From positions 1,534,878-1,574,877 of the forward strand of contig NZ_CP040463.1 of NCBI RefSeq assembly GCF_005843985.1: a stretch of DNA of 40,000 nucleotides, written 5' to 3'. Origin of the DNA: Caminibacter mediatlanticus TB-2 (GTDB lineage Bacteria > Campylobacterota > Campylobacteria > Campylobacterales > Nautiliaceae). The position numbers and the translations under genes were made by a program. Of the stretch, positions 1 through 40,000 are shown in pieces (position 1 is the stretch's first letter; the number at the start of each line of letters is the position of its first letter). Below the pieces are notes generated by a model, which made no database searches, had not been told where the DNA came from, and was given only the letters and a program-made list of their open reading frames with translations.

Positions 1-57
1 ACCTTTAACACCATAACTTTTACCAAGTTTTGCAATAGGTATTTTTTTACTCTTCAT
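1..57 (-). CDS. rimM: 16S rRNA processing protein RimM, N-terminal fragment (continues off the window)
   Basis: Reverse complement of 1..57 reads MKSKKIPIAKLGKSYGVKG. The LGKxYGVKG string matches the RimM N-terminus (E. coli: LGKMGSSYGIRG). It lies downstream of rpsP and the KH gene, as in the conserved ffh-rpsP-rimM order. Its ATG overlaps the KH ORF end by 11 nt. Confidence 0.55.
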   Translation of the reverse strand, partial: MKSKKIPIAKLGKSYGVKG

Positions 58-289
58 AGGCTTTTACTGTTATTTTATAATCTTTATTTTCTTTTGCTTT
101 GCAACCGCTAATTACTACTTTAATAGCTCTAACCATTGAACCATTTTTACCAATTATTCTCCCAACATCTGCTTTTTTTGCATAAATAATTATCTCATCA
201 AAATCCTCGTGTGGAATAACCTCACTTTTTATTTTTTCAGGCTCAAAACTAAGAAGTTTAGCAAATTCCTCTACAAATTCAACAACCAT
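47..289 (-). CDS. KH-domain RNA-binding protein (YlqC/UPF0109-like)
   Basis: 80-aa ORF with the KH GxxG motif (IIGKNGSMVRAIK). Its start overlaps the rpsP stop by 1 nt. Position between rpsP and rimM is conserved. Confidence 0.8.
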   Translation of the reverse strand: MVVEFVEEFAKLLSFEPEKIKSEVIPHEDFDEIIIYAKKADVGRIIGKNGSMVRAIKVVISGCKAKENKDYKITVKAYEE

Positions 290-540
290 TAAGCGTTAGC
301 CATTCTTTCTTCATAAATTTTTTTAAGTTTACTTACTCTATCACTCATTTGAGCACCAACACCTAACCAATAATTCATTCTATCCATATCAAGTTCAATA
401 GTTTTTGGGTTTGTTAAAGGATTATAATATCCAATTACTTCAATCCAACCTGAATCTCTTCTTTTTCTGCTATCTGTTACAACTACTCTATAAAAAGGTC
501 TCTTTTTTCTACCAAATCTTGCAAGTCTAATTTTTACCAA
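289..540 (-). CDS. rpsP: 30S ribosomal protein S16
   Basis: [21 protein letters not shown]... is the canonical S16 N-terminus. RBS AAGGAGAAACAA lies upstream. Confidence 0.95.
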
Positions 541-634
541 TTGTTTCTCCTTAAATAATTTTTTTGCCTTCCACCCAACCCACTATTTTTTTAGTTTGAA
601 ATAATACTAAAAATTTTTAAAAACTTCAACTATT

Positions 635-1984
635 TCATCTTGGAAATTTCATTCCTTGTGTCATCTTCATAAGTTCATCCATATTTGGAATTTTTTTACC
701 TGCAAACTTTTTAGCCATTTTAGCCGCATTTTGAAATTGTTTATTAATTCTATTTACTTCTTGAACACTAAGGCCTGCACCCTGAGCAATTCTTCTTCTT
801 CTACTTGCACTTTCTTTTATTAAATAAGGATTTTCTCTTTCTTTTTTAGTCATAGAATTTATCATCGCTTTTATTTTTTTAATCTCTTGTGAGTTTTCTA
901 AATCAATATCGCCAAGTTGTTTTAACATTTTACCCATACCAGGAATCATTCCAAGTAAATTTTTCATACTTCCAAGTTTTTTCATCTGTTCAAGTTGTGC
1001 TAAAAAGTCATTATAGTTAAATTGTCCCTTTTTTAATTTTTTAGTTAGTTTTTTTGCTTCTTTTTCATCAATAACTGCAGCTGTTTTTTCAACAAGTCCT
1101 TCAATATCACCAGCTCCCATAATTCTGCTTACAATTCTATCAGGTACAAAAACTTCTAAATCAGCAATTTTTTCCCCTGTCCCTATAAATCTAAGAGGTT
1201 TTCCTACTTGATGAGCTATACTTAGTGCAACTCCACCTTTGCTATCACCATCATATTTAGTAAGAATAACTCCTGTAATATCAAGTTTTTCATCAAATGC
1301 TTTTGCTGTATTTATTGCATCTTTACCAGTTAGAGAATCTGCTACATAAAATATCTCATTTGGGTCTACTTCTTTTTTCATTTCAATTAATTCATTCATT
1401 AATGCTTCATCAATTGCAAGTCTTCCAGCAGTATCTATTAACACAACATCATAAAATTTATTTTTAGCTTCTTCAACTCCCTTTTTAGCAACTTCAACTG
1501 CATTTTTAGCATTTTCATCATAAAAAATATCAAGTTCATTTTGTTCAGCTAATTGTCTAAGTTGTTCAACTGCTGCTAATCTTTGTAAGTCAGCTGCAAC
1601 CATTAAAACTTTTTTCTTTTTAAAATTTTTTAAATAATATGCAAGTTTTGCAGTAGTAGTTGTTTTACCACTACCTTGAAGACCTGTCATCATAACAACT
1701 GTTGGAGGTTTTGATGCATAAACAAACCCATAATTCCCTGGTGCTGTTAAAATTTCTTTTAAGGCTTCTTCTAATGCTTTTAGAAAATTAGCTCTACCTA
1801 TTCCAGCTTTTTTTGTTTCAATTTCTACTTTTCTTAATAATTCTTTTACTGTTTTAAAATGTACATCTGCTTTTAAGAGATTTTTTTTAAGCTCATCAAG
1901 TGCTTTTTTTAAAGATTTTTCGTCATCTTTCATTCTAATTTTATTAATTGCACTTCTAAAACCATCACTTATTCTATCAAACAT
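635..1984 (-). CDS. ffh: signal recognition particle protein Ffh
   Basis: 449 aa. SRP54 G domain (GLQGSGKTTT, DTAGR, TKYDGD) and a Met-rich C-terminal M domain. Confidence 0.95.
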   Translation of the reverse strand: MFDRISDGFRSAINKIRMKDDEKSLKKALDELKKNLLKADVHFKTVKELLRKVEIETKKAGIGRANFLKALEEALKEILTAPGNYGFVYASKPPTVVMMTGLQGSGKTTTTAKLAYYLKNFKKKKVLMVAADLQRLAAVEQLRQLAEQNELDIFYDENAKNAVEVAKKGVEEAKNKFYDVVLIDTAGRLAIDEALMNELIEMKKEVDPNEIFYVADSLTGKDAINTAKAFDEKLDITGVILTKYDGDSKGGVALSIAHQVGKPLRFIGTGEKIADLEVFVPDRIVSRIMGAGDIEGLVEKTAAVIDEKEAKKLTKKLKKGQFNYNDFLAQLEQMKKLGSMKNLLGMIPGMGKMLKQLGDIDLENSQEIKKIKAMINSMTKKERENPYLIKESASRRRRIAQGAGLSVQEVNRINKQFQNAAKMAKKFAGKKIPNMDELMKMTQGMKFPR

Positions 1985-1992
1985 CTCTTCTC

Positions 1993-2751
1993 CTATTTTT
2001 TGCGTTTTTTATTATCATTTTGTTCTTGCATTTTAAAATCTCTTGGCTCTGGTGATTCAAAATTATAATCAAAAATTTTGAATTTATAATGATGAAGCAT
2101 AACTCTTTTATAAGGCTCTCCTCCATACTTTTCATCTCCAATTATTGGATGGTCTATTGCTTTTAGATGAGCTCTAATTTGATGAGTTTTTCCTGTATGA
2201 ATTATTGCTTTTATTTTAGATTTTGTTCTAAATGCTAAAATTGGCTCAATCTCAGTTATAGCTTCTTCTCCATCACTACTAACCTTAGCAAAAGCACCAC
2301 TTTTTGTTTTAATAACTTTAATTGGAAAATCTATTTTCATAGGCTCAGCTACAATACCACTAACCCAAGCTAAATACTCTTTATATACATTTTTATTTTT
2401 AAATTCTTCAATAGCCTTTTTTCTAAAATCTTCATTTTTTGTTAACACTAAAATACCACTTGTCTCTTTATCCAGTCTATGAAGAAGAGGATATTTAAAT
2501 CTTTTGCTAATTTCTTCACTTGTAATATAAGGTGGCTTATCAATTACTAATAAATTATTATCTTCAAATATAACTTTTGGGTTAGGTATTTTTTCTATTT
2601 TAAATCTTATATTTACAGGTAAAAGTCCTCTTGCAATTTTAATTTTTCTATCATGAGTATAAACAAGCCCTCTATCTATTAATTCTTTTGCTGCTCTATT
2701 TGAGATGCCCTCTTGTTTAGCAAGCAAAATATATGCTTTTTCTTTTTTCAA
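1993..2751 (-). CDS. RluA-family 23S/tRNA pseudouridine synthase with N-terminal S4-like domain
   Basis: Catalytic motif HRLDKETSGILVLTK and HQIRAHL. The N-terminal S4-like segment is ISNRAAKELIDRGLV. Confidence 0.85.
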   Translation of the reverse strand: MKKEKAYILLAKQEGISNRAAKELIDRGLVYTHDRKIKIARGLLPVNIRFKIEKIPNPKVIFEDNNLLVIDKPPYITSEEISKRFKYPLLHRLDKETSGILVLTKNEDFRKKAIEEFKNKNVYKEYLAWVSGIVAEPMKIDFPIKVIKTKSGAFAKVSSDGEEAITEIEPILAFRTKSKIKAIIHTGKTHQIRAHLKAIDHPIIGDEKYGGEPYKRVMLHHYKFKIFDYNFESPEPRDFKMQEQNDNKKRKK

Positions 2752-2782
2752 TTTTTACCTTTTTTATAAAATTATATCAAAT

Positions 2783-2803
2783 ATAAGTTTTTCTTACATT
2801 AAG
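2783..2803 (+). promoter_or_regulatory. conserved upstream element ATAAGTTTTTCTTAYATTAAG shared with the paralogous gene at 39501
   Basis: 19/21 identical to 39418..39438, and at a similar distance (about 60-80 nt) from the ATG of a paralogous small ORF. Downstream similarity (AGAGTT..TATA) continues to a -10-like box. Confidence 0.4.
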
Positions 2804-2861
2804 CTAATATTAAGAAACAAAGAGTTATTATATGAATTAACATTCATTTAAAGGAGTCATT

Positions 2862-3065
2862 ATGACTAAAAAAAGCTTTATGATAGTGTTGATACTCTTA
2901 ATGTCCACAACATCTTTATTTGCATTAAGTAAATATGTAATAGGATATAGATACTATATTCGATATGTAAAACATATTCCAAAATATGGAATAAAAACAC
3001 CTGAATTATTAAAAACATTTATGATTGCTGTTTATAATGGGAAAATACCTCCTGGTTGTAATTAA
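2862..3065 (+). CDS. small secreted protein, short paralog of 39501..39848 (C-terminal GKIPxGC motif)
   Basis: 67 aa with an N-terminal signal peptide and RBS AAAGGAG. It aligns at both ends with the 115-aa ORF at 39501 (GYRYYIRYVK / GFKYYTKYIK; NGKIPPGCN / QGKIPAGCS) but lacks about 48 central residues. Confidence 0.5.
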   Translation: MTKKSFMIVLILLMSTTSLFALSKYVIGYRYYIRYVKHIPKYGIKTPELLKTFMIAVYNGKIPPGCN

Positions 3066-3785
3066 TTATTTTTTCCCTTTTAGTTTTTTTAAATATAACT
3101 CCTTAAATCTTTCATTAGCAAACTCTTCTATTTCTTTTTTTAGTTGTTTGTATATACTTATATACTCTTTTGCTTTTAAAGTAAGCTCAGTACCTCCATT
3201 TATACCTTTTTTAGGTATTACAAGTTCATCTTCGAGATTTTTTTGTAAAATTTTTATATGATTTAGGGCTTTTTTATAATTGATTCCCATAATTTCAGCT
3301 GCTTTTGAAATAGAACCAGTCTTATCAATCAGCTCTAAAATTTCAGTCTTTCCTTGCCCAAAAAGTAATTCACCTTTTTGATTTTCTATCCATATTTTTG
3401 TTTTAATATATGCTCTTGGTCTTTTTTTCTCTTTAAACACACCAAGCTCACAATAAATAACATCAAACTTATTATCTTTTATAGCACTTCTTACTTTTTT
3501 TAGATTATATTTTTTTGCAAGTTCTCTTGCATCTTTACATCTAACTCTTCTTTTTTCATCCGCTAATTTTTCTAACTCATCTACAATCTCTTTTTCATAA
3601 TCTAAGACAAAATCTTTTTTTCCAAATTGACCCAAATCACAATCAGTAATCCTAACTCCTATTTCATTACATTTATCTCCAACTTCTTTTGGAGTTATTT
3701 TTAATTTTGTAGCTATTTTATAACAACTTGCACAAGTAATTTTTCCATTTTCTTTATATTTTTCAATAAGCTCTTCAATTTTCAT
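3066..3785 (-). CDS. ModE-N-like winged-helix regulator with N-terminal tandem Cys-containing modules (no Mop/TOBE domain)
   Basis: C-terminal part GKTEILELIDKTGSISKAAEIMGINYKKALNHIKILQKNL..INGGTELT matches the ModE/LysR-type HTH N-domain. The N-terminal 130 aa hold two about 43-aa repeats ending CDLGQFGKK and CELGVFKEKK. Overlaps fdhD by 11 nt. Confidence 0.6.
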   Translation of the reverse strand: MKIEELIEKYKENGKITCASCYKIATKLKITPKEVGDKCNEIGVRITDCDLGQFGKKDFVLDYEKEIVDELEKLADEKRRVRCKDARELAKKYNLKKVRSAIKDNKFDVIYCELGVFKEKKRPRAYIKTKIWIENQKGELLFGQGKTEILELIDKTGSISKAAEIMGINYKKALNHIKILQKNLEDELVIPKKGINGGTELTLKAKEYISIYKQLKKEIEEFANERFKELYLKKLKGKK

Positions 3786-4563
3786 ATATAATCCTTTCAG
3801 GGTGAGTATAAATATTCATATTTTCCCCTCTTACAAATCCAACTAATGTTAAATTAAAAAAATCAGCAATTTTAGCCCCAAGACAAGTAGTAGCAGTCCT
3901 TGAAATTAATATAGGAATTCTATGCATAATAGCTTTTACTATCATTTCAGATGAAAGCCTTCCACTCACCATTAAAATTCCATTTTCTACATTTTTACCA
4001 TCTAAAATAGCTTTACCACAAGCCTTATCAATAGTTGAATGTTGAGCAATATCTTCTGCATCATAACTAACTCCATCTAAATAAAGCCTTGCTGTATGCA
4101 CACATCCTGTTTTTTCATATAATGGACAAGAATTATAAAAATCTTTCATTTGAGAGACTATAAATTTTGTAGAAATTTTCTTGTTTGAAGTTATTTTAGT
4201 CGCATCTATCTTTTTAGGGTCTATATCTACATTAGCAGTAACACTTTTACCACATCCACTTATTAATATTCCTTCTTCATCCAATATATCAAAACTTTTA
4301 TTAATTTTAGCTTTTATATCTACAATCATTCCATCATTTAAAAGATTTATTTCTTTAACATCATCTATACTTTTAATAATACCTTCACTTATTAAATATC
4401 CTATTGCTAATGCCTCTTGGTCTATTGGAGTTGCCATCATAGATACTACTTTTTTTGAATTAACTACAATATCTAATTTTACTTCTCTTATTAATGTATC
4501 TTCAAAATCAAAAATTCTTCCATTTTTTATTTTTTTTATGTTAAATTTATAAATTGGCTCCAT
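3775..4563 (-). CDS. fdhD: formate dehydrogenase accessory sulfurtransferase FdhD
   Basis: 262 aa. The FdhD-type C-terminus is MVSGRLSSEMIVKAIMHRIPILISRTATTCLGAKIADFFNLTLVGFVRG. The Cys loop is SGCGKS. Adjacent to the fdh genes. Confidence 0.85.
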   Translation of the reverse strand: MEPIYKFNIKKIKNGRIFDFEDTLIREVKLDIVVNSKKVVSMMATPIDQEALAIGYLISEGIIKSIDDVKEINLLNDGMIVDIKAKINKSFDILDEEGILISGCGKSVTANVDIDPKKIDATKITSNKKISTKFIVSQMKDFYNSCPLYEKTGCVHTARLYLDGVSYDAEDIAQHSTIDKACGKAILDGKNVENGILMVSGRLSSEMIVKAIMHRIPILISRTATTCLGAKIADFFNLTLVGFVRGENMNIYTHPERIIYEN

Positions 4564-4637
4564 TTTTTCTCCTTTGATTAATTATACATTAAAAAAATAT
4601 TTAATATGTAATATAATTTACAAAAAAAGGAAAAACT

Positions 4638-4940
4638 ATGAAAATTGTAATCACATCCAACGGAGAATTCATTGGTTCTAAATTTTGTCCTCATTTTGAG
4701 GAATGCAAATACTTAATTGTATATGATACAAAAACAAAACTATATGGAGCAAGAAAATCACCAAGTTTTAATACAAAAAACATCTTAACTCTTACCAAAT
4801 TTCTAAAACAGATATACATCAAAAATATAATAACTGGAAAAAAAATTAATGACAAATTTTTTAAAGTATTTATTCCTACAAAAAAAGATATAAGTGTTGA
4901 AGAAGCAATAATAGAATTTTTAGAAAATTATAACTTTTAA
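4638..4940 (+). CDS. small NifX/NifB-C-terminal-like (dinitrogenase FeMo-cofactor-binding fold) protein
   Basis: 100 aa. MKIVITSNG..CPHFEECKYLIVYD resembles the MKIAI..HFGrapyFlIvD signature of this family. RBS AAAGGAAAA. Confidence 0.4.
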   Translation: MKIVITSNGEFIGSKFCPHFEECKYLIVYDTKTKLYGARKSPSFNTKNILTLTKFLKQIYIKNIITGKKINDKFFKVFIPTKKDISVEEAIIEFLENYNF

Positions 4941-5019
4941 TTATATTTTAATATTTCTTTGACTTTCATTTAAAAAAGTTTTAATATTTAATTAATAAAA
5001 ATAAAAAAAAGAGACTAAA

Positions 5020-6657
5020 ATGATTGAATATGGCTACTTTACTAAACAAGACCTTGATTTTCCTCTAACAGAAAATATAAAAATTTTTGATAATGAAAAT
5101 GAAAAAGTATTAATTTGTAATAAAAATTTGCCAAATGTAGAGATTTACGCTCCTGAGATAGATTTTTATATAAATAATTCAGAAGATTCTACTTTTGAAA
5201 AAATTAATAATATTAATAAACTATATGAAATAAGAGGTATAAAACTTGACTTTGCAAAATATAATGAATATGCAAAAGAGATAGACAACACATTATTAAT
5301 AATTGGCTCGAAAGAAGAAATAGAACCAATCCTTAATGAAATTAAAGAATTTGAAACTTATTTTGCTCTTCCTGAATGGATAGAGTCCATTAATGGAACA
5401 ATTGGAAATTTACAATTTACTATAAAAAAAGATGAAAAAATAAAATTAAATGTAGCACAAGCTATATGGTTTAATGCACCTGATATTGCATTTTTACAAA
5501 ATGGAATTGTTGACCCTACAAAAAATAAAAAAGCAATTGAAATTATAAAAAGAAGAGTTGGAATTTATGAATATAAAAATTTCGTTAATTACAATGAAAA
5601 TATCTGTCAATATAAACATAGATTTTTAAAAGAGACTTGCGGTAATTGTGCTGATGTTTGTCCAACAAATGCGATATTAAAAGATGATGAAAGTAAAGAA
5701 CTTATATTTTCTCATATTGATTGTGATGGATGTGGTGGATGTGTTAGCGTTTGCCCTGTTGGAGCACTCGATTTTACACAAATAACAAGAGATAGTTTTA
5801 GTGTTATTACTCCTCTTTTTAAAGATAACATTCCACTACTTATAGCTGAAAATTTAATTGAAAATTGCAAAGTTAAACTAAAAGAAAAAGTTTTACCTTT
5901 AAGTATAGAAGGAAGAAAATTTTTAGATGAATCTCATTTTATAAGTTTAATACAAGAGAGTGGCTCACAAATTATATTTTATTCAGATGTAATTTCAAAA
6001 GGTGAAAAAGAAGCCATTGAATTAATTAATAAAATTGGTGAAACAATATTCAAAAAACCTTTAATACTTATAGCACAAAATGAAAATGAATTAAAAAAAG
6101 CATTAGAAATTGCAAAATTAGATAATAACCTTTTTAGCCATTTTAGTGATTTTAATAAATTAAAAAGAGAAATATTTACAAAAAGATTATCTCTTTGGCT
6201 AAATAAAGATTATGTAGATTTAAAATACGAAGGAAATTATATCCATTATGGATATGTAAAAATTGATGACAAAAAATGTACTTTATGTATGTCTTGTGCA
6301 ACTGTTTGTAATGCAGGTGCTTTTATTGCAGATGAAAAAGGGGCATTGATATTTGATGCAACTTATTGTACTGATTGTGGATATTGCGAGGTAGCCTGTC
6401 CTGAAAAATGTATTGAAGTAATATATGATAATTTAGTTTTGAACCAAGATTTTTATAACAAAAAAGTCGTAGCAGAAGATGAGCCTTTTTGTTGTATTAT
6501 GTGTGGCAAACCATTTGCTCCTAAAAAAGCTATTGAAAAAATAGCTTTAGCTCTTAGTAATGTTTTTACTGATGAAGTTAGAAAAAAATCAATTTATTAT
6601 TGTGAAGAGTGCAAACCTAAATTAATCTTACAAGAGACTATAAAGGAAAAATTATGA
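5020..6657 (+). CDS. FDH-associated poly-ferredoxin (four 4Fe-4S motifs plus C-terminal zinc-ribbon-like CxxC..CxxC)
   Basis: Motifs CGNCADVCP, CDGCGGCVSVCP, CTLCMSCATVCN, CTDCGYCEVACP, then CCIMCGKPF...YYCEECK. Its stop overlaps the start of the next gene (ATGA). Confidence 0.75.
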   Translation: MIEYGYFTKQDLDFPLTENIKIFDNENEKVLICNKNLPNVEIYAPEIDFYINNSEDSTFEKINNINKLYEIRGIKLDFAKYNEYAKEIDNTLLIIGSKEEIEPILNEIKEFETYFALPEWIESINGTIGNLQFTIKKDEKIKLNVAQAIWFNAPDIAFLQNGIVDPTKNKKAIEIIKRRVGIYEYKNFVNYNENICQYKHRFLKETCGNCADVCPTNAILKDDESKELIFSHIDCDGCGGCVSVCPVGALDFTQITRDSFSVITPLFKDNIPLLIAENLIENCKVKLKEKVLPLSIEGRKFLDESHFISLIQESGSQIIFYSDVISKGEKEAIELINKIGETIFKKPLILIAQNENELKKALEIAKLDNNLFSHFSDFNKLKREIFTKRLSLWLNKDYVDLKYEGNYIHYGYVKIDDKKCTLCMSCATVCNAGAFIADEKGALIFDATYCTDCGYCEVACPEKCIEVIYDNLVLNQDFYNKKVVAEDEPFCCIMCGKPFAPKKAIEKIALALSNVFTDEVRKKSIYYCEECKPKLILQETIKEKL

Positions 6658-7385
6658 TTAACAAAGACATAGATTTAGTAAGAGCATTTTATTATGCACT
6701 CTTTTCAAAGTTCCTTACTTTTACTCAAAATAAAAATAGATTTAAAGGGCTAAAAGAAAGTTTAGAAATTTTACAACAAACACCTATAAATGAAGAGTCT
6801 AAAAATGCTATTGAAAATTTATTAAAAAATTATAATGAAAAAGATATTGAAGAAGAATTCGACTCAATTTTTTATGATATTGCTAACGACCCTATTCCTA
6901 CAACTGCCTCTTTTTATGATGAAGAAAGAGAAAATGGAAAACAAAGAGTTAAAATGGCAGAAATTGTCCTATCTTCAAAATTTAGAAAAAAAGAAGATTT
7001 TACTGATACAGAAGATGATATAGGATTTATTTTACCTTTTATGCAAAACTTGATTCTATCAAAAATTGAAGGTGACGAAAAAGCTGTTAGGCTTGAAGAA
7101 AAAACATTTAAAATTATTAACGAATTTATAGATGAATTTATTGAAAATTTATATATGCACTCTTCAAGTAATATTTATAAAAATGTCGCTATTTTACTTA
7201 AAAGTTTTATAGAAACTGAAAGAATATATTTTAATCTTCAAGCCCCTATAAAAGAAAAAATTAAAAAAGTAGAAATAAATATATTAGCTGATGACGAAGC
7301 CAAAAATAGAAAGAAAAAGAAAAAAAATTCCCAAAAAACAACATGTAACCTTGAAGAAGGAGGAGATGTAGAAGATGAAGTATAG
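6654..7385 (+). CDS. TorD/DmsD-family redox-enzyme maturation chaperone (FDH-specific, FdhM-like)
   Basis: 243 aa. The TorD-like motif is TEDDIGFILPFMQNL (compare E-PDH-xxxLEFM). Lies directly upstream of Tat-dependent fdhA. Has a Lys-rich acidic tail. Confidence 0.6.
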   Translation: MINKDIDLVRAFYYALFSKFLTFTQNKNRFKGLKESLEILQQTPINEESKNAIENLLKNYNEKDIEEEFDSIFYDIANDPIPTTASFYDEERENGKQRVKMAEIVLSSKFRKKEDFTDTEDDIGFILPFMQNLILSKIEGDEKAVRLEEKTFKIINEFIDEFIENLYMHSSSNIYKNVAILLKSFIETERIYFNLQAPIKEKIKKVEINILADDEAKNRKKKKKNSQKTTCNLEEGGDVEDEV

Positions 7386-7447
7386 AGATAATAGAAGGGC
7401 TAATTTAGTCCTTCTACTATCTCTATTGAGATAAGAAAGGAGAGAAA

Positions 7448-7639
7448 ATGAAAAGAAGAAGCTTTCTAAAAAAAGCTCTTGGCTTTGGTGCATTAGCTGC
7501 TTCAACACCAATTATCACTTTTGCAAAAGATGAAGAAGAAGAATTATCAAATGGTGTTGTAATTGGCCATTCACCAAAAAAAGAGATTCTATACAAAAAA
7601 ACAAAATATTGGGAAATTTATTACAAAAATGCTAAATAA
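7448..7639 (+). CDS. small 'formate dehydrogenase region TAT target' protein
   Basis: 63 aa. Twin-arginine signal MKRRSFLKKALGFGALAAS. The C-terminal YKKTKYWEIYY resembles the Y-[HRK]-x-[TS]-x-H-[IV]-x-x-[YF]-Y motif of that family. RBS AAGGAGAG. Confidence 0.7.
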   Translation: MKRRSFLKKALGFGALAASTPIITFAKDEEEELSNGVVIGHSPKKEILYKKTKYWEIYYKNAK

Positions 7640-7650
7640 AGGAGCGTAAA

Positions 7651-10470
7651 ATGTCTGAATTAAAAGTTCAAGTAGGAAGAAGAGCGTTCCTGAAAATGGC
7701 AGCATTATCAGGTGTTGTTGGTGCAACATCTTTAATGGGCTCAAATTCAGCAGTTAGAGAAGCTACTGAAAATGAATTAAAAGAGCCATTTCCAGGAAGC
7801 AAACTTGTAAAAACTGTATGTACAACTTGCTCAGTTGGATGTGGAATTATAGCAGAAGTTCAAAATGGTGTATGGGTAAGACAAGAAGTTGCTCAAGACC
7901 ATCCTATTAGTCATGGAAGTCACTGCTCAAAAGGTATTGACTCAATTGATTATATCCGTACAGCAAAAAGAGTAAAACATCCACTTAAAAAAGTTAATGG
8001 AAAATGGAAAAGAATTAGTTGGGATGAAGCAATTAATGAAATTAGTGAAAAAATGTTAAAAATTAGAAAAGAAAGTGGACCTGATGCAACAATGTTTTTA
8101 GGTTCAGCAAAAATGGGTACTGAACAATCATATTATTTTAGAAAATTTGCGGCATTTTGGGGTACTAATAATATAGACCATCAAGCCCGTATTTGACATA
8201 GTGCAACAGTCGCGGGGGTCGCGAATACATGGGGTTATGGTGCAATGACAAATCATTTAGGAGATATTCAAAATTCAAAAGCAATCATAATTTTTGGGGC
8301 AAATCCAGCAGTAAATCATCCAGTAGGCTTTAAGCACTTCTTAAAAGCAAAAGAAAGAAATAATGCACTTTTAATTGTTGTTGACCCAAGATTTACACGC
8401 ACAGCAGCAAAAGCAGATATTTATGTAAGGATAAGACCAGGTACTGATATTCCATTTATGTATGGAATGTTACATTTAATATTAAAACACGGATGGCATG
8501 ATGAAGAATTTATTAAAAATAGAGTATTTGGATTTGATGAAGTTATAAAAGAAGCAAAAAAATGGGACCCTAAAAAAGTAGAAGATGTAACAGGAGTACC
8601 TGCTTCTAAATTAATTCAAGTAACAAGAGCATATGCTTCAAGAAAACCTGGAACTCTTGTATGGGCAATGGGCCTTACACAACACAGCATTGGTTCCTCA
8701 AATACAAGAATGGCACCAATACTTCAACTATCTCTTGGAAATATGGGAGTATTTGGTGGTGGATGTAACATTTTAAGAGGTCATGATAATGTCCAAGGTG
8801 CAACTGATATGTGCTGTTTGTCACATTCATTACCTGGATATTATGGATTAAGCGAAGGAAGTTGGAAATATTTTGCACATAACTGGGGAGTTGATTTTGA
8901 CTGGCTTCAAAAAAGATTTGCATCACCTAAATGGATGACAACAAAAGGATTCACTCTTGCTAAATGGTGGGATGGTGTTACACAAGAAGAACCTATCTAT
9001 TCAAGTTCTCCAATTAGAGTATTATGGGTTCAAGGTAATGGTATAACATCTATCGCACAACAAGAAAAAGTAAAAAAAGCATTAGATAAACTTGACTTAT
9101 TAGTAATAGCTGAACCATTTGCAAATGAAGCTGCTATATTAACTGATAAAGAAAATGATGTATATATCTTACCAACAGCAAGTCAATTTGAATGTGAAGG
9201 AAGTGTTACTGCAACAAATAGGTCAGCACAATGGAGAAGTAAAGTAGTAGACCCATTGTATGAGAGTAAAACTGATGAAGAAATAATGTTTGAGTTTGCT
9301 AAAAAATTTGGATTTTATGATGAATTTGTTCGTGGTATGATGATGGGCGTTAAAGATGGTAAAGCTGTAAAAGTTAAAAATACATTCAAATGGCCAGAAG
9401 ATGCAACAAGAGAAATAGCAAGAATAATTAAAACTATTGGATTAACAGGATGGACACCTGAAAGACTTAAAAAACACCAAGAAAATTGGCATATGTTTGA
9501 TGAAGTAACTTTAAAAGGTATTGGTCCTATGGCTGGTGAATATTATGGATTACCTTGGCCTTGCTGGACAGAAGAGCATCCTGGAAGTCCTGTTTTATAT
9601 AATATAAACATTCCAGCAAAAGAAGGTGGAATGGGTTTTAGAGCAAGATTTGGTACAGAATATAAAGGAGTAAATTTATTAGCTGGACCAGCTGCTACAA
9701 TTAAAGGAGCAAAAGTAGAAGGTGGATATCCTGAACTTACAAAAGACAATATTGAAAAAGTCCTTGGAATTAAACTATCTCCAAAAGAAAAAGAAATTAT
9801 GGGTAAAAATTGGAAAGTAGATTTAAGCGGACTTATTGCAAAATATGCTCTTGAAGCTGGCGTAGTCCCTTATGGTAATGCAAAAGCAAGAGCATATGTA
9901 TGGACATTCCCTGATCCAATTCCAAAACACAGAGAACCGCTCCATACACCAAGATATGATTTAGCAAAAATTTATCCAACTTATCCTGACAAAAAAAATC
10001 AGTACAGATGTGATACAAAATTTATTTCGATTCAAAAAACAGATTGGTCAAAAGAATTTCCAATTAATTTAGTTACAGGAAGACTTGTAATGTATAGTGG
10101 TGCAGGATTAATTGAAAGAAATAGCAAATACATTACTCAACTTGAACCTGAAATGTTTGCTCATATTAATCCAGAACTTGCTTATAAACATGGTATCAAT
10201 GATGGTGATATGATGTGGATTTACTCACCTGATGGTGCAAAAATAAAAGTAAAAGCAAAATTTAGCTATTCTGTATCACCAGATAGAATATTCTTACCAT
10301 TCCATTTTGCAGGTATATTTGAAGGAAAAGATTTAAGTGATAAATATCCAGAAGGACTTGTTCCATATGCAATTGGTGAGAGTGCAAATACTGTAACAAA
10401 CTACGGATACGACATTATTACCCAAATTCCAGAAACAAAAGCGGGTCTATGCCGCATTGAAAAAGCATAA
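7651..10470 (+). CDS. fdhA: periplasmic formate dehydrogenase catalytic subunit, selenocysteine-containing (TGA 8194..8196 = Sec)
   Basis: Same-frame ORFs 7651..8196 and 8245..10470 join as ...DHQARI-U-HSATVAGVANTWGYGAMTNH, the Sec/Cys active-site context of Mo/W-bisPGD FDHs. Tat signal GRRAFLKMAAL. N-terminal Cys cluster CTTCSVGCG. RBS AAGGAG. Confidence 0.92.
8197..8231 (+). promoter_or_regulatory. SECIS-like hairpin downstream of the fdhA UGA
   Basis: UCGCG(8210-8214)/CGCGA(8220-8224) form a stem with apical loop GGGGU. A short lower pairing joins CAU(8197-99) and AUG(8229-31). The loop lies about 21 nt after the UGA, as in bacterial SECIS elements. Confidence 0.6.
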
Positions 10471-10480
10471 GGAGTAAAAA

Positions 10481-11074
10481 ATGTATAACTATGCAAGAAT
10501 GAAATTTTATTGCGATACTGAAAGATGTATTGAATGCTTTGGATGTGTAATAGCATGTGATGAAGCACACGAACTACCTCTTGGTATCGCAAGAAGAAAA
10601 GTAGTTACATTAAATGATGGAATTGAGGGTAAAGAATTTTCAGTATCCGTAGCTTGTATGCATTGTACTGATGCACCATGTGAGCAAGTATGTCCTGTTG
10701 ATTGTTTTTATATAAGAGAAGATGGAATAGTACTTCATGATAAAGACAAATGTATTGGGTGTGGATATTGTTTATATGCATGTCCATTTGGAGCACCACA
10801 ATTTCCAAAAGATGGAGCTTTTGGAATTAGAGGTGTTATGGATAAATGTACAATGTGTGCAGGTGGTCCAGAACCTACTTTTTCTATTGAAGAAAGAGAA
10901 AAATATGGACAAAACAGAATTGCTGAAGGTAAAGTTCCTATGTGTGCAGCTACATGCTCTACAAATGCACTACTTGTAGGTGATGCAGAAAGTGTTTCGA
11001 AAATTTATAGAGAAAGAGTTGCAGCAAGAGGAAAAGGAGTACAAACTCCATATGGTTGGAAAGAGGCATATTAA
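10481..11074 (+). CDS. fdhB: formate dehydrogenase iron-sulfur subunit
   Basis: 197 aa. Multiple ferredoxin motifs (CIECFGCVIAC, CMHCTDAPCEQVCP, CIGCGYCLYACP, CTMC..). Follows fdhA. Confidence 0.9.
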   Translation: MYNYARMKFYCDTERCIECFGCVIACDEAHELPLGIARRKVVTLNDGIEGKEFSVSVACMHCTDAPCEQVCPVDCFYIREDGIVLHDKDKCIGCGYCLYACPFGAPQFPKDGAFGIRGVMDKCTMCAGGPEPTFSIEEREKYGQNRIAEGKVPMCAATCSTNALLVGDAESVSKIYRERVAARGKGVQTPYGWKEAY

Positions 11075-11084
11075 GGAGCATTTA

Positions 11085-12017
11085 ATGAAAAAAATCTATT
11101 TTTTGCTATTTAGCAGTTTAACTATTTTTGCAGGAGAAGTTCCTCTTGCTTCTCCAAATCTCGCTCCTACACATCCTGGAAGTCAACTTTATAAAGAAGA
11201 GATGATTGAAGCAATTCCATTTTGGAATAAATTTGGAGAACTTTTTGTATATGTTCAAACTCATTATACAAAACCTTTATTTTTAGCAATCCTAATAGGA
11301 GTTCCATTAGCTTTTGCCTTTCATTATTTTGTCTGGGGTCCAAAAAAATTCTCTCACAAAGGTAGAAAATTTTTAATTTTTCCAAAATGGCAAAGAATCG
11401 TTCATTGGATTGCAGCACTTGGATTTATTTTTTTAGTACCAACTGGATTTTTAATTATTTATGCAAAATATTTTGGAGGTGGAGAACCTATTAGATTTGC
11501 AAGAACTATTCACGATATTGGAGCTATTCTTTTTGCTATTGCTTTTATTCCAATGATGTTAATGTGGTTTAAAGATATGCTTCCAAAAAGTTGGGATTTA
11601 AAATGGTTAGGAATGCTTGGAGGATATTTAAGTAAAGAAAAAAAAGAAATCCCAGCTCATAAATTCAATGCTGGTCAAAAAATGTGGTATTGGACAATTT
11701 TTTTTGGTGGAGCATTAATGCTTTTAACAGGATTTTTACTTTATATTCAAACATTTGATAAGTCCCTTCTTAATGTTAAAATTTTTCAAATTGATATTTT
11801 AAGAATTGCAATACTAACTCATTTAGCATTAGCTTTAATTATAGTAGCTCTTTTCTTTACACACCTTTATATGTCTCTTTTTGCAATAAAAGGTGCAGTT
11901 GATAGTATGATTAGTGGCTGTAAAAGTGAAGATGAATTAAAACACTTACATTCTATTTTCTACAAAGATATAATTAACAAAAAGATAGACAAAAAATTAG
12001 AAGAAGGTTGTAAATAA
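11085..12017 (+). CDS. fdhC: formate dehydrogenase cytochrome b membrane subunit
   Basis: Start moved to ATG 11085 (RBS AAGGAG at 11073-78); the longer ORF from 10980 would overlap fdhB. Multi-TM protein with conserved His in the helices (HWIAALGF, HDIGAILF, THLALAL). Confidence 0.75.
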   Translation: MKKIYFLLFSSLTIFAGEVPLASPNLAPTHPGSQLYKEEMIEAIPFWNKFGELFVYVQTHYTKPLFLAILIGVPLAFAFHYFVWGPKKFSHKGRKFLIFPKWQRIVHWIAALGFIFLVPTGFLIIYAKYFGGGEPIRFARTIHDIGAILFAIAFIPMMLMWFKDMLPKSWDLKWLGMLGGYLSKEKKEIPAHKFNAGQKMWYWTIFFGGALMLLTGFLLYIQTFDKSLLNVKIFQIDILRIAILTHLALALIIVALFFTHLYMSLFAIKGAVDSMISGCKSEDELKHLHSIFYKDIINKKIDKKLEEGCK

Positions 12018-12030
12018 CCTTCTTTTTTTT
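12002..12030 (+). terminator. rho-independent terminator of the fdh operon
   Basis: AGAAGGTT-GTAAAT-AACCTTCT stem-loop followed by T7. The stem overlaps the fdhC stop codon. Confidence 0.65.
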
Positions 12031-12047
12031 AATAAAATATGCAAATT

Positions 12048-12063
12048 TGTCACATTTAAGACA
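12048..12063. promoter_or_regulatory. palindromic operator TGTCACATTTAAGACA (TGTC-N8-GACA), CRP/FNR-type, upstream of wtpA
   Basis: One of three sites sharing TGTCA-N5-AAGACA. The site centre lies 32 bp upstream of the centre of the -10-like TAAAAT (12085-12090) and 62 bp upstream of the ATG. Confidence 0.5.
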
Positions 12064-12117
12064 ATGCTAAATTTAAATAAATCTTAAAATATGCAAAATA
12101 ATCATAAAAGGTAAAAA

Positions 12118-13035
12118 ATGAAAAAGCTAATATTACTTATTTTAATTGCATTAACATTAATTGCAAAAGAAACAATTATTGTATTTCATGCTGGAAGTTT
12201 AAGTGTTCCTTTTTCACAAATTGAAAAAGCATTTGAGAAAAAATATCCAAATTACGATGTAATAAGAGAAGCTGCTGGAAGTAGAGCGTGTGCAAGAAAA
12301 ATAACTGACTTAGGTAAAAAAGCTGATGTAATGGCAAGTGCTGATTATAAAGTAATTGATAATTTATTAATACCTAATTATACTGATAACAACATACTTT
12401 TTGCAACAAATAAAATGGTAATAGCTTATACACCTAATTCAAAATATGCAAATGAAATAAACTCTCAAAATTGGCCTGATATCTTATTAAGAAAAGGAGT
12501 AAAAGTAGGACACTCTAATCCAAATTTAGACCCTTGTGGTTATAGAAGTATATTAGTTACAAAACTTGCTGAAATATATTACCAAAAACCAAATTTTTAT
12601 AATAAATTACTTGGTTACGGAGAATATTATACTAATGGTGAAGAAAACATAGAAAAAATAATAGTTAGACCAAAAGAAACTGACCTTTTAGGATTACTTG
12701 AAAGTGGTGCAATAGATTATTTATATATATATAAATCAGTAGCTAAACAACATAGATTAAAATATATCGAACTTCCAAAACAACTAAACTTAGGAAGTAA
12801 GAAGTATGCAAACTATTACAAACAAGTAAGTTTTAAAATTACAGGTAAAAAACCAGGGACTTTTATAGTAAAAAAAGGTACTCCTATGGTATATGGAATT
12901 ACTGTTTTAAAAAATGCAAAAAAAGGAGCTATTTTATTTACAAAATTTGTCTTATCAAAGTACGGTAGAGATATTATGAAAAAAAATGGTCAAGATGTTA
13001 TATATCCAGCTGAATTAAAAATAGAGCTTAAATAA
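12118..13035 (+). CDS. tungstate/molybdate ABC transporter periplasmic binding protein (WtpA/ModA family)
   Basis: Signal peptide, then VFHAGSLSVPF, ASADY and NLDPCGYRS strings typical of WtpA-type oxyanion binders. Followed by an ATPase and a permease. Confidence 0.75.
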   Translation: MKKLILLILIALTLIAKETIIVFHAGSLSVPFSQIEKAFEKKYPNYDVIREAAGSRACARKITDLGKKADVMASADYKVIDNLLIPNYTDNNILFATNKMVIAYTPNSKYANEINSQNWPDILLRKGVKVGHSNPNLDPCGYRSILVTKLAEIYYQKPNFYNKLLGYGEYYTNGEENIEKIIVRPKETDLLGLLESGAIDYLYIYKSVAKQHRLKYIELPKQLNLGSKKYANYYKQVSFKITGKKPGTFIVKKGTPMVYGITVLKNAKKGAILFTKFVLSKYGRDIMKKNGQDVIYPAELKIELK

Positions 13036-13988
13036 TGCTTGAAATTAAAAATTTATTTTTACAAAAGGGAGATTTTATATTAAATCTCTCTTTAAATTTA
13101 AAAAATGAATATTTTGTTTTACTTGGAAAAACAGGAAGTGGAAAAACTTTACTGCTTGAGAGTATAGCTGGATTTCACAAAATAAAAGGAAAAATTTACT
13201 TTAACAATAAAGATATCACTAACTTACCTCCTGAAAAAAGAGATTTTGGATTTGTTTATCAAGATTTTGCACTTTTTCCTAATATGAATGTTGAAGAAAA
13301 TATAAAATTTAGCGAAAAATTTAAAAAAGTAAAAGATAATTTTAATGAAATCGTAGAATTTTTAGACATCAAACACTTACTTAATAGAAACATCAACAAT
13401 TTAAGTGGTGGAGAAAAACAAAGAGTAGCAATTGCAAGGGCTATTTATTCAAATCCAAAACTTCTTTTGTTAGACGAACCACTAAGTGCAATAGACCCTA
13501 CTTTTAGAAATGAAATTATGAAAAAATTAAAAGAAATTAACAAAAAATACTCTATTCCAATTATTCATGTTACTCACAATTTTAGAGAAGCTTCATACTT
13601 AGCAGATACGCTTGGAATAATTCTAAAAGGAAAACTTTTACAAATAGGAGATGCAAAAGATGTTTTAAAAAATCCAAATTCTATTGAAGTTGCTAAATTC
13701 TTAGGATTTAAAAATATTTTTGAAGTTAGTATGTTAGGATTTAATTCACCTTCTAAATTTTTCTCAATAGACCCAAATGAAATTAACATCTCTTTTAAAA
13801 AAGAAGGAGATTATTGTTTTGAAGGAGTTATTGAAGAGATTATGGGAATAACAGACCATTATAAAATATATGTAAGAGTAAAAGATAAAATATTTTTTGT
13901 GAAATACCCAAAAAGAGAAAATTGGCATTTTAAAGTAAATGATAAAGTTTATCTATGTTTTAATAAAGAAAACATAATTTTTATTTAG
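13035..13988 (+). CDS. ABC transporter ATP-binding protein (Mo/W uptake) with C-terminal TOBE-like tail
   Basis: Walker A GKTGSGKT, signature LSGGEKQR, Walker B LLLDEP. Start overlaps the upstream stop. Confidence 0.85.
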   Translation: MLEIKNLFLQKGDFILNLSLNLKNEYFVLLGKTGSGKTLLLESIAGFHKIKGKIYFNNKDITNLPPEKRDFGFVYQDFALFPNMNVEENIKFSEKFKKVKDNFNEIVEFLDIKHLLNRNINNLSGGEKQRVAIARAIYSNPKLLLLDEPLSAIDPTFRNEIMKKLKEINKKYSIPIIHVTHNFREASYLADTLGIILKGKLLQIGDAKDVLKNPNSIEVAKFLGFKNIFEVSMLGFNSPSKFFSIDPNEINISFKKEGDYCFEGVIEEIMGITDHYKIYVRVKDKIFFVKYPKRENWHFKVNDKVYLCFNKENIIFI

Positions 13989-13996
13989 GAGAGAGA

Positions 13997-14722
13997 ATGA
14001 AAAAGATTTTTTTTATTTTAAGTATTATAATAATCTCATTTTTAAGTTTGCCTATTTTAAAATTAATCTTTAATATTCCAATCTCTACTTATTTAGAAAC
14101 AATAAAAGATAAAGAGGTAATTAGTTCAATAATTCTAACAATGAAAGTATCATTCTTTGCAGTATTATTTGTCCTTTTAACAGGTCTTCCTCTTGCATAT
14201 TTAATTGCAAGATATGAATTTAAAGGTAAAAGCTTGATTGAAAGTATTATAGATATTCCAACAATGATACCACATACAGCAGCTGGTATTGCTTTGCTTT
14301 TTACATTTGGGAAAATTTTCCCAATAATTGATACTACATTTGGAATAATGCTTGCAATGATGTTTCTTTCAGCTCCATATTTAATAAATTCTGCAAAAGA
14401 AGGTTTTAGAAAAGTTGATATTAAACTTGAAAATTCTGCAAGAATTCTTGGGGCAAATCCTTTTTGGACCTTTTTAAAAATCACAATTCCTAATGCAAGA
14501 AAAGATATAGTAAATGGTATGCTTTTAATGTGGGCAAGAGGACTTGGAGAATTTGGAGCAGTAGTAATTATTGCTTATCATCCTATGGTAGCACCTGTTT
14601 TAATTTATGATAGATATACAAGCTTTGGACTTAAATACTCAGCACCAGTTGCTGCTGTAATGATAATAGTATCTATTTTTATATTTATAATCATTAGAAA
14701 AATAAACAATTCTATTAAATAA
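13997..14722 (+). CDS. ABC transporter permease (Mo/W uptake)
   Basis: 241 aa, about 5-6 TM. The EAA-type loop is AKEGFRKVDIKLENSARILGANPFWTFLKITIP. Confidence 0.85.
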   Translation: MKKIFFILSIIIISFLSLPILKLIFNIPISTYLETIKDKEVISSIILTMKVSFFAVLFVLLTGLPLAYLIARYEFKGKSLIESIIDIPTMIPHTAAGIALLFTFGKIFPIIDTTFGIMLAMMFLSAPYLINSAKEGFRKVDIKLENSARILGANPFWTFLKITIPNARKDIVNGMLLMWARGLGEFGAVVIIAYHPMVAPVLIYDRYTSFGLKYSAPVAAVMIIVSIFIFIIIRKINNSIK

Positions 14723-14826
14723 CTTCTATTACAAATCGAAAATTGAAAATGTACAATGAAAAAAATATCGCATTGTTAAGAAATTTTAAATTTTTTAAAA
14801 ATATTCAAACTCATTAGAATTGGTAT

Positions 14827-14865
14827 TAATGCTTTTTAACTTTTGCAAAATAGTAAAAATTTAAA
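14827..14865 (+). repeat. copy 1 of a 39-bp direct repeat flanking focA
   Basis: TAATGCTTTTTAACTTTTGCAAAATAGTAAAAATTTAAA versus 15998..16036 TAATGATTTTTAATTTTTGCTAAATGGTAAAAATTTAAA (35/39 identical). Looser similarity (TATTAAATT..AAAAAG) continues about 40 nt further. Confidence 0.6.
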
Positions 14866-14935
14866 ATATTGTTTTTTATTATTGAATTAATATTAAATTT
14901 TAAAAATGAAAGAGAGAAAGAGAGAATTAATGAGC

Positions 14936-15802
14936 TTAATTATCTAACTCTTTTTTATAAGAATATAATGCCACTATTCCTACAAAAATTAATCCACCAA
15001 CAATATTTCCAAGAGTTACAGGTAACTCATTATTTAATAAAAATGTTTTTATATTAAATGTTTCAAGCTCTTCAACTGGTATATGAAGTGCAGCTGCAGC
15101 TTGTTGAATATCACCACCAAATTGTGCTAAATAATGAGCTTTTGCTAATAATCCTTCACTAATTATAAACATATTAGCAACACAGTGTTCATAACCACTT
15201 GCAACGAATGCTGCAATCAAAAATGCAATTCCCCAAATTTTACCTGCACCATCTTCAGTAGCTACTGCTACCCAAATAGCCATACATACGAAAACGTTAC
15301 AAAATATTCCCCTAATAAATGCTTCTGTGAAAGTTAAATGAGTTTTAACTGCTCCAAGATGAGCAAAATGTTTTAAAATTGCTTCATTATATTTCATAGG
15401 AAGTCCAGATTTATAATAAAGATATGCAATCATAACACCACCTACAAAATTGAAAATCCAAACAACTGTCCAATAAGAAATAACACCATTAAAAATGTTA
15501 ACCTCTTTTCTTGCAAAAGAAACACCACTTAAAATTGAGCTTGTAAATAAATGTCCTCCAAAGAAGACTACCATCATCAATCCGGCTGAGAACGCGAAAC
15601 CACCAATAAAGTTTGCAATACCTGGGGCTAAATTCTTAGCGACTCCAACCGTAGCATGAGCCCAGAAAATATCACCCATTGCAATAGCACCACCTGCCAT
15701 AATAGCAAGCAAAATAACACTAATCAATGGATACTCAGTTTTATGTGCAGACATATGTGAAATTGCATGCACAGTTTCATGAGGTGCTTTAACCATTGCC
15801 AT
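14936..15802 (-). CDS. focA: formate/nitrite transporter family formate channel (FocA/FocB-like)
   Basis: 288 aa, 6 TM. FNT strings GGHLFTS, FCNVFVCMAIW and TLGNIVGGLIF. RBS AGGAG. Lies downstream of the hyf operon, like focB in E. coli. Confidence 0.9.
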   Translation of the reverse strand: MAMVKAPHETVHAISHMSAHKTEYPLISVILLAIMAGGAIAMGDIFWAHATVGVAKNLAPGIANFIGGFAFSAGLMMVVFFGGHLFTSSILSGVSFARKEVNIFNGVISYWTVVWIFNFVGGVMIAYLYYKSGLPMKYNEAILKHFAHLGAVKTHLTFTEAFIRGIFCNVFVCMAIWVAVATEDGAGKIWGIAFLIAAFVASGYEHCVANMFIISEGLLAKAHYLAQFGGDIQQAAAALHIPVEELETFNIKTFLLNNELPVTLGNIVGGLIFVGIVALYSYKKELDN

Positions 15803-15859
15803 TACTACTCCTTTTTTTAAACTTACAATCTAAGTTTAATACTAATAAAAAGAAAAAAA

Positions 15860-15875
15860 TGTCATTTGTAAGACA
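15860..15875. promoter_or_regulatory. palindromic operator TGTCATTTGTAAGACA upstream of focA
   Basis: TGTC-N8-GACA. The centre lies 32 bp from the centre of a -10-like TAAACT (minus strand, 15833-15838) and about 65 bp upstream of the focA ATG. Confidence 0.5.
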
Positions 15876-15997
15876 AATATTAAAATATAGTTAAAAAGTA
15901 AGTATGATTTAAAAATATTACATTAATAAACACAATATTTTTTAAAAATTAAATATAGAAAAACAAAAAAATATTCTTTTTAATATAAACATCAAGC

Positions 15998-16036
15998 TAA
16001 TGATTTTTAATTTTTGCTAAATGGTAAAAATTTAAA
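15998..16036 (+). repeat. copy 2 of the 39-bp direct repeat flanking focA
   Basis: See 14827..14865. Located between the hycI stop and the focA promoter. Confidence 0.6.
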
Positions 16037-16082
16037 CTCTTGGTTAATGATTTATGATTTTATTTTTTATATTAAATTGAAA

Positions 16083-16505
16083 TTAAAAAGAATCATTCAA
16101 TTTATTAAAAGCTTCGTTAAGAGAGTTTAATGCCCTATTAGATACTTCAAAAGTAATTTTTCCAAGATTTTTTTCATCAACTCCTATTCCTAAAAATAAA
16201 ACATTATCACAAAACTCTTTTATAAATTCAATAATAAGATAAAGGGGAATATTATGAGTAGAATATAAATAATTAGCATCTTTTTGAAGAGATAAAAATT
16301 CAGCCCCCTCTATTCCAATAACAGCATCTGCTACTACAACCAAATCAGGAGAGTATTTTTTAAGCTTAAAAACTTCGTCTTCTGGAGTATCATTTCCAAA
16401 AAATACTCTCCAACCTTCTAACTTTTCAATCATCTCTCCAAGTTTTATTGCAACACTATCATCACCTTTTAAAGGATTACCAACTACTAAAAGAGCTTTT
16501 TTCAA
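16083..16505 (-). CDS. hycI: hydrogenase 3/4 large-subunit maturation endopeptidase
   Basis: 140 aa. VVGNPLKGDDSVAIKLG matches the HycI GNxxxGDD motif. Overlaps the upstream gene by 4 nt. Confidence 0.85.
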   Translation of the reverse strand: MKKALLVVGNPLKGDDSVAIKLGEMIEKLEGWRVFFGNDTPEDEVFKLKKYSPDLVVVADAVIGIEGAEFLSLQKDANYLYSTHNIPLYLIIEFIKEFCDNVLFLGIGVDEKNLGKITFEVSNRALNSLNEAFNKLNDSF

Positions 16506-16846
16506 TCTACTTTCCTTAATACAATAAACCCTTCTTTTAAATTCATTAGTAAATTTTTAAACTCACTATCTGCAAGACACTCTAATTTTTTTATATGTTC
16601 AGGAAAAATTTCTACTTCTCCATACTTAAATACATTACCTATTTTAAATTTTGCATATTCACATGAGCGTGATATTATATCTTTTAATTTTTCTTCATCA
16701 ATTTCCATTACACACTCTAAAAAATCAATTTTTCCTACACTTCCATGACCTGTTGTTGTAGAAAAAACTTTTACTTGATTTAATTTTTCATTTTTTAAAT
16801 CACACTTCTCAACATGTCTTCTTGTTAATTTAAAAACTTTAATCAT
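16502..16846 (-). CDS. hyfJ: formate hydrogenlyase maturation protein HycH/HyfJ
   Basis: 114 aa. FSTTTGHGSVGKIDFLE and KYGEVEIF align with E. coli HycH YSLAIGHHLGVIDCLE and KYGEIVID. Confidence 0.7.
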   Translation of the reverse strand: MIKVFKLTRRHVEKCDLKNEKLNQVKVFSTTTGHGSVGKIDFLECVMEIDEEKLKDIISRSCEYAKFKIGNVFKYGEVEIFPEHIKKLECLADSEFKNLLMNLKEGFIVLRKVD

Positions 16847-17681
16847 CTCTCTCCTTTAAAACATCAAAACAAATTTTCTCTCCACTAATTCCAAGTTGGT
16901 CTTTTAAATGTCTTAAATAAACTTCATTATATAAAATAATATAACACTCAGCAAATCTAAAATCAATCTCTTCTTTTACTGCTTTAATAACTGCTTTTTT
17001 TGTATATTCTGGAATTAAAGGATTTTTTGCATTTTTAATAATATCTAAAAATTTTTTGTATAGTTGTTTTCCATATAAATACCCCATAAGTCTTTTTGAT
17101 TCAAAATAAACATCTCTTTCAAATAAAAGATTACCTAAAATTGGTTTTTCAACCTCAGGTGCTTCTCCCTCATCATCTTTATATTCTACTTTTTTCATTT
17201 TTTGGTCAAGTATTCCAAGGGCTACTGCTAATCCATGAATAATAGTTGCTGGATGAGGAGGACATCCTGGAATATACACATCAACTGGAAGAGTAGAATC
17301 AATTCCACTCCATACAGCATAAGAATCATGAAATATTCCTCCTGTACATCCACAAGCACCAACTGCTATAACTACTTTTGGGTCAGGTGTTGCTTCGTAT
17401 GCTCTTAAAAGAGGATAATACATCTGTCTTGTAAGAGGACCTGTACATAATAAAATATCTGCGTGTCTTGGAGATGCTACAAGTTTAAATCCAAATCTTT
17501 CAGGGTCCCACATAGGAGTAATGGCTGCAAAAATTTCAATCTCACATCCATTACAAGAACCACAATCTACTCTAAACACACTAAAACTTCTTTTTATATC
17601 TTTAAGAAGTCTTAATTTATCTTCTAAACTATTATTATCAAAAATATCTTTATCTAAAATTACTTTTGGTTTTTTGCTCAT
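16839..17681 (-). CDS. hyfI: [NiFe] hydrogenase small subunit, NuoB-like (HycG/HyfI)
   Basis: CGSCNGCEIE, VGACGCTGG and IPGCPPHP (ligands of the single proximal 4Fe-4S cluster). Confidence 0.9.
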   Translation of the reverse strand: MSKKPKVILDKDIFDNNSLEDKLRLLKDIKRSFSVFRVDCGSCNGCEIEIFAAITPMWDPERFGFKLVASPRHADILLCTGPLTRQMYYPLLRAYEATPDPKVVIAVGACGCTGGIFHDSYAVWSGIDSTLPVDVYIPGCPPHPATIIHGLAVALGILDQKMKKVEYKDDEGEAPEVEKPILGNLLFERDVYFESKRLMGYLYGKQLYKKFLDIIKNAKNPLIPEYTKKAVIKAVKEEIDFRFAECYIILYNEVYLRHLKDQLGISGEKICFDVLKERDD

Positions 17682-18217
17682 TTGAAACCTCCATATCTCA
17701 CACTTTTTGTGAATTGTTCAACTGCTTGATTTTTTTTGCACTCAGGACAAGTATGAAGTAACTCTATTTTTTCTTCATTCATTACTACTCGTGTTTTTTC
17801 TAATCTCTCAATTACATAATTAATAAGCCTTTTAGTAGTAAATGGTTTATTACAAACTCTACATCTAACAACTTCAAGTTCTCCTATTTGTAATAAGTCT
17901 TCTTTATTAAATCTTACAGAGTTTTCAAATTCTTTTGTTAAATAAATTGCTCCTGTTGGACACACTTCTTCACATCTTGCACAAAAAATACATCTACCAC
18001 AATCAAATTCCCATTTTGATTTATCTTCATCTTTTAAATAACTAACATTAATTGCATTAGGAGGACAAGCAATTGCACAAGCTGCACATCCTATACATTT
18101 TTCATATTCATAATGAGGTTTTCCTCTAAATCCTTCATGAACTTCATAATCTCCAAAAGGATAATCATAAGTTACAATTCCAATTTCTCTTGTAATATCT
18201 AATAGTTTTAAACTCAT
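17678..18217 (-). CDS. hyfH: 2x[4Fe-4S] ferredoxin subunit, NuoI-like (HycF/HyfH)
   Basis: CIGCAACAIACP and CIFCARCEEVCP, plus an extra C-terminal CxxC..CxxC. Confidence 0.9.
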   Translation of the reverse strand: MSLKLLDITREIGIVTYDYPFGDYEVHEGFRGKPHYEYEKCIGCAACAIACPPNAINVSYLKDEDKSKWEFDCGRCIFCARCEEVCPTGAIYLTKEFENSVRFNKEDLLQIGELEVVRCRVCNKPFTTKRLINYVIERLEKTRVVMNEEKIELLHTCPECKKNQAVEQFTKSVRYGGFK

Positions 18218-18226
18218 CTTAAACTC

Positions 18227-19969
18227 CTATTTTTTAAGTGGAGAATTTTTTCTTGTTTTTGCATACTCTTTTAATTCTTTCTCAGTTATTATTTTTGTTT
18301 TTCCTGTCTTTACATCAACTACTGTAATTCTTTCAGTACAAGAATAACACGGATCAAGCGAACATACAATTAAAGCAGCATCTGATATATCATTTCCTCT
18401 AAATTGAAACCTAAGAGATGGCCAATTATTATATGTTGCAGCCCTACATCTCCATCTATATACCTTTTGAGCACTTCCTTGCATTACCCAGTGAATATTC
18501 TCTCCTCTTGGTGCTTCTGTATTCCCAAGAGCAAAATTTCCAGGTTTTATTAAATATTCATCTGGTTTTATAAAAATTGGACCTCCACTCATTAATTCAA
18601 AACATTGTCTAATTATACTAATTGCTTCCATAACTTCTTTATATCTAACTTTTTCTCTTGAAAGGACATCACAACCATACTCAACTGCAACTTCAAATTT
18701 AATCTCATCAAAGACATCAAATGGATGGTCATATCTTGTATCTCTTTTAAATCCACTTCCTCTCATATTTGGACCAACTGGTGAGAAGTCCCTTGCTACT
18801 TTTGGGTCTAACCTTCCAACTCCTCTCCATCTCTCAACTTGGTCATCATCTTCCATAATAGCTTCCCAAGCTTCTTTTAAATATTTCTCAACCTTATTAA
18901 GTAAAACTTTTGCTTCTTTTATTTCAGTTGCTGTAATATCTCTCCTCACTCCTCCGACCATAACATTTCCATAAGTTTTTCTACCACCCGTAATTAATTG
19001 AGCAAGTTCCATTGTATATTCTCTAATTCTAAAAAGATGCATAAATGCTGTAACATTTCCTGTAACTTCACACGCAAGTCCCATATTTAAAAGATGAGAA
19101 TGAAGTCTTTCAAGCTCTAAACATATAACTCTAATAAATTGTGCTCTTCTTGGGACTGGAATATTACTTGCTCTCTCAACTGCTTCAATACAAGCAATTG
19201 CATGATTAAATCCACAAATTCCACAAACCCTCTCAGCTAAAAATCCCATTTGGTCATAATTCATTCTATTTTCAGCTAATTTTTCCATTCCTCTGTGTTG
19301 ATAATATAATCTATAATCTGCATCAATTATAGTTTCACCGTCAACAAATAATCTAAAATGACCTGGTTCGTCACTTGTAATATGAAGTGGTCCCCAAGGT
19401 ACATCAACTACACCATCACCTTCTGGAAATAAAAATGGATAGTCTGGTTCGTCTTCTGGAGCTACTGGGTCTGGACGAAATCTATAATCCATTGCATCTT
19501 TTCTTAGTGGATGTAGATTATCTGGCCAATCATCTGGTAAAACTAATCTTCTTTTATCAGGAAGTCCTTCAGCTACAAGTCCAAACATATCATAAGCTTC
19601 TCTTTCATACCATACAGCTGCTGGGACTTTTGTTGTAACTGATGGATAAGTTGGGTCTGTTTCTGGTATTAATGTTTTTATTGTAATAAAACATTTCTCA
19701 TCTTGTGGCAATTCATCTTCAATCGTCATTTTGCCACCTTCCATTGAAAGAATATAATAAAGTGCATAATGTCCATTCATTTCTCTTTCATCATTAGCTA
19801 TCATACTAACAAGCCATCCACCCATATCATAATAAAGCATTCTTACTGCTTCTACTAAATCACTTCTTGGGACTAAAACAACAACTTGGTCAGGAGTTGA
19901 ATAACTCACATCTAAAACTTTTACTTTTTCTTTTAATTTATTTATAAATTTTTCACCTTTTGCCATCAA
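18227..19969 (-). CDS. hyfG: [NiFe] hydrogenase large subunit, NuoC-NuoD fusion (HycE/HyfG)
   Basis: 580 aa. N-terminal Ni ligands RVCGICGFNH, C-terminal DPCYSCTER followed by a cleavable extension. Confidence 0.92.
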   Translation of the reverse strand: MMAKGEKFINKLKEKVKVLDVSYSTPDQVVVLVPRSDLVEAVRMLYYDMGGWLVSMIANDEREMNGHYALYYILSMEGGKMTIEDELPQDEKCFITIKTLIPETDPTYPSVTTKVPAAVWYEREAYDMFGLVAEGLPDKRRLVLPDDWPDNLHPLRKDAMDYRFRPDPVAPEDEPDYPFLFPEGDGVVDVPWGPLHITSDEPGHFRLFVDGETIIDADYRLYYQHRGMEKLAENRMNYDQMGFLAERVCGICGFNHAIACIEAVERASNIPVPRRAQFIRVICLELERLHSHLLNMGLACEVTGNVTAFMHLFRIREYTMELAQLITGGRKTYGNVMVGGVRRDITATEIKEAKVLLNKVEKYLKEAWEAIMEDDDQVERWRGVGRLDPKVARDFSPVGPNMRGSGFKRDTRYDHPFDVFDEIKFEVAVEYGCDVLSREKVRYKEVMEAISIIRQCFELMSGGPIFIKPDEYLIKPGNFALGNTEAPRGENIHWVMQGSAQKVYRWRCRAATYNNWPSLRFQFRGNDISDAALIVCSLDPCYSCTERITVVDVKTGKTKIITEKELKEYAKTRKNSPLKK

Positions 19970-19976
19970 ATACTCC

Positions 19977-21458
19977 TTAACCTAAAATAATTTTCACTGC
20001 ATTGCTTAAAAGCAAATACCAGCTATCAATTTTATAAACACCAAAGGTAAAAATAAGTATTGCTAATATAATTAAAGGTAAATTAGCACTTGTTTCAACT
20101 TTTTTAGTTTTAACCTCACCTCTTACATTTCCAAAAGCAACTTCATTAAAGTGAGCAAGTACTGCAATAAAGATAATTGCAAGTCCTATAATAAATAAAA
20201 CAATTTGTAAATACTCAGATGTAAAAATACCAGCTTTAATAATTAAAAATTCACTCACAAATACAGCTAAAAGCGGAATACCAATAAGTGAAAAAATTGC
20301 TACTGCAAATAGTGTAGTTACAAGTGGATTTATTTTTACTAATCCTCCCATTTTTTCCATATCTCTTGTGCCATAAATTTTAATTATATTACCACTTGCA
20401 CAAAATGCTAATGCTTTTGAGAGTGAGTGAGCCATAGTATGAAAAAGTGCTGCAAAAACTCCAAGAGGACCACCTACACCAAATCCAACTGCAATAATTC
20501 CAACATGCTCTACTGAATGGTATGCAAACATTCTTTTAATATCTCTTTGTCTTATAATAAATAGTGCTGCAATAAAAATTGAAAGTAATCCAACTACTAA
20601 AAATAGTGTTTCAACATATCCAAATCCAACACTTGAATGTCCAATAATTGAATAATATCTTAAAATAGCAGCAATTGCACATTTAAGTAGTACTGCACTA
20701 AGAATTGCTGATGTTGGTGATGGCCCTTCTGAGTGAACATCAGGAAGCCAAGTATGCATTGGTGCAAGACCAGCTTTTGTCCCAAATCCAATTAATACAA
20801 AAATAAATACTACTTTTAGTGCATCTGGATTTAGTAAATTAGCACTTGCCATTAAATTAGACCAGAACATTGGATTTTCACTATCACCTATTGCATTATA
20901 TCCAGCCCCATACATTAACACTGTTCCATATAATGCAAAAGCAAGCCCTACACTACATATAATAATATATTTCCAACCACTCTCAACAGCTCTTTTATTT
21001 TTATATATTGCCACCATAAATACTGATGAAAGTGTAGTAGCTTCAACAGCAGCCCACATTATTGCAATATTATTTGATACTACTGATAACATCATTGTGA
21101 AAATAAATAGATGCATTAATCCATAATAAAGCTTTACCTCTTTTAAATTTAATTCATTTTTTTGTATATCCCATTTCATATAATTAATTGCATACATATT
21201 TACTAAAAAACCAACAATTGCTATAAGTGTTAAAAACACTCCTGCAATAGGGTCTAAGATTAAATATTTGTGCAATGTAAAATAGATACTACCATCAATT
21301 ACAAATGAAACCACATTTAAAGTCAATACAAGTTCAACTACTGCTAATAGAGCATGTATAGTTGATACAAGCCCAAAGTTTTCTGGTAAAAACCATATTA
21401 CAATTGCTCCAATTAGTGGAATTAGTAGCATTGCAACTATTAATACTCCTACATCCAT
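19977..21458 (-). CDS. hyfF: antiporter-like membrane subunit (NuoM/N-like, HyfF-type)
   Basis: 493 aa polytopic protein. HTWLPDVHSEGPSPTSAILSAVLLK motif. Follows hyfE, as in E. coli hyf. Confidence 0.8.
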   Translation of the reverse strand: MDVGVLIVAMLLIPLIGAIVIWFLPENFGLVSTIHALLAVVELVLTLNVVSFVIDGSIYFTLHKYLILDPIAGVFLTLIAIVGFLVNMYAINYMKWDIQKNELNLKEVKLYYGLMHLFIFTMMLSVVSNNIAIMWAAVEATTLSSVFMVAIYKNKRAVESGWKYIIICSVGLAFALYGTVLMYGAGYNAIGDSENPMFWSNLMASANLLNPDALKVVFIFVLIGFGTKAGLAPMHTWLPDVHSEGPSPTSAILSAVLLKCAIAAILRYYSIIGHSSVGFGYVETLFLVVGLLSIFIAALFIIRQRDIKRMFAYHSVEHVGIIAVGFGVGGPLGVFAALFHTMAHSLSKALAFCASGNIIKIYGTRDMEKMGGLVKINPLVTTLFAVAIFSLIGIPLLAVFVSEFLIIKAGIFTSEYLQIVLFIIGLAIIFIAVLAHFNEVAFGNVRGEVKTKKVETSANLPLIILAILIFTFGVYKIDSWYLLLSNAVKIILG

Positions 21459-21461
21459 TTT

Positions 21462-22115
21462 CTATCCTTTTAAATTAGATGCTTTTGTTACATCTAAACT
21501 TCCAAAGTATTTATAGTATCTCATAGCAAGGATTGACATAATAATTACTGCAAAAATTGCATCTGTTAAAATACCTACATCTACAATCTCAGGAGATTTA
21601 TAAGCCATAAGTGCAAGTGTAAGATGACTTCCATTTTCAAATAGACAAAATGCCATAATTTGTTTTATAATATTTTTTCTTAAAATAAGCCCAAAAATTC
21701 CTATCATAAAAACAGTAATTGAAGCAATTAATGGAATATCTTCTTTTAAAAGAGAAAATTCTTTTAAAATTGGATATAACATCATCGCTGTTGCAAGTGA
21801 AAACGCAATTGCAATAATTGGACTAACAAAAAATCCTTCAACTGGTTCTTCTTCGATAATTACATTTAATTTTCTAATAAGTTTTATTAAAATATATGGG
21901 ACTAATATTACTTTTAAAAAAAATCCAATAATTGCCCATGACATAAGTTCTTGGGCATTATATTTTTGTGCTAATACTGCAAAAATTGTAATTAATAACA
22001 TTGTTTGTATTACATAAATATAAGCAGCTTGTTTTATATTTCTCCACCCAAAAACAGCAAGTGATGTTACAATCATTAATAATGATAATATTGATACTAA
22101 ATCTAATGTAACCAT
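21462..22115 (-). CDS. hyfE: hydrogenase-4 membrane subunit HyfE-like
   Basis: 217 aa, about 7 TM. Its size and its position between the NuoH-like and NuoN-like subunits match HyfE. Confidence 0.7.
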   Translation of the reverse strand: MVTLDLVSILSLLMIVTSLAVFGWRNIKQAAYIYVIQTMLLITIFAVLAQKYNAQELMSWAIIGFFLKVILVPYILIKLIRKLNVIIEEEPVEGFFVSPIIAIAFSLATAMMLYPILKEFSLLKEDIPLIASITVFMIGIFGLILRKNIIKQIMAFCLFENGSHLTLALMAYKSPEIVDVGILTDAIFAVIIMSILAMRYYKYFGSLDVTKASNLKG

Positions 22116-22116
22116 T

Positions 22117-23043
22117 TTACGCTCCTAACACATAAGTTATTACTGCCATAAAAGCAATAACTAATGCAAAATTTGCTTTTCTTTTGAAACTACTAAGCAA
22201 TTTATATCTTGGACCAAAGTTATCAATAAAAACTGCCCCTACATAAAACACACCAGCTTTTATAATGTAAATTAGAAGTGCTAATAAAGGAAATTCAACA
22301 TTCCATGGTTCAAAAATTGATAAAAATAGTCCTATCATTACAAACTGTTTAATAAGCATTGTCATATGAGAAATAGCTAAATCGCTACCGCTATATTCCC
22401 CTAGTACTCCCTCTTGAAGTTCTTGTTCTGCTTCTGCTAAATCATATGGATTTCTTGCCATTTCTACATACATTGCCCAAAGAAATGCAATTGAAGCAAT
22501 TGCAAAAGAAGGATAAATATATCCAATTTGCCAATGTTTTACCATATATTGAATTTCTACTAAATTAGATGTTTTAGCAAGTAACATTACTACTATTAAG
22601 CATAAAACAATTACTGGTTCTACAAAAACACCTATCATTTGCTCTCTACTCCCACCAATTGCAGCAAATGCATTTCCACTATCATTTGATGCAACACCAA
22701 AAATAAATCTAAAAAATGCTCCAAGATATAAAATTACAAATAAATCTGACACAACCCCTGCTTTAAAATCAGTTGCATACGTAATAGGTAACGCTGCAAG
22801 CATTGTTGCAACTACACCAAACATAATATATGGTGCATATTTAAAAACCCAATGAGCATTTTTAGGATATACTCTTCCTCTTTTAAAAAGTTTATATAGG
22901 TCTCTATAAGTTTGGAAAGGGTCAGGTGGACCTTTTCTTGCTTGCATTTTTGCTCTAATCATTCTTGCGACACCATCAAAAAATGGTGCTACCGCAACTA
23001 CCGCTAAAACTTGAACTACCATCCAAAATAATGTTGTACTCAT
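22117..23043 (-). CDS. hyfC: NuoH-like membrane subunit (HycD/HyfC)
   Basis: 308 aa polytopic protein. NuoH/HycD-like loop LAEAEQELQEGVLGEYSG. Confidence 0.85.
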   Translation of the reverse strand: MSTTLFWMVVQVLAVVAVAPFFDGVARMIRAKMQARKGPPDPFQTYRDLYKLFKRGRVYPKNAHWVFKYAPYIMFGVVATMLAALPITYATDFKAGVVSDLFVILYLGAFFRFIFGVASNDSGNAFAAIGGSREQMIGVFVEPVIVLCLIVVMLLAKTSNLVEIQYMVKHWQIGYIYPSFAIASIAFLWAMYVEMARNPYDLAEAEQELQEGVLGEYSGSDLAISHMTMLIKQFVMIGLFLSIFEPWNVEFPLLALLIYIIKAGVFYVGAVFIDNFGPRYKLLSSFKRKANFALVIAFMAVITYVLGA

Positions 23044-23053
23044 AGCTTTCTCC

Positions 23054-25021
23054 TTACACTATAAAGCTAATACCAACAAAAACAAATAAAGCTACTAATA
23101 CATAAAGTACATATAGGTTTGTTTGACCATTTTGTAGTTTTACTGCTTTTGATGAAATATAATCTGTTACTTTAATAAATGGTTCATAAAAAATACTCCA
23201 CCAAATATCTTTTGGATGATTATGATATATAACAGGTTTAAAATAACCTTGGTCTATCACTTTTTTATCTGCTCTATATAGCCAATTCATCACTTTTCTT
23301 AAAGCACCTGTATATGGTGAAGCTGTCATTTGCATTCTACTTGAATATTTAAATCCACAAGCCCAAGGGTCTGCTTCTCTAACATAAACTTTTGCTTTTA
23401 AATTATTTTGAATAATCACTACTAAAATAAATGGAAGTGCAAGTAATGACATCATAATAATTGCAATCATTGGAGTAGAAATCATACTACCAAGTGGACT
23501 AACAATTGCTCCATCCACTACTGCTTTGTATCCTCCACTAAAACTACCAACTACATTCATAATATGCTCAACTACACTGCTTGCTCCAATACCATATGCA
23601 AAACATCCAAGAACTAATAAATACATACCAATAATCATAGTAATAGGAGCTTCTTTTGCTTTTTCAAAAATTTTTTTATTTCTTGGAGTCCCACCAAATA
23701 TCACACTATAAACTTTTACAAAACACATAACAGCAAGTGCACCAACAAGTGCTAATGATACAATTGATAAAGTATATACAAATCTATATAAAATCCCTTC
23801 TCCTAAGGCGGCTTGAAGCATGGATTGATAAGTAATCCATTCACTAACAAATCCATTTAATGGAGGAAGTGCTGTAATTGCCATTGAACCAATTAAAAAT
23901 GCAAATGCAGTATATGGCATTTTTCTTGCAAGTCCACCTAATATTTCCATATCTTTTGTATGAGTTGAGTGAAGAACACTTCCTGCACTTAAAAAGAGAA
24001 GTCCTTTAAATGTTGCGTGGTTTAACACATGATATAGTCCACCTAAAAAACCAACACTTGCAAGTAAAGGATTTTGAGTTGCAATACCATAAACTCCAAC
24101 TCCTATACCAAGTAAAATAATTCCAATATTCTCAACTGAGTGATATGCAAGAAGTGCTTTATAGTCATGTTGTGTTAATGCATATAAAACACCCATTAAT
24201 GCTGAAACAGCTCCAAATATTGTAATCATAATACCCCAACTTGGCATAACTGGAAGCCATAAACAAAACTGAATAATTCCAAAAATCGCAACTTTAATCA
24301 TCACCCCACTCATTAGAGCTGATACATTTGATGGCGCTGCTGGGTGAGCTTTTGGAAGCCATACATGAATTGGAAAAACTCCAGCTTTTGAACCAAAACC
24401 AAAAAATGCAAGTAAAAATACAATTGTTGCAATTGTTGGAGTTAAGTTTGCCATATAAAAATCTTTAAATTCCATACTACCAGCATAATAACTTAAAATT
24501 AAAAATGCAAGTAAAATCATAGCCCCACCAAGATGAGCTATCCCCATATAAATTACAGTAGCTTTTAGCGATTTTTCATCATCGTTAAATACAATTAAAA
24601 AGTAAGAAATAATAGTCATAAGTTCCCAAAACACCATAAACCAAAAAACATTAGCTGCACTTATTACAAGAAGCATTGATAAAATAAATCCACTAAATAA
24701 TGCAGCCATAACTCCTGCATTTGCTTTTTCATTATATTCTTTTGAATAGCTAATTGAATATATTGAAGCTGCAAGTGCAATAAAACTAATTACAAATGAA
24801 AAAAATGCTCTAAGTGGAGTTAATTCAAAATGTGGATTAAATATAAACCCTTCTACATATATTGATGAATTAGATGTCAAATTTACTAAAAAATAAAATA
24901 CACCAACTATTGAAGCAAGAGCAGTCATTGAAAAGCCAACTACTCCTGCAAAATTTTTTTCCTTCATTAATACAAGGGAGGTTATTGATGCTAATAAAAA
25001 AAGTGCATATACCACTTCCAT
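23054..25021 (-). CDS. hyfB: NuoL-like antiporter-type membrane subunit (HycC/HyfB)
   Basis: 655 aa. HVWLPKAHPAAPSNVSALMSGVMIK motif, about 15 TM. Confidence 0.85.
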   Translation of the reverse strand: MEVVYALFLLASITSLVLMKEKNFAGVVGFSMTALASIVGVFYFLVNLTSNSSIYVEGFIFNPHFELTPLRAFFSFVISFIALAASIYSISYSKEYNEKANAGVMAALFSGFILSMLLVISAANVFWFMVFWELMTIISYFLIVFNDDEKSLKATVIYMGIAHLGGAMILLAFLILSYYAGSMEFKDFYMANLTPTIATIVFLLAFFGFGSKAGVFPIHVWLPKAHPAAPSNVSALMSGVMIKVAIFGIIQFCLWLPVMPSWGIMITIFGAVSALMGVLYALTQHDYKALLAYHSVENIGIILLGIGVGVYGIATQNPLLASVGFLGGLYHVLNHATFKGLLFLSAGSVLHSTHTKDMEILGGLARKMPYTAFAFLIGSMAITALPPLNGFVSEWITYQSMLQAALGEGILYRFVYTLSIVSLALVGALAVMCFVKVYSVIFGGTPRNKKIFEKAKEAPITMIIGMYLLVLGCFAYGIGASSVVEHIMNVVGSFSGGYKAVVDGAIVSPLGSMISTPMIAIIMMSLLALPFILVVIIQNNLKAKVYVREADPWACGFKYSSRMQMTASPYTGALRKVMNWLYRADKKVIDQGYFKPVIYHNHPKDIWWSIFYEPFIKVTDYISSKAVKLQNGQTNLYVLYVLVALFVFVGISFIV

Positions 25022-25031
25022 TTTAAATCCT

Positions 25032-25613
25032 TTATGCTTTAATGCATTGAACTAATGCATCAACAGCTTCAGTTGCTTTATTCATTACTAATTGGTCTTG
25101 TTTTTTAGGTTCAAAAAATACTAATGCATCAGTAGGACATACCTCAACACACGCTGGTCCCCCTTCTCTTCCTTTACACAAATCACATTTAACTGCTATT
25201 GTTTTTAAACCTATTGCACTTTCAAGTGTAGGAATTTTTTCAGGTTCTAATCTATAATCCACACTTGGCATTGCTTCTGCTGCTGGTCTTATTGCTCCAA
25301 ATGGACATGCAATTGAGCATAATTTACATCCAATACATATTTCTTCATAAAGTTCAATTTCATCTTCTCCAAATCTTAAAGCTCCCACAGGACAAACATT
25401 TGCACATGGAGCATCATCACACTGTCTACATTGATTTGGCATAACTCCATACATCCCTCTTGTAACAATCAAACGAGGAGTAGCAAGTTTACCCCTCTCA
25501 TATGCTGATTCAAAACACGCCGCCATACATGTTGCACAACCTATACATTTTTCTGGATTTGCAATTACAAATTTATTTTTTTTATTAATTTGCATGACTA
25601 ACTCCTTACACAC
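25032..25613 (-). CDS. hyfA: poly-ferredoxin electron-transfer subunit (HycB/HyfA)
   Basis: 193 aa. CIGCATCMAAC, CRQCDDAPCANVCP, CIGCKLCSIACP and CDLC..CVEVCP. Overlaps the fdhF end by 16 nt. Confidence 0.9.
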   Translation of the reverse strand: MCKELVMQINKKNKFVIANPEKCIGCATCMAACFESAYERGKLATPRLIVTRGMYGVMPNQCRQCDDAPCANVCPVGALRFGEDEIELYEEICIGCKLCSIACPFGAIRPAAEAMPSVDYRLEPEKIPTLESAIGLKTIAVKCDLCKGREGGPACVEVCPTDALVFFEPKKQDQLVMNKATEAVDALVQCIKA

Positions 25614-27829
25614 TTAGCATATTCAGCTTCCATTTGTTGTAGAAGCTCTTTTCTAATTTTTAAAAACTCTTCTTCACTAATTTTTTGAATATTAGCAATT
25701 GACATTTTAAGAGGCGGCGTTTTTGCTAACTTATCAAGTGGTTCTGGTGGAACAAGCTCGTTACCATCTGCTTCTGCATAATGGAATGTTGTAAATATTG
25801 TTCCATATCTCATATCAGGTCTAACAACTGCTTTTGCTGCAATAAGTCCTCTTTTATTCCATACTTTTACATAATCACCTGTCTCAATACCTCTCTCATC
25901 AGCAATATCTTGAGAAATTTCAATAGTAGCTCCCATAATATCAGCACCCATTTCAAGAGGCTTACACTCTCTTGTCATTGTACCTGTATGATAGTGATAA
26001 ACTTTTCTTCCTGTTGTAAACATACAAGGATAAACTTCATTTGGTTTTTCACTTGGAACACCAACTCCAACTAAATAATCATCTGGTGCTCCAATTTTTT
26101 TTCTAAATTCTTCTTCTAAAATATCTCTATCTCCATCCTCACTAAATCCAACTGGTACTAATACAAATTTTCCATCTGGAAGCATTGATTTTTTATCTGC
26201 ATATAAATAAGGAGTTCCTGGATGTTCTTCATCAGGGCATGGCCAATTTATTCCATTAAGTTTTTTTATTCTTTCATAACTTATACCACCAAATTTTGAA
26301 GGACAAACTTTTCTTACTTCATTCCAAATCTCCTCAGCCCTTAGAAAATCAAATCCTTTAAGCCCAATTCTATTTGCAACATTACAAATAACTTTCCAAT
26401 CTGGTTCTAAATTAGCAGGTGGTGTTACTGCAGCTGATAGGTATTGGACTCTTCTTGAAGTATTATTAAATGTACCTTCTTTTTCACTCCAACAAGCAGC
26501 AGGCAATACTACATCTGCTCTTTGAGCAGTTTCTGTTAAGAAAATATCTTGAACTACAATAAAATCAACATGACATAATGCTTCTAAGAAATGATCTGTC
26601 CATGGGTCTGACATAACAGGATTTTCTCCAAAAATGTATAAACATTTAATAAGACCCTCTTCCATTTTATGAGGAACTTCTGTTAATGTCCATCCAGGAT
26701 TTGGATTAATTTTAAAGCCCCAAACACTCTCAACATGTTTTCTATACTCATCATTTGTAAGAGGTCCTCCTGTAAGTGTATTTGGAAGTGCTCCCATATC
26801 ACCTGCACCTTGGACATTATTTTGACCTCTAAGTGGATTAACTCCTCCACCTTTTACTCCAAGGTTTCCTGTAAGAATTGCTAAATTTGACATTTGAAAT
26901 ACTTGATAAGTTCCATAACTAAATTGAGTTACACCCATTGTATAACAAATTGCAGATGGATTTCCTTTTGCATAAAGTTCTGCTGCTTTTTTAATATCCT
27001 CTGCATTTAAATCATACTCTTTTGCAACTCTCTCAGGTGTAAATTCTTCAACTGATTTTTTAAGATATTCAAATCCTTTTGAGTATTTTTCGACAAATTC
27101 TTTATCATAAAGTTCGTTTTTAATAATATGATAAATCATTGCATTAATTACAGGAATATTCCTTCCAACAGGTACAGGAATATAAACATCAGCTTTTTTA
27201 GCCATATCAATTCCACGAGGGTCAATTACAATTAGTTTTGCTCCTCTTTCAAGTCCTCTTTGAATTTGCATTGCAATAATAGGATGACACTCACTCGTAT
27301 TTGTCCCAATAAGTAAAAATACATCAGTATCAGTTGCAAATTCTGCTAAGTCATTTGTCATAGTCCCACTACCAAGTGTTTTAGCCAGACCGGCTACTGT
27401 TGGACCATGTCATAAACGAGCACAATGGTCTATATTATTTGTACCTAAGGCTCTAAAAAATTTTTGAAAAACATAATTATCTTCATTTAAACATCTTGCA
27501 GATGAAAATCCAAAAATTGAATTTGGACCATATTTTTCAACAGATTCTTTAATTTTTGAAGCAACTAAGTTATATGCTTCCTCCCAACTTGCTTCTTCAA
27601 GTTTTCCATCTTTTGAAAATTTACCATCTTTTTTTCTAATTAGAGGTTTTGTAAGTCTTTTTGGAGAGTGAACATATTCCCATCCATACCAACCTTTTAA
27701 ACACAACTCTCCATCATTTACAGGATGATTTGGTGTTGGTTTAGCTTCAACTATCCTTCCATTTTCTACATACAAATCTATATTACAACCAGTCCCACAA
27801 TAAGGACAGACAGTTTGATATTTAGTCAT
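25598..27829 (-). CDS. fdhF: cytoplasmic formate dehydrogenase H, selenocysteine-containing (TGA at 27410..27412, minus strand)
   Basis: ORFs 27410..27829 and 25598..27361 are in one frame: ...[31 protein letters not shown]. N-terminal CPYCGTGC..C cluster and no signal peptide. Sec is residue 140 counted from the Met, as in E. coli FdhH. First gene of the hyf operon. Confidence 0.92.
27372..27409 (-). promoter_or_regulatory. SECIS-like hairpin downstream of the fdhF UGA
   Basis: Minus-strand RNA is UGA CAU GGU CCAACAGU AGCC-GGUCU-GGCU AAAACAC UUGG. Upper stem AGCC/GGCU carries apical loop GGUCU (E. coli fdhF SECIS has a GGUC-type loop). Lower stem is CCAA/UUGG. Confidence 0.65.
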
Positions 27830-27886
27830 GCAGACTCCTTTTTTGATTTTTACATCTAAATCATATATCTTTTAATATTAATTTAA

Positions 27887-27902
27887 TGTCATATAGAAGA
27901 CA
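27887..27902. promoter_or_regulatory. palindromic operator TGTCATATAGAAGACA in the fdhF / crp-fnr divergent region
   Basis: TGTC-N8-GACA. The centre lies 32 bp from the centre of a -10-like TATGAT (minus strand, 27860-27865), about 66 bp upstream of the fdhF ATG and about 100 bp upstream of the regulator ATG. Confidence 0.5.
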
Positions 27903-27994
27903 AAAATAAATGTTCATTTTTTGCATAATTAAAGTTACACTAAAAAAACAATTAAATTAATGTTAACTGAATATAATTAAAAAAAAGGTTTTTA

Positions 27995-28636
27995 ATGAGA
28001 AAAAGTTGTAGATTAAAAATAACATCATTTCCTATTGAAAAAATTGTAAATAAAGAAGACCTTCAAAAATTTCCTAAAATAAATTTTAAAAAAGGAGAAA
28101 TTTACTATCCAGAAGATATAAAATTACTTCTTATTGAAAAAGGAGAAGCAAAAGTTATTTTTGTTCATTCAGATAAAGAGTTTATTTTGTATTATTTAAA
28201 AGAAGGAAATTTTTATGTTATGCATCCTCAAACTTATTTAGAATTTAAAAAAGATTCAACTATCTATTTATTAGACCCAAATCAATTTAACGAATTATAT
28301 CAAAATAAAGACTTTGCTAATGCAATACTTAATAGTTTTACTAAAATAATGATGCTTGAAAAAGAAATAATTAAAGAACTCGCCTTTTATGAATGCGAAC
28401 AAAGAATTGCAAATTTTTTGTTAAACATTACTAAAAATTGCATAAAAGACCAAAATGATAATTATATTTTAAAAAAGAAATTAACAGTTACTGAAATATC
28501 CAATTTTATTGGAGTAAGAAGACAAACAGCTTCAAAAATTTTTAATCAATTTATTGAAGAAGGGATAATTGAAAAAAAAAGAGGAGATTTAATTATTAAA
28601 AATATAAAAAAACTTAAAGAGATTGTAAAAAGTTAG
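27995..28636 (+). CDS. Crp/Fnr-family transcriptional regulator
   Basis: 213 aa. N-terminal cNMP-type beta-barrel region and C-terminal HTH TEISNFIGVRRQTASKIFNQFIEEGII, which aligns with CRP [27 protein letters not shown]. No FNR-type N-terminal Cys cluster. TATAAT at 27972-77. Confidence 0.85.
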   Translation: MRKSCRLKITSFPIEKIVNKEDLQKFPKINFKKGEIYYPEDIKLLLIEKGEAKVIFVHSDKEFILYYLKEGNFYVMHPQTYLEFKKDSTIYLLDPNQFNELYQNKDFANAILNSFTKIMMLEKEIIKELAFYECEQRIANFLLNITKNCIKDQNDNYILKKKLTVTEISNFIGVRRQTASKIFNQFIEEGIIEKKRGDLIIKNIKKLKEIVKS

Positions 28637-28691
28637 TTTAAAGCTTATTCTAAATCTTCAACTCTTGATATAATTTGAAAAAAGGCTAATA

Positions 28692-30011
28692 ATGGAATTA
28701 TTTAGAAAAATTCCAAAAGTAGATAAAATACTTAGTAAATTAAATTATCCTAAAAAAGTTGCTATTCCTATTATTAATAAACACTTAAATAAACTAAGAG
28801 AAAATATAAAAAATGGAGTTATAAAAGAAATAGATGAAGATAATTTAATAAAAGAAATCGAATTAGAGATAAAAAAAGCTTTTTCTCCTTCTATGCTTAA
28901 TATTATAAATGCAACAGGAGTTATAATTCATACAAACCTTGGAAGAAGTTTAATTGATGAAGAAATTTTTGAAAAAGCAAAACAACTTTCAACTCGATAC
29001 TCAAATTTAGAATATAATTTAGAAAAAAGCAAAAGAGGAGATAGATACACTCACGCAAGTAAATTTTTAAGACTTCTTTTTGGATGTGAAGATGCATTAA
29101 TTGTAAATAATAATGCAGCAGCTGTGTTTTTAATTTTGAATACTTTTGCAAAAGATAAAGAAGTAATAGTTTCAAGAGGAGAATTAGTAGAAATTGGAGG
29201 AAGTTTTAGAATCCCAGAAGTTATGAAAGCAAGTGGAGCTAAATTAATTGAAGTTGGAACTACTAATAAAACAAAAATACAAGATTACAAAGAAGCAATA
29301 ACTGAAAATACCTCTATGCTTATGAAAGTTCATAAATCAAACTATACAATTGAAGGATTTAGTGAAGAAGCAAGTTTAGAAGAGATTGTTAATTTAGCAA
29401 AAGACAATAATCTACTTGATTATTACGACCTTGGAAGTGCTTATTTACCTCCTCTTCCATACAATTTAGGAAAAAATGAACCATCAATTTTTGATATAAT
29501 GAAAAAAAATCCAAGTTTAGTTAGTTTTAGTGGGGATAAACTTTTTGGAAGTGTTCAAGCTGGTATTATTTTAGGAAAAAAAGAGTTAATTGCAAAACTT
29601 AAAAAAAATCAAATTTTAAGAATGTTTAGAGTTGATAAAATCACTTTATCAATTATTGAGGCTACGGCATTAGAATATTTAAAAGAAAATTATGAAAAGA
29701 TACCTACCCTAAAACTTTTATATCAAAATGAAGAAAAGTTAATTAAAAAGGCAAAAAAGATTATTGAATTATCAGGTAAAGATTTAGAGATTAAAAAAAC
29801 ATTTACATATGTTGGTGGTGGGACTATGCCAAATAAAAAAATCCCATCAATTGCAATAGTATTAAATGGAAATCCTACAAAACTTGAAAAATATTTTAGA
29901 GAAAACCTAATAATAGGAAGAATTGAAAATGAAAAGTTTCTTTTAGATGTTAGGACAATTTTAGAAGATGAATTTGAAAAAGTAGCAAAAGTTATAAGGA
30001 GTTTAGATTGA
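28692..30011 (+). CDS. selA: L-seryl-tRNA(Sec) selenium transferase
   Basis: 439 aa. SelA strings MKVHKSNY and FSGDKLFGSVQAGII. Translationally coupled (TTGA) to selB. Confidence 0.9.
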   Translation: MELFRKIPKVDKILSKLNYPKKVAIPIINKHLNKLRENIKNGVIKEIDEDNLIKEIELEIKKAFSPSMLNIINATGVIIHTNLGRSLIDEEIFEKAKQLSTRYSNLEYNLEKSKRGDRYTHASKFLRLLFGCEDALIVNNNAAAVFLILNTFAKDKEVIVSRGELVEIGGSFRIPEVMKASGAKLIEVGTTNKTKIQDYKEAITENTSMLMKVHKSNYTIEGFSEEASLEEIVNLAKDNNLLDYYDLGSAYLPPLPYNLGKNEPSIFDIMKKNPSLVSFSGDKLFGSVQAGIILGKKELIAKLKKNQILRMFRVDKITLSIIEATALEYLKENYEKIPTLKLLYQNEEKLIKKAKKIIELSGKDLEIKKTFTYVGGGTMPNKKIPSIAIVLNGNPTKLEKYFRENLIIGRIENEKFLLDVRTILEDEFEKVAKVIRSLD

Positions 30012-31831
30012 GAAACATAATTATTGGGACTGCTGGACATGTAGACCATGGTAAAACTTCACTAATTGAAGCTATGACAGGATATAATGGAGATGAATTA
30101 GAAGAAGAAAAAGAAAGAGGAATTACGATTGATTTGAGTTTTACTAATATGAAAAAGGGGGATGTAAATGTAGCTTTTATCGATGTACCAGGTCATGAAA
30201 AGTTAGTTAAAAATATGATTAGTGGAGCTTTTGGATTTGATGCAACTCTATTTGCAATAGACACAAATGAAGGAATAATGCCCCAAACAATTGAACATTT
30301 AGAAGTTTTAGATATTCTAAAAGTTAAAAATATCATTGTAGCTCTTACAAAAAAAGATTTAGCTACACCTGAACTTATAGAAAAAAGAAAAAAAGAGATT
30401 AAAGAATTAATTTCTAAATTTAAAAATCTAAAACTTCTTGAAATTTTCCCTACTTCCATAAAAGATAAAGAATCTATTGATAAACTAAAAGATTATCTAT
30501 TTAATCTACCACCAAGAGAAATAACTCATTCAAAATTTTTTAGATACTATGTAGATAGAGTATTTAGTCTAAAAGGAATTGGGACAGTTGTAACAGGGAC
30601 AGTTTTAAGTGGAAAAGTAAAACTTAAAGATAAAATATATATAAATGAGACAAAAACTTTAACAAATGTAAAAAACTTACAAGTCCATGGAGAAAATGTA
30701 AGTGAAGCTTATACCCACCAAAGAGTTGCAATAAATTTAAATATTCCACACACAGAAATAAAAAAAGGTTATTTACTCTCAACTAAGGGATATTTAAGAG
30801 GATTTAATCGAATTGATGTATATGTGCATCCAGTGGAAGGAAAAGAATTATTTCATAATATGGAAATTTTATTTATTAGTGGTGCAAAAAGAGTTAGAGG
30901 AAAATTACTTTTTATAGATAAAGAAAAAGGACTTGCAACCATAAAACTTGATGAAAATGTATTTTTAGTTTACAAAGACCCTTTTGTAATTTTGCATCAA
31001 GGAAGAGTATATGGTGGAGGAGAAGTTTTAAATCCAATAAATGACCCTATTAAAAAGAAAAAGAAAAAAATCTATTTAGAACATCTAAAAGAAGGAGATT
31101 TATTAAAAGTATTTGAATTTTTAGTATCTCAACACAAAAAAGGATTTGGTCTACTTCAAGGCTATCAAAGATTTAACATCTCACCTAATGAAGCATTAGA
31201 AATTGCTAAAAACTTAAAAAATGCAATTGTTGATGAAGAAAATTTTAATTTATATCATATTGATGTAATCGATGAAATAAAAAAAATTATTAAAGATATT
31301 TATGAAAAAAATAGACTTGCTTTTATTTCACCCTCTTCTTTATCTTCACAACTTAAATGGGCAAGTGAATATTTAACAAAACTTGTTTTAGATGAATTTG
31401 TAAAAGAAGGATATCTGCAAAAAGAAGGAAACATATATAAAAGAAAAGATTTAGGAAATGTAAATATATTAAGCTCAGTTGAACAAAGACTCTATTCAAT
31501 ACTTGATAACGAAGGTTTAATGCCAGAGGCACCATATAACTTATATACAAGATTAAATATTGATAGAAAAGTTGGAGATAATGCCCTAAAAAAATTAACT
31601 TCTGCAAAAAAAGTAGTAAGACTATCTCATAATCTATTTGTAACTTCTAAAAATTTAACTATTGCAATTAATAAAATGAAAGATATTATTAAAAAAAGAG
31701 GATATATTGATGTAAAAGTATTTAAAGAAGAGATGCCAATGAGTAGAAAATATATTATTGCATATTTAGATTATTTAGACAATTTAGGAGACATTATTAA
31801 AAAAGATAATAAAAGATATTTAAAAACTTAA
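30008..31831 (+). CDS. selB: selenocysteine-specific elongation factor
   Basis: TTG start overlapping the selA stop. G domain AGHVDHGKT, DVPGHEK, TKKD. Long C-terminal winged-helix extension typical of SelB. Confidence 0.9.
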   Translation: MRNIIIGTAGHVDHGKTSLIEAMTGYNGDELEEEKERGITIDLSFTNMKKGDVNVAFIDVPGHEKLVKNMISGAFGFDATLFAIDTNEGIMPQTIEHLEVLDILKVKNIIVALTKKDLATPELIEKRKKEIKELISKFKNLKLLEIFPTSIKDKESIDKLKDYLFNLPPREITHSKFFRYYVDRVFSLKGIGTVVTGTVLSGKVKLKDKIYINETKTLTNVKNLQVHGENVSEAYTHQRVAINLNIPHTEIKKGYLLSTKGYLRGFNRIDVYVHPVEGKELFHNMEILFISGAKRVRGKLLFIDKEKGLATIKLDENVFLVYKDPFVILHQGRVYGGGEVLNPINDPIKKKKKKIYLEHLKEGDLLKVFEFLVSQHKKGFGLLQGYQRFNISPNEALEIAKNLKNAIVDEENFNLYHIDVIDEIKKIIKDIYEKNRLAFISPSSLSSQLKWASEYLTKLVLDEFVKEGYLQKEGNIYKRKDLGNVNILSSVEQRLYSILDNEGLMPEAPYNLYTRLNIDRKVGDNALKKLTSAKKVVRLSHNLFVTSKNLTIAINKMKDIIKKRGYIDVKVFKEEMPMSRKYIIAYLDYLDNLGDIIKKDNKRYLKT

Positions 31832-31832
31832 T

Positions 31833-31930
31833 TGGCGGAAGGGGGTAGGAATCGAACCTACCGGGCGACAGTCACCTGCCGCCCCACCGGGTTTGAAGCC
31901 CGGGGTGGCCACCAGGTCCACATCCCCTCC
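31833..31930 (-). tRNA. selC: tRNA-Sec (anticodon UCA)
   Basis: 98 nt: GGAGGGGA..CCGGG-CUUCAAA-CCCGG (anticodon UCA). Long variable arm GGGCGGCAG-GUGA-CUGUCGCCC. T arm GUAGG-UUCGAUU-CCUAC. 3' GCCA encoded. GC-rich island in AT-rich DNA. Confidence 0.93.
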
Positions 31931-31941
31931 AAAACTACGCT

Positions 31942-31950
31942 ATTTTACCA
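31942..31950 (-). promoter_or_regulatory. extended -10 promoter (TGGTAAAAT) for selC
   Basis: The reverse complement of 31942..31950 is TGGTAAAAT. The hexamer ends 11 nt upstream of the mature tRNA 5' end. Confidence 0.5.
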
Positions 31951-31969
31951 AAATAATATTTTTTAGTAA

Positions 31970-31985
31970 AGTTACACAAATGACA
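31970..31985. promoter_or_regulatory. half-site version of the TGTCA operator between selC and the selD-operon promoter
   Basis: The minus strand reads TGTCATTTGTGTAACT; its first 10 nt are identical to the focA site, and the second half is degenerate. The centre is 33 bp from both the selC -10 (31942-47) and a TAGAAT -10 (32008-13). Confidence 0.3.
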
Positions 31986-32019
31986 TTGAGTTTTATTAAT
32001 TTTTTGTTAGAATACTTTA

Positions 32020-32151
32020 AAACTTCTTACCTAAGGTTTAGGTACTCTTATCATATAAAATTGGCCTAAGGATTAGGCAATACAGAAGTAGCCTTCATTA
32101 ACTTCTGGTGTACAAATCAATCATAAAATGTTGTTAAATAAAGGAGAGAAA
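32020..32151 (+). promoter_or_regulatory. structured 5' leader of the yedF-selD operon (candidate cis-regulatory RNA or tandem operators)
   Basis: Hairpins UACCUAA-GGU-UUAGGUA (32028-44), GCCUAA-GGA-UUAGGC (32064-78) and CAGAAGU-11nt-ACUUCUG (32083-32107). ACUUCU at 32022-27 can alternatively pair with AGAAGU at 32084-89. Confidence 0.35.
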
Positions 32152-32736
32152 ATGAAAATAGATTGTAGGGGACTTGCATGTCCAGAGCCTGTAATTAAAA
32201 CAAAAAGAGCATTAGATGAAATTAATGAAGGTGTAATTGAAGTAATTGTAGATAATATTGCTTCAAAAGAGAATGTAAAAAGATTTGCTGAAAATCAAGG
32301 ATATAGTGTTGATGTAAAAGAAGACAATGGCATTTCAATTCTTACAATAGTAAAAGGTTATGAGTGTAAAATTGTAGAAGATAATAGTAATAATTTATTA
32401 AACAAAACTCTTTTATTTAAAGATGACAAAGTAGGAGAAGGAGAACTTGGAAAAAAACTTCTTAGAGGTTTTTTAAAAACTTTACTCGATTTTGATAAGT
32501 TACCAAAAACAATTATTTTTATAAATAGAGGTGTTTTTGTAACAACAAAAGAAGAATTTTCTGATGTCCAAGAAATATTAAAAGAACTTAATAAAAAAGG
32601 TGTAGAAATATACTCTTGCGGTCTTTGTATGGAACATTTTGGAATAAATCCAAAAGAGTTAAAAGTTGGGGAAATTGGAAATGCCTTTGGGACTATGGAT
32701 GCTTTACTTAATTCAGAAAATACAATTACTTTTTAA
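32152..32736 (+). CDS. yedF: long-form YedF-like selenium metabolism protein (TusA/SirA domain + DsrE-like C-terminal domain)
   Basis: Start taken at ATG 32152 (RBS AAAGGAGAG); an alternative ATG is at 32128. N-terminal domain MKIDCRGLACPEPVIKTKRAL carries the TusA CPxP motif. The C-terminal domain has YSCGLCMEHFG. Confidence 0.75.
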   Translation: MKIDCRGLACPEPVIKTKRALDEINEGVIEVIVDNIASKENVKRFAENQGYSVDVKEDNGISILTIVKGYECKIVEDNSNNLLNKTLLFKDDKVGEGELGKKLLRGFLKTLLDFDKLPKTIIFINRGVFVTTKEEFSDVQEILKELNKKGVEIYSCGLCMEHFGINPKELKVGEIGNAFGTMDALLNSENTITF

Positions 32737-32745
32737 GGAGACAAT

Positions 32746-33861
32746 ATGAAAAGAAGAGATTTTTTAAAAACAAGTGCAGTTTTAGGCTTAGTTTCAACAA
32801 TGCCGATTAGTTTAAGTGCAAATGAAAATAATGCTACAAGAAGATTTAATGTTAAATATATGTTTAATATTAAATATTATGAAAAAGAATATCCTGCAAG
32901 ACTTTGGAATCCAATGCCATATAATGCAGAATATCAGCATGTAAGATATTTAAATTTTGATGGTAATTATAATGATTATGATTTAAATACTAATAATGAA
33001 TATGACGCAAATACTTTTTATGCAGAATGGAAAAAATCTGATATGCCAAAAATTGTATTAATGGAAATGATAATTGAAACAAAATATAGAACAATACCAA
33101 TTGATAAAATTGAATACTTCTCAAAACAAAACTTACCTATTCCAAAAAATGTAAAAAAATATCTTGAACCTACTGCTCATATACCAACAGGAGGAATAAT
33201 TAAACAACTTGCAGATAGAATAACTCAAGGGAAAAAAGATAGATTTGAAAAAGTAAAAGCAATTTATTATTGGTGTGTATCACATACATTTAGAGACCCA
33301 AAAGTTATAGGATGTGGTAAAGGTGATGTTAATAAAATGGTAAAAAAACAAGATGTAGAAGATATTTATAAAAATGGATGGTTTGGTGGTAAATGTACAG
33401 ATTTAAGTTCACTATTTACAGCTTTAACTCGCGCAGCAGGAGTACCTGCAAGAGAAGTATTTGGTATTAGACTTGGAAAAAGTTATTTTTCTAAAGCTCT
33501 TGGAAAAAGTAATGACAAAGGATTTGCAAATATTACCACTTGGCAACATTGTAGGGCTGAGTATTATATTCCAGGAGCTGGATGGATACCAACAGACCCA
33601 GCTGATATTACAAAATTAATGCTTGTTGAAAATCTAAAATTTGACCATCCAAAAGTACAAAAATTAGTAAAAAAATATCTAAATTCTTGGGAAATGAACT
33701 GGGTTGGATTTAATCACGCAAGAGATTTTGTGCTTTACCCAAAACCAACTCAATATCCACTTAATATGTTTGGATATCCATATGCTGAGGTTAATGATGA
33801 AGTATTAAATTATTATGTACCAAAATCTTTTGAATACAAAATTACTTCGCAAGAGTTATAA
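32746..33861 (+). CDS. Tat-exported transglutaminase-like (Cys-His-Asp) protein
   Basis: Twin-arginine signal MKRRDFLKTSAVLGLVS. Transglutaminase core GGKCTDLSSLFTALTRAAGVPAREVFG, HCRAEYYIPGAGWIPTDPAD. Confidence 0.8.
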   Translation: MKRRDFLKTSAVLGLVSTMPISLSANENNATRRFNVKYMFNIKYYEKEYPARLWNPMPYNAEYQHVRYLNFDGNYNDYDLNTNNEYDANTFYAEWKKSDMPKIVLMEMIIETKYRTIPIDKIEYFSKQNLPIPKNVKKYLEPTAHIPTGGIIKQLADRITQGKKDRFEKVKAIYYWCVSHTFRDPKVIGCGKGDVNKMVKKQDVEDIYKNGWFGGKCTDLSSLFTALTRAAGVPAREVFGIRLGKSYFSKALGKSNDKGFANITTWQHCRAEYYIPGAGWIPTDPADITKLMLVENLKFDHPKVQKLVKKYLNSWEMNWVGFNHARDFVLYPKPTQYPLNMFGYPYAEVNDEVLNYYVPKSFEYKITSQEL

Positions 33862-33864
33862 TAA

Positions 33865-34452
33865 ATGGTTAAAAAAATTGATTGTAGAAATTTAGCCTGT
33901 CCTGAGCCTGTATTGAAAACAAAAGAGGCATTAGAAGAGATGGAAGAAGGAATTTTAGAAGTTAAGCTTAATTCCTTCTCTTCTATTCAAAATGTTAAAA
34001 GATTTGCTAAGAACCAAGGATTGTATATATCAGAAAAAAAAGATGGAAAAGATACGATAATATCAATTGTTAAAGGTTATGAATGTGAAATACCTTATAA
34101 GCAAACGAATGAATCAAAATCATTTTGGACTTTGATTATTGGAGCGGTTATAACAGCTTTTTTAGCAAGTACGTGTTGTTTAGGACCTCTTTTATTCTTA
34201 ATTTTTGGAATAAGTGTTGGTAGTCTTTCTTTTTTACATATATTTGCACCATATCATATATACTTTTCAATCGCAGCAGTATTAATTATTTTGTATTTAT
34301 GGGGCAATTGGTTTTTTAAATTAAGAAAAAAACCTGTTTGTGAGGGAAGTATTTGTAAAAACTATGTAAAATACCTAACAATTGGTACTATATTTGTAGC
34401 AATTTTAGTTACTTATCCTTATTGGGCTCAATATATTTTAATAGGAGAATAA
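33865..34452 (+). CDS. TusA-domain / MerT-like membrane protein fusion
   Basis: Residues 1-75: KIDCRNLACPEPVLKTKEAL (TusA). Residues about 85-195 align along the whole length of Tn501 MerT: ASTCCLGPLLFL (MerT ASACCLGPLVL), APYHIYF (EPYRPIF) and cytoplasmic-loop pair CEGSIC (CKPGEVC). Three TM segments. Confidence 0.8.
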   Translation: MVKKIDCRNLACPEPVLKTKEALEEMEEGILEVKLNSFSSIQNVKRFAKNQGLYISEKKDGKDTIISIVKGYECEIPYKQTNESKSFWTLIIGAVITAFLASTCCLGPLLFLIFGISVGSLSFLHIFAPYHIYFSIAAVLIILYLWGNWFFKLRKKPVCEGSICKNYVKYLTIGTIFVAILVTYPYWAQYILIGE

Positions 34453-34453
34453 A

Positions 34454-34726
34454 ATGAAAAAATTAATTTTATTAATTCCTTTTTTATTATTTGCAACAAA
34501 AGAAGCAATAATTGATGTTAAAGGAATGACTTGTCCTTTATGTACTACTGCAGTAAAAAGAAGTTTAAAAATGACTCCGGGCGTAAAAAACGCAAAAGTA
34601 TTTTTAAATACACATACTGCTTATGTTATTTTTGATGAAAAAAAAGTAAATACAGAAAAACTTATTCAAGCTATAAGAAATGTTGGATATGATGGAAAAA
34701 TAATCAAAATAAAGGAGGTTAAATGA
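34454..34726 (+). CDS. MerP-like periplasmic heavy-metal-associated (HMA) protein
   Basis: 90 aa. Signal peptide, then VKGMTCPLCTTAVKRSL (GMTCxxC) and a ferredoxin-like HMA fold pattern. Confidence 0.8.
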   Translation: MKKLILLIPFLLFATKEAIIDVKGMTCPLCTTAVKRSLKMTPGVKNAKVFLNTHTAYVIFDEKKVNTEKLIQAIRNVGYDGKIIKIKEVK

Positions 34727-35079
34727 AATTTTTATTTATTTTTAATCATCAGCCATATGATGGAAGCGATCTTACATGGAACGGTTTAAGACTTGCAAAA
34801 AATTTACATAATAGAGGACATGATGGTAGAATTTTTTTAATAAGTGATAGTGTGGATTTAGCAAGAGATTGTGTTAAAAAACCAGAAAACTACGATAATG
34901 ATTTAGTTGCAATGTTAAAAGAGATGTATAATAATGGAGTTAAATTAAAAGTATGTGGTACTTGCCAAGCAAGATGTGGTATTTATAAAAATGAACCATA
35001 TTTTGATGAGAAAATTAAAGCTACAATGAATGATTTAGCTAATTGGTGTGAAGAAGCAGATAAAATTATTACATTTTAA
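34723..35079 (+). CDS. DsrE/DsrF(TusD)-family sulfur/selenium-relay protein
   Basis: 118 aa. MKFLFIFNHQPYDGSD..GLRLA and VCGTCQARCGI are typical of the DsrE fold and its conserved Cys region. 4-nt overlap with the merP-like gene. Confidence 0.7.
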   Translation: MKFLFIFNHQPYDGSDLTWNGLRLAKNLHNRGHDGRIFLISDSVDLARDCVKKPENYDNDLVAMLKEMYNNGVKLKVCGTCQARCGIYKNEPYFDEKIKATMNDLANWCEEADKIITF

Positions 35080-35087
35080 GGAAAGAA

Positions 35088-40000: not shown

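Follow-up and report, generated by a model that had tools for sequence, protein, structure and literature searches.

The stretch of DNA analysed here (40 kb, referred to as the window) encodes a formate hydrogenlyase, a formate channel and a tungstate/molybdate transporter, and a similar 16-bp box lies in the promoter of each; the box of the formate hydrogenlyase operon is also that of a divergent gene for a CRP/FNR-family regulator. This arrangement raises the question of whether the boxes are the operators of that regulator, whether it activates from them, and what it senses. We consider it likely, from sequence comparison, that all three are operators of this CooA-like protein and that it activates fdhF-hyf, focA, wtpABC and its own gene; we infer that the boxes are bound, that binding activates rather than represses, and where transcription starts. 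In the proposed mechanism, a regulator dimer would bind TGTCW-N6-WGACA via an RQTxS recognition helix. With its site centred at about -41.5 relative to the predicted start sites, a class II position, the dimer would switch on formate hydrogenlyase (fdhF-hyf), focA and wtpABC. From box 3, shared by two divergent promoters, the dimer would also activate the regulator gene, perhaps together with selAB. Such a compact regulon would make a selenocysteine-containing formate hydrogenlyase and supply it with a formate channel and with tungsten/molybdenum.

The genes named in the initial annotation (WtpA, FocA, a selenocysteine-containing FdhF, hyf-like genes and a Crp-like HTH regulator) were all confirmed, WtpA by matches above the cut-off of two equivalog models (NF003196, 399.7 bits; TIGR03730, 351 bits). 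No terminator was detected between the regulator gene and selA/selB, so co-transcription of the regulator gene with selAB is possible. The order regulator-selA-selB is the same in one related locus (L002), judged there from ORF sizes, and in every case the regulator gene is embedded among selenium genes: selAB, selU, yedF, selD.

Table 1. Genes, boxes and predicted -10 hexamers in the window.
Feature	Position	Strand	Remarks
wtpA and ABC ATPase-permease genes (tungstate/molybdate ABC transporter)	12118..14722	+	WtpA equivalog models
focA (formate/nitrite transporter family)	14936..15802	-	
hyf-like group-4 [NiFe] hydrogenase genes with hycH, hycI	16083..25613	-	downstream of fdhF; formate hydrogenlyase operon
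fdhF, cytoplasmic-type formate dehydrogenase	25598..27829	-	in-frame TGA, Sec140, CARL-U-HGPT
CooA-like CRP/FNR-family regulator, 213 aa	27995..28636	+	R176-Q177-T178-x-S180; His77; Cys5, Cys134
selA and selB	28692..31831	+	directly downstream of the regulator gene
box 1, TGTCACATTTAAGACA	12048..12063	.	wtpA promoter; just 3' of a terminator-like hairpin (11999-12026) of the upstream fdh operon
box 2, TGTCATTTGTAAGACA	15860..15875	.	focA promoter
box 3, TGTCATATAGAAGACA	27887..27902	.	common to the divergent fdhF-hyf and regulator promoters
predicted -10 of wtpA, TAAAAT	12085..12090	+	21 nt after box 1; same hexamer and spacing in L024, L025
predicted -10 of focA, TAAACT	15833..15838	-	21 nt from box 2; L019 and L020 have the same hexamer and spacing
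predicted -10 of fdhF, TATGAT	27860..27865	-	21 nt from box 3
candidate -10 of the regulator gene, CATAAT	27924..27929	+	21 nt from box 3, opposite side

The adjacent regulator and its likely signal

The regulator has a CRP/FNR fold by Pfam (HTH_Crp_2, E 2.6e-15), and its AF2 model (pLDDT 80.8) comprises a beta-roll, a helix spanning residues 105-146 and an HTH. Among proteins of known structure, the family profile matches the CooAs of Carboxydothermus hydrogenoformans (ChCooA, 9e-33) and Rhodospirillum rubrum (RrCooA, 4e-26) far ahead of CprK (6e-14), CRP (4e-10), NtcA (3e-9) and FNR (0.05); Foldseek also ranks CooA structures (1ft9, 2fmy) first, with E-values close to CprK's. In the recognition helix, R176, Q177, T178, S180 and N184 are invariant across the nine-member family and both CooAs, where CRP reads R-E-T-x-G-R; the wider clade keeps R176 and S180 throughout and Q177 almost throughout, and varies at T178. 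The family and both CooAs also have in common an eight-residue gap opposite GELGLFEE of the CRP phosphate-binding cassette, and absence of this cassette (CRP residues about 72-82), which leaves space for the haem, has been stated as required for haem binding (PMC12937710).

The other two classical assignments were rejected. For FNR, only Cys5 and Cys134 are conserved, with no N-terminal cluster of three Cys plus a central Cys for a [4Fe-4S] centre, FNR structures score at E about 0.05, and the FNR box TTGAT-N4-ATCAA is not the TGTC-N8-GACA of the window. For CRP, the cassette (Gly71, Glu72, Arg82, Ser83) is deleted, the helix has Gln and Ser for Glu and Gly, and the NCBIfam CRP model gives 33.5 bits against a cut-off of 266. 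The initial placement in the Crp/Fnr family stands, with the refinement that the protein is CooA-like rather than FNR- or CRP-like (CooA best matches, RQTxS, cassette deletion); by its sequence, it is a relative of CooA and neither FNR nor CRP.

Kinship with CooA brings up the alternative that the protein is a functional CO sensor, with haem ligated by His77 and CO, instead of formate or redox state, switching on formate hydrogenlyase, FocA and tungstate uptake. His77 aligns exactly with the haem-ligand His of both CooAs (His77 in R. rubrum, His82 in C. hydrogenoformans), and its surroundings are similar (YVMH; FCMH and FCTH in the two CooAs). The cassette deletion is of the CooA type, the N-terminal tail is as long as that of ChCooA (Cys5-Arg6 aligns with Met5-Arg6, in a part of the model that is unreliable, with pLDDT <50 for residues 1-6), and the energy-converting hydrogenases under CooA control are related to Hyf. 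In CooA, this tail provides the distal ligand, its N-terminal residue (Pro2, alpha-amine) extending to the haem of the partner subunit. Yet the His of the window protein and P0002-6 is replaced by Tyr in P0007-9, among them P0009, whose gene lies opposite fdhF-hyf in L017, and is absent in the next 12 relatives (P0126-P0138), while P0139-P0144, the closest aligners to ChCooA and taken here as true CooAs, all read THT. Asn104 and Asn109, polar residues of the C-helix invariant in the close family, occupy columns that we take to be those lining the CooA haem pocket, which also speaks against a CooA-type haem, as does the lack of any CO dehydrogenase gene (cooS) in the window or in loci L001-L018. 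Given this lack of conservation of the proximal His across the clade, the classical His-ligated haem/CO switch of CooA is probably not the signal mechanism, and we regard a true CO sensor as unlikely.

A tentative picture is that of a sister clade of CooA which would have kept the DNA-reading head and class II activation, lost the classical His-haem/CO switch and come to sense another signal. In vent Campylobacterota, this signal would tie synthesis of a selenocysteine- and tungsten-dependent formate hydrogenlyase to the transport of formate, the uptake of tungstate and, possibly, the machinery of selenocysteine insertion. Candidate signals would be formate, or redox or selenium status sensed via Cys5 and Cys134, both invariant in the close family and not conserved in the wider clade. 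If true, the protein would extend the CRP/FNR family by a new effector specificity, and no bacterial regulator of formate hydrogenlyase outside the FhlA paradigm would have been described before it.

Promoter geometry

The initial annotation placed each box centre 32 bp from the centre of a -10-like hexamer and 62-66 bp from the ATG. Both distances hold: all three boxes are separated from the hexamer by a 21-nt spacer, and the centres lie 62.5 (wtpA), 65.5 (focA) and 65.5 bp (fdhF) from the ATG. The spacing recurs in relatives. At fdhF, hexamers stand at exactly 21 nt in L002 (TATTAT), L008 and L012 (both TATCAT) and L017 (TATAAT), and the regulator-only promoters of L010 and L014 have a perfect TATAAT 21 nt from the box. 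Altogether, each of the 12 target promoters has a TAnnnT hexamer 20-22 nt from the box, and 11 of them have it at precisely 21 nt, against a background of 14.5% of random intergenic positions in the window with TAnnnT at that spacing. The 32 bp between the centre of the box and that of a conserved -10-like hexamer recur across these 12 promoters, whose start sites are predicted; a box centre near -41.5 relies on predicted -10 hexamers in DNA of 28% GC, in which a generic promoter scan was uninformative.

This geometry bears on the opposite mode of action, in which the same regulator would occlude the region 5' of the -10 and the regulon would come on once it leaves the DNA. Repression is within the repertoire of CRP/FNR proteins. 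As promoters of Campylobacterota rely little on a -35 hexamer, polymerase could be hampered by a dimer sitting at -33 to -50; in L008 and L012, a second box with one mismatch overlaps the fdhF -10. This second box is, however, missing from the window, L002 and L017, and a 21-nt distance to the -10 that is strictly kept among unrelated promoters is the mark of class II activation and not of occlusion. CprK, one of the nearest characterised relatives, is an activator. So is the other, CooA, which makes contact with RNA polymerase and has an energy-converting hydrogenase cluster under its control (PMC6557876). Repression appears improbable on these grounds, and activation by the CooA-like regulator is the reading we retain.

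Conservation in relatives and chance expectation

Every homologous locus carries a box in front of the regulator gene, with eight distinct sequence types in all. The box occupies the same place at fdhF as in the window in L002, L008, L012, L017 and L018, and precedes the regulator gene with no adjacent fdhF in L001, L009-11 and L014-16; in some box-bearing loci, the regulator gene follows a wtp transporter rather than facing fdhF. The box is kept 5' of focA in L019 and L020 (FocA 74-78% identical), in L019 at the same 57 nt from the ATG as in the window, and 5' of wtpA in L024 (TGTCATATATAAGACA) and L025 (TGTCATATATATGACA). It is absent at the wtpA loci L023 and L026-28 despite 71-79% identical WtpA, and membership of wtpA is therefore lineage-specific. 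The orthologous fdhF, focA and wtpA promoters that keep the box, whose conservation had been proposed as a check, also keep a spacer of 20-22 nt to the -10. The sample is small and partly non-independent, consisting of about nine close regulator homologues, most of them on metagenomic contigs.

These sites also redefine the operator, initially written as TGTCA-N5-AAGACA. Its TGTC/GACA arms hold in the three window sites and 11 sites of relatives (three sites start with CGTC instead), but the conserved core, and the consensus across relatives, is TGTCW-N6-WGACA, the AAGACA asymmetry being specific to the lineage of the window. The proposal of one regulon for formate hydrogenlyase, formate channel and molybdenum/tungsten uptake is upheld by boxes at three promoters and at orthologous fdhF, focA and wtpA genes. 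The regulon probably also takes in the regulator gene itself and, in one relative with a box in the fdhD promoter, fdhD; it possibly includes selAB, downstream of the regulator gene.

Probable control by the adjacent regulator, likewise part of the initial proposal, agrees with a box that travels with the regulator gene in every locus and with the CooA-type recognition helix. The boxes could instead be real but bound by a transcription factor encoded elsewhere, with adjacency a coincidence, as an unrelated CRP-family protein, mycobacterial Cmr, shares the motif (TGTCA-N6-C/TGACA; PMC4705688). Such a factor is very unlikely, given that no homologous locus lacks a box directly 5' of the regulator gene, although the proteins are 36-48% identical and the gene neighbourhoods are of two kinds, and that the regulator carries the CooA recognition helix matching the box.

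The boxes themselves are far too many for their surroundings. Their sequences and coordinates were exact as first reported; invariant positions number 12 of 16 rather than the 11 claimed, position 8 also being T in all three. TGTC-N8-GACA, initially estimated at less than one occurrence per 40 kb, has three matches in total on both strands of the window, against an expected 0.17, the mean of 100 dinucleotide shufflings (maximum 1; 0 of 100 with three). All three are intergenic, where 0.007-0.008 would be expected: intergenic DNA makes up 2,396 bp (6.0%) of the window, is 79% A+T and contains four TGTC tetramers, three of them inside the boxes. Scarcity outside promoters, on which the initial proposal had been staked, was borne out, with no match in the coding DNA of the window (0.26 expected) and no shuffled sequence reaching three. 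A loose 11-base pattern with two mismatches allowed was not enriched (13 found, 17 expected), so that the signal resides in the exact TGTC/GACA arms. Functionless palindrome-like matches arising in this AT-rich intergenic DNA, where -10-like hexamers are common, have a negligible probability and are refuted as far as computation goes: three boxes were observed against about 0.008 expected in intergenic DNA, the conserved box positions are the G and C ones, and the boxes are kept at orthologous promoters of diverged relatives though the flanks differ.

Comparison with known systems

The CooA of R. rubrum, C. hydrogenoformans and Desulfovibrio, a CO sensor that binds haem b and whose DNA binding is turned on by CO, is the closest known system, being the best match in sequence and structure, with an identical R-Q-T-x-S and the cassette deletion. 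Its operator has the same 16-bp geometry and TGTC...GACA arms (TGTCA-N6-CGACA; published box TGTCGGCnnGCCGACA, PMC545781), and likewise serves an operon for a membrane-bound energy-converting [NiFe] hydrogenase, from a position just 5' of the core promoter. However, identity to the window regulator is ~27%, and CooA has the proximal His that is not conserved across the clade and lacks both Cys5 and Cys134 of the close family. The inner part of the CooA box is GGC/GCC, where the box described here is A/T-rich (TGTCWtatawWGACA), and CooA targets are CO dehydrogenase and the Coo hydrogenase, in contrast to fdhF-hyf, focA and wtpA with no cooS nearby.

In Escherichia coli, the FhlA/formate regulon has an analogous outcome, placing formate hydrogenlyase under common control with its formate dehydrogenase and with accessory genes. 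There, the sigma-54 enhancer-binding protein FhlA acts from upstream activating sequences, whereas the present regulator is a 213-aa CRP/FNR-type protein at a predicted class II position; on reading the three promoter sequences, no sigma-54 type promoter (GG-N10-GC) overlapping the boxes was found. As in class II CRP/FNR promoters (site near -41.5), a 32-bp box-to-(-10) distance is conserved here with predicted start sites. A difference is that one box apparently serves both fdhF and the divergent regulator gene, at equal distance on each side. The malX-malI region of E. coli, with one CRP site common to both divergent promoters, is a known instance of this arrangement.

CprK of Desulfitobacterium is the second-best relative in structure and sequence. 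Its box is TTAAT-N4-ATTAA, its effector is a chlorophenol, and it has a redox-sensitive Cys pair, in which the N-terminal Cys forms an inhibitory disulfide with a Cys of the DNA-binding domain. By analogy, the Cys5/Cys134 pair could act like that of CprK, with the difference that the pair here is not conserved outside the close family. Cmr (Rv1675c) of Mycobacterium tuberculosis belongs to an unrelated lineage and controls an unrelated regulon, but recognizes nearly the same box by SELEX and footprinting, one that has been called almost the same as the CooA motif of R. rubrum; at the position of CRP Glu181, Cmr has Pro (PMC4705688), where the family of the window regulator has Gln, as does CooA.

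TGTC-N8-GACA boxes at the formate and tungstate promoters

A pattern scan of the 40-kb window finds exactly three copies of the 16-bp sequence TGTC-N8-GACA, at the sites and coordinates given by the initial annotation: upstream of wtpA (box 1), upstream of focA (box 2), and between the selenocysteine (Sec)-containing fdhF and a divergent gene for a 213-aa protein with a Crp-type helix-turn-helix (HTH), the regulator (box 3). Dinucleotide-preserving shuffles of the window contain a mean of 0.17 and a maximum of one such site. On a gene map assembled from ORFs and family searches, intergenic DNA makes up 2,396 bp (6.0%) of the window and holds all three boxes, against ~0.008 expected; coding DNA holds none (0.26 expected). 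Of the window's four intergenic TGTC tetramers, three fall in the boxes. The boxes are identical at 12 of 16 positions, rather than the 11 counted initially. The looser 11-base pattern TGTCA-N5-AAGACA with two mismatches is not enriched in the window (13 matches versus 17 expected), so the information of the boxes sits in the G/C-containing arms.

Boxes, genes and candidate sites in window coordinates
Feature	Position	Strand	Remarks
ModE-like gene	3066-3785	-	
fdhD candidate	4607-22		TGTAATATAATTTACA
Respiratory fdhA operon promoter	7386-7650		free of boxes (two mismatches allowed)
Small unlisted ORF	7449-7640	+	twin-arginine-like signal (MKRRSFLKKALGFGALAAS...)
Respiratory fdhA	7651-10470	+	in-frame TGA selenocysteine codon, QARI-U-HSAT
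Repeat, first copy	12037-12045		ATATGCAAA
Box 1	12048-63		wtpA: -10-like hexamer TAAAAT
Repeat, second copy	12089-12097		ATATGCAAA
Box 2	15860-75		focA: -10-like hexamer TAAACT
A/T-rich spacer	15876-16082		~200 bp
fdhF	25598-27829	-	in-frame TGA at codon 140, CARL-U-HGPT
Box 3	27887-902		fdhF: -10-like hexamer TATGAT; regulator gene, other direction: CATAAT
Regulator gene	27995-28636	+	213 aa
tRNA-Sec	31837-31930	-	Rfam
selC half-box	31970-85		AGTTACACAAATGACA
selD	about 35086-36122	+	in-frame TGA selenocysteine codon, AAG-U-AGKL
Third further candidate	39340-55		

The upstream respiratory formate dehydrogenase operon ends in a terminator-like element, a hairpin plus T-run, which is followed by box 1; the transporter behind box 1 has a binding protein above the NCBI WtpA equivalog thresholds. 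fdhF heads a hyf-like hydrogenase operon including hycH and hycI. The wider window is a formate/selenium/tungsten island, with fdhD, a ModE-like gene and a second Sec-containing fdhA with fdhB and fdhC, joined on the selenium side by selA, selB, tRNA-Sec, yedF, TusA-MerT, an HMA protein, DsrE and a Sec-containing selD. Rfam recognizes no riboswitch at these promoters, tRNA-Sec being its only match. Owing to their in-frame TGA codons, fdhF, fdhA and selD are each broken into two in ORF lists. Just upstream of fdhA, the small ORF probably supplies the respiratory formate dehydrogenase with its small Tat-signal partner. The spacer that separates box 2 from the end of hycI is unusually long and very A/T-rich, and has no Rfam match at gathering thresholds.

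Each box is followed, after 21 nt, by a -10-like hexamer read toward its target gene, box 3 having one in either direction. The distance from box centre to -10 centre is 32 bp, as first reported, and if transcription starts ~7 nt past the predicted hexamer, the box centre would lie near -41.5. Taken alone, the spacing within the window is a weak argument in 28% GC DNA: of the window's intergenic positions taken at random, 14.5% have TAnnnT at a 20-22 nt spacer, and a generic sigma-70 promoter scan is at background level in this AT-rich sequence.

Conservation of the box in relatives

A search of 5.8 billion protein clusters adds only eight representatives to the regulator's own, all at 37-48% identity; they stem from metagenomic contigs, two with a taxon label (Campylobacterales and Nautiliales). 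A genome-contig search gave only two true relatives; its other five matches, Acidobacteriota or unclassified Crp proteins at 17-23% identity, were set aside. In every homologous locus, a box lies directly 5' of the regulator gene: TGTCATTTACATGACA (loci L001 and L009-11), TGTCACATATATGACA (L014-16), TGTCATATAAAAGACA (L002), TGTCATTTAAATGACA (L018), CGTCAGCTATATGACA (L008), CGTCAGCTAAGTGACA (L012 and L013) and CGTCGTTTAAATGACA (L017). At L001, L009-11 and L014-16, the regulator gene lies behind a wtp-type transporter and does not face fdhF; the box is still present, 21 nt from a perfect TATAAT. The box thus travels with the regulator gene, which implies autoregulation; such co-travelling of an operator with its factor's gene is a standard comparative argument for operator assignment. 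Where fdhF is divergent, the hexamer 21 nt from the box is TATTAT (L002), TATCAT (L008 and L012) or TATAAT (L017), and the box lies 56-57 nt from the fdhF ATG in the three of these loci with a called start (L008, L012, L017), as in the window. A second box with one mismatch (TGTCACTAAAATGATA) overlaps the predicted fdhF -10 in L008 (9881-9896) and L012 (9322-9337) and has no equivalent in the window, L002 or L017; it may act as a repressing site, or be no more than a -10 region resembling a half-site.

The box also recurs at the other targets. Upstream of FocA homologues 74-78% identical, it is found on contigs L019 (TGTCTTTTATGAGACA) and L020 (TGTCTTTTATATGACA), both 21 nt from TAAACT as in the window; a more distant Nautiliaceae focA (L021) has none. 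Seven exact matches occur in 80 wtpA loci (380 kb). Four lie in coding DNA, which is near chance (~3 expected by a base-composition estimate), and three in promoters: TGTCATATATAAGACA, 58 nt before wtpA (L024); TGTCATATATATGACA, in a wtpA promoter (L025); and TGTCATAAATATGACA (L045, 17-32), 20 nt before the TATAAT of an fdhD-modE-like-wtpA operon. In all 12 target promoters (fdhF, focA, wtpA, fdhD), TAnnnT stands 20-22 nt from the box, and in 11 at exactly 21 nt. The conservation at fdhF, focA and wtpA promoters that the initial annotation had looked to is thereby found, together with the spacing. The conserved core reads TGTCW-N6-WGACA with an A/T-rich centre. In the operator first proposed, TGTCA-N5-AAGACA, the AAGACA arm, invariant in the window, is one of two tolerated variants and may point either way with respect to the promoter.

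The conserved 21-nt phasing and the co-occurrence of box and regulator gene bear on what the boxes may do. Repression by the regulator from these sites would account for both less well than activation, and occupancy by another factor likewise fits them worse. Chance also fits both less well.

A consensus scan allowing up to two mismatches yields three further intergenic candidates in the window. The first, in the fdhD/4638-ORF intergenic region, keeps the symmetry and loses both G/C arm positions; it stays a candidate only because L045 carries a true box at fdhD. One arm of the selC half-box is a perfect TGACA; the site precedes the 5' end of tRNA-Sec by ~42 bp, with TAAAAT 22 nt away; having no counterpart upstream of selC in L002 or L010, it is probably due to chance.

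Box 1 is flanked on both sides by a short repeat, the second copy of which overlaps the predicted wtpA -10 (TAAAATATGCAAAAT). The same repeat (ATATGCAAAAAAAGCATAAAAAAATATGCAAA) lies upstream of wtpA in many relatives (L023, L024, L026-L028, L031), and is also kept in relatives without the box. The repeat probably serves the ModE-like protein as operator; if so, wtpA would be under dual control, by metal repression and CooA-like activation.

Identity of the regulator

Pfam recognizes the HTH alone, and every NCBIfam match is far below cut-off, with no model naming the regulator. A family profile searched against all PDB sequences ranks the CooAs of Carboxydothermus hydrogenoformans (Ch; E 9e-33) and Rhodospirillum rubrum (Rr; 4e-26) ahead of CprK (6e-14), CRP (4e-10) and FNR (0.05). 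Foldseek with a regulator model (pLDDT 80.8) likewise places the two CooA structures first, with CprK E-values close behind. The alignment has an unchanged recognition-helix motif, R176-Q177-T178-x-S180...N184, across the family and both CooAs; CRP reads R-E-T-V-G-R there. An 8-residue deletion opposite CRP GELGLFEE is common to the family and CooA, and a recent structural review counts the removal of that CRP segment among the prerequisites for haem binding by CooA (PMC12937710). For CooA, TGTCGGCnnGCCGACA is the published operator of Desulfovibrio and R. rubrum (PMC545781), and TGTCA-N6-C/TGACA has been called nearly identical to the motif of R. rubrum CooA (PMC4705688). With a CooA-type helix, the arms and spacing of the boxes are thus as expected for such a protein.

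Relatedness, cassette deletion, recognition helix and box all agree with CooA; the difference lies in the target, as no CO dehydrogenase genes are found in the window or any homologous locus, and the box targets are formate genes. The sequence evidence for a haem ligand is ambiguous. His77 of the regulator shares an alignment column with Rr His77 and Ch His82; this column is Tyr in three close-family clusters (P0007-9), among them the L017 protein, whose gene likewise lies opposite fdhF-hyf. A profile searched exhaustively against 1.84 billion representatives gave 283 clusters with E below 1e-10, only 14 of them reaching 1e-30 or better; among aligned clusters, 12 closer relatives lack the haem-ligand His, and the next-ranked all read THT, align most closely with ChCooA, and are taken to be true CooAs. 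Given this partial agreement and the ambiguous ligand, we file the regulator as a CooA-like sister lineage and not as CooA. The Crp/Fnr label of the initial annotation is narrowed accordingly; its tie between the adjacent regulator and the box stands.

CO sensing by the His-bearing subgroup, which includes the window regulator, appears unlikely. Cys5 and Cys134 are invariant in the close family and fade in the wider clade; as effector, formate, redox state, or selenium status via this Cys pair are speculative candidates, the sole hint of selenium status being the constant selenium genes in the neighbourhood. The regulator gene is always found amid selenium-utilisation genes (window 27995-36122; loci L008-L016), comprising selA, selB, tRNA-Sec, selU, yedF (TusA-DsrE), TusA-MerT, an HMA protein, DsrE and selD. 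This neighbourhood suggests a link to selenium supply beyond what the boxes alone show; a selenium/tungsten link is speculation, because it is formate and tungstate genes that carry the boxes.

Proposed regulation and comparison with known systems

We infer that a regulator dimer binds each box, centred at about -41.5, and would thereby activate transcription of fdhF-hyf, focA and wtpABC and, from the shared divergent box 3, of its own gene. The stretch from the regulator gene to selA shows no terminator, and the order regulator-selA-selB, judged from ORF sizes, recurs in L002, so selAB may be co-transcribed with the regulator gene. The initial interpretation of one regulon under the adjacent regulator holds as a whole, with the family assignment sharpened to CooA-like.

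What is known of formate hydrogenlyase regulation comes mainly from the sigma-54/FhlA system of enterobacteria; Campylobacterota commonly have Hyf-type complexes and Sec/W formate dehydrogenases. Full-text searches, with most subscription journals outside their scope, found no papers on CooA in Campylobacterota, nothing on formate hydrogenlyase regulation in this phylum, and only unrelated papers for CooA with formate hydrogenlyase or for formate hydrogenlyase regulators with Nautilia. The 213-aa protein and three 16-bp sites make a compact, directly testable regulator-operator pair, whose predicted regulon ties together enzyme, substrate channel and metal supply. It would represent a reuse of the CooA DNA-binding module outside CO metabolism and a natural system for studying effector-specificity change in the CRP/FNR scaffold; it also cautions against calling TGTC-N8-GACA boxes, or proteins of this type, CO-responsive on homology alone.

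CooA carries Gln178 and has sites at -43.5. Hyf-type hydrogenases are related to the energy-converting hydrogenase class. CooA activates via RNA polymerase contact, from sites that precede an energy-converting hydrogenase cluster (PMC6557876). The system described here is a known regulator architecture, box and activation geometry on a different regulon, probably with a signal that differs from that of known CooA.

What the first reader, a model, noticed from the sequence alone, without database searches (positions are those of the whole stretch)
33865..34452. Unusual domain fusion: cytoplasmic TusA sulfur-carrier domain joined to a complete MerT-type transporter
Seen: residues 1-75 are a TusA/SirA domain with the catalytic CPEP motif. 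The rest aligns over the full length of MerT, including the TM1 CC pair in ASTCCLGPL and a second pair (CEGSIC) in the loop before TM3. Established: the MerT N-terminus and its second Cys pair are cytoplasmic. The fused TusA domain would therefore sit beside the cytoplasmic exit Cys pair, where MerA's N-terminal domain docks in mercury systems. Inference: the fusion hard-wires the hand-off from transporter to a persulfide/perselenide carrier. That arrangement makes little sense for Hg detoxification without MerA, but fits chalcogen trafficking.
Basis: partly seen in the sequence, partly recalled or inferred. Interest (0 to 1): 0.75.

Follow-up and report, generated by a model that had tools for sequence, protein, structure and literature searches.

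The report
TusA–MerT fusion in selenium operon
A small membrane protein of the mercury-importer (MerT) type, fused to a sulfur/selenium-carrier domain, sits inside the selenocysteine operon of a deep-sea vent bacterium. With two conserved periplasmic partners it is a plausible, untested candidate for a dedicated selenium uptake system, something not yet identified in any organism.

Summary
ORF 33865-34452 (195 aa, Caminibacter mediatlanticus TB-2) is a real TusA + MerT fusion. Pfam gives TusA E=4e-19 and MerT E=6e-9. Cys12 (CPxP), the TM1 CC pair and Cys159 are invariant, and Cys164 is kept in about 92% of members.

It is not an artefact. About 100 protein clusters and 39 genome loci across Campylobacterota carry the same fusion. 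Hydropathy, the positive-inside rule and AlphaFold all put the TusA domain and the CxxxxC loop in the cytoplasm.

The transglutaminase-like gene is adjacent in 59 of 62 testable loci and the HMA gene in 67 of 67.

selD lies in 24 of 71 loci, in several different arrangements, including the most divergent, unfused lineages. No MerA was seen in any annotated Campylobacterota locus. The nearest outside relatives, in Aquificaceae, sit in a classical repressor-MerT-MerP-MerA operon.

Here the gene lies in a tight yedF-TGase-tusA::merT-HMA-dsrE-selD operon, next to selAB, tRNA-Sec and two Sec-containing formate dehydrogenases.

Best reading: a thiol-relay selenium importer that hands selenium to the SelD pathway (confidence about 0.6). 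The fusion is optional, because unfused forms are common. Function is inferred, not shown.

The parts
33865..34452 (+). tusA::merT fusion ORF (195 aa)
   Evidence: ORF. Pfam TusA plus MerT. 100% identical to the NCBI protein annotated 'mercury transporter MerT' from Caminibacter mediatlanticus TB-2.
33865..34080 (+). Cytoplasmic TusA/YedF-type domain (residues 1-72), with the CPEP motif and Cys12 at 33898-33900
   Evidence: Pfam PF01206 E=4e-19. TIGR03527 YedF N-domain E=9e-17. 56% identical to the N-domain of the neighbouring YedF. AF2 pLDDT 87-91. Foldseek TM 0.79-0.86 to SirA-like 3hz7 and to TusA in 3lvj, and a match to YeeD in the YeeE-YeeD fusion 8k1r. Cys12 is invariant in 78 sequences.
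34081..34110 (+). Flexible linker (about residues 73-82), including Cys74 of the GYEC motif
   Evidence: pLDDT below 50 for residues 75-81. The Cys12-to-CC distance varies from 85 to 136 residues across the family. The GY/FxC motif is present in 69 of 78 sequences.
34111..34452 (+). MerT-type three-helix membrane module (residues 83-195). TM1 carries Cys104/Cys105 (34174-34179). The cytoplasmic loop carries Cys159 (34339-34341) and Cys164 (34354-34356).
   Evidence: Pfam PF02411 36.4 bits, above the 32.9 cut-off. Helices 83-117, 122-153 and 167-193. Positive-inside pattern. Invariant Cys residues. 38% identical to an Aquificaceae MerT from a true mer operon, with the CC pair aligned.
32746..33861 (+). 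TAT-exported transglutaminase-like protein (371 aa); first gene of the conserved cassette
   Evidence: Pfam Transglut_core E=1.6e-20 plus a TAT signal, RRDFLK. Adjacent upstream of MerT in 59 of 62 testable loci. Invariant Cys190, Cys217 (core nucleophile), His268-Cys269 and Asp284. AF2 pLDDT 87; best PDB fold match is 3isr, a putative cysteine protease.
34454..34726 (+). Periplasmic MerP-like HMA protein (90 aa) with a signal peptide and GMTCPLC; third gene of the cassette
   Evidence: Pfam HMA E=6.8e-15. Below every NCBIfam cut-off, including CopZ, MerP and UxxU. N-terminal hydrophobic signal sequence. Adjacent downstream of MerT in 67 of 67 testable loci. Met25, Cys27 and Cys30 are invariant.
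34723..35079 (+). DsrE-like protein (118 aa) with a CGTCxxxC motif
   Evidence: Pfam DsrE E=2.2e-17. Cys78, Cys81 and Cys85 are conserved in the 5 sequences aligned. Overlaps HMA by 4 nt and lies 8 nt before selD.
35088..36122 (+). selD (selenophosphate synthetase), itself a selenoprotein with TGA at 35133-35135
   Evidence: TIGR00476 selD E=1e-101. In-frame TGA in 'KAAG*AGKL'. Hairpins at 35125-35160 immediately after the TGA.
32128..32736 (+). yedF (TusA + DsrE-like 'selenium metabolism protein'); first gene of the operon
   Evidence: TIGR03527 199.8 bits, above the 110 cut-off. 9-nt gap to the TGase gene.
31837..31930 (-). tRNA-Sec (selC)
   Evidence: ARAGORN, anticodon TCA.
28692..31831 (+). 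selA (28692-30011) and selB (30008-31831)
   Evidence: Pfam SelA E=1.8e-136. TIGR00475 selB E=4.7e-95.
25598..27829 (-). FdhH-like formate dehydrogenase with in-frame TGA (27410-27412); a consumer of the selenium
   Evidence: Molybdop_Fe4S4, Molybdopterin and Molydop_binding domains on the two ORF halves. 'HCARL*HGPT'. Codon is TGA.
7651..10470 (+). TAT-exported formate dehydrogenase alpha subunit with in-frame TGA (8194-8196); the second selenoprotein consumer
   Evidence: Pfam Molybdopterin and Molydop_binding. 'RRAFLK' and 'HQARI*HSATV'. Codon is TGA.

Best explanation
The protein is the membrane component of a three-part, cysteine-relay uptake system for selenium, conserved in Campylobacterota. 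The other two parts are a TAT-exported transglutaminase-like protein and a periplasmic MerP-like HMA protein.

Proposed route:
1. In the periplasm, the transglutaminase-like protein captures or liberates selenium from an environmental species. It has an intact Cys-His-Asp triad plus two further invariant cysteines.
2. The HMA protein's CxxC pair carries the selenium as a bis-thiolate S-Se-S (selenotrisulfide-type) adduct. This is the chemical analogue of the S-Hg-S adduct carried by MerP.
3. Selenium is passed by thiol exchange to the CC pair in TM1 of the MerT module, then to the cytoplasmic CxxxxC loop.
4. The tethered YedF-type TusA domain (Cys12 of CPxP) accepts it on the cytoplasmic face, probably as a perselenide or a mixed selenotrisulfide.
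5. The TusA domain passes it, directly or through YedF or the DsrE-like CGxC protein, to selenophosphate synthetase SelD. SelD feeds Sec-tRNA synthesis for the formate dehydrogenases encoded nearby.

The fusion replaces a diffusible TusA/YedF partner with a tethered one.

Shown here: domain identity, conserved cysteines, predicted topology, cassette conservation, selD linkage, and absence of MerA from the annotated loci.

Inferred: the substrate, the direction of transport, the chemical form of the selenium, and every transfer step.
For: Domains and cysteines are established.

Operon structure: yedF-TGase-tusA::merT-HMA-dsrE-selD have gaps of 9, 3, 1, -4 and 8 nt, with no plus-strand terminator-like site between them.

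Cassette conservation: TGase is adjacent in 59 of 62 testable loci and HMA in 67 of 67.

selD linkage: selD lies in 24 of 71 loci, and 22 of those are within about 800 nt. It is present in 9 of the 22 loci that have at least 3 kb on both flanks. It occurs downstream on the same strand, downstream convergent, and upstream divergent, with yedF or dsrE sometimes in between.

The most divergent cassette lineages keep the linkage. L062 and L063 read TGase-MerT-HMA-SelD-SelA-SelB-YedF on one strand. Arcobacter/Malaciobacter loci L067, L068 and L070 have selB-selA-selD divergent from the cassette.

The TusA domain is of the YedF type, and E. coli YedF (1je3) is among the few PDB sequence matches.

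No YedE homologue was found in the window or in about 800 kb of related loci, even though yedF is present there. In E. coli yedE and yedF are adjacent.

The nearest MerT relatives outside the cassette sit in a CsoR-like-MerT-MerP-MerA operon, whereas no MerA pattern was seen in the annotated Campylobacterota loci.

The MerT module belongs to a tight subfamily. Only 7 representatives reach E<=1e-10 among 1.84 billion proteins.

The window also encodes two Sec-containing formate dehydrogenases, FdhD, FocA, selA, selB and tRNA-Sec.

There is structural precedent for a TusA-like acceptor docking on the cytoplasmic exit of a cysteine-relay transporter, sometimes as a natural fusion: YeeE-YeeD (PMC11073785; PDB 8k1r matched).

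Selenite is known to react with a protein CxxC pair on the route to selenoproteins (PMC8538045).

Sulfurospirillum loci that lack selD place the cassette beside HGD-D/BcrAD genes. Lin et al. 2015 linked those two gene families, and a transglutaminase-like enzyme, to YedE/YedF.
Against: There is no experimental evidence of any kind.

Only about a third of loci have selD nearby (9 of the 22 loci with full flanks). In one Sulfurospirillaceae clade the cassette lies downstream of SoxA/SoxB-like genes, and thioredoxin-like or DsrE genes recur nearby. That fits sulfur as well as selenium.

TusA and DsrE are primarily sulfur-relay families. All metal-binding cysteines of MerT and MerP are retained, so a soft-metal substrate is not excluded.

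No role can be assigned to the transglutaminase-like protein. The fusion is dispensable in many lineages. The docking geometry was not modelled with confidence (pTM 0.42).

The absence of YedE was tested only in the fetched loci, not in whole genomes, and only with E. coli YedE as the query.
Confidence: 0.6

Rival explanations
1. Sulfur, not selenium. The cassette would import or relay sulfane sulfur (persulfide, polysulfide or thiosulfate-derived) across the inner membrane to the TusA domain. It would serve biosynthesis or sulfur energy metabolism in these sulfur-metabolising vent bacteria. The selD proximity would then reflect shared chalcogen chemistry or shared regulation.
For: TusA and DsrE are sulfur-relay families. 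In loci without selD, the neighbours include SoxA/TsdA cytochromes, SoxB-like 5'-nucleotidase domains, thioredoxin-like proteins and DsrE. The closest mechanistic precedent, YeeE-YeeD, is a thiosulfate system. SoxT/YeeE-like importers feed TusA in sulfur oxidisers (PMC11582611, listed).
Against: selD, often with selA, selB or yedF, is the recurrent neighbour across the deepest splits of the cassette and in several arrangements. The sox association is confined to a group of closely related loci, L012, L023 and L033. The TusA domain matches the selenium-associated YedF model best. In this window the gene sits between yedF and selD in a translationally coupled operon.
Confidence: 0.17
2. Soft-metal transport, as in mer systems. 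MerP-like and MerT-like proteins would import Hg(II) or another thiophilic metal, and the TusA domain would replace NmerA as the cytoplasmic thiol acceptor. One purpose could be to keep such metals away from the selenium pathway.
For: There is homology to MerT and MerP with all ligand cysteines conserved. The MerT module is 38% identical to a bona fide mer-operon MerT. MerT modules are fused to many metal-binding domains elsewhere: HMA in 33 of 150 representatives, and zf_CopZ in one.
Against: No MerA, MerR or MerB is present in the window or in the annotated Campylobacterota loci. Importing a toxic metal without a reductase is counter-productive. The protein scores far below NCBIfam's MerT equivalog cut-off (41.7 against 150 bits). 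TusA is not a known metal-handling domain. The conserved TGase partner has no counterpart in mer operons.
Confidence: 0.08
3. Reverse or non-transport role. The system would export or detoxify excess selenium or sulfane, or act as a membrane-bound sensor or redox relay. For example, it could pass reducing equivalents to the periplasmic TGase-like and HMA proteins rather than carrying a substrate inward.
For: Direction cannot be read from sequence. Lin et al. 2015 raised export as a possibility for YedE. GGDEF/EAL signalling genes flank some loci.
Against: Coupling to selD and selAB, which need a selenium supply at trace levels, favours import. MerT-type modules are importers in the accepted mer model (my own knowledge, and PMC8261052). 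The signalling genes are not consistently adjacent.
Confidence: 0.1
4. Artefact: a frameshift or assembly error joined two separate genes, tusA and merT.
For: Unfused merT genes exist in the same cassette in other genera.
Against: The fused ORF recurs in more than 100 protein clusters at 90% identity and in 39 species-representative genome loci from independent assemblies. The linker sequences are conserved but variable in length.
Confidence: 0.01

Closest known systems
MerT / MerP of mer (mercury resistance) operons
   Same: A three-helix membrane protein with a CC pair in TM1 and a second Cys pair in the cytoplasmic TM2-TM3 loop. A periplasmic HMA partner with GMTCxxC is encoded immediately downstream. 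It passes the Pfam MerT threshold.
   Different: No MerA, MerR or MerB. Far below NCBIfam's MerT equivalog cut-off. It forms a tight separate subfamily. It has an N-terminal TusA domain and an obligatory TAT-exported transglutaminase-like partner. Its neighbourhood is selenium genes.
YeeE/YeeD (TsuA/TsuB) thiosulfate uptake, including natural YeeE-YeeD fusions (PDB 8j4c, 8k1r; PMC11073785)
   Same: A membrane transporter with a relay of conserved cysteines. A TusA-family CPxP protein docks at its cytoplasmic exit as the 'next cysteine'. In some bacteria the two are a single polypeptide. The TusA domain of the model matches YeeD in 8k1r.
   Different: The membrane part is unrelated: the YeeE fold (about 330 aa in the 408-residue fusion chain) against a 3-TM MerT module. 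YeeD is fused at the C-terminus and TusA here at the N-terminus. YeeE/YeeD has no periplasmic partners. Its substrate is thiosulfate, which has been shown experimentally.
YedE/YedF (FdhT/FdhU of Campylobacter jejuni), the putative selenium transporter pair
   Same: A membrane protein plus a TusA-type protein associated with selD and needed for selenium-dependent formate dehydrogenase. The TusA domain here is YedF-type, and a full YedF is encoded in the same operon.
   Different: No YedE homologue was found in the window or the related loci. The MerT cassette occupies the place next to yedF that yedE occupies in E. coli. The membrane proteins are unrelated.
MerT to NmerA hand-off (N-terminal HMA domain of mercuric reductase)
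   Same: A soluble cytoplasmic thiol domain takes the cargo from the cytoplasmic Cys pair of MerT. It rests on my own knowledge, and the Ledwidge et al. 2005 reference is listed in PMC8261052.
   Different: The acceptor is a TusA fold with one CPxP cysteine, not an HMA fold with CxxC. It is tethered to the transporter rather than to a reductase.
Other MerT fusions: MerTP (NF033556), the MerT/CopZ fusion-like selenoprotein (NF045683), HMA-MerT and thioredoxin-MerT-HMA
   Same: The MerT module is a frequent fusion partner of thiol-based carrier domains.
   Different: Those partners are metal-binding or thioredoxin-like domains. TusA occurs in only 4 of the 150 best MerT-like representatives, all of them in this subfamily.

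Membership tests
MerT (Pfam PF02411) | Sequence match above Pfam's gathering score | tested here: met
   36.4 bits against 32.9, covering profile positions 9-114 of 116.
MerT (functional mercury transporter, NCBIfam NF010314 equivalog) | Score above the equivalog cut-off | tested here: not met
   41.7 bits against 150. Also below the cut-offs for MerTP, merT_RC607 and MerT_CopZ_Se.
MerT (functional mercury transporter) | Three transmembrane helices, a CC pair in TM1 and a Cys pair in the cytoplasmic TM2-TM3 loop | tested here: met
   Helices 83-117, 122-153 and 167-193. Cys104/105 are invariant, Cys159 is invariant and Cys164 is kept in at least 90%. Positive-inside pattern.
MerT (functional mercury transporter) | Operon context with MerR or another metal regulator and MerA | tested here: not met
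   Absent from the window and from the neighbours of Campylobacterota loci. Present in the Aquificaceae comparator L064.
MerT (functional mercury transporter) | Hg(II) transport activity | not testable with these tools
   Needs Hg uptake or hypersensitivity assays.
TusA / SirA-like (Pfam PF01206) | Sequence match, the CPxP motif with a reactive Cys, and the two-layer alpha/beta fold | tested here: met
   68.6 bits against 28.6. CPxP Cys12 is invariant. Foldseek TM 0.79-0.86 to 3hz7 and to TusA in 3lvj.
YedF 'selenium metabolism protein' (TIGR03527) | Two-domain architecture, TusA plus a DsrE-like domain with CGxC, scoring above the cut-off | tested here: not met
   61.5 bits against 110. Only model positions 1-85 of 194 match, and the DsrE-like half is replaced by MerT. 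The neighbouring gene 32128-32736 is the true YedF at 199.8 bits.
YeeE/YeeD-type cysteine-relay uptake (works-like comparison) | Membrane part of the YeeE/YedE (Sulf_transp) family | tested here: not met
   No Sulf_transp domain. No YedE homologue by tblastn in the window or the loci. Only the TusA half is shared.
Selenium-utilisation gene set (context definition, Lin et al. 2015) | Recurrent genomic linkage to selD, selA, selB or yedF across lineages | tested here: met
   selD lies in 24 of 71 loci, 22 of them within about 800 nt, in several arrangements that include the basal lineages.
Selenium-utilisation gene set (context definition, Lin et al. 2015) | Phyletic restriction to selD-positive genomes | not tested
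   Whole-genome presence/absence could not be queried.

The most novel reading that the evidence does not exclude
The TGase-[TusA-]MerT-HMA cassette is the first dedicated, selenium-specific uptake system. It is a 'mer-like' thiol relay that moves selenium across the inner membrane as a bis-thiolate S-Se-S adduct, in exact chemical analogy to Hg(II) in MerP/MerT. A TAT-exported transglutaminase-fold enzyme acts as a new kind of periplasmic selenium-capturing or selenium-liberating enzyme. A tethered YedF-type TusA domain serves as the perselenide acceptor that feeds SelD. In these bacteria the cassette functionally replaces YedE.
Probability: 0.35. Interest if true: 0.85.

Novelty: new variant of a known kind. 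Interest (0 to 1): 0.68.

Why it matters
[quoted passage not shown] YedE/YedF is still only a candidate.

A compact, conserved cassette welded into selD operons gives a concrete, testable second candidate. It has an explicit cysteine relay that can be probed by mutating individual residues.

It would also show that the MerT/MerP 'mercury' scaffold has been recruited for an essential trace element. That would caution against annotating such genes as mercury resistance; NCBI currently names this protein a MerT mercury transporter. It would also assign a first physiological context to a large family of periplasmic transglutaminase-like proteins (1,234 relatives at E<=0.001).

Finally, the fusion is an independent, convergent example of the design seen in YeeE-YeeD, a cysteine-relay transporter paired with a TusA acceptor.

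Tried and rejected
1. Measuring the Cys12 to Cys159/164 distance. The AF2 model has pTM 0.42 and a disordered linker, and no coordinates are exposed. The check was abandoned, so no docking claim is made.

2. Literature search for a prior description. Five searches and targeted reading found no paper describing a TusA-MerT fusion or a TGase-MerT-HMA cassette. This library omits most subscription journals, so absence is not proof.

3. YedE as a neighbour. tblastn with E. coli YedE against the window and 76 loci found nothing. The test is limited to the fetched DNA and to one query.

4. A consistent alternative partner in loci without selD. The Pfam census of 136 neighbouring ORFs gave only a diffuse picture: PAS/GGDEF/EAL, Sox, thioredoxin-like and DsrE. 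No single rival pathway emerged.

5. PDB relatives. There is no solved MerT-like structure and no sequence relative of the TGase-like protein. The fold search gave only an uncharacterised putative cysteine protease, 3isr, and eukaryotic transglutaminases. Nothing about the substrate could be learned.

6. A MerT-rhodanese fusion (P0183) looked like a parallel case. It lies on a 1.2-kb contig with no context, and no obvious active-site cysteine is visible in the rhodanese part. It was not used as evidence.

7. The NJ tree of MerT modules. It suggests that the unfused state is ancestral and that TusA was lost or gained repeatedly. It rests on about 110 residues without support values, so it is only indicative. 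Four 'unfused' loci (L041, L045, L055, L058) start at a contig edge and cannot be scored.
Full report
**1. What is there**

The window is from Caminibacter mediatlanticus TB-2 (Nautiliaceae, Campylobacterota). The 195-aa product of ORF 33865-34452 (+) is 100% identical to an NCBI protein of that strain annotated 'mercury transporter MerT'.

Pfam places a TusA domain at residues 3-68 (E=4.1e-19). It places a MerT domain at 89-190, covering positions 9-114 of the 116-position profile (E=6.2e-9, 36.4 bits, gathering score 32.9).

ACPEP holds Cys12, ASTCCLGPL holds Cys104/105, and CEGSIC holds Cys159/164.

**2. It is a real, conserved fusion**

A search of 5.8 billion proteins returned 142 relatives. 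More than 100 of these clusters (at 90% identity) carry both Pfam domains in one chain of about 185-240 aa. They come from Caminibacter, Lebetimonas, Nautilia, Nitratifractor, Sulfurospirillum and many MAGs.

In an alignment of 78 fused members, Cys12, Cys104, Cys105 and Cys159 are invariant. Cys164 is kept in at least 90%; six sequences read CETWLS.

The distance from Cys12 to the CC pair ranges from 85 to 136 residues, so the linker is a variable tether. A frameshift or assembly artefact is excluded.

**3. Topology and fold**

AlphaFold2, run with the 78-sequence alignment, gives a confident TusA domain (pLDDT 87-91) and a disordered linker (residues 75-81, pLDDT below 50). It gives three long helices at 83-117, 122-153 and 167-193.

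Across the family, the median K+R count is 3 just before TM1, 0 in the TM1-TM2 loop, 4 in the TM2-TM3 loop and 0 in the C-tail (single sequence). This is the N-in, C-out topology of the accepted MerT model. It puts both the TusA domain and the CxxxxC loop in the cytoplasm and the CC pair towards the periplasmic end of TM1.

Foldseek matches the TusA half to SirA-like 3hz7, to TusA in the IscS-TusA complex 3lvj, and to YeeD within the YeeE-YeeD fusion structures 8j4c and 8k1r. By sequence, the few PDB matches include E. coli YedF, 1je3. No MerT-type structure exists to compare with.

**4. The TusA domain is a YedF-type domain**

Its best NCBIfam match is TIGR03527, 'selenium metabolism protein YedF' (E=9.4e-17, model positions 1-85 only). 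This is far better than its YeeD match.

It is 56% identical over 79 residues to the N-domain of the bona fide YedF encoded two genes upstream. The match includes the post-domain 'IVKGYEC' motif.

**5. The real unit is a three-gene cassette**

I fetched 71 loci from GTDB species-representative genomes and mapped the window's proteins onto them.

- A gene for a TAT-signal transglutaminase-like protein lies immediately upstream of the MerT gene in 59 of 62 loci where this can be judged.
- A gene for a signal-peptide HMA (MerP-like, GMTCxxC) protein lies immediately downstream in 67 of 67.
- The loci without the transglutaminase-like gene are Aquificota.

Thirty-nine loci carry the TusA fusion and 32 were scored as unfused. 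Four of the 32 begin at a contig edge and cannot be judged. In truly unfused loci the TGase gene ends about 15-40 nt before merT, so there is no room for a TusA domain. These include Sulfurimonas, Sulfurovum, some Sulfurospirillum, and Arcobacter/Malaciobacter.

The TGase-like protein keeps the Cys217-His268-Asp284 triad of the transglutaminase core. It has two further invariant cysteines, Cys190 and Cys269. Its model is confident (pLDDT 87). It resembles only an uncharacterised putative cysteine protease (3isr) and eukaryotic transglutaminases. The HMA protein keeps Met25, Cys27 and Cys30 invariant.

**6. Linkage to selenium genes**

In this window the genes yedF, TGase, tusA::merT, HMA, dsrE-like and selD follow each other with gaps of 9, 3, 1, -4 and 8 nt. 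No plus-strand terminator-like site lies between them. selA, selB and tRNA-Sec lie directly upstream.

SelD is itself a selenoprotein, with TGA at 35133-35135 in 'KAAG*AGKL'.

Across the 71 loci, selD is present in 24, and in 22 of these it lies within about 800 nt of the cassette. It is present in 9 of the 22 loci that have at least 3 kb on both flanks.

The arrangements differ:
- downstream on the same strand, directly or after dsrE or yedF;
- downstream and convergent;
- upstream and divergent;
- with selAB on either side.

The most divergent cassette lineages keep the linkage. L062 and L063 read TGase-MerT-HMA-SelD-SelA-SelB-YedF on one strand. Arcobacter/Malaciobacter loci have selB-selA-selD divergent from the cassette. 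In an NJ tree of the MerT modules these unfused, selD-linked lineages are basal (indicative only).

For a single-copy gene in a roughly 2-Mb genome, chance adjacency within about 1 kb is of the order of 0.1-0.3% per lineage. Linkage that is rearranged repeatedly yet retained argues for functional coupling.

In Sulfurospirillum loci without selD, the cassette lies beside HGD-D/BcrAD genes. Lin et al. 2015 list these two gene families, and a 'transglutaminase-like enzyme', among the STRING partners of YedE/YedF in Slackia (PMC5322559).

The rest of the window is a formate and selenium island. It holds:
- two Sec-containing formate dehydrogenases, with TGA at 8194-8196 and at 27410-27412;
- FdhD and a FocA-type channel;
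- a solute-binding protein plus an ABC ATPase;
- a hydrogenase-4-like complex.

**7. It is not a mercury system**

No MerA, MerR or MerB is present in the window. None appeared in the Pfam-annotated contexts or in a census of 136 neighbouring ORFs from 17 loci without selD.

In contrast, an Aquificaceae MerT, the closest relative outside the cassette (38% identical, CC pair aligned), sits in a CsoR-like repressor-MerT-MerP-MerA operon.

An exhaustive phmmer scan of 1.84 billion representatives with the MerT module alone found only 7 representatives at E<=1e-10. After that there is a drop to generic MerT-like proteins, so this is a tight, separate subfamily.

Among the 150 best representatives, 145 match MerT, 33 also carry HMA, and only 4 carry TusA. 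All 4 are within this subfamily. The protein scores far below NCBIfam's MerT equivalog cut-off, 41.7 against 150 bits.

**8. YedE is missing where expected**

In E. coli yedE and yedF are adjacent. In C. jejuni the homologous FdhT/FdhU pair is needed for selenium-dependent formate dehydrogenase (review PMC6682613; PMC5322559).

tblastn with E. coli YedE finds nothing in the window or in about 800 kb of related loci, although yedF occurs there. This is consistent with the MerT cassette taking the place of YedE. It was not tested genome-wide.

**9. Most likely mechanism (inference)**

I propose a thiol-relay import of selenium modelled on MerP/MerT. A selenium atom bridged by two thiolates (S-Se-S) is the chemical analogue of S-Hg-S. 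Selenite is known to react with a protein CxxC pair on the route to selenoproteins (TrxA, PMC8538045).

The proposed order is:
1. the periplasmic TGase-like protein (capture or liberation; role unknown);
2. the HMA CxxC pair;
3. the MerT TM1 CC pair;
4. the cytoplasmic CxxxxC loop;
5. Cys12 of the tethered TusA domain, as a perselenide or mixed adduct;
6. YedF and/or the DsrE-like CGxC protein;
7. SelD.

The last membrane step mirrors YeeE-YeeD. There a TusA-family protein docks at the cytoplasmic exit of a cysteine-relay transporter as the 'fourth cysteine', and the two are one polypeptide in some bacteria (PMC11073785).

Unfused cassettes are common and apparently ancestral. The fusion is therefore best seen as a lineage-specific tethering of an acceptor that elsewhere acts in trans.

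**10. Rivals**

Sulfur trafficking is the serious alternative. TusA and DsrE are sulfur-relay families. One group of related loci has SoxA/SoxB-like genes upstream of the cassette, and thioredoxin-like genes recur nearby. I rate it about 0.17, because the selD linkage spans the deepest splits while the sox linkage is confined to one group of related loci.

I rate soft-metal transport at about 0.08 and an export, sensor or redox-relay role at about 0.1. An artefact is excluded.

**11. Novelty**

I found no description of this fusion or cassette in the searchable literature. NCBIfam has no model that claims either the fusion or the TGase-like protein. Public annotation calls the fusion a MerT mercury transporter.

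A 2024 paper states that no dedicated selenium transporter is known in any organism (PMC11097638).

Mechanistically this is a new variant of known kinds, the MerT/MerP thiol relay and the cysteine-relay transporter with a TusA acceptor. It is not a categorically new system. Its function remains inferred from comparative genomics alone.

Noticed in passing
window 35088-36122 (+); TGA at 35133-35135; hairpins at 35125-35160: selD is itself a selenoprotein. Its start is ATG 35088, not the TTG at 35145 given by the ORF list. An in-frame TGA lies in 'KAAG*AGKL', and two small hairpins overlap or follow the TGA; they are probably a bacterial SECIS element.
   Followed up: partly
window 7651-10470 (+) and 25598-27829 (-): There are two formate dehydrogenase catalytic subunits, each split by an in-frame TGA. 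One is TAT-exported ('HQARI*HSATV', TGA 8194-8196). The other is FdhH-like ('HCARL*HGPT', TGA 27410-27412) and is attached to a hydrogenase-4/Complex-I-like module at 16083-25613 (-), which suggests a formate hydrogenlyase.
   Followed up: partly
window 31837-31930 (-): tRNA-Sec lies between selB and yedF but on the opposite strand to all the sel genes around it.
   Followed up: no
window 3775-4563 (-), 12118-13988 (+), 14936-15802 (-), 27995-28636 (+): FdhD, an SBP_bac_11 solute-binding protein with an ABC ATPase (possibly molybdate or tungstate uptake), a FocA-type formate channel and a Crp-like regulator complete what looks like a self-contained formate-dehydrogenase and selenium island.
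   Followed up: partly
window 32746-33861 (+) and homologues (alignment A4): The TAT-exported transglutaminase-like protein has 1,234 relatives at E<=0.001. Besides the Cys-His-Asp triad it keeps two extra invariant cysteines, Cys190 in 'GCG' and Cys269 next to the catalytic His. It has no characterised homologue, and its role in the cassette is unexplained.
   Followed up: partly
L072-L075 (Sulfurospirillum loci), about 3.5-7.8 kb upstream of the cassette: Genes for an HGD-D/BcrAD_BadFG pair (2-hydroxyacyl-CoA dehydratase-like protein plus activase), and either SelO or a Thioredox_DsbH protein, flank the cassette where selD is absent. Lin et al. 2015 list the same dehydratase/activase pair as associated with YedE/YedF in Slackia.
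   Followed up: no
L012, L023, L033 (about 0.2-5.5 kb upstream of the TGase gene); possibly also L024: In one Sulfurospirillaceae clade the cassette lies directly downstream of SoxA/TsdA-type cytochrome and SoxB-like genes. This is the main observation favouring a sulfur reading over a selenium reading.
   Followed up: partly
P0183 (L078:127-1098): This is a MerT-like module fused to a C-terminal rhodanese-like domain through a Cys-rich linker (323 aa). It may be a second kind of sulfurtransferase-MerT fusion. It sits on a 1.2-kb contig, and no obvious active-site Cys is visible in the rhodanese part.
   Followed up: partly
L061:8001-8345: The merT gene of this Sulfurovum MAG is frameshifted in the middle. 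This is either a pseudogene or an assembly error.
   Followed up: no
window 36129-39293 (-): A 1,054-aa predicted lipoprotein lies immediately after selD, convergent with it. It has a calcineurin-like metallophosphatase domain and repeated OB-fold-like segments. Its function is unknown.
   Followed up: no
window 34723-35079 (+): The stand-alone DsrE-like protein carries CGTCxxxC, the same CGxC signature as the C-domain of YedF (CGLC). It is found after the HMA gene only in Nautiliaceae-type loci (L001, L002, L005, L041).
   Followed up: partly
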